DNA of 63,040 nucleotides, the filler included, from Bigelowiella natans CCMP2755 (Eukaryota > Protista > Cercozoa): assembly GCA_000320545.1 (NCBI GenBank). It is 9 parts of 9 records of this genome, joined end to end, with 100 filler letters (N's around TTAATTAATTAA, not from the genome) between each part and the next. Parts side by side here need not be neighbours in the genome. Positions count along the whole stretch, not along the records: positions 18,825 to 23,130 come from ADNK01001894.1; positions 23,231 to 35,422 come from ADNK01000472.1; positions 35,523 to 46,872 come from ADNK01002778.1; positions 46,973 to 51,464 come from ADNK01003585.1; positions 51,565 to 58,151 come from ADNK01001765.1; 4 more parts are not named here. One strand, 5' to 3'. How positions within the stretch are numbered: position 1 is the stretch's first letter; every line of letters starts with the position of its first letter. A model generated the notes under the pieces. The model was not told the DNA's origin, did not search any database, and saw only the letters and a program-made list of their open reading frames with translations. Position numbers and translations under genes: made by a program. Shown here one piece after another: positions 1-63,040 of the stretch.

Positions 1-526
1 CTCGAACAGAAACCCGGAAATGAAACGAGCGCTGCAGGCGACGAGGATGGGGAAAGCTTTGAGGCGGTGACAATTATGATGTTCAAAATAGTGGAATACC
101 ATACGATAAGCTTTTGAGACCGGCGCTGAGGATTGTGTTAAAATCACTGCCCAGCGATGCAGCGTTATTCCGTACATATACGTCCAAACAATTAACATAA
201 GGGCATATCTGGTCGTTCTTTTATCTCCAATTCAACAACGAAGCCGTTGATCGTCTTCTATTCAGGCGCCCTAGAATTATACATTTTTATTCGTAAAATC
301 ATGTGGATTGTGCTTGCAACTGGCATCGTCATTCGTGCTGCATTGCCCCACGTCGTGAGGCGGGCGCCAGTCCGCCTTCCACTAGCTCCTACTTTTGCTT
401 TGAATCAAATTATGCGCGAGATGGAGTGATTGTAGCTGTGTGAAAAACTTTGCCTGTGCCGTAATTTTTCTTACGGTAGAAATGCGCAATTGTGTTGTCA
501 CATTGCAATCGCAACAAACACATGTG

Positions 527-662
527 CATGTATGAGACGGATGTAATGAACAATTAAAATTTTTCAATGGTCATCCTAATGTAGCTGTGCAATGCAGCGG
601 CTACAGGGCTAATGTTGTGTCTGTTGGTTTCTGCCACCACGTGCTTCATGCATTTGAAAGCG
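527..662 (+). repeat. Dispersed repeat family, copy 1 (core GACGGATG...TTTTCAATGGTCATCCTAATGTAGCTGTGCAATGCAGCGGCTAC)
   Basis: Aligns by eye to the reverse complement of 33290-33425; the spurious translations AFKCMKHVVAETNRHNISPVAAALHSYIRMT and AFTCMKHIIAETNRFKISVVVAALHSYIRMT match. Confidence 0.85.
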
Positions 663-793
663 TCCTCAAGTGTCCGATGTTGTCGCGCGCTGCGCGCAAC
701 AGTTCTTGAATCCTTTTCAGCCTTTGTCAACCGGTTTGTCTCGTCGTTGCGATTCATGATTGCGCTCAATTGATTGCGCAATCTGATTTGTTG

Positions 794-2110
794 TCAACCA
801 TTTGTTGGACATTGCAGGAGATGATCCATGTCCTTCAGGATGCCAGATGCATCGCATGTGGCATCTGTCTCTGTGCATTGTCCACGAGAAAACATGAATT
901 TTCCAAGATTGCCGACACCACAGATGGCGCGCATCCATGATGTAGCGACACTTGGAAGTTTTAGTTTGATGCCGGTGATCGAAGATGACGGAAGGAATCC
1001 AAGATTCTTGAGATGCACAGCTCTCAGTGAATCATTGGACCATTCCTTCTCGAATTCGGCGAAAGCACAGGATTTCATCACTTTGTGATGTTTTTTTAGA
1101 TCTTTTTTCAGCGCCTCTGTTGTCGTCAAAACAGTGGGAAGTTCGTCACCTAACAAGTCGTCGTTGATCGATTTCAGCCGGCGAAACAGAGATGCTTCAT
1201 TGTTCCACGTGGCTTGTGGACACATCAGTCCACGATGTGCCATCTGGCATTTTTCGATTTTCAATGATGAAGCCGCAACTGCTCCAATCATTCATTCCCT
1301 CATGCATTTCAGGACCGCTGCCTGCATCGATCCATGCATTGGTGCGCAACCACGATTTGGCACACTGCACTTTTGTCTGGTGTCGGGGTGGCAACGTGCC
1401 AGTGGGGACGTGGGGAACGTCGTTGGAGACAGATCCAGGCAATCCCAACACTCGTTTCAGGGTTTGGGATTCCATGGAATCCATCTGTTTCATTCGCATG
1501 TTTCTTCGCGATCTCCATGTTGGAGCTGCGCATCTGCTGGATGCAATGAACCATGATTTGTGAAATTTCAGTCTGACATTTGGCGGCACAAGGTGTCTGG
1601 AACAACACAACCTCAATGGAAACCTTCGCTTTTTTTGCAATCTCAGGTGAGAAGCAAGAGCATGTTTTTCGAAGGTCAGTTTGTTGTCGAAGACCAGTCC
1701 GAGACATCTGCCGCTGTCGACCCTTTTCATTTTGCCTTGGAGATTCAGAGAAATGTTCCAAGAAGTTTGGTGCAGGTAGGCTTTGTTTCTTTCATCCATG
1801 ATGAGGCATCCACTTTTGTCACCATTGAATCGCATCCGCCATTTCATGCACCAGGCCGTCATTTGGTTCAGGTCGGCCTGGACATCGTCTTGCATTTTCC
1901 CCCATCGCTTTGGCGAAAATGATTTGTGAGGGGTGACGTCGTCACAGTGCATTTGGAAATCTGCATTGTGAATTTGTTCACAAATGTCGCAATGAGACAT
2001 GAACAGGAAGCAGCTGAGCGATGATCCTTCTGGGACCCCGCTCTCCGTTCTCCCGTTCAGAGGGGTGTTGAGTTCTTTGTTGGCCTTTGGGATGAGGCAA
2101 AAGATGGCCG
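794..2110 (-). mobile_element. Degenerate, 5'-truncated non-LTR (LINE) retrotransposon ORF2 fragment: reverse transcriptase plus C-terminal CCHC-like region
   Basis: ORF 1197..2201 has GVPEGSSLS (GVPQGS motif), MHCDD (YxDD position), QADLNQMTAWCMKWRMRFNGDKS, and CLGLVFDNKLTFEKH (YLG.xxD.KL.F..H). Frameshifted ORF 794..1291 ends in CDASGILKDMDHLLQCP, resembling the LINE C-terminal zinc knuckle. Confidence 0.9.
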
Positions 2111-2320
2111 CCTTGCGTGAGCCATCTCGGGTGTGTGCACACACGCGGGTGTGTGCGTACACGTACTTGTACGTGTACAGCCACATACAATTGTTCAACA
2201 ATGGCTAAAACAAACAAATACAATTTGAGCGCTGTACGTGGTCGCAGCTTTTGCATGCATGCATGTAGCATGCATGGCTTGTTGAGTGTTCATTGCTAGA
2301 TTGCACATTCATCTCGCACG

Positions 2321-2440
2321 ACACATGTAGACGGATACAATGTTCATTGTGATCAAACATTTTCAATGGCCATCCAATTAGCCATCATGATGTAGCAATG
2401 CAAATCAGTGGCTACGTACAGCGCTTGTGCGTTGGTCTCA
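2321..2440 (+). repeat. Dispersed repeat family, degenerate copy 2
   Basis: gacggatacaatg...ttttcaatggccatcc...tgtagcaatgca...ggctacgtacagcg matches the core with small insertions. Confidence 0.65.
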
Positions 2441-2682
2441 TGCACATGGTGTATGAAAAATCTGCCTAGCAAGGCTAGCGCTAGCTAAATATGCCATGTG
2501 CCATGCACAAAGCACACTAACGTAAATGTTGCTCCGCCATTTATTCATTAGGTACGCATGTAAGCCCCTTATTTGTACATATGTGTACAAGTCTATTACC
2601 ATAGCATCATTTCGGCGCTGCAATGTTGCTGAATCAAAAGCTAAACAGACTAAACAAACTATGTACGTGGATCTCAATTTGA

Positions 2683-3414
2683 CTACAACCTGTTGTCGTT
2701 ACTTATGTTTGCTTTTTCCAATGTACGATTCCTCTCATCGAAATTGTCACTACCGTTGGTCTTACTGCAATTAGATCCACCACCATCCATATGACTACTA
2801 CCTCTGACATGGTGATAGTGGTTCTGAGCGGCTGCAGCCGGAAGTGAGAAGTTGAATTCATGGAAGAGATTCAGTCGAGATTCCCGGAGGATCCTCGTGA
2901 GCTTCACTGCTTCCTCGTACCTATTTGTATGTGGTGATTACCTCGATTGATATCATCAGGCTATGATGATGAATACTTCGATTAGTTTGGTCAGCGCCTT
3001 AAGGCCTTTTTTCCCCCCATGAAAAGAGGGGGAGAGAAAGAAGAAGAAGGAGGAGAATACTGATAAGAAGAAAGAGAGCTCAGAAGAAATTACTCTCGGT
3101 TGAGCCTTTTGGTCAAGTTTGAGTATTTCTCCTTGATGCCATATCTCAGGTCCCCTGATTCCCGCACCCGTTTAAGTAAGCCTAGAGAAGCGTTCCTCCT
3201 GTCCCCCATCAATCTGATGGTGATTGTTAATCAAATTTGTGTTCAACCAGCATATCATTAGATGACTTCTTTTTAGTACTGCAAGTAGTTGCGAGTAGCG
3301 ATGCGTATATTACCTCAGAAATCGCTTCTGCCTTTCCTTGTCGTTACTGAGGCTAATAGCCGCTTCGACAGCCCACTCTTCCGCGCTGGGCCTCTACCAG
3401 AGAGCGAGCGAGCG

Positions 3415-3470
<56 letters not shown>

Positions 3471-3859
3471 AGAGAGAGAGAATGAGAGAGAGAGAGAGAA
3501 TGAGAAAGATGAGAATGAAAGAGAGAGGGAAAAGGAGAAAAGAGAGCCCACTTTCTAAGTATCGTCAAATATTGCCATAAAGAGCGCACTCGCTCGCGAT
3601 AGAATTGGAAACTGTAAGGGCTTGGATGCGAGGGACACGGTACCTCTTCGAACCTTGGAGCGCGCAAGAAGCTGTAATTTGTTCTCGCCTTTTCGAACTG
3701 GGTGGAGCAGTTGCTCTGGTGAAGGCCGTCATTCAATGCCCTGAGAAAGTCCTCGCGAACTGCTGTTGAGGGGGGCGAAAAAACATCACTCCTGGACAGG
3801 GAGGCGTTGGCCATGGCAACAATCGCGAGGGCGGCGAAGCAAGTGCCTAGAAAACCCAT
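2683..3859 (-). CDS. Putative secreted protein of unknown function, about 4 exons (approx. 3859-3551, 3395-3314, 3213-3093, 2921-2683)
   Basis: Signal-peptide-like start MGFLGTCFAALAIVAMANA. GT-AG introns join in frame: ...YLTILRK|RPSAEEWAVEAAI...RFLR|LMGDRRNASL...LNRE|YEEAVKLTRILRES... Confidence 0.65.
3401..3545. repeat. (GA)n intronic microsatellite, representative of dozens of (TA)n, (CA)n, (GA)n, (CAT)n and poly-C/G tracts
   Basis: Directly visible; most lie inside introns or next to the spacers. Confidence 0.95.
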
Positions 3860-5838
3860 TTGGTCGTCTTGCCTTCACACATGGAGCACCCTGCCCTCTC
3901 GCCCTCTCAAGGAGACATGCGAGGTGCGAGCACACCGTATTGCTTCGGGTTGTGAACTGAACCTCATTTAAAAAAAAAAAAAACAGTTCTTTTCGTGTTG
4001 TGCGACATGAATTTTCTCTTGTCGCACTGGGCAAAACAAAAGGGGCTCAACAATTCGGTGGATCGGGTTACGAGCTTCTGACAAACGCTCGATTTTTTCT
4101 TGGTGATTCAGTTGGTCGGGGACACGGATGCAAGGATGAATTCATGGATGATCCTTTCAACCGTTCCAATGAAACACTTCTTTCTTTTTTTCTTTCTTTT
4201 GTGGCAAACTTTGCACATGTGTGATGTTGCGTTCTCACGGCGTTGTCGTTGAACTCCTTCTGGTTTCACAGACCTCACCAAAGTCAGTTCGAGGCACTGC
4301 GTTTCGCACACTGCAAATGGTTTGTCATCTCATTGTTCATTGTTCATTGTTGGACGAGGAACGAGGACAGGGACGTGGACAAGGAAGTTGCGGTTGAAAA
4401 TTGTGCTTCGAGTTCGATGCTTCGATCGGAGGAAGTGAAGCGTGATGTGTGATCCGCATCGATGGACACCTGCTAGCCTGGAACACCACTGGTTGCCTGC
4501 TGGCCTGGCTTCACTCACCAGTGTGTCTCTGTTTCCAAGTTTGCACGTGCAGCTGGAAGTGAACTGCTCGTTTCAGCGGCTTTCTTGGAGGCAAAAAAGT
4601 TCAATTGATGAAGGCCGGACGAGCTGTGGAGTGCCAGCGCATCACAGGCAGCCACGCACACCTGGACATGACACGATCGTGTGTGTGATCAGCGCAGCTG
4701 GCTGGAGATGCACATCCACAATTGTGTTGACTTCCATGAGGTTGTCCGACTTGCCTGGCTCCACATCGCTAAATCGCCTGGATGCCTTGTCTGGATCGTG
4801 CAAAGGTGCGCGACACGAACGAAGTTCAAGATGTGCACGCGAGCGATGCGGTCTAGCGGTGCCAATGAGCGCGATTGGCAAGCTCATTTGATTGTGGCTG
4901 ACAGATTGCTAGAGCCAGCGTGGCCGCTGACCGAAATGCGTGAACTGTCATCACGTGTTGTGCGTCGATCCGTGAGGGGCCAGCCGCCGCACGTGACACG
5001 CACTGACATGCATGCTGCTAGCATGCAGCGCTAGTTGGTCAAATTCTGGCGTTCATTGGCACCACTGCTAGACTGGACCACTGGGCACAGAGCACCAGAG
5101 CTAGAGAGCATCACAATCATCTAGGCATGCACAGTGTGCTCTAGCGCTAGCAGACGTGCCAACGTGTCATGCACAATGAATGCTGGCAGAGTGCATCATT
5201 GTGCATTCTGGCATTGCTAGATTGTGCACAGACACATCTCAAGATCTGATGTGATCTAGTGATGTGCACGCAACAATCTCTAGATCTAGCAATTTCCATT
5301 GTTTGCGACGACTGCTCGTGCATGCCATCGCACACCAGTTGCTAGATTGGATTGGAGATCGATTGCATCGCAATCTAGCAATGTGTGATGAACATGGCTG
5401 TGCGATGCGATGCATTTCTCGATCATTGTGACTGTGCACACGCTCTAGCGCTAGCACGATTGCGGCAACGTCCGCTGACACGAACATGTCAGGGTGAGAG
5501 GATGTGTGCACATTGACATGTCTACTAGTCTAGATCGCATGGAACGATGAATCCACAGCAATCTTGAGATGAGTCATAGATCACACATCGCTAAATGCTC
5601 ATGCTCACTCTGTCAAGCACTTGAATGCATGCCCGTCAAGTTGAAATGAAGCACGCACGCAACAACGTGGAAAACACAACATCACAACTGGTTTTTGAGG
5701 CATATGCATTGCTCAAATGTTACCGACTGTACATTGAGTAGCAACTCATTACATATCATGGTTCTCTCATCAGAAATGCTCTGACACTGGAATTAATTGA
5801 CTGTTCTGTACATGGTGAATGCTCCGTGTTGGCTTGGC

Positions 5839-7022
5839 TCATGTGTGTGAAGCCTTTAAGCTCTTCCTTTTGTGTTCAGGAACATAACTGCGCTTACGTT
5901 TCTTGTTCTTTTTCTTTGACGCTCTTTCTGTCGAGGCAGCTTTAGAAGCAGCTTTAGAAGCAGCTGCTTGTTGGGCCTCTTTAAAATCTGGATTATCGAA
6001 ATTGAACTTTGGTGTGCGAATAAGAACACCATTCTGCCACAGTTTGTAAGCCTCGTAATCACGAAACATTGCCGCGTCTAAAAGACCAGCCATTGTGAAG
6101 GGGAAAGTAGGATACGTTGGGTTGGTTCCTTTCTGCTTAATTTGAACCCGAAACTTTTTTCCGTTCTGCACGGATACTCCATGCGGGTACATATTCCATT
6201 TCCATTCTTGTTGCCTGAATTTGTAGCCAGGTCTATTTGTCTTCGTTGGGCCGACATAAAGTAAACCTTGGTGTATCACAGGATCTTTCTTGGCACGGCC
6301 TTTGCGCCTACGGCTTGATGTTCTCACGACTGTGGGGGTATTGTTGCTGCTACTACTGCTGCTGCTGCTGCTGCTACTACTTTGGTCGGATATGTGGCTT
6401 AAAGAATCGTCCCCTTCAGGTTGTTTGACATCTTGCTTAGTCTTCTGCTCATTTCGCTGGAAGCCGAAGCCTCTGAACTCATCAAAGGCCCTTGGATTTT
6501 TCACGTCCATCATCCTGGACTTTTCAAAGTTATTTTTGAACCGTGGATCAGCCTCTCGCTTGTATTTAGAAGACATCTTCAATTTTGTGGTGCATATCTT
6601 CTCTCCTTCAGTCTTGGCCACTGCCCCAGATTTCGCTTGGCCTTTGGCCTCATGTTCGGATTCAAACGATTCTGCATTGAAATTGAGCATACCGATCCTA
6701 TTTCGGTCATCGTTGTACTCATCATAATCTAAGTTCGGAGTCGAACCGAAAGCAGTGGAATCCTATGCAATTAAAAGTTATTTTGAGTGATACCATCGAC
6801 TACGTGAAGTATAATGTCAAACACCTTTTCTTCGAAGAACTGGCCATTCGTGTAGTCAGAATAGAGAGGTTCCTGAGGTTCCTGTACATCACCGAAAACT
6901 CCGAAAGTAGTCGGGGATAGCAGTGGCGAAAAAGCTTCATCTGCATACCATGCAGGGTTATTGCATTGCCCAATGTCAATAGGACTGAGCAGTGACGTCG
7001 ATGATCCTCGTTTCTTCAGCAT
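5839..7022 (-). CDS. AP2/ERF-like DNA-binding domain protein (putative transcription factor), 2 exons
   Basis: YPHGVSVQNGKKFRVQIKQKGTNPTYPTF...DAAMFRDYEAYKLW...KFNF follows the AP2 pattern (GV...KF.A.I...F...AA..YD...LNF). Basic NLS-like tail. In-frame intron FFEEK|DSTAFG. Confidence 0.7.
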
Positions 7023-8062
7023 CGTTAACTCGATGTGTCTGAGCTCTCAATTGCTAGCTCGGAGAAAAGTTGTTTTGGATTCTTTCGGGGAAAGTAATTC
7101 GGCTTGAGATAGATTCAAAGGGCAGACGAGTGGCGTCAGTTAGACTGTTATCAGAGGCCAAGCGGAGAGGGGAGGTGGAACGGTTGTTAGCTAAGTACGT
7201 AAGTGAGCTGCTCACTCCAATTCTTCTTGAATCGTGATGAGTGGGTGTCTGTTCGCGGTTTTTAGCCCTTGCTTCGGAACTACTCACCACCCTTTCGCAC
7301 GTGCGGTTAAAAATAGTGTACCTGTGAATACATGCGTACTTTGTAATGCGACAAAAAAAATTGTGATTTTTCCGCTGAAAATAGCGATTTCTAATAGGCC
7401 GTTGCATACGTAAGGTCTTGCTGTTCTCGCGGAACCTAAAGACGAAGCTTGACCCATAGAACTTTCTCTCGACTTTGACTACCACTCTTCGGGTCGCACT
7501 GTTGCCAGTGACGGCACTGCCAGATTATCCCTATTTCTTGAGTAACACCTGAGAATTATCCCTTTTTTGAGGATTGATTTCTCAAAATTAACGAAATCCC
7601 GATATTTCCAAAGCGTCTGCATCTCTTTCAACTTGATGAAAAGCTGATAAGTGCCCTGTATCTAGCCATTCTTAGCGTGTACAAATGCTTTTGGGTTTAC
7701 AAAATGGGTGCCCCTCTATCTGACGATCTGACGTCACGGACGTCGATTTGCGACAAGAAATACTCGGCCTGTGTCTCAAGATACAGGGGATTTTCAATCC
7801 TGAGCAGTTTCTCGGAATTTTCTTCCGAGGGCGTCATATGTGTCTCACGAAAGTCCCGAGAGATGATCGCGATGTATCATGTCTGGACACAAAAAATAGA
7901 AACAGGCCACCTGCAAACCCCGACAAAAAAATCAAAAAACAGAGCCCAAGGACTGCCCCGCCGACTATAATTTTAGGAATTCGTTGGAAATAGGGACAAC
8001 GACAACGAGCGTTGGTTAGTTTTTCATCATAAAATATATATCGAGGAAACATCTAAAGAAAT

Positions 8063-8595
8063 ATGACTCCTGAACTCCCCCATGGAAACAGTTCGGAACA
8101 TCTTCATTCCCTCCACACGCTGGTGCTCCTGGAACACAGGGCCGCAGGGAGGGGCGGTTCGATTTCGGAAAACAGTCTGCGCTTGCTTGCTCCCGCATTG
8201 AAGTTGGGTGCGTGCTGCCTGCTAAGCCCCTTATGATCAAGGGTAGGGGGAGGAAAAGAAAAATCGGACACACAGGTTTGATTACATCGATACACCATAG
8301 AGCAGACAATCCTCGAGTCTGGTTTTTCTCCAGAAACCTCATCGTCCAGCAACAGTGCGGAGATAACGCGGGGGCTAAAACGTGCTACACCCGCAAGCGA
8401 CAGCGGTCCGCTCCATCAAGTCATCGGTCACATTCGAAGAGCGAAGGTGGGTTCGAAGACGTAGGTGGTGTGGGGGTCAATGCGACGCGATGGATGGCAG
8501 CGCTCTGGAGCTCGACCAAATTGTGCTTAAATCTTGGGGTTATTTCTCCTTACCTTTGATGAAAAAAATCACCTTCCTACTATCAAAAATACCAC

Positions 8596-8646
<51 letters not shown>

Positions 8647-8749
8647 GTTAGAGAATAATGGTGCTGAGCGGAGCAGGGATCAGCGTAGCATGTGGTGTAC
8701 CGGACTTTCGGTCAAAAGTACCTCTACACGTTATACACACACACAATCA

Positions 8750-8801
<52 letters not shown>

Positions 8802-9159
8802 ATGTGTGTGTGTGTGTGTGTGTATTGGAAAAGCTGATTCGATGCACAGCAGCAGCATTATTATTGCGCACTATCATCAATTGTTGTTAGGGTGGAATCT
8901 ACGACCTAATTGGTGACATGGACTTGGAACTTCCACAACCAGGTAGTAGTAGCGGTAGTAGTAGTAGTGGTAGTAGTAGTAGTAGTAGTAGTAATAGTAG
9001 TACCAGTAGCAGCAGTGTCAGAGAAGAAATAACTAGGCTACTTTCTCATGAACGGCGCTCTTTGTGTCAAGGACATGCTCCGGGGAAGTCGCCATAGTTG
9101 CTACAGCTTTTTGCATCAAAGAGATTTTTGCCGATTTAGGCCCATTATGCCGGACTGGC

Positions 9160-9199
<40 letters not shown>

Positions 9200-9781
9200 A
9201 CTCTCTTTTCTATCGTTTCCAACAACTATTGTCACCAATCGCTAAACACTGCTGCTGCTGCTACTGCTACTAGTAGTCCTGCTACTACTTACTACGACTC
9301 ACTCCTCCTATTACTACTACTACTACTACTACTACTTCTACTTCTACTTGCACTCCGCCCCCGCCACCACTACGCCTCCACAGAGTGTCTATTTGATCTC
9401 GAGTACTTCCAAGATGACCCAAAACCGGTGGGACAATTTATTCATTTCGAAAGAGGATGAAGTCCAGAACGATCCTTCTTCTTCGTCCTTGCCCCCCCCC
9501 CTCCCCTCTTTCCTTCACGTCCTCCCCGTCCTCCCCGGCCTTATCACCACCCTGCTACAACTAATATGGGTGGTATCCTCACTTAGTTCTACCAATTGGC
9601 AAAGAAACTTCTCCCTGCATTCCTGAACAAGCGTAAGCAAGGAGGAGAGGGGGGTGATCGCGGTAAGACTGCACCGTACGCAACGCCCCAACCACATGTG
9701 GAAGTAGCAGCAGGAGGCCATCGGAAAATACAATGCGCCTCTACTCCTCACACCCAAAACTACAAAAACGAGAAAACTTAC

Positions 9782-9821
<40 letters not shown>

Positions 9822-10215
9822 GGCCACTTTGGACGAGCTCACCACTCCCACGTCGATTATGCTTTTGTTTGGGACTTTAGTAGAGACCTTCCAGGCCCTC
9901 CCTCGCCCACCGGTTCATCAGGATGATCGAAGCCAAGAGGAAGCTACTTCGGTAGGCAGTACTTACTCTGAAGAATTCAACTAGCCTTCGATGTTTACTG
10001 CGGGGTTTTATTTTTTTGGGGGGGGGGCGGGGTTCGGTCGGGTGGGAGAGAGGACGTCAGAGCGTGCGTATCTTGAGCAATACAGATCAAGAGCAGCGGT
10101 GTGTGCCGGCGCTGCGATGTTAATACTACCCTTCGCTACCCCTCTTCTCTGCTCAAGGAACTATACACAAAATATCGACGGGATCGAGCTTATTGCAGGA
10201 GTCACGGCGAGCAAA
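8063..10215 (+). CDS. Sirtuin (Sir2/SIRT1-like class I NAD-dependent deacylase), 3'-partial; start uncertain
   Basis: Spliced exons read LHQVIGHIRRAK|RIMVLSGAGISVACGVPDFRSK|GGIYDLIGDMDLELPQP|ECLFDLEYFQDDPKP|FYQLAKKLLP...|RPSLAHRFIRMIEAKRKLLR|NYTQNIDGIELIAGV, containing the GAGIS, PDFRS and TQNID motifs. Confidence 0.93.
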
Positions 10216-10285
10216 GTCAAACCTCTATTTTTTGGAAGTCTGATTTTATAATTTGTTTCATAATCTTCTTACTCCCCCCCCCCCC

Positions 10286-10385
10286 NNNNNNNNNNNNNNN
10301 NNNNNNNNNNNNNNNNNNNNNNNNNNNNNTTAATTAATTAANNNNNNNNNNNNNNNNNNNNNNNNNNNNNNNNNNNNNNNNNNNN
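10286..10385. other. Artificial contig spacer (44 N + TTAATTAATTAA + 44 N); identical spacers at 18725-18824, 23131-23230, 35423-35522, 46873-46972, 51465-51564, 58152-58251 and 61356-61455
   Basis: Identical 100-nt block with stop codons in all six frames. Confidence 0.98.
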
Positions 10386-10395
10386 TTCTCCCCAG

Positions 10396-11195
10396 CTCCA
10401 GTTGGAAAGTGTATTGCTAAATTTATCCCCAGGCGGAGTTTTATGTTGCTGGCCTGGGTGTAGGGCTAGCCCCGAGGATGGAAACCTTTTTTGTTAATGG
10501 AACGAGAGAGTTGTTCTTCACAGAGGTTTCTGTGGTCCCCCCTATGAAACATCTCGGGCCGCGAATTCTAATTCCAGCTCAGGACCACACAGCTCGGGTG
10601 TATCACAGCAACTACACGCCACCGCACACGAGAGATGCACCTCGCCTTGGCACATGCAAAGCAGGTTCGAAACTTTCCCTTGTTTTCCCTTCAGAGAGTT
10701 TTCACTCTCCTTGGCGGGGGGGGGGGGGGGGGAATCGCCTCCTCCTCCTCCTCTATCATTGAATTATCGATTCATCATCTAGGAGAAGGATGATATCGAC
10801 GGATATCGGGACCAAGCCGACGACTTCAGAACGCTCGTAAGTGCAGGGAAAACAAGGGTAACTCCCGAAAATGCTTTGCATGTGCGACGGCGAGGTGCAT
10901 CTCACGTGTGCGGCGGCGTGTAGTTGCTGTGATACTATCGTGCTGAAATCGTCGATTTGGCGGTAGGTGGTGGTTGTGACAGCTGCGGTTATGGCGCTGT
11001 GCCTGTCGGGTATGGTTGTAATGCTGCTCGGATTTGGATGCAAGAGAAGATGGCCCATCTCCTCCGGCGCGTGAGTTTTTGTGCTGAAAAACGCTATGGC
11101 GTGGCGATGATCCGAAGCGCGTCCTTCGATGATTTGTGGGCGACTTTCACCCGGCTTTTTGAGTCGCGCTTGCGAACAACTCTCATTCGTCTTAA

Positions 11196-11226
<31 letters not shown>

Positions 11227-12511
11227 CACACTCACACACACGCATGCACGCACGCACCCGCACACACGCTCATACACACACAGATACATGATCTTCCTCC
11301 CCTTCGGCTGGATCGCTCTCCTACTGGGATGTGCGGTTGCCGGCAGCATGCTGCTGTACGATTCATGTGGATGTGAAGGCAGCTATACCTCTGAGTCGTG
11401 CGAGACGCTTCTACGGGTCATCGAGACAAATCTCGGCGACACGACGATGTCAATTGCGGATACGCCTCTAAGGATCTCCAGCTTCGTGAGGCCGTTAGTG
11501 GAATGCCCTGTGGTTGGCGACGGCAGCGTGGCCGCGTACGTCGCATGATCACGAGCGGGAAATGATGAATCAATGACACTCAACTGCACACTGACGCATG
11601 CTCCATTTTCGACATAAAGCGATGAGAGCTTTGGCCACCCCCCCCCCCCTCCCTTTTTCCCTCATAAAAAAGAAAGGATGTCTCATTTTTGCTTTGGTAG
11701 GTACGCGCAGGACGTGAGGAACGACTCAAACTTCGTCGATGTTTTGAACGTTTCCTCGATTTTCGAGTTCTCTGACGACTTCACGCCGTTGAAGTCGGTC
11801 CTTGGGGCCGCGGCACCTGGGGTTTCGTCGTCCCAGAACGATCCCTTGATTCTGTCTTCGGTTGCCTTCCTCAGGAGGACGCTCTTCCTGGCCGCTGGCA
11901 TTGAGGTGACAGCTTCTCCTCCCTATGACTTTGAGTCCGACCTCTCGATGTACGCCTTCTTGATGGATGATCTGCAAAACCCTGCCAGCCTCGGCACATA
12001 CTACACCAACCCCCCAGTCTCCGACCCGCTCCTCCAAGCTCGCGCCGACAGGGAGCTCCTGACAGCTCTCATCGCAAACACGTCCGCCGCTCAGAGGGTG
12101 TATGATGAGCTGAGAATGCAGCAGGGCTACCTGGCGGCGAACGCGACGAACACCTTCGGCGCGCTGCGAGCCGTCGGCGCGGAGCTGAATCGAACCCAGT
12201 CCAGACTGAGGCGCATCACGGAGAGAATAGGAGAACTGGTTGCCGGAAGCAATTCCATCAACAGCCGGACTCCGTGTGGGTATCTAGGGCGGGGGTACGA
12301 TGACGTCGCAGTTCAGGGCGCTTGCGAGAAGACGTATCTCAACTTCGAGGCCCTGGTCCCGGGGGCAATCGTGGCGTTGGTAGGAGTTCTGGTCGGCTTC
12401 TTCCTCATGGCCACAATGAGGGACTGCGTCCAGATATACCAGCAGCAGGCCGAGCACTTCGATGAGACGTCAGCTTACATATATCGCTACATTGAATTTC
12501 AATTGCAATGA
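10396..12511 (+). CDS. Multi-pass membrane protein, 5'-partial, possibly prominin/tweety-like
   Basis: Exons carry TM segments VVVVTAAVMALCLSGMVVMLLGFG, YMIFLPFGWIALLLGCAVAGSMLLYDSC and ALVPGAIVALVGVLVGFFLM. A large coiled loop ends in a PCGYLGRGYD...GAC Cys pair before the last TM. Confidence 0.6.
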
Positions 12512-13361
12512 TGCATGGGTCTATTGTCTCTCCCTTCAGTCATCAACCCCATACAGAAAATCGTTCTTAATCATGTGTGTCTTTCGCTTGCTGCCTATGA
12601 TACAGGAAACAGCCTCTGGTCAGAACCGATGCAAAACGGAAACCTGACTCAGTGGAGATGAACTCAGGAGCTGCTGAGCTAGGGGCCGGGCCAAGAAGGA
12701 AGGAAATGAAGCGCGCTGATAACTCTGCTACTACTACGACGATGGGAAGAATTTTGGCTTCGTAATGCACAACACAACTGTTTCTGATTCATTTTCAAGA
12801 ATCCAAAGCTATCTTCAATCAACATGCCAAGTAAATGATGATGAGAATGTACTTGAAATTTGTAAAGTTCATGGGTGCATGGCTAGATGGGATGCACGCT
12901 CACTCAAACGCAGGAAACAACAAAGCATTGTCTAGCTAGGCGCTAACAGCTACATGCATGCAACTTGTGTTTTCAAACATGTTGGGAAAATGAAATTCTA
13001 AATTACCTGCACACGTTGATGGGTGTAATTTTGGAACAAATCATGAGAGTTTGTGTGGCACAACAACAAGTCGTCTCAGTGTTGGGCGTTCATTTCTTTC
13101 CGTTCGAGGCCGCTGAAATGCCAGAATTGAGAGCGCTGCCCGTCTAGCCGTGAGACAGATCTAGAGATGCTCACTCATTGTTGCTCTGGTGCAGACCGAT
13201 CTAGCGATGTCACAAATGACAAGACTACTTGCACATGGGGTTCGTGGTGCCATGTTCAGCTACTCATTCTGTTGGTTGCAGCTTCAAGTGCATGCGACAC
13301 GTTTCACGCATGCATTCATGATTTTTTATTGGATTGGTTGATTTCGCGATGAATCCTTAAT

Positions 13362-14842
13362 TCAAACTTCTTGGACAGAAAAACATTCACAATTTGTTAG
13401 AGCATCCCAAACCTCCCTGAACGACTGAACTGGAGGCACGTAAGCATAGTAGAGATACAGTAGAAGAGCGGCTATTACTGCCCACCCATCAACATCATCT
13501 TCGAAGTTGTATGCTTCATCATCCTCGATCCCTTCGCTATAAACCTCATCGTTCCCAATTTGTGTGACAATAGCAGCAAATAATGTGGGAACTATGAGAA
13601 ACCCAATAATTCCAATTAACACCATGAGCTTAGTGATTTTTTGCAATGCTGCCTCAAAATTTCTTCTATGACGAGCTCTGTTCTCCTCAGAACGACTTTT
13701 AGCGGTATATGATTCAAGGGGCTTGGGGGTTGGCTGCACATTTAGCGACTTAATAGAATTTTTTGCGCTCTTTGCTTCACGATGGCCTCTTACTTTCCTC
13801 TCGGCTGTATAAGATACACTGTTTTCTACCTCATTATTTGCATCCGCAGATGCTTTCATGTCAGACATCTCTTGTGCTTTCAACGACGTGTCAGTATGAC
13901 TTGTGCGCATAGGATTAATGTTGCCGCGGGACTGTGATCTGATATTACTGTTGCTTCGACTGGTACTATGTTTAGTTTTTGGGATTTTCGACATCACTTC
14001 ATAAAGAGCCCCTCTGAGTCTATACAGAGACCATTCGGAGAAAAATATTGCAAAAGCAAATGCGACAAATGCTGCTAAGAGCCGGAGTGAACTATATTGG
14101 ACATTGTTAGTGACCAATGTCCCGATCACCTAGTGTAACAAATATCACGTCAATTTCTGACAGAGGATGTCCCAAATATGATTTAACGACCGAGAGAACT
14201 CCAATAAATATCGAAATGCTTGCAATGGCAATGTAAAACGTTTTCATCTTCGTGGGAAGACGTTTTGTCAAGTTCACAGAGTTGTAACTTGCGTGTAGGA
14301 GAACCCAGGTCCAGTACAAAGCGGTGAGAATCGTAATCATCTATTTTGAATTGTAGGTCACCCGAATACACATGAACTTATGGCCAATCGTACTTACCAC
14401 CGAGATACTTCCAATAATCAACTGTGCCTGCCACCCAGCATATCCTGGTTCCCGGAGTATCTGTATAAACACCAAAATGTTATCATGATTGTAGAATTAT
14501 GGCGGATCATAATGTGAGATTTGGAGCAAAACTCTTACTATGAAGAACGTCATCGCGAACGGAATGTTAGCAGCAACCAAACTAAAGAAGCATTATTTTC
14601 ACTGTCTCAGATCTTCAGCACATCACAACTTGGATAATTACAGTTGGATATTGCGCTTCTGCTGGTTTTGAGTTGGACTTGCTAGCTCCGCCATCACATA
14701 AACCCCAATCATGGCGAGAACAATGACCTTCAAGACATCTGCGACAATTTTGAACAACAAAGAAAAAGCCAACTGAGCCACCGAGGTTGAATGTCCATCT
14801 TGCAGCCAAAACACCTGAGATGATCCATCCTTGGTCCACCAT
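13362..14842 (-). CDS. Seven-transmembrane (GPCR-like) protein, about 6 exons
   Basis: Spliced model MVDQGWIISDVLKVIVLAMIGVYVMA... gives seven hydrophobic segments with a long polar loop between TM5 (LLAAFVAFAFAIFF) and TM6 (LMVLIGIIGFLIVPTLF); TM7 is GWAVIAALLLYLYYAYV. Confidence 0.7.
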
Positions 14843-16774
14843 GGGTCCTCGTCCAATTTCGGGCTTGGGGGGAGGGGGGAGTCCAAGAAGCAGCACAAAC
14901 TGAGTTTCCGACCGGGGTTCAAACTTTTCGGTCATCCTGGGTTGAAAGAAAACCGGGTACTACCGGGCCTTGGATTTGGTGAGGACAATCAGTGGCAGTA
15001 CACAGTGCGCGACATGCACATTGCGCTGGTCTGTGCGTGTGTGCACCATGAATTATTACCTAAAAAACACTCGAATGCTTTTTCATCGCATGAAAATGAA
15101 TGAATTATTACCTAAAAAACCGTGGCAGCAGTCAGTATATGCTGCTGCTGCTGGTGGTGGTGGTGGTGGTGGTACTGCACGTTAGTTCTTCATTAATGGT
15201 ATTGTTCTTTTGGCATTATTATCTGCTGATCTAGTATGATGTTTTTGCTACTTCATTTGTTCTTTCTTTTTCTTTTCTTTTCTTCATCTGCATTGCCAAT
15301 CTTCTCTTCCATCCTTCTTATCCCCCCCCCTCCTCTTTGTATTTTTTAGTACTAAATTATTATGACGATGAGGATGAGACTGATGATGATGATGATGATA
15401 ACAGATTGCTCGTTGAGTATGAATTTCCTCCTTACTCGGTTAACGAGACTGGGCGAACAACCCAAGGAAGAAGAGAGGTAAGAGTACTATCTAATGATGA
15501 TGATGATGTTCATATCATAATCACAAAAAATCTGTAATTTGGAAGATTGGCCACGGAGAACTAACAGAAAAATCATTACGTCACACGATTTCCTACTACG
15601 ACGACGAAGATGATCGAAGATGTAATAACTGTGAGAAGGCAAGTGTTGTGCTCTGCGACATGGACGCAATTTCAGGCGATGTGCACAAAAACAAGTGCCA
15701 GTTGTGCCGATCATGTGTGAATGTGTGTGGGTTTTGTTTCAAAACCTGGATGTTTTCGCGTGAAGTCTCGCTAGCTCACTTGTTGGTTCGCCCATCGTCT
15801 TCAACGCAGGTCATTCTCTCAAGCTGCACTCGTGGAGCAACGCTCTTTTGCACTCAACGTCTTTTTTTGTTTGCGATTGTTTTTCTCTCTGTGTTTTTCG
15901 AGTGCACGCGTTGGTTGTCTTTTTGTTTGTCATTTTTGGTTCTTTGAGGAATTCCAACAATGCGTGTGTGCGAGTCAACGTGACCCAATCCTTTCAACCG
16001 CTTTTGTGGAACTGCTTCGTTTGTTCATTGACAAGCCATTGATGCACGTCGCACACTGTTGGACTGCTAGACTGGCACACATCGACTCGCACGGTGCCCG
16101 CGCAGCTGACTTTCGGCGTGACACCGTGTGTGCAGCACTGCTCTGGTGCCCGTGTGTGCAGCACTGCTCTGGTGCTAGACTGTCTAGCTGTGCACGTTGT
16201 TGTGCAACACAGCCAGACAGCACGTGTTGCATGCAGTTTCGTTGCACGTGCGTGGTGCCGTCTAGCCGTGCACTGCGTCCAACGACACACACGTGTGCAG
16301 ACAGGAAGAAACCAAGGCAACCTCAATTTGTGTTCACCGTTGTTGACTTGAACAACCCTGCATTCCTTCTGGCCTTCACAAGCATCGCATGAGCTAGTGC
16401 ACCAAAAAACAATCACATTGAAAGTCATGCCATCTGGCATGCGCGCATTCAGTTGTGCACTTGCTTTCGCCGGTTGTCTGAGAACGTGCACAGCAATTGC
16501 AACTTCTGATGCTCACTTTTGCTTGTTCTGATGTTGGGTAGTGATGTGCACATGCAAACTCCTAGATGCGACAATCTTGTCCATCATCTGCACGAGAAGC
16601 TGGGAAAAAGAGAACGTTGCCATTGGACAAACATGCGCTCACAATTTGCACATGAAATTTGCTCGCACGAGCTACATTGACAAGTTGGAGAAGTCAATGC
16701 AACACATGTGAGCATGAAAATTCTTTTGCATTGGAATTCGGCTCCTCATGCTCAAGAAAGTGAGTCGCTGCGAC

Positions 16775-16950
16775 TCAACTCTCGTCCTCCCTTTTTTTTT
16801 TTTTTTGGAGTTTCTTCTCTTTCCGAATGGCTGCTTTCTTCCGCCGTTGTTCTTCTCGCAGAATCTCCTTAGCCTTCCTCTTCTTTTTGCGTCTTTCATT
16901 TTTCTCAAGATCTTCCTGCAAAGTACACAACAAATATGAATGTAACCGTT

Positions 16951-16999
<49 letters not shown>

Positions 17000-17012
17000 A
17001 TGTGGTGTGCGC

Positions 17013-17053
<41 letters not shown>

Positions 17054-17784
17054 CAATTGCTTGTTTGTTTCAATTATTCAACGTTCTCGCTACCTTTAGA
17101 TGACAGTATAGAACACCCTCGCGGTTTTTAATATTTTCAATGTGCATTCTGACGAGCTCGAAGAACTGATGAAAAAAGAGGTAGGACGAAAATCAACAGA
17201 TGGCGCTTACCGGTGATGGTGGCAAACAAAAGTAATCGTTCCAAATAATGGAAATATGATGTTTTGGTTTGCAGTATTATTCGCGCTGGATCAGTTTTTG
17301 TGCGATTTGGATGGAACGATCATTCCAAAACACAAAGTCGTGATAAGAGCAGGATATTATTTACGATGTCGTTGCCTCAGAACATGATGATGCATCATTA
17401 CCCTCTGTTTCCCTTGCCCTTCATGAATTTTCCTTCCTAGCTTCTTGATCTAAAAATGCGTGTGTTAGTAGTAGCAGCAGCAGCAGTAGTGGTAGTGAAG
17501 AACACACGACCAAAACAATAAGCTCTATCTCTGACTCTCCCATGCGGAGGGAGATTGCCTCCTGCACATTCTATTCCCTTCCCTCCATCAACTTCCCCTT
17601 ACCACCTGCTCTGCGAGATCTTTCGGCTTGATCCTTCCAACAAGCTGGAGAATGAGGAAGAGAATGGGGATCGACCAACCACAACAGCAGCAGAAACAAC
17701 AACAACAACGCGCAAAGACATAAAAATGAAAATAGTATTTTGGTACACGGCGATGTCTAAATACGTACATTATATATATATAAA

Positions 17785-17850
<66 letters not shown>

Positions 17851-18031
17851 TAACGATGACTTCGAAAAAGGCGTCTCCCCCTCCCCCCCCCCCCTTCTTC
17901 CTTTGTGTGGGATAGTAGGCTACCGTTCCCCTGATGATCTTTTTAATATCTGCGTAGGTCGGCATTGTGTCCTCCACGTCCTCTTCACCGGATGATTCAT
18001 TCTGATGAATGATGAGAATAGGGGTACAAGA

Positions 18032-18063
<32 letters not shown>

Positions 18064-18414
18064 AGTACATTCATTCAATGTATGCTTTTCATCATGTGTC
18101 TAATTGATTGTCCATACATTTCCTTTATAAAATCCATCTGCATTTCTCGTCTTCTCCTCAATTCGCCACCAAACCACCACCACCAACGTTATCATCATCA
18201 TCATCATCATTATCATTATCATCATCATCATCATCATCGTCGTCGTGTCTTCTTTGCCAACGGCATCACCGTAATATTACCTCTCCCTCTGCCTCGTTGT
18301 CACTAATCGATCACATAACCATGACGACGACGACGGCGATTATGATACAGATTTAATTATAAGCGAGTGTGAGAATGAGCATGGAAGGGACGATAAAGAG
18401 TAGGAGGAGGAAAG

Positions 18415-18495
<81 letters not shown>

Positions 18496-18690
18496 GGTGT
18501 CGTAGTATACGCAATGCGTTGTCCAATATGCATCATATATACTGGATGCTAAGATCGATGAAACACGCACCTATCCTCTTCTTCACCATCCTGAGGCACT
18601 TTGACGTCCTCGCCAGAATCCATATCCATCGAGGAGGAGTCGTCGTCGACCGAACTATCAGAGCTGCATGGAGAGTCGGGAAGAAGGAAC
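16775..18690 (-). CDS. Multi-exon protein of unknown function, acidic segments and Lys/Arg-rich C terminus, 5'-partial
   Basis: GT-AG-bounded exons: SSVDDDSSSMDMDSGEDVK, IYDAYWTTHCVYYDT, NESSGEEDVEDTMPTYADIKKIIRGT, LVGRIKPKDLAEQV, FFELVRMHIENIKNREG, EDLEKNERRKKKRKAKE...EDES*. Confidence 0.6.
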
Positions 18691-18824
18691 GCAACGATAA
18701 TAAGAAATGCGCGGTGGTGTATGGNNNNNNNNNNNNNNNNNNNNNNNNNNNNNNNNNNNNNNNNNNNNTTAATTAATTAANNNNNNNNNNNNNNNNNNNN
18801 NNNNNNNNNNNNNNNNNNNNNNNN

Positions 18825-19288
18825 CGCTGCTGCTTCTAGACGACGAAGATTACGACCGTGCGCCCCCGGAGCAGATCAAGGTTAGTGCTAGCTTGCAGAA
18901 CATTCCAACCATACAGCTGATGATATAATCAGCAAGTGTTATAATAATAATAATCAGTGCTGGATACTTGGAGGAGGAGGGGGAGGAGGAGGATGAAGTG
19001 GCGACCAACAACAGGTGTCGGGGGGCGAATGCGCAACAATCTAAAACGCGCATTTCCTGGTGTTTCGCTCTTCTTCTTACCCCTTCGCTATGAGAAAACC
19101 GTTGTCGGTCGCCCCTTCTTCCTCCTCCTCCCCCTCCTCCTCTAAGTATCCAACACTTATTATTATTATTATCCCACTTGCTGTATATATCATCAGCTCT
19201 ATGGTTGGAAAGTTCTGCAAGCTAGCTCTAACCTTGATCTGCTCCGGGGGCGCACCATCGTCATCTTCGTCGTTTAGTAGCAGCAGCG
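18825..19288. repeat. Long imperfect inverted repeat (arms ~18825-19015 and ~19099-19288)
   Basis: gtgcgcccccggagcagatcaaggttagtgctagcttgcagaac in the left arm pairs with gttctgcaagctagctctaaccttgatctgctccgggggcgcac in the right arm, with scattered substitutions. Confidence 0.95.
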
Positions 19289-19994
19289 GCGGAGGCGGTG
19301 GCGAGGGAGGAGGGAAGGAGAAGCAAAGGCGGCAAAAGCAGATAGACTTAGCCATTTTATGGCGCATGTACGACTGGGATACGACGTCCGCCGTGTCGCG
19401 AGCCGTCTCTTCCCTTCTTAATGGTAGTTGTTATTTATTACTAGCTTCCTAAAGATGCAGCCCCCTACCACGAACTACTACCTAGAAGCTGATATGAGTT
19501 GCCTGATGTGCCTGCACATGAACATCCGCCATTTTTCAGCCGTTACCTGCCATTACCATCATCATCATCATCATCAATCAAGCTTCTCGTCATATACTTT
19601 TACTTTTCTTCCCTTTTCTCACCCTCCCCCCCCCCCCCCCCCCCCCTTATCCAAAGATATGTCCGACGACGAGAGAGTGCACCGTGCCCGCGACATCCAA
19701 AACCTGGGCGAGATGTTCCTCTGGATTGAAAATGAATGCAGGCAGGAGGAGGACGGCAAGCGCCGGTCGCCCCTCGAAGTCTTAACCACGGTACAACGAC
19801 GATACAAAGATGATGATGGTGATGGTGATGATGATGATGATGATCGTCTAACGAATGAGCGCGTGAGATCTCAAATGATGCCGCCCCCCAGCGCCTCTTC
19901 TTACATCGCGTAACCCACCCCTCCCCCTCCTCCAGGCTTGTGAGCAGACGGGATAATGAGCGGAAAAAGCCGGTTCAGCCACCACAATGAATGA
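18841..19994 (+). CDS. Probable 3' exons of an unknown gene, 5'-partial
   Basis: Exon-like segments DEDYDRAPPEQIK|IDLAILWRMYDWDT|FLKMQPPTTNYYLEADMSCLMCLHMNIRHF and DMSDDERVHRARDIQNLGEMFLWIENEC...VLTT|ACEQTG; one junction phase is unresolved. Confidence 0.4.
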
Positions 19995-21335
19995 GAAAAA
20001 CTAGGAGCGGGAAGATAACCTCCCGCGTCCCTTGTTAACTAGTTGCGTATTGTTGCTTCTAGCCCAACTACTCAAGACACAAGCGTGCTTGAGGAAAGAA
20101 ATGATGATGAAATGAGAAGTCGAACAACGAAGAAGAAGGGAATACTAATACCACTACTACTAATAATAATTGAGACCACCAAGCAAGGAGGTGAGACTAG
20201 AGGAGGATACAAGGATTTATGTTTAATAAGCGCGAATGAATCATATAAATGGGCGTTAGCAGTCAAGTTGTTTATTTGGTTCTTCGTTATCGTCGTCGTG
20301 AAATATATCATACGATTACATAGATTCTTGTTCTTTCATCTTGAAAGAATATGTCTTTCCTCCCCCCCCCACCACCACCCCTTTCTCCTTTCTCTACAAA
20401 ATGAACGAAATTCCCACGAAATGCCAGCTCCAGCGTTATAGCCCGATAAGTTAAATTTTCCAATCTTCGGGTTTTTACGGAGCGACGTGTCGTATCCCTC
20501 AACGAAATGAAAGTTGTACATAGTCCAAACCAGCTCGTTTGAATGCGCCTACTGTTTTTTACAAGGCTGCGTTGTGCTGTCTTCTCTTCTGCTACCACTA
20601 CCAATGAAAAACAATGCATTTTTTGCGTCGATCGACCGAATGTCAGCCGGTAATAATCAGTCACGCATCGTCATTTTCAGAAATTATGAAGGTTGCATGC
20701 ATGCATGCATGCATGCATGATGAAAATACGTCATTGTGCGCGGCTGCTGTATTCATTCGTGTGGGTTGCTGCTGTAACAACACAGTTGCATCGCATGCGT
20801 GATCAAGCAGATGTAGTGCGCCATGTCTTATTTGCTAAATCGATCTAGACATCTAGACATGCTAGCGCGCACGCTGCTGGCACTACGTACTAGCTAGCTA
20901 GACTAGCTAGAGCGACGAGCATGCTGTAAACTCATCTACAATAGACATACGTATACATAATATGTACGTACATGTATCGTAACATATGTTATACATGCAA
21001 TACATACTAAGTCTGTGGTATCTCATTTGCTATGTGGTGCAATTTTAGAATTGCATTGCTAGCTAGCTAGATTAGCTGGATTAGCTAATTACTTGATTAA
21101 TGCTATCATTGATCGAACCAACCTCATATGGGAGCGCATACATACACAATGATGAAAAATGACCATTTTTACATGCACATATTGCACAGCATGCTAGTAT
21201 GGCGGGTGATGTGCCAAGCTCTAGAGCTCATTATTTGATGCGACTTCAACTCAGCCACACGGGCACGTGCGTAGGTCCTCACATCGCATGCTGCCCTATG
21301 TCACCCTCTTCCAGCTCGGCATTTGCTTCCAATTA

Positions 21336-22268
21336 TCAGCCTGGCGAGGCATTGTACCGTGAATTGAAAAGCGGCAGATTAGATTCGATTCGGTAGTTCT
21401 GCGCAATGCAAGCCTCTGCTACGAGAAGGAACATGATAGTAAATATGAGACAACGCTGCGCTCTTCCCTTGGGTAGGAGGGAGATAACAACTTTGTCTGA
21501 TACGCCCTGGTACAACATATCCCCTTCGAATGTCAACCCCTTGTATCTGGGGAAGGGGGGGGGGGGAGAAGGAGAACGAAGATAGAATTATAGGCAGTTG
21601 CTGTTGAAGATAACTAGCAAAGCCAACAATAAGGCTTTTTGATAAAGATATGTACATCGCATTATACGAATTTAGGTCCGGTGTGCACATAAATACACGA
21701 AGAAGTATGCAAGTAATCGAATAGGTAAAATTCACCATAATTTATATATATTAGACTAGTAATTCCGATAAAAACATTTATTTGTAATCAACCACCCCGC
21801 CCCCCCCCTCCCCTCCCCTCAAGTACTTTCTAGCCCTTCTGAGCATCCCGACGAGCGTATCCGATATGTCTTGATATGCTGTAAAGAGCTTGCCGAAATT
21901 GACCTAAGAGGGCCACCAATAATTGTAGATAGACCGTGTGAGAGGAATACGCAGTATAAAACGAAGATAAATGAAGAGAAAGAGACTGCACATATATGTG
22001 AAAACCATACACCCCGAGCCTTCCTGGGAAAATACGCATTTAGAGATGCAGAGGCGACGCAAGCGATAACAATCTCATAGGATATCCGAATATACACGCA
22101 CTTGGTGATGGCCTTGTGGACCCTTTGAGCCCTCCCTCTTTATCACCGTTAGCAAGATTCCTAGAAGCAGAGGAGGGAGACGATGACGATGACGACGACG
22201 AGCAGCAGCAGGGATGCAGCAATTAGAATCGATAACAAGCCAAAGGAAACGGCATTTCAAAACACACG

Positions 22269-22307
<39 letters not shown>

Positions 22308-22821
22308 GGAGAGAGGGCGAGAGAGAGAGATATATATGCAAGATCCGAACTACGCCATAAACGAAGAGACTACCGATTTGCTGCTTCACCCACAGCTTGG
22401 CTTTCTCCGCTCTCATTGCGGACTTGGACCCAGGCAGCGCCTTCCCATAACCCTTCTGTCCTTTGTGCAAGACGCTTTTCCTATCAGCCTTCGAGTCGTA
22501 GTGTTTGGAGAAAATGTTATGCTTCATCTCCTCCTTGGCTTTGTTTGCTCGCTTGTTCCACAGGCTGATAATCGCGATTCGCTTCTTCTTCTTGCCGCCT
22601 TTGGTGCCCGCTGTTTTTGGTTGCGGTGCGGGTTTTTGCTGGATAGGCTTCGCTGCCGCTGATGCCTGGTTTGCTTCCTTGACGTCGAGACTTTCTAGAC
22701 CTTTCCCATCCTCGCCACCGCCTAGTGTGGTCGTGAAAACAGATTCCCTACACGTGAGAGGAGTAGCTACGAATTGCTCTACACACACACACACGCACAC
22801 ACAACCAGAGCGAGAGCGAGA

Positions 22822-22869
<48 letters not shown>

Positions 22870-23015
22870 GAGAGCTTGCGCTCACTCTTTTAATGTATAT
22901 TGAGCTAGTCTTCCGTGTTTTCGGCGGGAAAGGCATCAATTTCACCTAGCATGGTATCCTTCTTCACTCCAGCCGTCGAGGAGGAGGAGGACTCCTGCTC
23001 CTCAAAGCGACGTAT
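21336..23015 (-). CDS. ABRA/STARS-like actin-binding protein with C-terminal Costars domain, 5'-partial
   Basis: NIFSKHYD...LHKGQKGYGKALPGSKSAMRAEKAKLWVKQQI|GILLTVIKREG...|VNFGKLFTAYQDISDTLVGMLRRARK|YKGLTFEGDMLYQGVSDKVVISLL matches the ABRA C-terminal and Costars consensus. Confidence 0.88.
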
Positions 23016-23368
23016 CTTCACAAGGAGAACACGAACCAAATAAAGAGAACAGCGCGTCGTTGTCATATCCACACGCAACTCATGCGGACGGACACACATA
23101 TTATATATATAATATATATATATATATATANNNNNNNNNNNNNNNNNNNNNNNNNNNNNNNNNNNNNNNNNNNNTTAATTAATTAANNNNNNNNNNNNNN
23201 NNNNNNNNNNNNNNNNNNNNNNNNNNNNNNAAATGTAGTAGAACGGCCTTTGTTTCTACCACACAACAATTTATCATTACAACTAAATGTAGCGAAATCA
23301 TTATCGATGACGCGAATAGCGACGATCGTGTCAGAGTAAAAAATGCGCTGCTTATTCAAAAAAAAAAC

Positions 23369-23402
<34 letters not shown>

Positions 23403-23485
23403 TTAACAACAATAACAAGAATATTATCAACAATAACCACGTGATTCGGAGCTCGGTTTTGAAAGCATTTGCTATTGACGCTCAG

Positions 23486-23794
23486 GTCCGGCAGCAGCTG
23501 GTGCGACTAGCTGCGCGTGTTGGTGAGCTCGAGCGGCAAAGACAACGAGAGGTTGAGGAGAGAGCGAGGCGTGAGGAGGATGAAAAAAGGACTTCAGAAC
23601 AACGGGAGAAGAAGCAGGAGGAGAGGCGGAAGGCTGCGGAGGAGGAGCTCGAGAAGAAAGAGCAGAAACGCATTCTCGATGGCATTGCTAAGGAGAATAA
23701 GAGGCGTGAGCGTGCAGATAGGAGGATGGCAAAGCGAGCGAAAGCTGGGACAACAACGGGGACGAAGGGGTTCTTTTGAGATATATATGTGTGC

Positions 23795-23829
<35 letters not shown>

Positions 23830-25619
23830 TATTTCAATTAGCGCATCGCAAACGTATAGCCGTCGTGACGACCTCCTCCCCACCCTTTCCTTTTTCTTCC
23901 TCTTCTTCTTCCCCTTCTTCTTCTTCTTCTTTGCCCTCCCCCCCCCCCTCCTCTTTCTCGCTTGACAAGCTTCACGGTAGTTCCTGGTGAGCTCGAGGTC
24001 AAGTTCAACCCAGGGTCCAAGTCACTGTTTGACACCGCCACAGCTCTCGCAAACGAGAAAGGAAATTCCGAGTATGCAGCGTGCAAATATAGTTTACTCC
24101 CCGCACAGAGTTTCCTTGGAGTACATGCATGTATATCCTCCGAGAGACGTGCGAAAACGGCGAAAAACCCACTGATGATGATGATGGTGGTGATGATGAT
24201 GGTGGTGGAATCTAGAGGAGAACTAATTTGCTGGTTTTGGAGAGATTGATCCGCGGTGTAAGAATTATTATTATAAGAAAACTGTTGTTAATTGGAAGAT
24301 TTTGATGACGGTTTTCTATAGAACGGATGATGACAGCGAGGAGGATAGTGATAATGAGCTTAGCAGCACTATCAGCGAGTCGGGGGAGGAAGAAAAGGAT
24401 CGGAGCGACGACGGCGAGGATAGAAAGAAACAGAGGAAGAAAAAGAAGAAGAGAAAGAAGGAAGATCGGTAGGAACAGCTAGAATCATGCAAAAACCAAG
24501 GATAAAGGATACTGAAAGAGGGAGGGGGGGGGGGGGGAAATGTCTTTGATGGTACCGATTCTCTGCTTTCCCTCCTGCAGCATGAGAATCGTGTCTTCTA
24601 GAAGTTGTCATATCATCATCATCCTCATCATCATCATCGTTATCATCACCGTTGTCAGGTCGCACCAACACCCCCTCGTGAGCGCAAACATCACGCAGGC
24701 TGAGATGGAGGAGTTCAGCGTTCGCCAAGCAAAGATTCCGTAGGAAGACCAACCACCACCACCACCACCACGATGACTAAAAACAACAAAACAAGAGACA
24801 ACATAGCAGAGACAACGACAATGATGACGATGATGATGATGATGATGATGGTGATGAAGATGGTGATGATGATGGTGATGATGATGGTGATGATGCAGCA
24901 ATTGCGTATTTACCAACGCGCCCTTGCAAATATCGCTGCCGGTACTTGAATTGCTGATGCTCATGATAGTTGTCTGTCCCCGTGTTCTCATATTCGCCTC
25001 TTCCTCCTTTCTCCTCCTCCTCCTCCACCACCTCCTCCTCTTCCATAGATATTCAAGAATGCAGGCCCTGATGCGAGAGATCCCCACCAGTCGCAAGCAC
25101 GTATTTGAGTACGCCGTCGATTGGACGACGTAAGTAGCAGAAAAGAAGCACCTCTCTCCTCTAATCCATGTTGTGCAGAATAATCTTGAAATTCCGCGCC
25201 ATCGCCAAAGAGCCTTTCTCCGTCGAGAAGCACCTGCGCTCCTTACGATCTATGTTTTGCTGGGTTTTGCTGGGTTCTAGGTACGATAAGTTTCGGACGA
25301 TGATCGAGTTGAATTTAGCGCCGTTCATCGCCGAGAAGGTGAAGGGGGCGCTAGGCCAAGTGGAGCAGTCGATGATTGACTTCATCTTCGAGAAGCTGAC
25401 CGCACATGCGTCACCGCAGGACATGTTTGACAATTTGCAGGGGGTAAGAAAACCGTGCACAAATCGAGCGCCTTCCTTTGTTTCTGCTTTTCTGAACGCA
25501 CACCGAGCTCCTCACGCGTTTATAATATATGCGCGCAGATTCTGGATGAAGATGCGGAAGTGTTTGTCATCAAGTTGTACAGAACCGTGATCTTTGAAGT
25601 GGAGAAGTGCAAGTTGTGA
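23486..25619 (+). CDS. RBM25/Snu71-like splicing factor with C-terminal PWI domain, 5'-partial
   Basis: E/R-rich coiled region followed by IPTSRKHVFEYAVDW...FIAEKVKGALGQVEQSMIDFIFEKL...|ILDEDAEVFVIKLYRTVIFE. Confidence 0.88.
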
Positions 25620-26677
25620 GAGTGTATTTAAGAGCAGTCTCAGCACATGTACGTCCGCCAAGAATCCATACATATATCACCGTGTAACGCCGACGACGTT
25701 GATATTATCGTCGGCACGCACGTGTATTGTCATTTATTATCACAGTGCTAGAGAGGGCACGGTGTGTCACCCCATACTTTGCTAGCTTTAACTAGTTAGG
25801 CTTTAAATATAGTTTTGCTCCACGCTAGCATATATTATAGCTAGATAGCAAGTTGCACATAGAGCGAGCGCGAGCTGTGTATTTATTTTTAGCGAAAATG
25901 TAACTTTGCAAATAGGCTAGAAAGCTGCCTATACACGTCGGGTCTAGCGGATGTCACGTTATCGCACTCGTGCTTGTGTAGCTAGCCAGCATAATAAGCA
26001 CGTACGTCTATCTAGCTATGCTAGCTAGCTAGCTAATTGTAGCGCATTGATGTTCGAATACCGCAAGAGATAAGCATACTGCTGTTATGCAATATTGCAT
26101 AGATCCAGCAGGCTACTAAGCAGCAGAATCAATGAGCTGCGGTATAGCGAGTAGTTGCGCGAGCGCTAGAACGCACTAGGTATCATTAGCACACGTACAT
26201 GTCTGCCACTTAGCAGCGCTGACGCAAACTCTAGAGCTGTTACAGCCTGGATGGGGTTGTGCGCCGTCTTAATGCCCTGTCTCAAGGGCGTGGATGGCCC
26301 GCGATTGACGACACGCACACTCTCTGCATCATGGGCGCGCAACAGGCCTTTAACTTTGCAAAGCTGTCGTTTCATCATTTGAACGATGTTATAATGCAAT
26401 ATCTGCATCAATCAGATTTTGCAATCCATGATTCGCATTGCGGTGCAAGGTCCTATAATTCACTCGCAGTCTCGATACGGCCAGTGAAATCTCATCGTGT
26501 TGTTTCAACTTCCATCCCGATCCATCGTAATAGCTCTTTCTTTTTGCTGAAGATGCTTTTTCCCAACCCCTCCCTCCCGTAGCCTCCCGCCCCCTTCTCC
26601 TCCTCTGTGCCCGTCGTAGAAAAATAAACGAATCACAAGAACACGCACATCCACCCGTTTTCGTATTTCCACACTGC

Positions 26678-26714
<37 letters not shown>

Positions 26715-26821
26715 CCACTACATGAAGAAAACAGGGTGCTTCTACCCTTCCTCCTCCTCCTCCCCCTCCTCGAAATTTTAACTTTGTAATCACACTTTTC
26801 GAAACTCCCTTGAGGTTTATA

Positions 26822-26891
<70 letters not shown>

Positions 26892-27008
26892 TTACGCCTC
26901 TCCTGTAAACTAGTCATTCGTTTTCTCTTTCAGCACTGTTTATTTCTGAGTAATTTGCTCTTTTCTCCTTCTTCGTCTCACCAGAGCAAGGTGGTTTTGT
27001 TCGATCAA

Positions 27009-27045
<37 letters not shown>

Positions 27046-27121
27046 AAATATCACGTACTCAGACGAAGGGTGGAAAAAAATAATAAAAAAAGGGGAAAAG
27101 AGCAGTAGCGTCATCATATCT

Positions 27122-27198
27122 CTAACGCTGCTGCTGATGCAAACGGCCCTGATGAATCATCGAAGAGTCTCTGTGTTGGTGCTGCATTGCTGTGCCCA

Positions 27199-27238
<40 letters not shown>

Positions 27239-28508
27239 TAATTGCGAGGCGTCATATCCCCTGGTATCTGCGACCGTATGGCTCATGCTGTTTAGGTTCA
27301 TCCCATAGTCCAGACTCGCCCCCATATCACTTTGAATGTCGGCTTGCTGCTGCGAGACAGAAGGGGGGGGGGGATTGGTGTTGATGGCCTGGCTCTGGCT
27401 GTATTGCGGGTAGTAGCTCATCGCTTGCTGCGGATGATACGCACTATGATGGTAAGCCGCAGCTGCGGGGGGGTACATTGCAGTGGAGTGGCTCGGCCCG
27501 CCCCGTCTAGCTAGGTGCTGCTGCTGCTGATAAATATATGGCGTTTGCATGGGGTAAACCATCGTGGCGGTTGGCGCGTACGTTCCGTTCTGGGGGCCGT
27601 ATTGGTACATGAATATCTGGTTGTTGTGCTGCCGAATACTCGCAGAGTTCCCCCCTCCGCCCACGTTGTTCTGGTTGGTGTGGCGGCGTCGCTTGGTGTG
27701 TTTTCGGCCGTAGTTGCACTTAACCACCAGGTGGCCGATTTTGGCGCCGGAAACCCTCTCGATCGCGGTCTTAGCGCTACTCTCGCCCTCCTCTGTATCC
27801 TCGTAGTGCACGAAGCCGTAGCCTTTCAGGCTGTTGTCGTTGTGGCGTGGGAGATTGACCTGGACGATCTTGCCGAATTCACTAAACACCTTGAGGAGGA
27901 TATCTTCGGTGATCTCTCCTTCCTGGAGGGATTTGGCCTCCTTCGCAATGTCAAACTTGACGTGTACGCAGTGCTTTTGGACGCTCGTGTCTGCCCAGGT
28001 CACCCTCACAGGGCGCTTGCTTGTGCCGATTTTCTTTCCGTGCAGCTCCATCTTGGCTCTCTCGGCGTTCTCTCTAGTCTTGAATTTGACCATTCCAAAG
28101 CCTTTGATCACCTTGAAGTAGGTCTCATCGTACACTAGGTCACCGAACTCCTCGAAGGCGTTTCTATACGTTTCTTCCTCGACGCAGTTGTCCAAATCGC
28201 CGACAAAAAGGGTTGTGTTTCTCTGCGCCCACCCGATCCGTAGCCTGCGTCCGCAGAGCTCCTTGCCGTGAAGGGCCTTCTTCGCTGCAACCGCTTCTTC
28301 TCTGCTTGAGAACTGCACGAAACCATAGCCGAGGTTGTTGTTGGTCACTCGGTCGCGTTTGATATCGATGTTGATGACAGTGCCGTACTTTTCCACTTCT
28401 TTTCGCAGATCCTAGTATGAGGACACCGCCATTGCAGAATCACAGACAAACACGCGCACACAAAGGGAGAAAAGAAGAGAGAGGGGGTTATACATCTATG
28501 TATCATTC

Positions 28509-28545
<37 letters not shown>

Positions 28546-29036
28546 ACACACACACACACACACACACACACATATTCGTGTTAGCCTGTGACATTGCGTT
28601 CTTTCTATGTATTTTCTCTGCTCTATTTCCTTCATCGCTGTTTCTGTCATCCTTTTCAAGACACTGAAATAGATGATTCACCTGATCCTTCACGGTTCTG
28701 GATAAGTCGCCAACGAAAATGATGCATTCTCCTTTCTTTTCCTTCGTCTCGGTGCTTTTCCCCTCTTTTGGCGGAGCTGACACAAAAGAAATTTAACGTA
28801 AAGATAAAGTCTCAAGTTGGTTTCAATTGCTCACTTTTCCTCTTCGACTCATATCAGCGGATGTGCGACAAGAAGAACAAAACAACATTACCAGTGGGCG
28901 GAGTCGGAGCAATATTGCCGTTTTTCGTCTGCTTGGCCGTTGCATTTTCACCCAGCTTCAGCCCTTCTAAAACCGGGTATAATTCATCTTCCAATGGCAC
29001 TCCGACCCTTGGCGACTCTAAGACTGACTCCGCCAT
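27122..29036 (-). CDS. RNA-binding protein with three RRMs and a Q/Y/P-rich low-complexity tail, 3 exons
   Basis: RNP2/RNP1 motifs IFVGDL...LGYGFVQF, LFVGDL...KGFGMVKF and KGYGFVHY. Confidence 0.92.
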
Positions 29037-30918
29037 CCTTTTAGCTGGGTTTTGTGTGTGCACAGTCGCGGTTGGCTTCATTATCTTCTCAAGATTTATT
29101 TAGGCGAGCTGGAATTTAAGCAGTGAGTATTTTTTTCTTTTTAGAATTGTGCGAGGTTCTAATTTTCTTCTTCTAGTAAGAATGAATCTTCAACAATTCC
29201 AAAACCAGGGAGGGGCTGCTGATTTCTTTTCTTTCTGACGCAAGAAGGTGGTGCTTTGAATTTATCCTTAGGCTTTTCAAGTACAACCAAAGCTCTGGGG
29301 AAAAGGCAATACAAATGAAGTTCGACGCTCTAGGTCTGAGAATCTAATCCAGAGCTATACTGAGTCGTAAATTCAGGAAATAGAGGAGACAGCCACAATC
29401 ACTACTTGTTATCCCGATATTCCGCCTCCTATTTCATAACCCCCAACACCCGAACTGTTCAGATGCGGCTTTATGTAAAGTATGTCGTTCTCCACGGATG
29501 ATTATGGAGTAAGAAGGGGGGGGGGGGGATGGAGATACGCCTTTTACACTCTCAGACGAACGCTTCAGATTTCCCCAGTCGATATGCAGACATGATTCAG
29601 ACTTATTTTGCCCTAGATTGATATTTTATTCTGGGAAAAATATATAATGGAAGGAGAAATACACATATTTACAGTGCTCTGTTTTAATAATTACATATTT
29701 AAACGGCATTTAGGATACGATATTCGTGGTAGTTTTGATCGTGACAATAAATATCTCAGACTCTGGTGGGATTATTCAGTCGCACTTCGTAGAGGGAAAA
29801 TGCCCTCTGATTCACAGAGACATCATACATTCCTTGTCGCACAAATGAGAATCCCAGGACAGCATACGGAAAGAGAAGGAATTTGTTTGGGAAAGACCCG
29901 AAGTATGCAATTATTTCTTCGATATAATCGTAAGTCGTTGTTCCTATTTCCCACTGATTTTTCACTTTTTCTGTCTGTGGCAGAAAACTCTGGATGTCAT
30001 TTTCAGAGAAGATTCGCTCAATTCGATTAGCTATGGAAACCGGGATAATATTTAAAAAGCCAAGTACAAAGGCGTTTATGTTGATATTTGAGCAATATTT
30101 CCTGACGCTCTTAAACTATGCAAGCATGTAGTGTGCAGAAAACACAAAGGGAATTTCTTAGATCTACCCTTCACGTACCGTTGGCCGAAATATTATTAAC
30201 TTCGTAGGAAGTAGGAGTTTTAGCCCTTTTATTTAACAAGACGCTTCGGTTAGATCTAATTAAGATCTGTGAGGGGGAAACGTTCGAGCCGAAATGAGAT
30301 CGTGAAATCACGAATGCAAGAAAGTTATCTCTGGCTTATCATCCTGCCTGCGGGCGAAAAATAAATAGGGAAGTTTTCCCTTTGAAATTTGAACTTCGGG
30401 TGTTTGGATTTTTCCGCTGGGGATATCTTGCTGCGACTACAAGAATAATATGTCGCAATAAAATATCCCAGATGAACTTGCAGTTCTTGTCCAAAAAAGT
30501 CGGGAATGGCTCCCGTCTCATCCATGAGCTACAGCCCACTGATACATGCAAACTGCATATAACACGACCGGATTCATTTGTCTGGAAATATTGACGATAC
30601 TAACGATTCTGGTCCCCCTGGATGGATCAATCTTGCGGCGTGGCGGTTTTGGAGTGCAAAGGTGCTCGACTTGGCTCAGTCGATATTCATACCCTACCCA
30701 GAAATAGACTGATTCGTTCGCTAACACCCTTATCTGATCTCCAAGGACTCCGAGAAGGTCGGGCTTCCGTCAGAAAGATGGAAAGAGGTCGAACACCTAG
30801 ATGAAGTTCACTCACTTTGAAACCCACATGACAATCGGCCTTGTGACCTAATTAAATTATTAAATTCTAAAGACGATTTGTGACGAGCCACCGGCCATCC
30901 AGCATACCTCCTTTCCAG

Positions 30919-32503
30919 TCACAAGAATCGGAAAACTCATCCCTCGTTCTTAGCATTAAGCGGCGCTATTATTTGACGGTGCCTTCAAGGAGGGCCCAGG
31001 ACTCTAGGTGCTGCATCTTTTCCTTTCGAACACTGCCTGCACATCGTTATACTGAGCATTGGACGCTTACTTTACCCCCCCCCCACCCTCCTCAGAAATT
31101 CCAGCTATAGTTTATTGCGACTTCTCGAAATGCACTGCCAGGACTTGCTTCCAAAGATCCCACAACCTGCTGGTACTCTCTCTTCTTTGACCTTTGAAAG
31201 CACGCTATCGACACCTTCAACCATCTTCCTTCGCCCTCAGGGTTCAAACTGAATATCTTGGAGATTGCGAGCGACATCGGCGAAGTAACGAAGTTTTTCT
31301 ATTCCCCATTCTGATGACTAGACCGAGACGTGAGATGAGTCCTTCAGTATCCATGCTGCCAAGGATAGTGCATGTATCTTGAATTTGAGGCTTTTCTAAC
31401 TTTTATTCGTGGCACCCCTTCATTCTTTGGAAGATAGTTTGATGATGATGCCTTGCTTCTTCGCTTGAAGAAATGCTTATCCCCCAGTTCTCCCACTGTC
31501 GTATGCCCCCCTTTAGGTGACAGCGTTGGCGCTGCCGTTGGAGCAGTTTTTGCAAAGAATCGACCCCGATGTTCAGATGGTGTGCATCTTATTTTCTCTT
31601 CTATCTCACGAAATCGTTCAAAAGCTGCGTGTCGTAGCCTTGCGCCCCCTCCCCCCCCCCCCCCCCCTGTCCATTAGCCATCCTCTCTCACATGGCAACT
31701 GTTATCACTAATTTTGCCCTCCTTGACAGGTCTGGCAGCCTTCCGAAAGGAGCGCACTTCAAGTTGACCGATTCACCCGCTCGGCCAGGGGGCGGGGGAT
31801 CGCGGTGGGGAGGAAGTCCTCCAGCGTTCGAAAGCCGATAGTTGTGGACACGGCGAAACCGAGGGGGCGGTGGATTCAGAAGGCGCTCTCCCGGATCAAC
31901 GCGCCCCGCAGCCGCGAGGAGCTCTACTCCGTGCTGGTCACCTCCAACTTGATCCAATCTTCCCCTTGGAGGACCTTCGAGGGCCTTCTGGAGGGGGCGC
32001 AGCGCCTCTTGGAGCCTAATGGGCTGCTGGCTATACACGGCTCCTACTCCATTGATGGCGTGGAGAAGCGGTGGTCAGTCGCGCAGTTTAAACAGTGGCT
32101 GTACTCGAAGAATCCCTGCTTCGGTGTGCACGATCTTCGCGACGTCCTGAGTGCTGCAGAGGACTACGGTTTCCGGCATCTCGAGACGCTGACGATACGC
32201 ACGCCTGCAAGTTACTTGCCGTCGATAGTGGAGACCGCGCTCGACGGGGAAACCACCTTCATTTCCCTGCCCAGCGACGACTTCATCATGATCTTATCCA
32301 ATGACTTTGGTCGAAATCCGCATATCAATTTGCCAAATTTTAAGGCCCCCCCCCAGCAGCGATCGAGTCTGGCGCAAGCTATTGTAGACCAGTATGGGCC
32401 GAGGTGGGAGGAGCTGCTCGAAGAGAACTGGGACGACGAGGATGACGACATTGACGGCATATTCCTACACAGAAGGCCTGATGGAGACAGGGGGGGCTTT
32501 TGA
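30919..32503 (+). CDS. DUF938/METTL26-like methyltransferase-fold protein; start uncertain
   Basis: Exons LNILEIASDIGE|...|VWQPSE...NLIQSSPWRTFEGLLEGAQRLLEPNGLLAIHGSYSIDG...FKQWLYSKNPCFGVHDL match the DUF938 pattern. Confidence 0.8.
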
Positions 32504-33289
32504 AATTTTAACCTCCTCTTCATATCGTGCCTATTTCCAATCAACCTCTCGTAAAGCTGTGATAATTGTACAGAAAGCGCGAGAGTGCAGTAGCAAAACG
32601 AATAGTCTTAAGAAATGAGAAGGAATTAATAGTACGCGTCCACCCAAGATCATTCTAATGATGCTCTTGTGGTATATCAGTATCTCAAGCGTAATATTGC
32701 ATTGCACGCACGCACAGCCGGCAAGGTGAAGAAGATTAGATACATAATAAATGTATCTTGTATTATACACATCGAGACTACCAGCAGAGCATGTACGTGA
32801 TTCGCACATTCTTGACTCATTGCGCAATAATTTATCTGGTCATTATCTGCGGGCTACGTCTAAATTTGTGACGTGAATGCCGCTAGCTATGTCCGCGAGC
32901 AGCGCATTGCAACCTGCTGAACGTGCAGGTCAATATATCAGCGCACTCGCTCTGGGACTGGGGAATTGAAGTATTGAAGTCTTTGTGCTTTTTCCATCGC
33001 AAACGCGGCAGTTCCGTTTGGCACATCATATGCTTGTGCACGTATGCATCATTTGAAAAAATGGCTGTCAAGGCAATCATGCTGCGCCATCTAGCTATAT
33101 ACACGAGTGCAGCGACAATTGAAAGAATGTAATCATTTCATCACACCCGCTAGCCCGTCTCACATCGCATGCACGCACAGTATAACAGCTTAAGTTCTAC
33201 CAGCAATGCTAGAACAGGCCGCACATTTTCCCGCGCAAGCACGCAGGCATTTCGAACAAATTCAAGCAAAACGTACGCAATCACGAAGC

Positions 33290-33425
33290 AACATGCATTT
33301 ACTTGCATGAAACACATCATAGCGGAGACCAACAGATTCAAAATTAGCGTTGTAGTCGCTGCATTGCACAGCTACATAAGGATGACTACTGAATAAGTTT
33401 AATTGATTGATTGCATCCGTCTTAC
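33290..33425 (-). repeat. Dispersed repeat family, copy 3
   Basis: Reverse complement reads gacggatgcaatc...gtcatccttatgtagctgtgcaatgcagcgactacaacgctaat...tctgttggtctccgc. Confidence 0.85.
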
Positions 33426-33704
33426 ACAATAACCTAGACAATAGCTGGGAGATACACCGGCTAATATGTTATGTATCATATCGATAATCATCGTCAGCTG
33501 CTGACGGCGTCGATCGTTACTGCGAGCTAGACTGATAGGGGGCTGAATTGCATTGCTGTTTGCGTGTTGGGAGATACAATTCGCTCACATCGATGTGACC
33601 TCTTGCCGATGTGAGTAAGGCAGAGCTTTAATCAACTTCGTATTCGTACATGATTTGAATTAACCTGTAGTAGAGCAGTCGTATTCAGAATATAAACGGG
33701 AAAG

Positions 33705-34528
33705 CTAGATCAGGCTGTGTAGACAGTGGAATAAGAAACAAGGCACATTCTGTATAGCTACTTCTGCTCCAGTCCTTGCGCCTCCAAGATGCTGCAGATC
33801 AACTGCCGGCGTTTTCTTGACGTCTCCCACCTGTTTTCCATGTCCCATCCAATAAGAAGCGAGTGAGGAATGTAGTAAATAGGAAACGTTCCGAGTCATA
33901 TGTACTCATATGTTTCTTTCTTCACGAGGAAGAGGGGGGGTAAGGGGGGGGGGGGGGGTCGTATAAAGTTGACCTTTCATGAGTCTCTCTAGCCACTATC
34001 TCGGCGACTTTTGCCTATTTTTAATGTTGGAGGCGATGTTCCGAACAGTGAATATACGCATATATATATATATATATATATATATTTAAATATACTTCTG
34101 TTGCAATGTAAATTTATAGAATAAACACGAACGAGCACATCTTGCAGCGAGGAGAGCCGCTTTAAATATCACTCAAAACGTTGTTCGTTTGATGATGCGT
34201 TGGAAAGACGACGACTGCAAAGACGATACTACTGACACGCCCCTGCTACACGTATAAAGAGCTTTTGATGAAGCTATTTTAATAGGAAAATTGTGTTTCA
34301 GTAACTTTTCAAAGGCAGCATGGGTTATTCTCATATCACGACGTAGAATCGTCTCGTAAGGAGCGAAACACTCGATCATCTGCTTTGTTTCCTTCATGAT
34401 GTGAGATGTGACAAATACCCCTGCCTCTGCAGGCCCTATCTTATGTTCCGCATCGTAAGCAATCGCCCTGTGGGTGGTAAGGGAGGGGGAGGGGAGGAGC
34501 ATTCATTTGTATATGTAATCAGATATGT

Positions 34529-34595
<67 letters not shown>

Positions 34596-34919
34596 GATAT
34601 TCAGCAAATCCCCCACGTTTCCAAAAATACAAGCATTGTTTTTGTTTTGGGGATATGGAGAGGACGCGTGCAGCTAGCTACCTGAGCGTCGATTCGGTGT
34701 AGAAAGCGTGTCGTTGATATTTCTTTGCGATCATTCGGAGAACATAGCGCAATGAGAATCAATCAAAAACAAAAGCTTATCAGCTGATAGATTGGTTGCA
34801 TAGCAGCCAGAATAGGCCAGGAATTATGTGATGATGGGATGATGGCAAGAGGGGAAGAGGACGCGACGAAGAGTCATTCACAATCACAAACACACACACA
34901 CACGCGTGATATATATCAT

Positions 34920-34957
<38 letters not shown>

Positions 34958-35222
34958 AGAGGGATGAGCAAATTCAAAACACCAACCGGAGTAATATTTC
35001 TCTAATACAACAAAACAACTACTACTACCACTACTACTACTACAACGAAAGCAAATTCTCTCCTCCAGTCACATCGTTGGACAGTATCATCCCCCTCGTC
35101 ATCATCATCATCTTGCAACCACATCTCTTTCTCAGTTATCACCGCTACTAGATCGATGGGGTAGTCAACGCTGTCAAACTTCTCTAAAAGATCCTTCGGA
35201 CGATATCTTGCGTAAGATGCCT
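33705..35222 (-). CDS. 3' exons of an unknown protein
   Basis: Exon-like segments ASYARYRPKDLLEKFDSVDYPIDL, MIECFAPYETILRRDMRITHAAFEKLLKHNFP and AKVAEIVARETHER, bounded by GT-AG. Confidence 0.45.
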
Positions 35223-35387
35223 GAACCAATCAATGTGTAACAACAACAACAACAACAACAACAACAAACAGATCAATGCGAGCGCCTTTTTCTACTCTCT
35301 AATTCCTTTATCCCATCACTTTCACTCATTTTCTCGATGCTTTATAATATACATCTGATGATATATCCACAAACACACCGAAGGAGG

Positions 35388-35422
<35 letters not shown>

Positions 35423-35523
35423 NNNNNNNNNNNNNNNNNNNNNNNNNNNNNNNNNNNNNNNNNNNNTTAATTAATTAANNNNNNNNNNNNNNNNNNNNNN
35501 NNNNNNNNNNNNNNNNNNNNNNT

Positions 35524-35612
<89 letters not shown>

Positions 35613-35669
35613 AATCTCCCCCCCTCGCTCTTCTTATCTTCAACAGCCGAGCTAATATGTACTAGCACC

Positions 35670-36287
35670 ACCTTTTCTCTCTCGGGCTTATTCCAGCCGT
35701 TGGTTCTTCGGCCTATATATTATGACGAAGATCACGATGGAGGAATCACGCAAAAACATTGAACGACGATTTCTAGGGAAGAAGAAAAAGAAGAAGAAGA
35801 TATCGATTCCTTGCTTGTCATTGTTGCGTAGGTTGAGTGTGCCATCACTGCGCTATCATGACCATTATCGCCATTATCGTCGTTGCTACGTGTGTGTGTG
35901 GAACCAAGACCTGTGCGAATCCCCACCCAATGAGATCGATAGCAAACGATGATATTCCTTGCTGCTGCAAACGAGGGACGAGACGACGAAACTCCAGCAC
36001 AGAGCTGTCAAAGCCGTGGAGGAGCACCACCGGCGCCCCGCCTATCACACAGCCGAGTCAACGTGAAAGCATATCGTTTGTTCAGCGAAGAACAGGAGAA
36101 ACAGTGGGAGTATTCGAGAGAGAATGGGACGTGTAGTGAGAGCAAAAACCTGCCAGTTCACTCGGTTGATCCGACACCCAGCCTCCTGCGACCGTAGTTG
36201 ATATCTGATATGGCAAGGTCTGTGATTTCCCCCCGCGACGACATTTATCGTGTTGAATAGTCATGTGCGTGTGCACTTCGCACTTGA

Positions 36288-36342
<55 letters not shown>

Positions 36343-36940
36343 TGTGTGTGCGCGCGCTTGTAACAGCAGCAGTTGTTCAAAGTGCAAACCGGTTTGGAGG
36401 AGAAGGAAACGTCAACGGGCACGTGACGCATAGACTTGAGCATGTCCTGGCATGCAGCTTCCTACGAATTAGGCCGCAGGCAACACAAAGAAAGAACCAT
36501 GCAACTGATGACAAAGCCTTCCCTATATCTACTTATAGCTAATCGCAAGAAGACGTACTAAGTCACAAAATCGAACGCATGAAGTGAGTTTTTACCTCTA
36601 TATCTCTCGCCCGTTCGGCATCAACGAATGAGGGATACCCCTTTCCTATTGCGACGGCATCAACTTGGGTGTGCCTTCGTATAGGGAGCCGTGCATCGCG
36701 GTAACTTTGGCATCCTCCTGGCCGCGTTCTCGAATGTATTGGGGAACGCACTGTAGACCAAACACCCGACCTCGATTGTGCCCCAGCAGACGACGACAAG
36801 GTCTCCCGCTGCGTCGAGAGGAGAACAATTCCCGCAACTGAAAGGACGGCGATAGCGGAAGCTACTATCGCTGAGGATGCTGGACGAGATGTGGGTCTCC
36901 TCCAGCTCTGAAGCCGGAGATCAAGGTCTCGAGTCATCAT
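35670..36940 (-). CDS. Alpha/beta-fold hydrolase with a bipartite (signal + transit-like) leader, 3'-partial
   Basis: GGAPVVLLHGFDSSVLEFRRLVPRL...AIDLIGWGF. The N terminus has hydrophobic AIVASAIAVLSVAGIVLL followed by an S/R-rich segment. Confidence 0.85.
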
Positions 36941-37323
36941 CGATTGTGCAATGGAATATGGGTGGCTCGAGGGGCTACGAGAGGAGCAGTCCAACAAGTT
37001 CTCGTATCGTTCAAAGCATGAATTAAGGTCATTTTCAAGCTTTTCCAGTAACTACCGGTATTTTCTGAAAATCCCCGATTTTAAAATGGGCCGCTCTCTT
37101 TTGCCTGAACATCCAGTGCAACCTGTGGCTTCATTGCAGTTTCCGCCTGCCTTTCCTTCGTCCATGCACGCTGGTGGAAGTCTCGTGTGATTTCTGCCGA
37201 AATGCTTGTGATTTGGCTTATACGACTTGTACAAATCTTTGTCTCAGTTGTCTTAAATAAGGCGGATTCAGAAACAGAGTTTGAAGTGCTTCCCGCGCAT
37301 AGCTTCCCGCCCCCTGCCTTCGA

Positions 37324-39168
37324 ATGTCTGCTTCACTGATGCGGCGCTGGCTTTCGAATGAGTCGACTGCCACTGGTCCTCGCACAGAAACGAACACTAT
37401 GTCCACTGGTAAAGACTCTGAAGCCCAGAAAGAGTGCGGTACACCGGCACCAAACGTTGACCGGCGCAAACGGAAAAGAGAGCAGAGCAATATTGTCTTT
37501 GAGACGCCCGACGCAAGCAAGAATGAAATAGATAGCGCCGCCAGTAAAAAAGGAAAGAAGAAGAAAAAGCCAGCTAGTAGGCGTAAGAAGAGAGGGCGAA
37601 GGGGCAAGCAAAATGTCAAACGTGAGGAATCTAAGACGGATACCAAAGATATCTCAGCGGCCGAAACTGGGCAGGTTTCTGACGTAGGAAAAACTGAGAA
37701 GAAAGCGAATGGACAACCTGGACTCTCTGAGTATGAGCTGCAGAGATTAGAACATATTAAGCGTAACCAAGAGTTCATGCGCCGCCTTGGTCTTCTCGAT
37801 GTTATTGAAGAAAAAAAAGAAAGCAAAGCATCAGCTTCCTCGAAGAGAAAGCCAAAGATTCCACTAGAACCTTCTCGTCGTTCCACACGTTTGAGGGGCA
37901 TCAAACCTGACTACACTGGGGAGAGTATCGATCGCTTTGGCGAAGAATATGACAAAGCTGCAAACAGAGTCAAGGTAATTCCGTGCCATATCTAACACTC
38001 AGTGTAATTTCGCTAACCCATATTTTTTGCATCATCTAATCCTCATCTCATTCTTCAATCAGACTGTTGGAAGAACACCACGGTGGATGTCGACAGAAGA
38101 AGTTCTTACAGATTCAAAAAAATGGCTGGAAGAAAGCCGAGCGGCGCTCCTTAGTTTGCGAACTGCGGAAGGCACTTCACCTCAATCCCATGATGCATGG
38201 CGCGGTGAAGCTGAGAGAAGGTTCTCATCGTGCTACAATTGCTTTTTACGATCCCCATCGACTAGAAATTAAATTTTAATGCACAAATTAGGTGGGGAGA
38301 CAAGATTCCGACCTCTATGGATAGTTGGGAGGACTATGTCAAAAGTCGCATTGCCACGCCACCTCCTCCAAGCTCACTGGATCTTCTCCAAGAATGTAAA
38401 CTAGTTTTCGAGAATTATGTCCTTTTTACTTTGCTGTGTATTGCTGTGTATTTACGGAAGAACCCGTATGTACTTGATTTGTGAGGCTAACTACGTGATT
38501 CATTTGTTAATAAATAGACTATGCACACGACATGTGGCAGCTTTTGGTTTGTTGTACTCTCATGAGCCGAGTGAGCAGTTGGTAATAATTGTGCTAATAC
38601 GAATAGCGATGTCTTTCTTCTTTTGACACCCATGCTGGTTACGCTATCAGGAAAACGAAGCACAACACGATCTCTGCCTTCTTTGCCGCATACCCTACTC
38701 CGAGTTCTGTGTTGGATGCGGAGCCCAACGATGTGCTGAAGATCATCCACCCTCTGGGCTTGTTTCCGACCCGAATGAAATCATTGGTATCTGTGCAGAT
38801 TTTCCGGAATTTCATTTCATTTCATCCCCCTTCCGTGTCTCCCCTCCCCTTCCTACCTCTCCCATTGATGGCTGCTGGCACGGCATTAGGTGTCCGTCAC
38901 CCAGAGGTTTCTGGAGATGCCCAAGTTCGACGTTGGCCTGTCCAAAGATCTCAAAATATACGGAATTGGGGAATTCGGATTTCAATCCTTCCTCCTCTTT
39001 TGCCGGGGAGACATCAGTATAAAGCCAAAAGACAGGGCTCTTTCTTCTTTTGCACACTGGCAGTGCAAATACAAGAAAGAAATGGCTGAGAAAAAAGCCG
39101 CCGATGGTGAAGAGACAGGAAATAAAAATGTGGAAGATGAACAGAGTGATTCATCAGAAGAACACTGA
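37324..39168 (+). CDS. MBD4-like HhH-GPD DNA glycosylase without a recognisable MBD domain
   Basis: Spliced: PPPSSLDLLQE|YYAHDMWQLLVCCTLMSRVSSW|KTKH...FFAAYPTP...IIHPLGLFPTR...|IYGIGEFGFQSFLLFC...PKDRALSSFAHW, paralleling MBD4 LVQE...DPWKLL...PLGL...LHGIGKYGNDSYRIFC...PEDHKL. Confidence 0.88.
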
Positions 39169-39788
39169 TAGGTACCCCATCGTTCTAATCACTGGTTTCT
39201 TAGATCTATTGGTGCTGCTATCCATGTTGCATCGGATTTGAAGTTGCGTGCATTTTAATGTTACTAATGAATTAAGAGGATAAAAGAATGTCCATCAACA
39301 ATAAGAATATACACATTTTTGCGTAAGCACACATGTGGATTCATCAACAATTCATCGCGACGTTATAACGTACATCCATCTCGACTTTCCGGAAACGCAA
39401 AAATAAACCAGCATAGCACGTAGTGTGTTCCATGTCTAGATGTGTCGGCAAGATGGCTTATTGCGCGTGCATCGCACTACGTGTGGCTGGCTGCTATGCG
39501 CAGTGCGACGTACGGCGACTATGAACGCCCTTTGCCTATCTAGCTGTGTGTACGTGCTAGCGTGATGACAGCATATGTGCGCACGTAGCTAGGTAGACTG
39601 CGATATAGCGATAAATATGCCTAAGCTTCAAAAGTATAACATAGATATGATGTAGGTGAACTCAATCATCGTTTATCTCTTACGACATCTGCATATGCGG
39701 GCTTACTACGAATAGAAAATCGCCTCTTTTTAAGAGTTACCAAGACATTATATCTATATATTTCCACGCGAAATGTAACCAGCTAGTG

Positions 39789-40745
39789 CTAGCCATAAGA
39801 TGGTCTCGTTAGAGATAATGAACAGTGTCGGCGTAGACCACCATTATTTCCTCCCTTTTCCTCTGTGTCATTATTGCCTAGGATTCCAGAGACATTCTCA
39901 TGTCGATACTTCATGTTTTCATCAACACGCAGCTTGCTAGGGTGATCCTGCTGAGGAGCTCGCAGGTCTAAAATTCTGATAACAAATTGATATGGTATTA
40001 ACTGATCTTAGGTGAAGGGAGGCTAATCGTATGCACAACCTGTTGAGTACAATAGCGTCTTGGACAATTCCAAACGCAATGAGTATTATCATATGCCAGA
40101 AGTACATGGACCCGCAGGCTACAATCCATGCGCAAGACCAGTAAATGTGAAGCCAAAGGAATATTGCCAGATAACTGATTTTTGGAGATAACGAATACGT
40201 AAGGATGAAGACTGTCGCAGCTCATTTTTAACGGCAATGAACTACCTGTAGAGATAGAACCGCGAGAGTTCTGGAACTTCTCTTATCGTGTTATTTCTAA
40301 TTTCGCGCCAAAAGTAGTAGTAAACCTATAGATATGAAATCCAACTTTATATTTCGAACGTGAGTACGATGCTTTGGGTATCACCATAATGAATACGCTG
40401 ATGACAAAGAGGCTGACGATTGAAGGAGTAGCGAGAGATTTGGTGACGTATTCCGAACAGGTTTCCTAGTCATCGACGAAGTATTCAATTTTATTGGACT
40501 TCAGATTGTAAGAAAATATATCTGGATATTACCGGCTTCCAGTAAAGATAGCATGAGTGCCTGGAAACACGAGAAACCTTCACCACCATCGACGGGATCC
40601 ATATGATCTGTTGTGAAGCAATACGTCAAAAGATTTTCCCTTCTCCCAGCCATCATTAACATAGCACCAAACCGACCGCTAGGGCTAGATCCACTGTGGC
40701 CTTTTGCAGCACCAGCCCCTCGGTTTGACAGGACACTCGGAGCAT
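39789..40745 (-). CDS. Small multi-pass membrane protein of unknown function, about 6 short exons
   Basis: In-frame GT-AG joins: MLRVSCQTEG...DLALA|IIWIPSMVVK...YWKP|ETCSEY...SLFVISVFIM|VYYYFWREIR...YLYS|YLAIFLWLHIYWSCAWIVACG...|ILDLRAP...*. Confidence 0.7.
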
Positions 40746-41021
40746 TCTAGAGGAGGGGAAGCATATTTCAAACGGGATCATTTAAAAAAAGCGAACTTCC
40801 AATCGTAGATCTAGCTGCGAATTTTCCTTTGCGACAAGAAAGAGGCGACCCCAAAATTAATCTGCGACAACCCTCATGTGGCTTATTGTTAGGGAGAAAA
40901 AAAAAGGCGGGCTCCAAATTCAGACATAATTGACAAGATTTACGCACTTTCCCTTCCCCTCCTCGCAAAGACCATCTCCAGCTCTCCCGAATAATAACAC
41001 ATACACCCACACGCACTCACC

Positions 41022-42575
41022 ATGGCAACTTTGAAGGATTTCATGAAGAATAGTGTAGTGGAGTTGAGGAAGAAATGCGAGGAAAAAGGTGGTCGATATA
41101 CCTTCTGACATGCTGTAAAGTGGCTGAAACGCCAAAGGCCCATCACTAAGCTCCGACTCACAAAGTTGCTTCCTTGCAAACGGTAGGCTTAAGTAAGCGT
41201 GGTCTTAAGGCCGAATTGGCCAAGAGACTTCTGGAGGCAGCCCAAGCTGAAGAGCAACAAGCTGAAGAGCAAGGTGTGCACTCAAAACAGCCGCCATTTT
41301 TTACCGATCCCGCAGGGCAAAAAGAAACATCATAGAGGGGATTGGTTGAGTATGGAAGCATTTCTTCGAGTGGATTTGGAACATTTCATCTGCGTATTAA
41401 TGAAGGGGATTCGGAGGTTTGGGCACGAATGTCCCCAGAAAAAGAACATTTTAGTTGGTTGTTTTACGTACGCCGTGAATAATGTATATCATTTGGGCAA
41501 AATCGTTAGCTGTACCCGAAGCTACTGCGGAGCCTGAAGACCCAGTAGCACCCGAAGTTAAGGAAGAGGAAGTTGCTAATGTCATCGAGGATGCAGACAA
41601 CGGAGCGGAGTATGAACTTGCCTCTTAAAACAGACTGATTTGCACTTGATGAGAGAGGGGACAGGGGAGAGGGAATAGTTCAGTAGCAAACATTTGGGAT
41701 TCTTTCTGGGCACCCACTTATTGGTTGGTTGGCTCCTGCAGAGAGGAAGAAAAGGCCTACGAAGAGATGACAGAGGAGGAGAAGATATTAAAAAGGTCAT
41801 TCCATCTCCTCTTCTCCTCCACCCGCTTCTAGAGGCGACTGGGTTTGGACGTTTTGCTGAAAGTATTGTGGTTTCTAGGGCTGAGCGTTTCGGAACAGTA
41901 TCTTCTGATCAAGCAAAATTGAAGATGCGCGCTCTACGCTTTGGGATTCCTGATAAGGACAAGGTCTGGTGCAGCCCAGAGATATTCTACTACTACTCTC
42001 AATATTGACGCACACACTCCATGCTTCTTACAGATTAAAGCAGAGGAGAAAGCGAAGATGGAGGCACGCGCGAAACGATTTGGCCTTGTCATGAGTAGTC
42101 ATCCATACGTTCTGACACAAATATTTGGAATTTTGAGCTCTAAGATCGTTACCTCAACAGGCGACGAGGAGAAAGCAAAATTAGAAGCTCGCGCCAAGAA
42201 ATTTGGATTGACCACAACAGGTGCCTGCCTTTTGTGAATGAAGTTTAGGCACTTACTCCCTTTTCAGTCTATGGTTTGAGCTCTTCTCGCGCTTAATTGT
42301 CTTTATTGTCTTTTCTAGCTGAAGAGCAAGCGAAAATACAAGCACGGATTGAGAGGTTTGGGAAGGTAGATGCTCCTCAGAAGCCGAAGAAGAACAATGC
42401 CGGCAGCGGCAAGATTAATAAATTCTCTCGGAGGAGAGGACGAGGCCGTGGCCGCGGTCGCGGACGAGGTCGGCGTGGTAGGGGTAGAAGAGGAAGAGGC
42501 GGAGCTCGAAGATACCCAAAGCCGACTATGTCAACAGCACTCGCTGCTCCGCGCCGAGGCATGAAAGGAAAGTAG
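41022..42575 (+). CDS. SAP-domain ribonucleoprotein (SARNP/CIP29/Tho1/MOS11 family)
   Basis: SAP motif VVELRKKCEEKG|LSKRGLKAELAKRL, repeated RAERFG/RAKRFG/RAKKFG/RIERFG motifs and an RG-rich tail. Confidence 0.9.
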
Positions 42576-42924
42576 ATCACGAACACTTGTCGGTTCCACT
42601 GGGATCGACGTATGAAGAAGGCTCGTCCGTGTGTGGAGCATAGGAAACTGTATGATGAAACATTGCTGCTGTAGCTTTTGATGCGACGCGTGTGTAGGTG
42701 TTACGCCGGAAGCTAACAATGGCAGGCGACCGGCCCTTCGACGATGCATCCGATGCAATGATGACTCCATTCATGTACAATAATATTTGGAATTCACGAT
42801 GGAGCAAAATCTATTAGAGCATTTCAGTGGCATGAGTTGAGCAATGCGGCTTCTGGGCACGCGAATGAATGTTAATTGGTGCTGCAGCGACGCAACAATA
42901 ACGCGATGGCATCGACACTTTATT

Positions 42925-43010
42925 TACATGGGACGGGTGTAAAAATATGCATTCGAAATTTTGAATCGTCATCCTAATGCAGCTGTGCAAAGTTGCGGCT
43001 ACAGCGTTTT
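42925..43010 (+). repeat. Dispersed repeat family, copy 4
   Basis: catgggacgggtgtaa...gaatcgtcatcctaatgcagctgtgcaaagttgcggctacagcg. Confidence 0.75.
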
Positions 43011-43717
43011 GCTAGCAGCTTTGTTTTGTGTTGACAAAATGCATGCGTATAGCTTCATTATTCATTATTGATGACGCTCATGTACTTCACTATTAGCTAG
43101 TTAGTTTTCTAAAGTTAATCATAGCATGTTGTGATAACGGTCAAGCGGTGCCAGTCGTAGCATGGTTAGATATGCGCGTAGTCTAGTAGTAGTAGATGCT
43201 AGGATGGTAGACTCACAAGCGCATATCTACGGATTCGACGCTCGGGACATGCGCACGTAACTGCACGCAATATGCTAGCATGGCTCATCTAGCATAGCCA
43301 TGTCCGATCCATGGCCTGCCTAGCGGCGCTACATACACACGTAAGCATGATGTATATCCAGGTGTGCCTTGCTGCTTGTATGCTACGACTCTGAACGTGT
43401 AGGCGGCGGCGCTTACAATAAGCCACCAAGCTAGCAAGCTTAGCTTATTAGTCACAGTTGCATGCAGCATTCAATAATGCACTGTTTCGGATATGCGCGC
43501 AGCTGATTCTGATTATTCGAAGTTTTTTCAATTAACCCTTATATATGCAGCCATGCATATGCATCTTTCATTGTTGCAGTAGAACGCTAATTTATTGTCT
43601 TCCCCTCTTGCTTGTGAGGAAAGTGAGTGGCCTAAATAGTCAAAAGATGTTCAACGTTACTTTGCAGATTCACTCCAACATCTGGCGGTGCACGTCGGAA
43701 TTCGTTGAGGCATCAAT

Positions 43718-44338
43718 TCAAGCTACCTCCTTGGCATTTGGAAGATCCCAATTTATCCGCAGCTCTGGGAAAACTCCTGTGAGAGTTAGTCTATCAGCAT
43801 GATATGGAAGGAGGATCTCATCTTTGATATCCCTACCTTCGGACGCTACGCCCCTCTTCGCTAGTTTTGGGTGAATAACTTGGTATATGTCCATCAGCTC
43901 CTTCACACCTGACGGGCGAGGGAGTCAGCGGCAGCAAGATGAATTGCAGGAAACAGTCGGGAAAAGATAGAATCCTGATGATGCGCTTGGCGCTGACGGG
44001 GAGAGCATGCTGCTACTACCTTCGTATGGGTATTTCCCCAGCCATTTTGTGGTCAATTTATTCTCCATTTCCTTCCCTAGCACAAAGATGACGATCAGCA
44101 GATATTAGAGCGTGACGTTGAGAGGAGCGCGCTGCTGGGGTTTTAGGTTGGGAAGCGACGTTCACCGTCGTTAGAATCGGTCGTCTTCTTGATGTTGCTG
44201 TTTGCGGCAGGCTCCTACCTTCTTGCACCGCCTTCTTGATGGCCTCCATCACAGGTTTCGTGCATATCACCTGGGGACCACCATTATCATATACGGAGCC
44301 AATCCCAGGTAAATATCAATCGTGCATGCAGTATATCT

Positions 44339-44372
<34 letters not shown>

Positions 44373-44654
44373 CCTCTCTCACTGCACGTGTGTGTGGGCG
44401 GGGGCGGGAGTGCAATGAATGCATATTATGGACATTCATGCAGGCTCATCGGATATATGAAGTAGCAGCCGTAGGTAGCACCTGGCCTCCATGCCCGCTA
44501 TCCGCAATTCTATCTGCCTCATTGACCACCTACCGACAGTACCAGAGACGCTACTATCAACCCACCACGTGATTGGTTCCCACCGATGATGATGACGAGG
44601 ATGACGATGACGACGATGGCAATGATGACGATGATGATGATGATGATGATGGCT

Positions 44655-44685
<31 letters not shown>

Positions 44686-45195
44686 TTCGGTTACGACGAA
44701 ACCCATCGATAAAAGGCAGCAAAATGACCGGATGACCACGTCTCACTGCTTCTACTAGAACGTCGTCATCTTGTTCTACTACTCCGACTACCACTACTAT
44801 TACGCTACTACCGGCCCGAAGTATTCCATGCGACCATGTACGGGGTTTCGCCTCGAATTCGGCATGCCGATATGCACTCCCATACGCACACGCACACCTG
44901 CCCAGTAAGGTTCCTCTTTCGCAGCCTGTTCGCGCATAAAAAAAAAAAAAAGCAAGTACGATAGAGGAATGGGGAGGGGGGGGGGGAGGGGGCGGGAGAG
45001 GGACGGGGAAAAGGCGAAAGGCTATCACATTTCAAAGAGTTTATTAGAAAACGGAAAGCCTATATCACACGACGTTCACAAGCGGATCCCTTCCCACTAT
45101 TCCTCACCGCTGGGAAAGTAAGAAGTCTGGCCGGCCATTCAGCCTCGAGAAGCTGGAATTGAGACTCAAAGCACCTGTAAGATTTACATGTATAA

Positions 45196-45234
<39 letters not shown>

Positions 45235-45998
45235 AATACATAGCATAGGGTCTGTTGGTCGAATTGATGGGGAGTGCCAGTAAACTGCCGCAGCTTCATC
45301 ATGATCATGATCATGATCATCATCGTTCGGTGAGCGCGCATGCTGCTTGACGTACGCACGCACCAGTTGAAAGCGTCCATGACATCTCCGAAAACCACGA
45401 AGAACGCATCTCCTTCTGTCCGCACTTCGTATCCTTTGTGTTTCTTCAGCAGCCCCCGTAGGATTCCTGGCAATGGCGCGAGTGAGTGTGAGAGTAGTAT
45501 GTGAGTGTGAGTGTGAGTGTGGGTGTGCGTGTGTGTGATTCAAGCAGCACAATATCATCGTGAGGTGGCTGACCGTCGTGCAGGGAGATAGCCTCCGCCA
45601 TCTCCATCTTTCTGTTTTCCCAGAGCTTTGTGCTGCTTTGCACGTCGGTGAAGACGAGCGCCACGAGGCCTTGAGGAAGAAGAAGAAGAAGAATTCATGC
45701 AATTATAGAGAAAACTCAGGGGTTGCTCATTGTCCATATTGCAGCATCATCGGTGATGATGATGGATGGTGATGGATGATGATGACGATGATGATGACGA
45801 TGAGGGATGATGGTGATGGATGATGATTGACACTGATGGGTGTGCTAATAGGAATATTCATCAATTGTGAGCGGGGTGATGCTCACTGAGTGACGCACTG
45901 ACTCACACCTTGAGGTGGTTCCTGGTTTATGTATTCCTTGAGATCTTCCGTCATCAAGTCCACCGCGCTGGTGCCATCGCCGCCTTATTCGGGTACAT

Positions 45999-46047
<49 letters not shown>

Positions 46048-46290
46048 GCACGTTCTCAATAGAACCTACGGCTCACACTCAGGAAAAGACTTAAGGATGA
46101 CGACGGGTAAGAGACTTAGACGACGAAAGCGAGAGGTAGGAGGAGGAGGAGGAAGGGGGGGGAGCAGGGAACAGACGAGACCTTGCGTGGAGCATGCAGT
46201 TTCTATCTGATTAATCCACGCTTGCAATTGCTGCTCAGTGTCTGCTGCTAGCTTATAAAGCCTAACATGATGAGAATCACACGCACACAC

Positions 46291-46327
<37 letters not shown>

Positions 46328-46545
46328 GAAGAAGAGAGGGAGAAGAGAGAAGAAACCACAAGAACCCAACCCGTCCGCAAGGATAAGAACACATCGTTGG
46401 GCAATACATATATAGCTCAGCATATGCGAAGAACGAAGAACGAAGAAGAAGAAGAAGAAGAAGAAGAAGAGGCTGCCGACCTGTCAGCCTTTCCTACTGT
46501 GAAGCGGTACTTGAACCCTGACTGAATGAAGTCGAAGCCGGCGGG
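43718..46545 (-). CDS. Class III nucleotide cyclase (fungal/kinetoplastid adenylyl-cyclase type) preceded by a PH-like domain, 5'-partial
   Basis: [15 protein letters not shown]...LHD|GILRGLL...[15 protein letters not shown]...RVRMGVHIG...RMEYFGP|[16 protein letters not shown]. Upstream [16 protein letters not shown] is a typical PH C-terminal helix. Confidence 0.9.
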
Positions 46546-47881
46546 CACACTGTGTGCGAAACAAGGACAACAAATCAACAACCCAGCATATAACACCACC
46601 CTTCAGCGCTCGGAAACAATTAAAAAACGAATCATAAGAGACTGGATGAGGGAGAGGGGGGGGGGGGGGGGGGGGGGAAAAAAGAATCCCTTATTCCTCC
46701 CTCTCAATCGATGCAGAGGGACCATAGCTATTTATAAATAGAAATGTACAGTATATAAGATTTTTGCCTCCCCAAAAGGGGGCAGAAAGGTGGGGTCTGA
46801 ATCGCGAGATATTTCAATCCTGATTAGCTCAGCTGAGTGATGTTAGCGGGCGGGCGAGGAGAGGTCTATTGGNNNNNNNNNNNNNNNNNNNNNNNNNNNN
46901 NNNNNNNNNNNNNNNNTTAATTAATTAANNNNNNNNNNNNNNNNNNNNNNNNNNNNNNNNNNNNNNNNNNNNGAGTAGGACGTCGTAGTGCGAGAGGGGG
47001 GGGGGGGGGGGGGTGCAGCAATATGCGATTTGTAAGTGCGGAGGGATCGATCCGCAGCAAATCCGACGACTGTTAGTACTGCTTATGACAAGTATAAACA
47101 TATATTGCTTTAGGATGAAATGTATATCAAATTATACGATATATTGTGTACATCTATGTATATATGTGTGTAATGTATATACACATATATACTCTAGATA
47201 CTATATAAAAAAGCATACAAGAGAGTGTTTTATACAAATATTTAGATGTTTCCTTAGTCAATTGACTATGGCTTGATGTATCCGTCGATGTCGTCAATTG
47301 ACCGATCTATCAAATTCAATAATAGAGTTATTTTCTATGATCTAAATAAGCACACACAGCAGATCATTGTTACACGTGGCGCGGCTGCATGCATGCATAC
47401 ATAGCACAGTACGTCTATGTCTAACACATACATAAAGTGATGTTGGCCACGTACCTAGATCAATGCAACAGCCTAATGTGGTAGCCGAGATGCATTGCAC
47501 ACTTGCTAGCTTGCTGCATGCATGACCTACACATCTAGCAAAAAGACACGGCAAATTCACACAAAAGTATATAGAAAAGTCTGCGCAATTGAAGAGCGAG
47601 ATCTTGCAACCGCCGGTATATACCGGCGACGTGATATATAACGCTTATATTATGACAGTTGCGCAATGATGTTCGCACTAGAGCTTGCATGTTGCTATAG
47701 TTCAAGGTGCGCCGCTGTGCATGAGGACCAGGAATAATGAATATATTAGAATATATCCTACCGTATTAAGCAATATACATTTAAGCAAATATAACATGCT
47801 GTTATTTCCTCTTCCCTCCTCCTCCTTCTCCTCCTCCTCCTCTTCCTCCTCAATAATCCTCATTCCCGTTCCGCACGTGAC

Positions 47882-50294
47882 TTAGCCCTGGTGCAGGTCA
47901 TCATTTCCGAACCTGTCCTTGATGAAAGTATCGAGCGCCTCGAGTTTCCGGTTACAAGTGGGTAGCGGCATGCACAATGAGGATGATGACGAGGAGGAAG
48001 ATCCATGGAAAAGGGGGGGGGGGAGAGCGAAGGATAGAGATAATGTTGTGCAAACGTGAAGAAGGATTTCTTCTTCTGCGTGAATGCGTGTATGAAGGCA
48101 TTAGACAAGCCGCAGCAGCAGCAGCAGCAGCAGCATCGGCATCAGCACGCATACACAACTTACAAGTTGAGTCGCACCCTGGAGCGGTTCATCTTGTGCA
48201 TAAGGCTAACCTCCTCATCCTCCGCATCTAAGTCCTCACGGGTCATCACCCCAAGGCCAGCAGCGTCCTCCTCCTCCTCGTCCTCCTCCTCCTCCTCCTC
48301 CTCCTCCTCCTTGCTGTTGTTGTTGTTATCGCCGCTCTGCAGCGGCAGCAGCTGCTCCCCGAATACGGGGGAGGAGGAAATCTCCTCGCTATCACGCGCG
48401 CAAGCCTCCTCGCTGCTGTGTCGATCGCTGCTATTATCACTATTATCACTATTATCACTGCTCATCGTGCGTATCTTCTGCCCTGCCGGTGTTTCCCTCG
48501 GAGCGCTTTCCGGGGTATAAAGTTCTAGTGGCTGCTGCTGCTGCTGCTGCTGCTGCGGCTTCACTTCTTCCGCCGCCCCTCCCCGGTCCCCCCCTGCTCC
48601 CACGTCGAGCTTGGGGGGTGGAGACGTGGGGGCGAATGCCGCTGCCGTCGTCGTAGTCAACCTGCTCTTGCTCTCCTTGGGAGGTGGTTTCTGTGCCGAG
48701 GAGGAGGAGGAGGAGGATTGCGGTCCTCCTCGGGGTTTGGGTGGTGGTGGGGGGGGACGGCGGCGGCGATGGCTGGTTGTTGCGCCCGATTTAGGAGGGC
48801 TGTTGTTGTTGTTGTTGTTGTTGTTGATGATGATGTTGTTGTTGTTGTTAAGGTGGGTTGGAGGTCGTGCTGGAGACGCCATAGAAGAAGAGAAAGAGGA
48901 GGAGAATCGGTTCGTACGCATGCTACTACTACTACTACTTCTTCTTCTTCCAGGAGCGTCTTGTCCTCCTCCTCCTCCTCCTCCTCCTCCTCCCTTCTCT
49001 CCCTCCGGCTGTAGTCGTTCGGTCTGCCCCCTCTCGTAGTTAACGAGTTTGCTATCATCGTCTCTCTTCACGTCGCCGCCATCGAGGAGACTACACCTCG
49101 GTCTCGACGGAAGAGGAGGGGCACTGGCGCGACGACGCTGCTGCTGCTGCCTCTGCTCTCGCTGCTTGGATTGCTTTTTCAGTTCGCGCAGCGATAACGA
49201 CGAGGAGAAAGAGGAGGAGCAGGACAGCAGCGCTGCTGAATGCGAGCGACCGAGTGACTTCGATCTGAACATAGAATCACTCCCTGCAGCATCATATTGG
49301 AAACACATTTTCTCTCTCGCTCTCACGATGCGATGGGGTTGACGTTCCTAAAGATACCCTGGAGCCCGCCGAGTGATGATGACGGGGAAGATGATGATGA
49401 TGATCGTGGCGGTGATTACAACCGTACGAAGTGTCCCCGTACATGCATATTCGTGCAGCAATAACAGTAACAATAAAAATGTCGGCAACAACAATAATAA
49501 CAACACCTACCTTCTTCTACCGCCAACCACTGAGTCGTCGTCGTCGTCATCGTCGTCGTCCTTCGCACCGACAGCGTCCTCCCTCTGCACATTGCTGCTC
49601 CCATCCGCCTTCTCTTCGGCCCTCCTCAGAGTCTTCGTGGTGGCGGCAGTATTAATTAACAGCTTCTTCCGGCTGAGAGACTTTGCGCGCCTCAAGGTCG
49701 TCGTTGTCTTCTTTTTCGTCTTCTTATTCTTCCTGATTATCGAGATTACATCGGGGAGCAATCTGTTTCTCAGCTTGCTGCTCCTCCTCCTTCCTCTTTT
49801 GCTGGAGCTAGCGGCGCTACTGCTACTACCACTACTGCTAACACTCCGTTGGCCAGGTACCCTTAAGATGCCTTGATGCCCTTCTTCCTCCCCCCCCCCC
49901 TCCTCCTCCCTGTTCTCTGAAGTCGTTCTGGTAGCGTTTCTGCTACTACCTGCCGGATGTTGGTGGTATTCGACTTTGCTACTACTCTTCTTCCCAGAGT
50001 CTTTACCCTCCTCCTCCTCTGGCTCTTTCTTGCTCTCCATCTCCTGTTGTTTTTGTCGATGCTGCTGCTGCTGCTGCTGCTTCTTTCTTCGTCGCTGCTC
50101 CTTGATGTTTCTCTTCATCTCCTTTTGCAATCGGCGGCTCTCCGCTCTCCGCTTCTTTTCGGCGAGGTTCTCCCCACATCGCAGGAAGTCGCTACGAAAG
50201 TCGCGGAACGCTTTAAAGAACTCGTCCATCTTCATCTCTACGATTTTATTTATTTGTGAGGACATGTCACGGTACTTCCCCCACCCCCACCAGT

Positions 50295-50326
<32 letters not shown>

Positions 50327-50377
50327 CAATATTGGCAGAGGCAACGAAGGAAGGGATATCATGGTGATGAGGGTGGT

Positions 50378-50416
<39 letters not shown>

Positions 50417-51441
50417 ATACTACACACCACCAGGCTCATGAAAGCTCTCCCTCAGAGCATTGAATTTCTCTAAAATCTTTGTTCTCTTGCTACGAAGCGC
50501 CTCGAAACGAGAGAGGTTCTCTGCGAGGAAGGCCTTTATCATCGTCTTGTAGCTGTCCTCCTCCTCCTTCTCCTCCTCCTCCTCCTTCTTCTCACCGCCC
50601 TTCTGCTTGAGCTTTTCATCCTTCATACTTTCCTCCTCCTCCTCCTCATCCTCCTTGTCGTCCTTTAGAAGTCTTTGAAACTCGTTTATTCTTGTGGTCA
50701 GCCCGATGATGAGGCTCTGGATGTCCTCAAACTCGATCTCGCACGCCGTATCGAGACCGTGGAGCTCATCTAGGAACCTTTGATTCGGCGTGTTATGCGT
50801 GTGTGCGTGCGTCTGAAACACGTACATAGTGCATACCGCATACATGCATAAATAAATTTTTCTGCCCCCCGCCCTTCCTATCCCCTCTCAGGAACCGAAT
50901 GCAATGTATTGCATGGCGGTGCTGAGGTCGCCGTCATTACTACGACGATAGCAAAACTTAAAAACAATAATTATCGCTAAGAGGGCGCCGAGTGAGAACC
51001 GATTTCATCGACGCTCGTCTCCCTCATCTCTCCTCCTCTTCTTAGGAATATATAACAATAACAGACATTTCATCCAAGGCACAGCGAACTACTCACGTGT
51101 CCCTACCCTCCGCGGCGCTCCTTGTCGACCGAGGTCGTGTGCATTACCACCACGTCGAGGAGCGACCCCTGGCCTCTCGTCATCTTCGTGCGAGCCAGGC
51201 GCGAGAGCGTGGCCAGCCTGAAGCCCTTCATCTCGCTCTGGTTGAGGATGTTTATGAACCTCAGAATGTTGCTTAGCAGCCGCCGCAAGTGTCCTGTGGT
51301 TGCCGCGGTGCTGATCTTGTCGACGGCACATTTCACGACGTCCAGCAGCTCCTCCGCGTGCGTGCAATCTGCCGGGAACGTGTAGGTGAAAAGCAGCAGC
51401 CGCAGCTTTTGGTGGACGTTTACGATCCGACCCAGCGTACC
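47882..51441 (-). CDS. Formin (C-terminal FH2 half plus long low-complexity tail), 5'-partial
   Basis: LRRLLSNILRFINILNQSEMKGFRLATLSRLARTK...SLLDVVV and DEFFKAFRDFRSDF match FH2 motifs. Confidence 0.85.
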
Positions 51442-51582
51442 TACAGAGTGGCAGAGGAAGAGGANNNNNNNNNNNNNNNNNNNNNNNNNNNNNNNNNNNN
51501 NNNNNNNNTTAATTAATTAANNNNNNNNNNNNNNNNNNNNNNNNNNNNNNNNNNNNNNNNNNNNAATTAATTAATTATATAG

Positions 51583-51616
<34 letters not shown>

Positions 51617-51635
51617 TCCCACTTAATATATTATT

Positions 51636-53209
51636 TCATAATCCGCACTGGGGAACAAAACGCAAACACAACAGATTAAATCGTCCTCTTGCTAACCTTA
51701 GAGCGGAGCAGCCTTCTCCCTCCTCCTCCTCCTCTTTCCCCGCGCACCTGCCACCCCACAGCCTGATATCATCGCAGCTTCCGGAGGCAATCAAACGCCC
51801 GTTAGGCGCCCACGCAACAGAGCACACGAATGACGTATGACCGCGTAACTCGGTGCTCCTTTTGCCGCTCCTGGTGTTCCAAATCCTTACCTTTCGAAAC
51901 GACGAGAAACCAGAGGAATAGTGTGAGAAATCTCATAGATAGGCGACAAGCTGGGAGATATCCCATCGAAACTACTGAAGTTTCCAAGCGGAGAGGGGAG
52001 GGACATCGATAGCTGTCTTGCTCAACGAGGCTCTGGCGGTAGTGTGAGTAGCACTGGCACCGCTGTCCGGCGACATCAACTTGTGCACTGCCCACTACCG
52101 CCAACGGGAGCTGGCCTCCCCAGTAAAAAGCACTCTCGTTGCGCTGGCGCTTGCACTCGGGGCACAGCAAGGCGAGCGCCACATCGCTCGTGTCCGCTTT
52201 GCCAGAGATTTCTATCGATTGACGGTGTGCAGCTAAATACATACATACATACATACATACATGCAATGCATGCAATACATACACATACATACATACATGC
52301 ATACCGCATCGGCGTGCCAGCTTCCCGAGGCAACTTCGCGGCCGGAGGGGGACCAGGATATTGACCACAAAGAGCTAGAGGACGCATCGATGGTACGCTC
52401 CAGCGTGTACATGTTCTCCGCCCCCCTCTTCCAGATGTGGATTGACTCTTCCTTGGCCCCTGTCGCCAGGAACTTGCTGTCCGGTGACCATTGCACCGAG
52501 CGTACGACGCGGGAGTGCTGCAGGGTGGCCAAAAGTCTGTACCCCTCGGCGACGAGGTGGAGATTCACGGTCTTGTTGTCGCAGCCCGTTCCTGCGTGCG
52601 GCACAGCCGGAATTGTTCATAATCGGTGGTGATGATGATGACGATGATGATGATGGTGATGATGACGATGATGATGTGATTAGCATTGGAAAACAGCTGT
52701 CAGCAGAGTTTTTTTTTCGAAACATCTGGACAGGTAAGCTTTAATTTTTGTGCGTTTCGCTGGGCATCCCTGGCCCCTCTTTTTGCTGTGTCTAGTTTGC
52801 CTTGCAAGATGCATAACGAGGAGAGTTCAAAAGAAGAGCGGAGGGGGGAAGGGGGCCAGGAAAGCACATCATGCTACCTAGCGTACTGCCATCGGGGGAC
52901 CACGCCACCTGATTGAAGAATGAATTATCATCATAGAGTAAATTAATCACATCTCAACGGCAATCTGCTGACACACGAACTTGTGTTCTTTCTGGTGCTG
53001 TTCCTGCTATACATGGTAATAATACGTTTCTATTACCGCGTTGACTCCTTGAGAGTGGTGAAGTACACACTCCAGCTTGAAGTTTCGAAGGGCGTTCCAA
53101 ATATGGACAGTTCTATCGCACCAATATTTGCCCATAGGCTATATCACTTCGTGGTGATCGCTTATCGTGCGTACCATCCTCGTTTTATACCATTCACCAA
53201 ACAAGGGAG

Positions 53210-53259
<50 letters not shown>

Positions 53260-53698
53260 AGGCACCTGTCCTCGCTAGCAGACGCTAACTTGGTTCCATC
53301 TGGCGACCAAGCTACAGCATGGACTGCCCCGGTGTGCACATCGAGTACCAGCGGCTGTTCGAAGAAAAGAATAGGAAACAACTCAATGTATGTAGACGAG
53401 GAAGGCGAGAGGAGAAAAATAAAAGTATGCGGGCCATCCCCCTCCATACCAAAGCTGGATCGGTTGAATGGGAACCTAGATAGTAGCACGATTTCTTCTT
53501 GTATATGACTGTCACCTTCTTTCCGAACGGCGCCCAGTTTATCTCCATGCAGTCTCGAATAATCTTCACTAAGGGGGAAGGTAGCTCTGTGAAACAAGCG
53601 CACAGCTCCATGGCTTTGTCGATATGCCGCTTCATGCTGGTCTTTTCTCCTCCTCCTCCACCTCCTACGTTGTCGTCCTGTGTATGTTTGTCGTCCAT
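51636..53698 (-). CDS. WD40-repeat protein with a possible N-terminal F-box-like motif; ends approximate
   Basis: HTGAVHAVAWSPDGTKLASASED, VRSVQWSPDSKFLATGAKEESIHIW, SVAWAPNGRLIASGSCD; N-terminal LPSPLVKIIRDC. Confidence 0.88.
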
Positions 53699-54772
53699 TC
53701 GTTTCCCGACGGGCCTTGCCTGGTAGAGTTGCTTCCAACGAACGAATCTCCGTGGAATGCTGTGCATGATTGGCAAATGTAAATAAGAACCTCGTAGAGT
53801 GGATCCGAATAGGAAGGGAGAAGGAAACAGACGATGATTTCCCGTTTGAAAAATTAGTCAACATTGCCATGACCATCGCTGACGGCCATTGAACGGGATT
53901 CAAAACCGAAAGATTTGGCTCTCTACGGAAGTAAATTCCGGCTCACAAAACGTCTACTCAGTGAACCTCGCATCCATGATACATTCGAAAGGGGTGAGAA
54001 GTTGTTGTTCCTGCACGTACGTTGGGGGAAAGCAGCCACTAAACCTTTCGGGTCGATATTTAGAGCTAGGTCGATAAAAAATATCAACCTTTGCTAAAAA
54101 TCCAGTCCTTTTTCACATAATAATATTCATTTTCCGTTGTCTCCTCCTAGAGAAGCCGAAGATGAACAAAGAGTTTCCCGGAAAAGCTACCATGAACAAA
54201 TGGCATCAGTTACCGGATATGTAAGCACGTGTGTGTTGGCTTCAGAAGTTTGTCGCAGTAAAAATGGATAGGGTTCTTCAGTGACGACATCTCACTGTTG
54301 CGATTTATGACGAAAATTGGACAAAGCCTTAGGCATTTAAGCGCGATTCGAGCTTGAATGCATGTAAAGAGTAGTGGTTCATCAATTGATCTCGTTCAAA
54401 AAAACTGGCGGGAAATTAAAATTTCAAAAAAAATGCAAAAAAAATATGTTGAACATCCACCTCGCTTCCGTCCATGATGTTTTTTTCAAACGACAACCAG
54501 GGAATCCGAGAGTTTACAAAAATCTCGGAACTTTCTCAGACTTTTCTCTGCTCCCCAGGTTTCAATCGCGAATCCGCTCTCGACCTTGTCGCAGCATGAA
54601 AATCTAGACGATTCTTTCTGTTCTGTGCGGCAGCCGCTGCATCACTCGGATCGCGTGCTACTGCACCTCACAATCCGCACCCATTCACAACCACCCCTAA
54701 CACCAGTACCACCATTTATATCCCCCCCAACACCAGTACACCAGTACAAAGCTAAGGATCCAGACCAAGACC

Positions 54773-56131
54773 ATGAAGAGACGAGGACCACAGTTACCCT
54801 CGTCACAGCTATCCTTCCGTGATGTCGTCAGGCGCGGTAAAATTGCAGAACCTAGAAAGAAAAACGAGGGTAAAGATGATACGATTAGGCTACGCAAGGT
54901 GGAACCCCTCCAACAGCTGGGATTTTTCCGGCGCATAACCACGGACATGGTTGTCACGGCGGTGGAAAATGTGCTGCAGCCAGTACTACATGACTCCCAG
55001 AATATCGCCAAGATAGTAGGATTATACGTGGATCTTACAATTTATGACGCGTTTGAACTCATCGAATGGTTGATTGGACTCCGAGAGCGCCGGATTAGAT
55101 ATAAGAGATGTAGGATAACACACGAATACGAAGTCGTTATGCAAAACACACTGCGGATAGGAGGAGGAGGAGGAGGAGGAGGAGGAGGAGGACTAGTTTA
55201 TTCAGTCGCCGAGGAGAAGGGAGGAATCAAGGAAAGCAAAACAGTTGATAAAATGTTCATAACCTTGAAGAGGGAACTAGAATCCGCTAAATTGGCAGGA
55301 GATGATTTACAAAGAGACGAGGAAAGGAGACTAGGGCTGGTCTTGCCGATTCTATTTAAAATTACGCAAATTACCAAAAATATACGAATAAAGAGAGGAA
55401 GGGCAGAGCAGGGACCCATCTCACGAATCCCCCCCGGCATTCGTCTATTGAAGAACCTCTCAGTCCTCTCTCTGAAAGACACTGCAATTCAGGAAATCCC
55501 GAACGAAATCGGAGAACTCCGCCAGCTGAAGAAATTAGCTGTCGATGGTGGGAAGCTGCAGTGTGTCCCGCGAGAGATTGCTTTTCTAAAGGAGTCTCTA
55601 ACGCAGCTCTCATTCAGTCGCAACTCCTTCCAAGGAATTCCCCACACGTTAAGGGCTCTCAAGAACTTAAAAGAGCTCTCCATGCGAAAGAATAGGGTTC
55701 GTGAAATCCCCCCATGGATTTGGGAGGACCTAGAAGAGCTCGAGGGCTTAGACGTCTCAAATTGCCTCATTGATGAGCTCCCTGCCTCCCTTTCCAGGCT
55801 GAAATGGCTCAGGGTGATCAACGCGAGCAACAATCTTATTTACAAGATCCCAGAGAGTCTAGCCGACTCGAACTTAAAGTATTTAAATCTCATGAATTGC
55901 AAGATCGACAGATTCTCTGTGCCTGAGAAGGTCGTCCGTGCTGCACAGGCATCCGTTGATGCGGGTTTTGTGGTGAAGAATGTCCCTCCCAAAGGAAGAA
56001 TGAATCTGTACCTTTACGGAAATGCCGGGTTCTATCCGCTCCTGAGGTTGTTTGGATCGTGTGTCGATGGCACTATAGTACAGATCCATTCTGCATTGAA
56101 CCACCAGGCAAGAGGTGCATCTGCATTCTAA
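54773..56131 (+). CDS. Leucine-rich repeat protein, intronless, 452 aa
   Basis: Repeated LxxLxxLxLxxNxLxxIP units (LKNLSVLSLKDTAIQEIP, LKNLKELSMRKNRVREIP, LRVINASNNLIYKIP). Confidence 0.9.
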   Translation: MKRRGPQLPSSQLSFRDVVRRGKIAEPRKKNEGKDDTIRLRKVEPLQQLGFFRRITTDMVVTAVENVLQPVLHDSQNIAKIVGLYVDLTIYDAFELIEWLIGLRERRIRYKRCRITHEYEVVMQNTLRIGGGGGGGGGGGLVYSVAEEKGGIKESKTVDKMFITLKRELESAKLAGDDLQRDEERRLGLVLPILFKITQITKNIRIKRGRAEQGPISRIPPGIRLLKNLSVLSLKDTAIQEIPNEIGELRQLKKLAVDGGKLQCVPREIAFLKESLTQLSFSRNSFQGIPHTLRALKNLKELSMRKNRVREIPPWIWEDLEELEGLDVSNCLIDELPASLSRLKWLRVINASNNLIYKIPESLADSNLKYLNLMNCKIDRFSVPEKVVRAAQASVDAGFVVKNVPPKGRMNLYLYGNAGFYPLLRLFGSCVDGTIVQIHSALNHQARGASAF

Positions 56132-56204
56132 AAGTGGCCACAACGAGTGTGTGCAGCGGCGTTACGCGGCGTTGACGAATCGATAATGCCGGTTTTATAT
56201 ACAG

Positions 56205-56285
56205 GGATGTGCCATGAGACGGATGGCAACGAAATAAGTTATTACATTTTTCAATTGTTATCCTAATTATAATTTAGCTAAGCAG
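56205..56285 (+). repeat. Dispersed repeat family, degenerate copy 5
   Basis: catgagacggatggcaacg...catttttcaattgttatcctaat. Confidence 0.6.
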
Positions 56286-56993
56286 TGATGTGTTATGTGT
56301 GTCTAAACGTAATATGAAGCACTGTGCAACGAATAGGGCGCGTACACGCGCTGTCTAGCTAGCTAGCTGTGGCGAATGCCAGTCGCACGCGGCATGATTT
56401 GCACGCTCGCGCAGAACTGTTTGCATGAGATCCATCTAGTCCATGCCAATTGCTCACGTCATCATCACGTCCGATGGCACTAGGTGCATGTGAGCATTGT
56501 TGCATTAATTGTTGGAATGAATGGAACGAAATGCGTTGCTTGTGCGATGGCCTCTATCTAGGGCCTGGCCATGCATGATGATTCCTTGCATCTTTAAGGC
56601 ATGCACACATCTGGACAATCACGGCGTACATTATGAAATGGAACACACGTTCTTGCATGAACCTTGACCGTCTAAGCGGTGTCTCCAACGTTGTATGCTC
56701 GTACGATGGCTATGCTGAGAAGGGAGCGAACCGTTTTCCCCCCTCTCCACACTACTTCTCCTATTATACGTCAAATCAAAAGTCGTCAAAGTTATCATCG
56801 AGCTGGGTTGTCCTCAGCTCTGAACATTGAGCGAGAAACTTATGCAAACATCCAATGGCGGTGCATGTAGTATTAACTGACACAGTTTACACACAGCGCA
56901 GGTTCAAAAACCACTATCGATGCTGTTGCTGCTGGACTTTGTCCGCGACTCAAAACAATTATTCACAGGTGCTCCACATCCATTCTACCAGAC

Positions 56994-57772
56994 CTAATCG
57001 TGATGGATCGATCGTCCGTGGTCCGACGATATTGTCATTTCTACTGACCTGAAGGTACGAATTTTGCTGTATAGATACGCCGCATCTTTCGCCGCCTTAG
57101 AATCCTCCTCCTTCGAATACTGACCGCACATCATAGTACATTGAATAATGCGGCGGCTACTAGTGCAACCGAGACTATTAAGAAATAAAAGATTTCCTGG
57201 AATCGTCACCATTCCCCATCCTCATCAAAACTCGTCTCGAATGCCCCCTCTACCGAGGTAAAAATAGCAGTAGTGTGCAGGTTGAAATAGCGATTTTTTG
57301 ACAACCTTATTCATTCTGCCCCTCTTCTCAAGGCAGCTGACAATCGATTGGTCAAGCTTTGTGTTCTTGATCCACAGCTCCCTCTGCTGATAAGTTGTTA
57401 CTCGTTTGTTGGTCATATCAATCTAGCGTGTCTGGTTGCATCATTTCTTTTCAAGTTTTCCTCCTTTGCATTTGCGCCGCTGCTACTGTTCATTTCATTC
57501 CGTACCGTGTGATTATGCGTTCCCGTGGGGGTTCAAAGTGAAAAAGCGGCTTGATCCTGCGACACGACTCTAGTTGCGTCGCGGGATTTAAAGCCATCAA
57601 AATCTACAGTCTCCCTGATCTCGCTCACCTTCTCCTGTGAAGTCGCGGCGGCGTATAAGGGAAGGGGATCATCCGCGTTGGAGGACGAAGAAACGATAGC
57701 ATTCAGCTCACGAAAGCAGCCGTGGCTCCTCTGGATGATGAGAGACGAGAGAATTATGTGCGATGCGAAGAG

Positions 57773-57803
<31 letters not shown>

Positions 57804-57900
57804 CTAAAGTATATGCAGAAATGCCGTGACCTGAATCGAGGGTTCTATCGTCATGTAAGCTGCGATGAGATAGCTAGCGCTCTTGCCGTGCGCGTTCAGC
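56994..57900 (-). CDS. Probable 3' exons of an unknown gene
   Basis: Several GT-AG-bounded open segments (LNAHGKSASYLIAAYMTIEPSIQ, RSHGCFRELNAIV..., MVTIPGNLLFLNSLGC...); frame joins not fully resolved. Confidence 0.4.
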
Positions 57901-57969
57901 TTGTTGTTACATTTAGTTTCCACGGGGATTTAGAGGCGTACAGAAGAGAAGTTTGCCGCAAAGCGATAG

Positions 57970-58008
<39 letters not shown>

Positions 58009-58496
58009 CGAAATCAAGATCTGCATCAGAGCCGCAACCCCCCTTTTCCCTCTTCCCTTCTTTTCTTGTTCTCCCTCCCCCCCCCCCCCCCGCCCCCCCC
58101 GTCCTCCTGCGACAACTACTACAACAGCATATATGCTACCACCTGCGTTCGNNNNNNNNNNNNNNNNNNNNNNNNNNNNNNNNNNNNNNNNNNNNTTAAT
58201 TAATTAANNNNNNNNNNNNNNNNNNNNNNNNNNNNNNNNNNNNNNNNNNNNGTCCTTTTTTTTTTGTGGATGATCAGCAATACCTCGAAGTTGTATACCA
58301 CCCCCCCCCACCCTCTTTTTTTTTTCTACCCCCCCTTACGGATATTGAAACCCCCCGGGGGCCCGGTGTGAACGAGAATTTGTTTGAGGCCTCCAAAGGC
58401 TAATAAATGATGATTATCCCGATGAGGGGGCCAGCGTCTTTCTTGATGAGTGTACTATATGTGTGTGCGACCAGGTGCATCTGCAGTAAGGTTATG

Positions 58497-58541
<45 letters not shown>

Positions 58542-58709
58542 TATATAAATGTGTGTGAGAGTTGGGGGGGGGGCGGGGGAGGAGGGATTGCCGATCTGCT
58601 TTCAACGAGAGATTCTATCTAACGAAGGACGTCGATAAAGCACACATCCCCATCACCACCACCACCACCAGCCAACCATTAAGTATTTGCTCTCCCGCTG
58701 CAAATTGGT

Positions 58710-59793
58710 AAGTCAATGGCGCCTCGCCCTCCGCTACTATCGTCCCTCGGAACACCGTCTCATATCTGTCAAAAGGAGCACAAGAACAATGCAAATGTAT
58801 TTTACATTATATCTACAATAACTAACAAATGTAGTTACGCGATTCCGTTGGTAGAAGGAGAAACAGTAGTGTCCTCCCCAAAGATTCTCGGAGGCATTGG
58901 TACAATCACTGAGAAGGCGTCCTGGAGGGGGGGGAGTAGGAAATGTATATGTTTTTATTACAATAAAGCAACACATCGCTACTACTAGGGAAGATGAGAT
59001 CATGGTTTTTAATATTGGCTATTTATATCATTACATTGAGGTCGCACCGGTGGTTCTAAAAAAGCAACTACTCACCGACGAGACAGCGCCTACTGAACGT
59101 GAGTCTCTGACGACGATCCTCACCACATAAGAACCTGCGTCCAGCAAGGAGACTGGGTGCTGCAGGATGGGGGCTCTTGACACGACCGGCTGATGAGTTG
59201 AACGTTAAGCGCGTGAGGAGGAAGAAGAGTATTCAAGGCAAGGGATGAAAAGCCCCTCGATATCAACGGGTTGTTTGCTGAAGATGCACACGGTGTAGAT
59301 TTAAGAGTGCAAAAGAGAAAGAATAGCTCTGCCCCCCCCCCCCCCACTAAAATCGCCCTGGGACTATGTACCGGGGGGGTTGCGTCTTGAAGGTTTTCGG
59401 ATTCCAAAGTGATAGTCCATTCGTATAGAAGGACGTCTTGATCGGAAAGGACGAGGTTGGAGGGAACAGCGTCTACTGATGCACGAATTCCTAGTGGGTA
59501 ATGATGATGATGATGACGATGATGACGATGATGACGATGATGACGATGATGATGATGATAATGACGATGCTGGAGGGCATGATGATGATGATGATGATGA
59601 TGATAATAATGATTGCAATGATGGCGACGGGGCTGCGTCTTATTAGTGTTGCGAAGTGTGCGCACTGTATGTGATGGTATTCATGAAAATAAAAGAGTAA
59701 TCACATAATTATGCTTATCAAATATGTGTGTGTGTGTGTGTGTGCTGACACTCGCCCTCACCCCATTTGTCACCGTATACGCACAATATATAT

Positions 59794-59833
<40 letters not shown>

Positions 59834-60020
59834 TATAGATATTCAAGGTAATAATGATTGAAATTCAACATACTTGAGGTCGGGGGTACCACATCAGGCC
59901 CATCATATATCAGGAAAATGGATGGAGATCCCTGCAACAGCCGCAGACGTCACATGGTGAGATGGTGCTTTCACCAGATCGAGGCTCTCGTGAGAGAAGA
60001 TCATGATATATCTTAATGAA

Positions 60021-60068
<48 letters not shown>

Positions 60069-60092
60069 ATATACATCTTCATGAAATAAAAT

Positions 60093-60128
<36 letters not shown>

Positions 60129-60362
60129 CTAGGTATTCCTTATGAATTCACTCGATAAACGCTAACGAATTTATAGCTACCAGCTGCGTTGGGGTCCTGG
60201 TGGTTGGTGCAGATGTAGGAGACATGCTCGTGGGAGAAATAGAAGGCCTTGAAGTCGGGCACGTGGTCGTCTATACACAATGCACGCATCAGCGCATAAG
60301 CAGCTCAAATGAACTAGAATATGCTGCTGCCATCAGCCCTCCTGATTGATTTGGCCTTACGG

Positions 60363-60400
<38 letters not shown>

Positions 60401-60643
60401 TCCCCCTCTCTTGATATGTCTAACACATGGTGTATATATATATATATATATATACATGCATACTAGCAAGGGAAGGTAAAAGCGGCAGTTTCGGCCTTGA
60501 TTAACTTTGCTGCTGCTCACTGACCAGTGTTTGGGATGTAGGCGTTGCGGTTGCAGGAGAGAGAGACGGGGCTTGTGTAAGGGGGGATTTGGTAGGGGAG
60601 GAGGAGGGGGAAGGTGTTGGGCTATCTGTGACCTGTAGAGTGC

Positions 60644-60692
<49 letters not shown>

Positions 60693-61105
60693 GAAGGAAG
60701 TAATGAACATCCCAGGCTGCTTTGATAATGTTCCGATGTGTTTGTGCATGGCTTGAAATGTACGATATAGATTATACCTTTTCTCATGTAGATTATGCGT
60801 GTGTTTGTGTGTGTACAAAAACCATTTTACATTAAGTTGTTGTATGCGTGAGTTGATTTTACACGTACAAAGAGGCAACGCAACCAGCCCCTCTCTCATG
60901 CTCTCTTTTCATTTTACAGCAACATGCACAGCAAATGGCTCTAACCGTGATAGTGGGGCAAAGAGTCTCCCCCCCCACCGTCGGCATCGCTGTCGTAGGA
61001 GAGAGGGAGGGCATGGCTGTGGAGGGGGTGGCACTGGGATTCAACGTGGTAGGTGATAACGTGGGACTGATAGTCAATTGAGGCGTGGGAAACGCAGTTG
61101 TACCT
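58710..61105 (-). CDS. Internal exons of a cell-surface or secreted protein with PTxSPT mucin-like repeats, possibly REJ-like
   Basis: ISPTLSPTTLNPSATPSTAMPSLSPTTAMPT, SPTPSPSSSPTKSPLTQAPSLSP, SPTSMSPTSAPTTRTPT and VLLYEWTI. Confidence 0.6.
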
Positions 61106-61213
61106 GTGCGACGGGCAAAGAATGAAACGCGAAAGAGCAATGAAGATTTATTGATTTATTGTTCGTTTGTGCTCAGAGGAAGTGTTTTGCTTGAATTGTT
61201 ACACTTCCGGACT

Positions 61214-61263
<50 letters not shown>

Positions 61264-61266
61264 GTG

Positions 61267-61299
<33 letters not shown>

Positions 61300-61455
61300 A
61301 TTTGAATACACAAATGGATGATTCATTTGTGTAACATTTCGTCTCCTGGGCATAGNNNNNNNNNNNNNNNNNNNNNNNNNNNNNNNNNNNNNNNNNNNNT
61401 TAATTAATTAANNNNNNNNNNNNNNNNNNNNNNNNNNNNNNNNNNNNNNNNNNNN

Positions 61456-61489
<34 letters not shown>

Positions 61490-61500
61490 GCGTGTGTGTA

Positions 61501-61531
<31 letters not shown>

Positions 61532-61607
61532 ATGGATAGCCCGTTGTTGATGTGATCATTCAATATACCATCCCCCATAAACAAAAACCATTGTTTTAAC
61601 TTAATAC

Positions 61608-61634
61608 AATGCTGACGATGTTAAGGAAGGGCAT

Positions 61635-61676
<42 letters not shown>

Positions 61677-62304
61677 CTCGCTCTCGCTCTCTCTTCCACA
61701 CACACACGCACACACACACTCACACACACACACACACAGAGGCGCGCAGGGCGATCTGTGCTGCAGGCATATCATACGCCGATAGAACCAAGTGCAGCAT
61801 GCAGCGAAGCGCACTCACATCCGCAAAACACACGCACGCACCTCCACACTTGCAATATGCACCAAAGCCTTCCAATACAACAATCTACACGCATATACAT
61901 ATGTGTATACAAATACATAAATTATAGGCTAATATCTTCTCATTGACCTCATTGGAACACTGAACTGAAGCATGCTCGAAACCTTGCGAAATGCCTTTCC
62001 CCATCTACAATATAAATAAATATAATATATATATATATATATATATATAAATATCATATACACATAAACCACTACACATTGTATACTGCAGCAGCATCAT
62101 GCATAGCTCATATGAGCGACGCTCTCGTTGGCCACAGCATTTAACGATATATCGCTGTTTCACGATGAGCGATGAGAATCAGCAAGCGAGGCAAGGACCA
62201 CCTCTTCTTTCTCCATTGAGAATACGACTTTCTCTCGACTAGAATGGACGGAACGATCTTCCAAACAAATAAACAAACAGCGCGCATACACACACACAAA
62301 CACA

Positions 62305-62344
<40 letters not shown>

Positions 62345-62701
62345 AGACACAGTACACACAATACACACACACACACACACACACACACTCACTCAGTGTA
62401 CACGCGCGAAACAACGTCATGTAATGACCACGATCGAAGTCCATCATCAACCCACATACAATCTCAGAGCTCTCGCAAGTGCACTCCTCCTCACCCCAAC
62501 TTCTATTTCCGAGGTCTTCACGAGGTCACGACCGAGTTGAAAGAATTTAGGCTAAGCAAAGTGAAGGAGGGGGGAGGGGGGGGGGGGGGGGGCGGTCAAG
62601 GTTAAAAAGTCAAAAAAACACATAAAACAATTATAGACATTTATATGTATATACCGATAAAGGCGACTCTCTAAGGCTGCAAAATGAGCAAGGCGAACGA
62701 G

Positions 62702-62733
<32 letters not shown>

Positions 62734-62848
62734 ATCCTTGAATCGCAGTGGTCATCGTGCAATAGCAACCGCATCCTCTCGCGCTTGAAAAGAGAAGAAC
62801 AGCATATTCTTACAGGGTGCGATCCATTTGCCATCAGCACTGTCCTTG
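61608..62848 (-). CDS. Short internal exons of an unidentified gene
   Basis: Exon-like pieces ENHKDSADGKWIAP, PKFFQLGRDLVKTSEIE, WGKAFRK and IMPFLNIVSI, separated by microsatellite introns. Confidence 0.35.
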
Positions 62849-62882
62849 TGATTCTCTCTGCCGTTAGGTCTCTAATATATCA

Positions 62883-62920
<38 letters not shown>

Positions 62921-63040
62921 ATGTGTGTGTGTGTGCGTGTAAAGACTATCTGTCATGGTGAGTCCCCAAACGCACTCTTTTAGAGCTGCAATCGAGCTCA
63001 AGTCGCACCCCCCCCCCAGACGCGCAGATACCTGGAAGAG

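What the first reader, a model, noticed from the sequence alone, without database searches (positions are those of the whole stretch)
612..2157. LINE remnant with TpA erased: candidate repeat-directed A:T->G:C hypermutation ('reverse RIP')
Seen: by eye only five TpA remain in about 1,545 bp (at ~943, 962, 1097, 1151, 1777), whereas roughly 1 in 16 dinucleotides is expected and neighbouring genes and introns contain TpA freely. CpG is not depleted. Positions that are normally Tyr in LINE RTs are His or Cys here: YxDD->HCDD (CAC), KYLG->RCLG, FYKS->FHKS, RYAAP->RCAAP, RYQ->RHQ, i.e. TAY->CAY or TGY. Established: fungal RIP and 5mC decay run the other way (C->T, creating TpA or TpG and destroying CpA or CpG). 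Inference: a process converts TpA to CpA/TpG to near saturation in transposon DNA. Candidate chemistries are adenine deamination at TpA (TadA-like) or a modified thymine that mispairs with G (JBP/TET-type oxidation). I know of no described genome-defence system with this signature.
Basis: partly seen in the sequence, partly recalled or inferred. Interest (0 to 1): 0.92.

Follow-up and report, generated by a model that had tools for sequence, protein, structure and literature searches.

The report
TpA-erasing hypermutation of a LINE copy
A dead retrotransposon copy has had almost every TpA changed to CpA or TpG by a targeted mutation process acting on the chromosome. A 2026 preprint reports the same process for integrated viruses in what is very probably this alga, so the case extends a known phenomenon.

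Summary
Window 612-2157 holds 5 TpA where about 98 are expected, with CpA and TpG in excess and CpG normal. It lies inside a 5'-truncated, internally deleted non-LTR retrotransposon (window 533-2132, minus strand).

The genome holds about 12-17 near-identical intact copies with a 1164-aa endonuclease-RT frame and normal Tyr codons. It also holds at least 13 copies in which 78-97% of ancestral TpA sites became CpA or TpG. In the youngest such copies, 35 of 40 and 39 of 45 substitutions are of this type.

At 37 of 40 sites both outcomes occur among copies. TpA was therefore ancestral and each copy was hit independently. Two copies that share one insertion site differ at TpA sites, including in flanking DNA, so the process acts on resident DNA.

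Preprint 10.64898/2026.01.13.699255 reports de novo TpA>CpA/TpG hypermutation of integrated viruses in Bigelowiella natans, and this genome is very probably that species. "Repeat-directed" is not supported. New here are family-level proof for a transposon, all-or-none tracts bounded by the element, a 3' starting zone and a TACG bias. The enzyme is unknown.

The parts
533..2132 (-). 5'-truncated, internally deleted copy of a non-LTR retrotransposon. The 3' end (...CATCCGTCTCA, no poly(A)) is at window 533. Window 530-2043 matches positions 244-1753 of the intact reference stretch (L031:6201-10000). After a deletion of about 370 bp, window 2046-2132 matches positions 2125-2211.
   Evidence: BLAST against intact copy L031; 3' junctions of 30 copies; protein alignment to the 1164-aa ORF
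612..2157 (.). TpA-erased tract: 5 TA against about 98 expected. 41 of the 46 ancestral TA sites covered are changed. For the 40 sites in the 3' 1.43 kb the outcomes are 21 CA, 12 TG, 5 other and 2 kept.
1197..2201 (-). Open frame remnant covering the RT C-terminal part. It aligns to residues 671-946 of the intact ORF at 84% identity. All 11 Tyr are replaced by His or Cys, including the catalytic YCDD>HCDD, and many Ile (ATA) became Met.
794..1291 (-). Open frame remnant of the C-terminal domain with a CCHC-like knuckle (residues 945-1084 of the intact ORF, 91% identity). It is in a different frame from the upstream remnant, so there is at least one frameshift.
943..1152 (.). Two ancestral TA sites that survived, at 943 and 1151 (reference positions 657 and 865). 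They lie in the 3'-terminal ~620 bp, where TA is spared in most saturated copies. The TA at 962, 1097 and 1777 are not TA in the intact copy.
3676..5018 (.). Second TpA-depleted, CpA/TpG-enriched island (8 TA in 1.34 kb). It has no Pfam or Rfam match and is single-copy at DNA level apart from a ~70-bp motif.
4255..4327 (.). A ~70-bp motif found at 50 or more places in the genome. All 11 fetched loci that carry it are TpA-poor islands.

Best explanation
Window 533-2132 is an old, dead copy of an endonuclease-RT retrotransposon. After integration, a locus-targeted mutator changed its TpA sites to CpA or TpG (A:T>G:C at 5'-TA-3', on either strand) until almost none were left. The process acts on resident chromosomal DNA. 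It is all-or-none per copy. In the one partly mutated full-length copy it is dense in the 3' half and stops part-way to the 5' end. In most copies it stops at the element's ends. It creates no TAA or TAG stop codons. It kills the element by missense change: every Tyr codon becomes His or Cys, including the catalytic YxDD, and ATA Ile becomes Met. It is the same process that a 2026 preprint measured de novo on integrated giant-virus and virophage DNA of Bigelowiella natans. Shown here: the direction, the spectrum, the independence of events, the in situ action and the tract limits. Inferred: adenine deamination by a TadA/ADAT-type enzyme is the likeliest chemistry, and targeting is by a heritable silent state or by RNA or DNA homology rather than by repetition alone.
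For: Spectrum: against intact copy L010, copy L020 has 40 substitutions of which 35 are TA>CA (22) or TA>TG (13). L019 has 39 of 45.

Polarity: at 37 of 40 TA sites both CA and TG occur among 12 mutated copies, which requires TA as the ancestor and independent events. The TA-bearing copies are 99.5% identical to each other and carry an intact 1164-aa APE+RT frame.

Rate contrast: L033 has 60 of 68 TA sites changed but only 7 of 1767 other sites, a ratio of at least 500-fold.

All-or-none: 15 copies have 0-8% of TA sites changed and 13 copies have 78-97%. The single intermediate, L035, is split in space: its 3' half is saturated and its 5' 1.45 kb is untouched.

In situ action: L028 and L030 share the same insertion, with a right flank 100% identical over 1290 bp. 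They still differ at TA sites, including TG-versus-CA doublets, and in 450 bp of flanking non-LINE DNA.

Both strands: CA and TG outcomes are interleaved in every copy with no strand coordination (runs test p=0.28).

Element-bounded: the flanks of most mutated copies have normal TA content.

Generality: a second, unrelated repeat family shows adjacent double mismatches that are mostly CA<->TG. TA o/e of non-LINE windows is bimodal.

Literature: de novo TpA>CpA/TpG at about 6e-7 per site per generation in two viral insertions of B. natans.

Organism: 91.4 Mb genome, a single NCLDV capsid gene, and 14 DNA runs from 2025 in 13 separate studies, matching the preprint's design.
Against: The enzyme and the chemistry are untested. 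A>G and T>C cannot be told apart at a palindromic dinucleotide. The organism's identity is inferred because names are coded. No de novo change at a LINE copy could be shown, because the public runs are collapsed contigs. The five TA sites in the 3'-terminal 620 bp are mostly spared, and neither context nor position fully explains this. Some mutated copies could still have been edited during retrotransposition.
Confidence: 0.85

Rival explanations
1. Editing before integration: an ADAR/ADAT-like enzyme edits the LINE RNA, its first-strand cDNA or both at UA/TA, and the edited copy is then inserted. APOBEC does the equivalent to retroviral cDNA.
For: Mutated tracts coincide with element boundaries in most copies. 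The one partial tract is densest toward the 3' end, where cDNA synthesis begins. One ADAT1-like A_deamin locus and several TadA-like loci exist.
Against: Every copy mixes both strand outcomes without coordination. L028 and L030 share one insertion yet differ at TA sites and in flanking DNA. All copies with at least 2% background divergence are saturated, and no old TA-rich copy was seen. The preprint shows change in resident DNA.
Confidence: 0.1
2. Fungal-type RIP or methyl-cytosine decay in the usual direction: the TpA-poor state is original, and the TpA-bearing copies are the mutated ones (CpA/TpG > TpA).
For: RIP in Neurospora does convert CpA to TpA, so the same pair of dinucleotides is involved (established knowledge).
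Against: 37 of 40 sites show both CA and TG among TpA-poor copies, which is impossible from a CA or TG ancestor in one step. The TpA-bearing copies are the intact, near-identical, young ones. TpA-poor copies have lost all Tyr, including the catalytic one.
Confidence: 0.01
3. No targeting: TpA is simply the most mutable dinucleotide genome-wide, or selection and codon usage remove it, and old sequence loses it gradually.
For: Genome background TA o/e is below 1 (about 0.7). The intact lineage itself carries about 33 sites where older copies still show TA or the opposite outcome.
Against: Flanks next to saturated copies keep normal TA content. Copies with only 0.2-0.4% background divergence are already 88% or locally saturated. 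The distribution is bimodal, not graded. The mutated copies are non-functional, so selection for codon usage cannot act on them.
Confidence: 0.03
4. The same targeted process, but the chemistry is thymine modification (5hmU or base J-like) mispairing with G, not adenine deamination.
For: TpA is palindromic, so T>C and A>G cannot be distinguished.
Against: No Tet_JBP match in the genome, though the control genomes were silent too, so this is weak. The strand whose A is followed by CG is favoured (TACG 84 of 112 contests). From memory, that matches the UACG anticodon loop that TadA reads.
Confidence: 0.15

Closest known systems
TpA hypermutation of integrated NCLDV and virophage DNA in Bigelowiella natans (Mettrop et al., bioRxiv 10.64898/2026.01.13.699255)
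   Same: Same signature: almost only A>G/T>C, only at TpA, giving TpG and CpA. It is local, not constitutive, and more than 500-1000 times the background rate. The same kind of genome-wide TpA-depleted, CpA+TpG-enriched clusters are seen. Very probably the same organism.
   Different: The preprint measured two viral insertions and called transposons only potential targets, based on Pfam enrichment among TpA-poor genes. Here a LINE family is followed copy by copy. That shows saturation, independent events, proof of in situ action from a shared insertion, element-bounded tracts, a 3' zone where sporadic changes cluster, and scars in the active lineage.
Repeat-induced point mutation (RIP) of Neurospora and other fungi
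   Same: A host process that riddles mobile DNA with transitions at one dinucleotide, on both strands, in resident DNA, to the point of inactivation.
   Different: Opposite direction: RIP makes TpA from CpA, and this process destroys TpA. RIP creates stop codons, whereas this one creates no TAA/TAG and removes those that exist. RIP hits all duplicated copies in a sexual cycle. Here many identical copies are untouched, and single-copy DNA can be hit.
APOBEC3 editing of retroviral and retrotransposon cDNA, and ADAR hyperediting of repeat RNA
   Same: Deaminase-type hypermutation used against mobile or viral nucleic acid. ADAR and TadA/ADAT both favour a 5' U before the edited A (as cited in the preprint).
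   Different: Those act on single-stranded cDNA or on RNA before integration and leave strand-pure G>A or A>G tracks. Here both strands are hit in the same copy, and hits continue after integration.
TadA/ADAT2-ADAT3 tRNA adenosine-34 deaminases
   Same: They edit A after U33. From memory, the bacterial substrate loop reads UACG, and the favoured outcome here is on the strand reading TACG. Five TadA-superfamily loci exist in the genome.
   Different: No evidence ties any of these genes to the mutation. There is no expansion and no transposon-linked deaminase. All score below the TadA equivalog cut-off.

Membership tests
B. natans-type TpA hypermutation (preprint 10.64898/2026.01.13.699255) | Changes are almost only A>G / T>C | tested here: met
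   35 of 40 and 39 of 45 substitutions in the two youngest saturated copies
B. natans-type TpA hypermutation (preprint 10.64898/2026.01.13.699255) | Changes fall on TpA and give TpG or CpA | tested here: met
   TA fates per copy, for example 22 CA, 13 TG and 5 kept
B. natans-type TpA hypermutation (preprint 10.64898/2026.01.13.699255) | Confined to particular regions, orders of magnitude above the background rate | tested here: met
   60 of 68 TA sites against 7 of 1767 other sites in L033; normal TA content in flanks
B. natans-type TpA hypermutation (preprint 10.64898/2026.01.13.699255) | Same organism | tested here: inconclusive
   91.4 Mb genome, one NCLDV capsid gene, 14 DNA runs of 2025 in 13 separate studies, marine metatranscriptomes. 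Names are coded.
B. natans-type TpA hypermutation (preprint 10.64898/2026.01.13.699255) | Arises de novo in culture lines | tested here: inconclusive
   The runs are collapsed contigs, so only the intact-copy state was recovered over L035
Fungal RIP | C>T transitions, CpA>TpA | tested here: not met
   The direction is TA>CA/TG
Fungal RIP | All duplicated copies are hit | tested here: not met
   15 near-identical fetched copies have 0-8% of sites changed. More than 100 copies of another element keep a 1659-aa frame.
ADAR/APOBEC-type pre-integration editing | Strand-pure spectrum within a copy | tested here: not met
   Both outcomes are interleaved; runs test p=0.28
ADAR/APOBEC-type pre-integration editing | Copies from one insertion event are identical at edited sites | tested here: not met
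   L028 and L030 differ, including in the flank
Non-LTR (LINE) retrotransposon | APE endonuclease plus reverse transcriptase in one frame | tested here: met
   PF14529 and PF00078 in the 1164-aa ORF of L031
Non-LTR (LINE) retrotransposon | Common 3' end with variable 5' truncation | tested here: met
   All copies end at reference position 245-247. The 5' ends range from position 1278 to full length.
Non-LTR (LINE) retrotransposon | Target-site duplication and assignment to a named clade | not tested
   No PDB match. Relatives are unnamed.

The most novel reading that the evidence does not exclude
The mutator is a guided DNA adenine deaminase system of TadA/ADAT ancestry. It switches individual transposon copies into a state of runaway TpA editing, starting about 0.7-1 kb from the LINE's 3' end and spreading within the element only. 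The active LINE lineage survives by gradually losing TpA in the zone that is hit first. That would make this a natural sequence-targeted A-to-G base editor acting as a genome defence.
Probability: 0.3. Interest if true: 0.85.

Novelty: new member of a known kind. Interest (0 to 1): 0.6.

Why it matters
TpA-specific A:T>G:C hypermutation is a newly reported kind of eukaryotic genome defence, roughly a mirror image of fungal RIP. The preprint showed it on two viral insertions and only suspected transposons. This locus and its family give direct evidence that retrotransposons are targets. They also supply constraints that any mechanism must meet:

- It acts on resident DNA and on both strands, without strand coordination.
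- It is all-or-none per copy and, in most copies, bounded by the element.
- Repetition alone does not trigger it.
- It creates no TAA/TAG stop codons, so dead copies keep long open frames that gene finders will call.

If the enzyme is a natural DNA adenine deaminase with TA specificity, it would interest both evolutionary biology and base-editing technology.

Tried and rejected
- **Ongoing mutation.** I laid four 2025 DNA runs on the partly mutated copy L035 to look for new changes. The runs are contigs that collapse the family. They showed only the intact-copy state and depth ratios of about 12-17x, with about 800x summed depth at the 3'-terminal 150 bp. There is no evidence either way.
- **Strand-coordinated clusters.** I tested for the clusters expected from single-strand deamination. 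None were found.
- **Sequence context of spared TA sites.** CTA and TAG contexts are retained more often, but this is confounded with position in the 3' 620 bp.
- **Identity of the second island.** No match in Pfam, none in Rfam, and no full-length paralogue.
- **Deaminase and TET surveys.** PF00383, PF14437 and PF02137 gave 6+1 loci with no expansion. PF12851, PF14441 and PF08210 gave nothing, and their controls were silent or below cut-off, so absence is not shown.
- **Exact-protein look-ups.** The look-up for the LINE remnant found nothing. The neighbouring 283-aa gene is on a JGI contig.
- **PDB sequence search of the ORF.** No match.
- **Consensus.** A real intact copy served as the reference.

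Full report
**1. Observation**

Window 612-2157 contains 5 TA dinucleotides, at 943, 962, 1097, 1151 and 1777. About 98.5 are expected from base composition (o/e 0.05). CA o/e is 1.81, TG is 1.34 and CG is 0.86, so CpG is unremarkable. Outside such islands the local median TA o/e is about 0.69, so the depletion is far beyond chance or background. TA is frequent right up to 611 and again from 2158. A second TA-poor, CA/TG-rich island lies at about 3676-5018.

**2. What the sequence is**

The tract lies inside a non-LTR retrotransposon copy on the minus strand.

- A whole-genome search found more than 60 matching places. The assembly is 91.4 Mb in 3736 contigs, and the window is contig C814.
- An intact copy (locus L031, contig C3064) has a single 1164-aa frame with an APE endonuclease (PF14529) and a reverse transcriptase (PF00078).
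- All copies share one 3' end...CATCCGTCTCA, without poly(A). They are truncated at different points on the 5' side.
- The window copy runs from 533 to 2132. It starts at about residue 510 of the ORF, lacks about 370 bp internally, and has at least one frameshift.
- The closest protein in public data is an unnamed full-length relative at 68% identity. Others are at 23-28%. I could not assign a named clade.

**3. Two classes of copies**

Over the shared 1.43 kb, twelve copies carry 33-40 TA and are 99.5% identical to each other. Twelve others carry 1-7 TA.

Copy L020 then has 40 substitutions, of which 22 are TA>CA and 13 are TA>TG. Copy L019 has 39 such changes out of 45. Older copies show the same TA losses on top of ordinary divergence. 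The window copy has 41 of its 46 covered ancestral TA sites changed, with 8.6% divergence at other sites.

**4. Direction**

At 37 of the 40 TA sites, some mutated copies have CA and others have TG. One step leads from TA to either state, but CA and TG are two steps apart. TA was therefore ancestral, and each copy was mutated independently. The TA-bearing copies are also the intact, young ones.

This excludes the RIP-like direction. Against the intact ORF, all 11 aligned Tyr in the window copy are His or Cys, including YCDD>HCDD, and many ATA Ile are Met.

A consequence worth noting: the process creates no TAA or TAG stop codons and removes those that exist. Dead copies therefore keep very long open frames. 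That explains why gene finders call them as genes.

**5. How it behaves**

(a) *All-or-none per copy.* Fifteen copies have 0-8% of TA sites changed and thirteen have 78-97%. Every copy with at least 2% background divergence is saturated.

(b) *Very fast once started.* L033 has 60 of 68 TA sites changed but only 7 of 1767 other sites. The per-site rate ratio is at least about 500.

(c) *Tracts.* The one intermediate copy, L035 (full length, 0.2% background divergence), is saturated in its 3' half. Changes thin out near reference position 2350, and the 5' 1.45 kb is untouched.

(d) *A 3' zone where sporadic changes cluster.* All 25 sporadic TA changes in otherwise intact copies lie at reference positions 316-1271, mostly 986-1271. 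That zone holds only 23% of the site-copies examined. Some of these changes are shared between copies, so there are about 14 distinct site-and-state combinations.

(e) *A spared end.* The 3'-terminal ~620 bp has only five TA in the intact copy, and these are mostly spared even in saturated copies. Sequence context alone does not explain this.

(f) *Element-bounded.* The flanks of most mutated copies have normal TA content. Some intact copies sit inside older TA-poor DNA without being affected.

(g) *Both strands.* CA and TG outcomes are interleaved with no strand coordination (runs test p=0.28). Overall, 414 changes are A>G on the coding strand and 312 on the other strand.

(h) *Site-specific outcome bias.* Outcomes differ between sites (chi-square p=5e-8). 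The strand reading TACG wins 84 of 112 contests. Copies are not fully independent, so this is suggestive only.

(i) *Scars in the active lineage.* At about 33 sites the intact copy has CA or TG while older copies keep TA or show the opposite outcome. Some of these are in the 3' tail itself. The living lineage has survived sub-lethal hits.

**6. In situ action**

Loci L028 and L030 carry the same insertion. They share the truncation point, the adjacent fragment, and a right flank that is 100% identical over 1290 bp. They nevertheless differ at TA sites inside the element. They also differ in about 450 bp of non-LINE DNA beside its 3' end: about 15 sites are TA in one copy and CA/TG in the other, and several are TG-versus-CA doublets.

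These changes arose after the insertion was duplicated, so they arose in resident DNA. Together with the mixed strand outcomes, this argues against editing of RNA or cDNA before integration as the main route.

**7. Generality and 'repeat-directed'**

The window's second island has no Pfam or Rfam match and is single-copy apart from a ~70-bp motif. That motif recurs at 50 or more places, and all 11 fetched loci carrying it are TA-poor islands. A second repeat family found among those loci shows adjacent double mismatches that are mostly CA<->TG. This is the ancestor-free form of the same signature.

On the other side, about 12-17 near-identical intact LINE copies (depth ratio) are not visibly mutated. 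Neither are more than 100 copies of another retroelement that keep an identical-scoring RT and a 1659-aa frame. Repetition alone is therefore neither sufficient nor, apparently, necessary.

**8. Literature**

A full-text search found bioRxiv 10.64898/2026.01.13.699255 (Mettrop et al., version of April 2026), read. Its main points are:

- In mutation-accumulation lines of Bigelowiella natans, 231 of 302 new nuclear point mutations fell in one integrated giant-virus region (single copy, transcriptionally silent) and one virophage region.
- All but one were A>G/T>C, all on TpA, at about 6e-7 per site per generation. They appeared in only some lines.
- The authors found 124 TpA-depleted, CpA+TpG-enriched clusters.
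- RT, endonuclease-RT and DDE domains were enriched among TpA-poor genes.
- They proposed an ADAT2-like deaminase.
- They called transposons potential targets, without copy-level analysis.

Two further searches found nothing closer.

**9. Is this that organism?**

It rests on:

- a genome of 91.4 Mb, against about 94.5 Mb implied by the preprint;
- exactly one NCLDV major capsid gene;
- 14 DNA runs from 2025 in 13 separate studies that hold the window, as expected for separately deposited culture lines;
- marine metatranscriptomes that hold the neighbouring genes;
- the identical mutation signature.

**10. Candidate enzymes**

Six-frame searches found six CDA-fold loci and one A_deamin (ADAT1-like) locus. 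The six are:

- two paralogous TadA/guanine-deaminase-like frames, on C980 and C3623;
- a TadA-like gene with introns, on C3286;
- an ADAT3-like frame, on C1679;
- a short TadA-like piece, on C3588;
- a dCMP deaminase, on C570.

There is no expansion and no APOBEC-like, OTT_1508 or TET/JBP match. Those last searches lacked positive controls.

Adenine deamination by a TadA/ADAT-type enzyme is the likeliest chemistry. The arguments are the 5' T requirement and the TACG bias, which from memory matches the UACG anticodon loop that TadA reads. This is inference, not a result.

**11. Verdict**

The phenomenon is no longer undescribed, and 'repeat-directed' is not supported.

This analysis adds family-level proof that a retrotransposon is a target, plus behavioural constraints:

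- in situ action on both strands;
- all-or-none change per copy;
- tracts bounded by the element, with sporadic changes clustering in a 3' zone;
- no new TAA/TAG stop codons;
- scars in the surviving lineage.

**Limits**

Only about 200 kb of the genome could be read. No raw reads were available. The enzyme is unknown.

Noticed in passing
window 3676-5018: A second TpA-depleted, CpA/TpG-rich island (8 TA in 1.34 kb). It has no Pfam or Rfam match and is single-copy at DNA level apart from a ~70-bp motif. It is probably an old, unrecognisable target of the same process.
   Followed up: partly
window 4255-4327; loci L037-L047: A ~70-bp motif present at 50 or more places in the genome, often several per locus. 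All 11 fetched loci are TpA-poor islands of 1-3 kb. Five of them share a 350-1040 bp repeat whose copies differ mainly by CA<->TG doublets.
   Followed up: partly
G000, e.g. C1179:22365-22790 and more than 100 other places: A very abundant retroelement with an identical RT score and an intact 1659-aa open frame in more than 100 copies. It is apparently not hypermutated.
   Followed up: no
L035:9107-9247 (3'-terminal ~150 bp of the LINE): Summed contig depth here is about 800 times single-copy depth in four runs, against 12-17 times for the rest of the element. Loose ends show related tails (...TTCATCACATCCGTCTCA). The 3' tail seems to be shared with many short or related elements.
   Followed up: no
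G000:C980:65331-65633 and G000:C3623:3017-3217 (L049, L051): Two paralogous single-frame TadA/guanine-deaminase-like proteins with HAE...PCPMC motifs. The preprint named only one ADAT2-like candidate, so these are additional candidates.
   Followed up: partly
flanks of LINE 3' ends in L001-L035: Insertions sit next to alternating pyrimidine-purine runs (CATG, CACA, TATA, TGTG). This suggests a target preference of the endonuclease for such sequence.
   Followed up: no
window 5839-6690 (-): A 283-aa open frame with no Pfam match. The exact protein is called on a 1.6-kb JGI contig (sample 3300017184). I guess this is a transcript assembly but did not verify it.
   Followed up: partly
L028:936-1421 versus L030:936-1421: Non-LINE flank beside a shared insertion. 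One copy keeps about 15 TA that the other has changed. Left of position 936 the two loci are unrelated, so the limit of the duplication, or an allelic rearrangement, lies there.
   Followed up: partly
window 9991-10251 (+): An open frame containing ...TQNIDG..., which from memory resembles a sirtuin motif. It is cut off by the end of the piece and was not checked.
   Followed up: no

Follow-up and report, generated by a model that had tools for sequence, protein, structure and literature searches.

Why should 1.14 kb of nuclear DNA lying between host genes of Bigelowiella natans CCMP2755 be nearly devoid of the dinucleotide TpA, and why should the few TpA that it keeps fall mostly within a single tetranucleotide? 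The segment in question, which we call island 3 (15631-16770), belongs to a window of 63,040 nucleotides, the whole stretch of DNA that was analysed, composed of nine parts of nine records of assembly GCA_000320545.1 joined end to end. The first-pass annotation had counted about nine TpA in this segment, seven in CTAG, one in GTAG, and one in CTAC, and exactly these nine are present (Table 1), relative to the 61 that the background rate of the window predicts (Poisson p 1e-16), which amounts to a loss of 85-90% of expectation. CTAG accounts for 7/9 of the remaining TpA, as compared with 6% in the background (p 9e-8) and 54/339 in six hand-picked, TpA-intact, CTAG-rich intergenic controls (p 1e-4). 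With TpA at a Rho of 0.12, both CpA (1.83) and TpG (1.69) are raised. CpG methylation decay was rejected as the source of these two dinucleotides, CpG being barely depleted in the island (0.85 vs 0.95 in the background).

An objective scan of the window returned three strong TpA-poor segments, at 611-2157, 3676-5522, and 15627-16869 (log-likelihood ratios of 56, 72, and 50, respectively), which correspond to islands 1, 2, and 3; the next-best segment scored 12. Outside the islands, the poorest of 489 sliding windows still held ~24 TpA. Segments such as 13027-13225 and 56344-56505, in which only CTAG survivors are found, were left uncounted because the scan for them ignored CTAG. The former is a small TpA-poor patch between convergent gene ends that keeps only three CTAG, and another such patch (14700-14957) lies within spliced exons of a minus-strand gene. 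Contigs of runs X1, which may be the window's own source, and X10 cross 15290-16900 with zero and two differing letters, respectively, both differences to the left of island 3; thus the sequence of the island is real, and an assembly artefact is ruled out by the matching contigs of other runs. The contigs of 4 of the 24 listed runs carry no alternative letters within island 3, where nine sites remain and where contigs would drop rare variants. The two copies of a 26-bp tandem duplication inside the island are identical, which suggests that this duplication is younger than the TpA loss.

Table 1. Coordinates in the window of island 3, its neighbours, and the two comparator islands.
Feature	Position	Strand	Evidence or remark
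Comparator island 1, decayed LINE ORF2 with an internal deletion	612..2157	-	directional TA to TG/CA loss
Comparator island 2, TpA-stripped	3676..5522	.	19/23 survivors are CTAG
Exon (RNase PH domain) of the duplicated host PNPase fragment, with its TpA kept	15405..15477	+	protein match
GT..AG intron of PNPase fragment	15478..15545	+	joint in contigs of runs X15, X17
Second PNPase exon piece	15546..15641	+	homology ends at 15641, the left junction of island 3
TpA-stripped body of island 3, without recognisable coding product or RNA family	15642..16774	.	9 TpA
CTAG TpA of island 3	T at 15772, 16068, 16176, 16185, 16263, 16395, 16563
Non-CTAG TpA of island 3	T at 16539 (GTAG), 16673 (CTAC)
Span of seven CTAG survivors plus GTAG at 16539	15771..16565	.	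TpA listing
13-mer common to island 2 (4151)	15988..16000	+	a 42-base piece of another contig also aligns from this point
CTAG-containing 13-mer common to island 2 (5064) and flank of intact LINE L001	16063..16075	+
Perfect 26-bp tandem duplication in island 3	16124..16175	+
13-mer common to island 2 (5257)	16539..16551	+
Likely last exon of neighbouring host gene, Lys/Arg/Glu-rich, stop TGA	16775..16917	-

A process with this signature is described in the main text of a recent preprint (Mettrop et al., bioRxiv 10.64898/2026.01.13.699255), which reports TpA to TpG/CpA hypermutation of integrated viral sequences in B. natans. In mutation-accumulation lines, two viral inserts acquired 231 de novo mutations, of which 230 were A to G or T to C, all of them at TpA; the same text describes 124 TpA-poor clusters, an enrichment of LINE-type (reverse-transcriptase) and DDE domains among TpA-poor genes, and a larger viral target that is single-copy. 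Island 3 (Rho TpA 0.124; Rho CpA+TpG 1.753) passes the window thresholds given there (Rho TpA <=0.43; Rho CpA+TpG >=1.52), as does the fixed window 16001-17000. It falls short of the cluster rule, which asks for three or more 1-kb windows in succession, only one fixed window passing, although this is a rule of listing and not of mechanism. The two systems are alike in lineage, in the conversion of TpA to TpG/CpA on both strands, in signature, in that single-copy targets are allowed, and in the presence of LINE-type genes among the TpA-poor ones. They differ in that the active targets of the preprint are viral inserts of 186 kb and 25 kb with 3.3% and 9.2% TpA, whereas island 3 is 1.1 kb long, near saturation, and located between host genes, with no viral origin found for it in database searches. 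Taking these points together with the evidence given below, we consider it likely that island 3 is a near-saturated target of the hypermutation reported in B. natans.

The direction of change is observed in island 1 alone, and would be the same in island 3. Island 1 retains five TpA, none of them in CTAG, and its LINE relatives are Bigna1 gene models. When compared with the intact relative P0001, 11 of the 12 tyrosines inside the island have become Cys or His, one is Asn, and none is kept; the one P0001 tyrosine outside the island is kept. We also compared the island with the DNA of L001 (65% identical), an intact metagenomic LINE and the one confirmed locus among 511 candidate stretches. None of 37 TpA survive (11 are TG and 11 are CA), other dinucleotides of L001 being kept at 29-57%, and in the last ~80 bp of the element, beyond the island's edge, 5/5 TpA survive. 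The loss of all 37 L001 TpA with equal yields of TG and CA, and the intact end, show directly, as read from the aligned sequences, that TpA loss in this island was acquired and directional, as well as strand-symmetric and bounded inside the element.

Several further features of this LINE family were recorded. Owing to an internal deletion in the island-1 copy, two stretches of the RT domain meet in frame at 2045-2046. Short 3' ends of the family, scattered through the window, have kept their TpA (531-611, with copies at 2315-2440, 33286-33428, 42925-43009, and 56214-56267), and short repeats seem to escape TpA loss. L001 itself is TpA-poor over its 3' 900 bases (3900-4800; 12 TpA) and normal in its 5' part, reflecting either (i) survival through past editing, or (ii) the blending of many mutated 3' copies during assembly. 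The relatives P0007 and P0039 are labelled Prorocentrum lima in EukProt, indicating contamination or a shared element, and a search of viral contigs for the island-1 LINE found none.

For island 3, the case is made from composition. The sum of TA, CA, and TG is 0.227, relative to 0.23-0.28 in TpA-intact intergenic controls. Converting six intergenic controls in silico raised their trinucleotide correlation with the island from 0.40 to 0.83, and converting coding controls raised it from 0.44 to 0.70; the composition of the island is what conversion would make of the intergenic DNA of this genome that is rich in CTAG and poor in CC/GG. Within the window we found neither an ancestor nor a copy with TpA intact, the best hits being no better than nulls (a 41-bp match at 25821, the best when reversion is allowed for, scored 44.9 bits relative to a null maximum of 48.8), and we thus infer from composition that the loss was acquired here as well. 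Stretches of the window that are TpA-intact and rich in CTAG, GCTAGC, and alternating purine-pyrimidine lie at 20690-21370, 25640-26300, 42900-43600, 39500-40100, 32600-33450, and 56130-56650, some of them directly downstream of genes.

Searches for the identity of island 3 returned no convincing match in Pfam, no match and no structured RNA in Rfam, no match among phage and plasmid DNA, and only Atlas matches below 0.9 with low recognition. Protein relatives of two ORFs, among them that at 15997-16512 (minus strand), were sought and none was found beyond the PNPase part. When 46 fetched or translated proteins were compared with islands 2 and 3 by tblastn, there was no match at E 0.05. On the empty Pfam and relatives searches a coding origin was rejected; a codon model had too little power for a verdict, its control reaching only +3.4. 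Membership in the LINE family of island 1 was likewise rejected, there being no ORF1 or EN/RT ORF2 homology by tblastn. Helitrons carry a 3' hairpin followed by CTRR within about 12 bases, and such an origin was rejected because the hairpin at 16761-16777 is not followed by CTRR on either side. This hairpin is a perfect 8-bp inverted repeat that takes in the neighbouring gene's stop codon.

As for copy number, a question raised when the island was first described, the depth of contigs across the locus, relative to the flank, is 1.09 and 1.14, near the value of 1.19 expected if only the PNPase piece were doubled and far from 1.8, although contig depth is not equal to copy number and is a weak measure of it. 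Island 3 is covered by one contig, and pieces of other contigs that fit it extend over only ~40 bases among the matches listed. The island looks single-copy. Its simplest reading would be that of an old decayed relic, remotely akin to island 2.

The two edges of the island differ in character. The left edge is sharp, as had been claimed, with TGTAATAACT at 15621-15630 and a best change point at 15626 (range 15623-15663). It coincides with the end of homology to a fragment duplicated from the host gene for PNPase (Table 1), so that it is most simply a junction to this fragment. The first exon of the fragment equals P0009/P0010 (Bigna1/140232) at every residue except splice-edge positions; in all, the fragment departs from intact Bigna1/140232 at two residues, Ala to Ser (15573-15575) and Tyr to Cys (TGT, 15621-15623). 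The latter site, 20 bases from the junction, may have taken one stray TA to TG hit, but this is a weak reading of a single event because two TpA nearer the junction stay intact. The PNPase piece retains 24 TpA over 15290-15645, and the remainder of the gene was not found within the window. Further to the left, a 20-bp direct repeat lies at 15049-15133, where DNA contigs break and depth is about double, a possible local collapse or other breakpoint of the PNPase duplication.

On the right, the island had been said to run up to the stop codon of the minus-strand gene at 16775. The TGA is indeed found at 16775-16777, but the edge of depletion is soft (16834-17074) and TpA loss may therefore extend into the last exon of the neighbouring gene. 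That exon contains one TpA relative to 6.5 expected from base counts, or relative to ~4.5 once coding bias is allowed for (p about 0.06).

Contigs of runs X15 and X17, guessed to be RNA, no run being recorded as such, and derived from two studies, carry the GT..AG joint of the PNPase fragment with the window's letters and reach 16310 and 16361, respectively, inside island 3; further contigs cover 16306-16780 and 16580-16780. They hint at transcription across the island, giving neither its strand nor its level, and those with the joint may be chimeric, derived in part from the transcript of the PNPase parent gene. Two X15 contigs meet at 16306-16310, one of them with a 29-letter loose end that matches nothing in the compared stretch.

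Repeat-induced point mutation (RIP) of fungi wrecks transposons and can leak into their flanks. Like the process considered here, it is a locus-targeted transition hypermutation at one dinucleotide, and the comparison is drawn in the main text of the preprint (10.64898/2026.01.13.699255). However, fungal RIP changes C to T and so makes TpA, whereas the process at island 3 removes it, and RIP of the fungal type was rejected on this opposite direction (CpA and TpG up, TpA down). Fungal RIP also needs paired repeats, while island 3 looks single-copy; a RIP-type long-repeat target was rejected on the single contig at near-flank depth and the shortness of the listed matches. That the fresh, near-identical PNPase duplicate next door is almost untouched also argues against simple RIP-like pairing.

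We next consider the survivors. Pooled over the three islands, TpA survived at 1/138 sites that have no 5' C and no 3' G (about 0.7%) and at 8/74 sites with one such flank (about 11%; one vs none, p 0.001), and 25 CTAG survived relative to 13 expected from background; these counts are small, and the flank-class expectations derive from background composition and not from true ancestors. CCAG/CTGG, the products of CTAG, are raised (20.1 and 7.9 per kb vs 5.2 in controls), and their excess yields an estimated CTAG survival of ~0.56 (0.52 and 0.69), indicating that CTAG is slow to convert rather than immune. We infer relative rates of ~1 : 0.45 : 0.12 for sites with none, one, and both of the flanks. 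The absence of CTAG from island 1 fits the scarcity of CTAG in its ancestor, the density in L001 being only 1-2 per kb. In a product test of singly flanked sites, R was 0.77, between the two one-strand predictions; rules in which only a 5' C or only a 3' G blocks conversion on one strand were rejected, neither fitting islands 2b and 3. Singly flanked sites convert on both strands, so no one-strand rule stands out. The flank rule was not found in print in our literature searches: the main text of the preprint reports neither it nor the edge behaviour described above, and does not contain the words "CTAG", "context", or "trinucleotide" (10.64898/2026.01.13.699255). Passages of PMC12695648 do not mention Bigelowiella or TpA, and those of PMC13746701 do not mention TpA or hypermutation.

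An alternative account of the survivors keeps the same hypermutation but has CTAG shielded by a site-specific mark or bound protein, for example by methylation within CTAG. Protection of the whole site would agree with the roughly equal conversion of singly flanked sites on both strands, and the estimated CTAG survival of 0.56 exceeds the 0.36 predicted by a multiplicative flank model; moreover, CTAG and GCTAGC words are dense in the genome's intergenic DNA. A mark on the palindrome does not, however, predict the protection that singly flanked sites also enjoy, and about half of the CTAG appear to have been converted. We therefore regard such shielding as possible but unlikely. A more elaborate version seems to us less likely still: a eukaryotic DNA adenine editor would saturate non-viral kilobase patches flanked by active host genes, their borders defined to within tens of bases, and a mark or factor dedicated to CTAG would protect it, serving as a restriction-modification-like self signal that the CTAG-rich intergenic DNA of B. 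natans carries.

The chemistry is open to a similar alternative. Adenine deamination is favoured, although A to G and T to C are not separable by sequence. Editing of the ADAR, ADAT, TadA, or APOBEC type resembles the island process in its A to G outcome, preferred 5' T/U, and neighbour-dependent rates; TadA, for one, prefers a 5' T/U. It differs in that ADAR, ADAT, and TadA act on RNA and APOBEC on C in single-stranded DNA, whereas in the islands both strands of nuclear DNA carry the fixed change. A lesion on T, arising from thymine oxidation in TpA or from a T:G-prone polymerase during gap filling, would instead give T to C, and we hold this to be as doubtful as the shielding of CTAG by a mark. 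Thymine oxidation occurs on transposons in other protists, and TA to CA and TA to TG (11 and 11 in island 1) are one event seen from two strands. It speaks further for the T side that the ADAT2-like deaminase candidate in the preprint's main text derives from motif and predicted structure only, and against it that a 5' T/U preference, given there for ADAR, is typical of A-deaminases (10.64898/2026.01.13.699255).

The first-pass annotation had presented island 3 as a third independent, largely unrelated sequence with the same survivors as the other two, and had argued from this to a regional process rather than a property of one element. The survivors are not the same in all three: those in CTAG are confined to islands 2 and 3. 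No long homology among the islands rises above null (blastn; Smith-Waterman, 200 nulls). Three 13-mers, however, recur in islands 2 and 3 without mismatch, in the same order and on the same strand, a degree of sharing reached by 0-1 of 3000 Markov nulls, so that these two islands are not clearly independent and may be remote relatives. Part of the CTAG signal may accordingly be a CTAG richness inherited within one family, and the truly independent witness beside island 3 is island 1. An acquired, targeted process is supported by the LINE island and its intact relatives and by the mutation-accumulation results in the preprint's main text (10.64898/2026.01.13.699255), while the argument from three islands is weaker than stated. 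One of the shared words, containing CTAG and 13-14 bases long, recurs in the flank of L001 (4975-5162) and at 5063-5076 and 16063-16075 of the window; it forms a 9-bp hairpin in L001, and is possibly a cis-element or small repeat.

The annotation itself had recognised that its case would fall if island 3 and the others belonged to one intrinsically TpA-poor family. In its present form, this alternative makes island 3 a member, with island 2, of an intrinsically TpA-poor, CTAG-rich family for which no local mutation would be needed. The collinear 13-mers favour it, as do the few ~40-base pieces of other contigs that fit island 3 and the TpA-poor 3' 900 bases of intact L001. Long homology between the islands is nevertheless lacking, the sum of TA, CA, and TG is conserved as conversion predicts, an unrelated LINE island has lost TpA relative to intact relatives, and the process has been measured in the B. 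natans lineage, as the preprint's main text reports (10.64898/2026.01.13.699255). We judge this alternative improbable. Most improbable of all is that the CTAG sites are not survivors but arose anew when cytosines of CCAG/CTGG in methylated DNA were deaminated. Plentiful as CCAG/CTGG are in islands 2 and 3, the 11 CCAG/CTGG of island 1 are accompanied by no CTAG, whereas islands 2b and 3 hold 25 CTAG to 31 CCAG/CTGG (Fisher p 0.005), and CpG is barely depleted.

Returning to the preferred reading, that of TpA hypermutation, we propose the following sequence of events. Island 3 would once have had a normal TpA content, as an old decayed insertion or repeat relic. It would have been marked locally, and not through present-day pairing with a copy, and a locally recruited editor would have gone on converting TpA of both strands, leaving in the end only poor contexts. 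The editor would be an adenine-editing enzyme, producing inosine from A that is fixed as G at replication, and a 5' C and a 3' G would each slow the reaction, CTAG being slowest. The PNPase fragment would have come in afterwards, creating the sharp edge, and would have received a single stray hit.

Island 3 is a small, saturated, non-viral-looking instance of a process already described in a recent preprint, to which the present analysis adds the flank rule. A to G hypermutation of nuclear DNA as a genome defence was reported only in 2026, in that preprint's main text (10.64898/2026.01.13.699255). Island 3 suggests that small non-viral patches lying between host genes are among its targets, and that the ends of elements can be spared. 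Saturated patches such as this one record the full neighbour preference of the enzyme, and the survival gradient constitutes a testable fingerprint for the mutator, usable for screening candidate deaminases in vitro.

Follow-up and report, generated by a model that had tools for sequence, protein, structure and literature searches.

Described systems closest to the islands

In fungal repeat-induced point mutation (RIP), repeats acquire a dinucleotide scar from a mutator whose action may extend into their flanks. Mobile elements can also be confined to particular sites, and yeast Ty5, Dictyostelium TRE and the LINEs of the Tx1 clade are safe-harbour or targeted retroelements of this kind. In kinetoplastids, base J occurs at convergent strand-switch regions, and in Leishmania and Trypanosoma it is reported to be enriched at Pol II starts and stops (PMC4150806). 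For Bigelowiella natans itself, TpA>CpA/TpG hypermutation has already been published (bioRxiv 10.64898/2026.01.13.699255), in a preprint that refers to RIP as well and whose main text leaves open the aiming of the mutator and its enzyme. Transposable elements (TEs) of this species are described as bearing H3K9me3 plus H3K27me3 (10.1101/2025.03.17.643675), and ChIP-seq of the species is publicly available.

The DNA analysed here is a single 63,040-nt stretch of B. natans in nine parts (the window), in which certain gene spacers carry islands rich in a few tetramers. It shares with the hypermutation preprint the species, the TA>CA/TG change on both strands and the strongest effect in relics coding for reverse transcriptase (RT). 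The main text of the preprint, however, is about large viral insertions and about clusters of at least 3 kb, whereas here the change concerns gene spacers of 0.3-2 kb, spares TAG/CTA and is graded, and most islands are not TA-poor. RIP makes TA from CA, whereas B. natans spacers lose TA; fungal RIP (CpA>TpA) is ruled out, as the relics change in the opposite direction and CA/TG is raised in the islands. Islands resemble base J regions in lying behind converging transcription, but B. natans genes are monocistronic and islands also occur in tandem spacers. As in safe-harbour retroelements, LINE copies are concentrated in one harmless class of site; unlike in targeted retroelements, six aligned junctions show no fixed target and, as judged by eye, no tail, and the concentration may reflect either targeting or retention.

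Islands behind gene 3' ends

The islands prove real, and they track the 3' ends of genes. A sequence-only reading had placed nine such tracts at gene 3' ends and in convergent intergenic regions, and all nine were found in the window where it had located them. Scored by the best 250-bp count of the five motifs named in that reading, all nine convergent spacers reach 9-30, against 3-6 in all five divergent ones. The genic background (160 tiles) has a mean score of 3.4 and a maximum of 11, and one intronic sliding window scores 13, so that score alone does not set apart the weakest island, 39400, which reaches 9. Islands are present in 9/9 spacers read as convergent, 2/2 tandem and 0/5 divergent spacers, a tally that omits four junctions falling in assembly gaps. 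The two tandem islands, at about 4850-5600 and 16050-16600, had been missed; because tandem spacers also carry islands, the rule becomes "behind a 3' end". Classing the spacers of the window by orientation, as had been suggested, thus upholds the position of islands at and just past 3' ends and the absence of islands from divergent spacers, but not the restriction to convergent ones.

Stranded RNA, limited to 36400-44330, confirms the orientation at two islands. Island 39400..39800 has an HhH-GPD glycosylase-like gene (+) on one side and, on the other, a - strand gene whose 3' end reads it partly overlaps, while island 42830..43500 lies between a Tho1/SARNP-like gene (+) and a cyclase gene (-), its centre being nearly devoid of reads. 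Both are flanked by RNA 3' pile-ups, and the genes there are single and spliced, with separate pile-ups. For island 25780..26240, between a PWI gene (+) and a triple-RRM gene (-), Pfam orients both sides, PWI at an E of 0.0024 only. Pfam orients one side and hand reading the other at 20690..21250 (hand-read + gene, - strand Costars-domain gene), 32690..33540 (DUF938 gene (+), hand-read - strand gene), 56320..56630 (LRR gene (+), hand-read - strand gene) and 47370..47700, which lies behind a formin (FH2) gene (-) and has a putative left neighbour of about 20 codons after a gap. Islands 2240..2650 and 12870..13330 are oriented by hand reading alone. A small coding model gave its top window to the assumed strand in 7/8 leave-one-out tests and agreed with hand reading in seven of ten uncertain stretches, disagreeing for G2, G12 and G21b; its score for G17 was near zero. 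Splice-site strand scoring gave no usable orientation information, and for the exon to the left of island 20690 no homologue was found.

Base composition of the islands

The nine tracts were pooled (4,449 bp) and compared with base-shuffles of themselves. The pool contains 67 CTAG against 17.2 in the shuffles, 68 CATG against 17.4, 77 TGCA against 17.4, 36 GCGC against 11.6 and 50 AGCT against 17.3, whereas the five divergent regions, 4,612 bp in all, show none of these enrichments. From the original motif list CTAG, CATG, TGCA and GCGC are retained, while TACGTA is only marginal (4 against 1.3-1.5). The CTAG excess persists against trinucleotide shuffles of the islands (67 against 45.3, z 5.3), and its flanks are biased: most sites read GCTAGA/GCTAGC, and 67 of 92 fall into three hexamer classes. 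Palindromy, which had been taken as the defining trait, is not one: GTAC, GATC, TCGA, CCGG, GGCC, AATT and TTAA, seven out of 13 palindromic tetramers examined, are unenriched, and the non-palindromic GCTA and ATGC match the palindromes in enrichment.

Island DNA is rich in GpC, and CC/GG and purine runs are scarce in it. Runs of period 1 and period 2 are absent from the islands, against 49 and 88 elsewhere in the window, whereas (ATGC)n occurs seven times in islands and once elsewhere, and (AGCT)n four times and once; island 20690 alone holds (ATGC)n at 20694-20719 and (AGCT)n at 20890 and 21058. The palindromic look is a side effect of this composition. CpG stands at its expected level (rho 1.01 in islands, 0.98 in divergent regions), which rules out decay through CpG methylation. 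A scan for bacterial promoters and terminators, irrelevant here, stayed at chance level.

Retrotransposon ends in the islands

The islands had also been proposed to collect repeats, and LINE 3' ends within them bear this out. One LINE family has five 3' ends in three convergent spacers and none in introns or promoters; their E values are 4.5e-4 or better, against 0.12 for the best of 20 shuffled windows, and two of the five belonged to the model's training set. Island 32690 contains a 5'-truncated 3' end (33274..33430, +) with the last ORF2 codons and a short 3' UTR, and island 42830 another (42925..43041, -), with more copies elsewhere in the genome. Island 2240 adjoins an ORF2 relic with an internal deletion (542..2133, -), in which TpA is erased, and older 3' ends lie at this island (2205-2251, +; 2350-2439, -). 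A possible end beside island 56320 (56214-56287) is below significance. In three islands recognisable LINE pieces occupy no more than a small share of the sequence, and there are none in 20690, 25780, 39400 and 47370.

A metagenome scan for the LINE yielded two loci, L001 and L002 (30% identity); viral contigs gave one chance match (L003) and otherwise none, and prokaryote genomes none. L001 is a full-length element with ORF1 and an ORF2 for endonuclease and RT (PF14529 and PF00078, both above cut-off), as expected of a non-LTR retrotransposon with an APE endonuclease, and the relic in the window has 66% DNA identity with it. L001 abuts a (TAGC)n island, with 11 CTAG in 192 bp of flank. Copies truncated at the 5' side and sharing a common 3' end are present, and neither a target-site duplication nor a simple tail was seen by eye in these old, mutated copies. 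The 3' flanks of six aligned copies differ and contain no fixed target sequence, and these six junctions speak against a sequence-specific (Tx1/R1-type) LINE.

TpA erasure and the sparing of TAG/CTA

At 540-2130, 4000-4800 and 15650-16760, TA rho falls to 0.06-0.12 and CA/TG rises to 1.5-1.75, and each of the window's three tracts of TA erasure falls within an island-bearing spacer. One tandem spacer with erased TpA (3850..5700) has its island, 4850-5600, behind the gene at 5839-7030 (-); this island is CTAG-rich, with 19 of 22 TA inside CTAG. In the other (15650..16760), seven of nine TA lie in CTAG. In island 12870, TpA is partly erased at 13020-13330. In the LINE relic, 11 of the 13 tyrosines of the intact P0001 became His (6) or Cys (5), and the coding strand holds 172 CA and 160 TG, both strands having been hit (T>C and A>G). 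The distinct mutational regime once suggested for the islands therefore applies to some spacers but not to most of the named islands: TA rho is 0.85-1.58 in seven of the nine and low only at 12870 (0.41) and 56320 (0.66), and the pooled value of 1.06 indicates no depletion.

Surviving TA in five tracts comprises 30 in CTAG, 13 in half-sites and 5 others, against 11, 77 and 156 in divergent spacers, and the five TA remaining at 660-2130 of the relic are all TAG/CTA half-sites. CTAG survives because the mutator largely, if not absolutely, spares TAG/CTA; as half-sites also persist in the LINE ORF, its survival in TA-free tracts is a matter of enzyme context. In L001, mutable TA stands at 43 and 38 per kb far from the island flank and drops to 13 and 2 per kb on approaching it. 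TA loss in this full-length LINE thus fades about 20-fold away from the island, though a chimeric assembly of mutated short copies and an intact long one could also produce such a gradient. Neither this gradient nor TAG/CTA sparing was found in the main text of the preprint (10.64898/2026.01.13.699255); "CTAG" and "trinucleotide" occur there 0 times, and its figures or supplements may show flanking context.

Origin of the islands

The explanation preferred here, held at a little under an even chance, is that the islands are TE-retaining, mutator-exposed spacers that follow gene 3' ends and lack promoters, and that they are probably small silenced domains tolerant of insertions. These spacers are rich in CTAG, CATG and TGCA and contain retrotransposon scraps, likely because they are silenced dumping grounds repeatedly reworked by a TA-erasing mutator. 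The proposed sequence begins with what the window shows: islands track 3' ends and shun promoters, short repeats, LINE 3' ends among them, lie inside them, and the change of TA to CA/TG on both strands in some spacers is the footprint of the published mutator. With A before G largely spared, only CTAG is wholly safe. The mutator would destroy (TA)n and convert TA-rich DNA to CATG/TGCA mosaics, slippage might then expand the mutator-proof units (ATGC)n and (AGCT)n, and, if the mutator acts in bouts, AT-biased drift between them could restore TA and give older, TA-normal islands. In the weakest step, surplus CTAG and missing purine runs would need another source, most probably relics of CTAG-rich repeats or an additional process, of transversion type, acting on spacer DNA that escapes repair.

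These steps were compared with 24 toy models, template switching and slippage included, each run with one seed. A simulated mutator brings CATG and TGCA in introns and UTRs up to the level of the islands, and drift added to the TA-free island 4850-5600 increases its likeness to the other islands from r 0.40 to 0.69. Models with the mutator alone stay at r 0.39 or less, template switching and slippage did not yield the island spectrum, and the shift in purine-pyrimidine alternation from 0.44 to 0.62 is beyond the reach of transitions. The mutator simulation reproduces neither the CTAG excess nor the purine-run loss, and in these models both stay unexplained.

A possible but less probable explanation treats CTAG clusters as a selected cis-signal that, through a bound protein or a base mark, would serve behind every gene as a Pol II stop, boundary or silencing seed, LINE and mutator being drawn in secondarily. 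It is consistent with the islands in every scored 3' spacer, with or without a recognisable TE, with the trinucleotide-corrected CTAG excess and its biased flanks, with the failure of all 24 models to exceed 6 CTAG per kb (observed 16.5) and with the weakening of TA loss in L001 with distance from the island. Enzyme context, however, accounts for CTAG survival in TA-free tracts, and CTAG density differs strongly from island to island. The islands show no 10-bp (nucleosome-type) period, strand asymmetry or oriented motif, an Rfam search gave 0 matches, and 10 of 11 island windows fold as single-stranded DNA within z -2 of dinucleotide shuffles, as their dinucleotide content predicts.

It is unlikely that the islands are a plain graveyard, in which one or more decayed CTAG-rich repeat families and LINE ends are kept where harmless and no ongoing regime is needed; their significance as merely tolerated junk would be modest. 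Short similarity beyond tetramer content links 4639-4701 with about 43320-43383 (z 14.9), islands share 38 12-mers against 15, a dispersed repeat adjoining island 39400 (about 39325-39448) recurs in the genome, and a series of short words recurs in matching order in the two tandem tracts. These two tracts do not align end to end, however, long homology between islands is absent, and at 90% identity most of islands 39400 and 42830 is single-copy. Long microsatellites are tolerated in introns, yet relics of this kind are absent there.

Distinctly doubtful is a further proposal, in which each gene end would be followed by a tag coded in CTAG and immune to the mutator; the tag would seed a tiny silent domain that stops read-through, attracts the LINE and loads an adenine-deaminating DNA mutator spreading about 1 kb into insertions, giving a gene-by-gene trap for mobile DNA across the genome. 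Improbable, too, is a damage bias, in which untranscribed spacers would escape transcription-coupled repair and lose G in GG/GA (C after pyrimidine) through oxidation- or abasic-site transversions. Models losing C after pyrimidine do give the best fit to the 136 tetramers (r 0.68-0.80) with correct alternation, but reach no more than 2-4 CTAG per kb; the pattern is missing from divergent spacers, which are likewise extragenic, the 66 substitutions in island LINE pieces, which are not independent, show no special CC/TC loss and no protection of GC, and transitions dominate the background spectrum that has been published (Ts/Tv 7). A base J-like thymine modification marking termination domains, the kinetoplastid parallel drawn in the sequence-only reading, is highly improbable, since position by itself speaks for it, whereas the genes here are single, intron-rich and spliced, with separate 3' pile-ups rather than ends of polycistronic units, islands extend to tandem spacers, and none of the papers listed in a literature search mentions Bigelowiella.

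If the mutator is linked to ordinary 3' spacers, as the preferred explanation would have it, it acts beside most genes and not just in large viral insertions. Its preference for TA[A/C/T] over TAG provides an enzyme fingerprint that can be checked on the 231 mutations of the preprint, the ADAT2/3 pair being a candidate enzyme. The islands also offer a gene-end marker, readable from sequence alone, for a poorly annotated lineage.

Islands and gene ends

The nine tracts of 0.3-0.9 kb delineated in the sequence-only reading exist, and such islands are a real feature of gene ends. Sixteen spacers were scored (four further ones fall in gaps), and the peak count of the proposed motifs per 250 bp was 9-30 in all nine convergent spacers, 17 and 23 in the two tandem ones, and 3-6 in all five divergent ones. 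Convergent (9/9) and divergent (0/5) spacers differ with a Fisher p of 0.0005, at a threshold chosen with the data already seen. The proposed dependence on orientation thus survives, but not as a limitation to convergence, as both tandem spacers carry islands (~4850-5600 and ~16050-16600); in each, the CTAG-rich portion lies nearer the 3' end of the upstream gene. These two, the only tandem spacers scored, lie before 17 kb and are both TA-erased. The 13 top motif peaks all fall inside scored spacers; the next peak, likewise scoring 13, comes from an intron carrying (ATAC)n. All statistics rest on the 63 kb window and one outside locus.

Stranded RNA run X21 placed 329 reads, concentrated at 3' ends. 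Around island 39400, + reads cover 39050-39314 and - reads 39580-40109; around island 42830, + reads cover 42495-43024 and - reads 43290-44084, with 43025-43289 nearly empty, and a wild-transcript contig terminates at 42750. Both islands therefore coincide with converging 3' ends and the stretch between them, in agreement with the claim that islands mark such ends. Orientations elsewhere come from Pfam and hand-read exons, weakly backed by a coding model and unsupported by splice-site scoring or homologue search. Hand-read strands alternate + - + - nearly throughout 8000-63040.

The genes are intron-rich. At 31727-32503, an ORF matches a Bigelowiella natans (Bigna1) gene model at 100% identity and an Amorphochlora protein at 60%. 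A Costars/ABRA-like gene (21339-22881, - strand) had not been named in the sequence-only reading. The gene at 37325-39168, a weak HhH-GPD match (E 0.0009) with a long, basic N-terminus, is presumably MBD4-like; its product might target mismatched or deaminated bases, and its adjoining an island is probably chance.

Composition

CTAG, CATG, TGCA, GCGC, AGCT and ACGT reach 2-4x their base-shuffle frequency in islands. Against the same shuffles, the TACGTA excess originally listed is marginal and seven other palindromic tetramers lack enrichment; palindromy as the defining trait is unsupported. The underlying trait is a dinucleotide bias (rho 1.93 for GpC, 0.50 for CC/GG, 0.72 for GA/TC) with purine-pyrimidine alternation (0.62 versus 0.44 in divergent spacers); CpG (1.01) and GC content (0.45) are normal. 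Four-purine runs occur at about a quarter of the divergent-spacer rate. Period-4 repeats number 55, versus 4.1 in trinucleotide shuffles. Broadly drawn islands (7,782 bp) hold no homopolymer or dinucleotide runs, versus 49 and 88 in the remaining 54,554 bp, with (ATGC)n at 7 versus 1 and (AGCT)n at 4 versus 1; because most outside runs are intronic, this contrast is partly one of islands with introns. An intronic (ATAC)n at 52237-52298 includes ATGC variants, in which a TA>TG change makes the repeat unit of the islands out of that of a microsatellite.

LINE copies

A LINE ORF2 relic (542-2133) matches the intact protein P0001 at 71-73%. Further copies of its 3' end occur at 33321, 42949, 2350 and 2205 (E 4e-29 to 4.5e-4; best of 20 shuffled windows, 0.12), while a candidate at 56244 (E 0.17) fails this control. 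The five 3' ends share three convergent spacers, one of which harbours three of the ends, nested; this upholds the claim that islands collect repeats. DNA contigs show that 42964-43006 recurs elsewhere in the genome, as does a second repeat near 39325-39448. Recognisable repeat pieces account for only a minor part of island DNA, and the remaining similarities between islands are short. Neither the LINE's site preference nor islands in 3' spacers were described in the literature searched, which included few subscription papers.

L001, a full-length, metagenome-derived member of this family (76-91% to Bigna1 relic models), ends against a 192-bp flank that holds 11 CTAG sites as well as three (AGCT)n runs. 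Its ORF2 (1465-4944) is open across 1160 codons despite a TA-depleted 3' kilobase; partly mutated LINEs may stay translatable because TA>CA/TG creates no stop codons.

The TpA mutator

The B. natans mutator is reported to change T/A to C/G solely at TpA, with 231/302 mutations in two viral regions, RT genes poor in TpA and ADAT2 as a candidate enzyme; a word search of the main text finds no CTAG or trinucleotide analysis (10.64898/2026.01.13.699255). TA is almost wholly lost at 540-2130, 4000-4800 and 15650-16760, and the LINE relic carries matching Tyr>His and Tyr>Cys changes. The special mutational regime proposed for islands is thus visible in these tracts but not general, as seven of the nine named islands are not TA-poor. 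Across five tracts the surviving TA sites are 30 CTAG, 13 half-sites (TAG/CTA) and 5 others. All five survivors of the LINE ORF relic are half-sites, versus 31 half-sites and 89 others in unmutated L001; pooling three tracts gives p 0.008. This skew indicates that A before G is mostly, though not wholly, spared. Mutable TA per kb in L001 falls toward the island (43, 38, 13, 2), a gradient that might also stem from an assembly chimera.

Simulated on intronic or UTR DNA, the mutator brings CATG and TGCA to island levels but produces no CTAG, AGCT or purine-run loss; slight simulated drift raises the likeness of TA-free island 4850-5600 to other islands from r 0.40 to 0.69. Given this shortfall and the islands that keep their TA, the mutator is part of the explanation, not the whole.

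Interpretation

Islands are best, if tentatively, read as 3' spacers that retain TEs and are exposed to the mutator. A selected CTAG signal is a weaker possibility. In its favour, CTAG stays at or below 6 per kb in 24/24 equilibrium models, versus 16.5 in islands; against it, neither an oriented motif nor a 10-bp period was found in islands. A plain graveyard is rather unlikely. Damage bias is improbable: the best-fitting equilibrium models (r up to 0.80) required transversions at C after a pyrimidine, which were not seen among 66 substitutions in island-resident LINE pieces. Base J, a kinetoplastid mark of polymerase II initiation and termination sites (PMC4150806), is very improbable here, the literature searched offering no connection to B. 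natans.

TEs and silent genes of B. natans are reported to carry H3K9me3 together with H3K27me3 (10.1101/2025.03.17.643675), which makes it plausible that islands form putative small silent domains. No Rfam family matched islands, and their folding adds little to what composition gives.

Elsewhere, an inverted repeat at 18825-19288 (215-bp arms, 86% complementary, 34-bp loop, folding z -39) adjoins a gap and is a hairpin-RNA locus, a foldback element or an assembly artefact; another (10590-10945; 104-bp arms, 86% complementary) lies within a gene region. By eye, introns throughout the window (e.g. 24520-24900 and 21550-21830) frequently combine G-runs with C-runs, (GA)n with (CT)n or (GAT)n with (ATC)n, tracts whose complementarity could let them pair and draw splice sites together.
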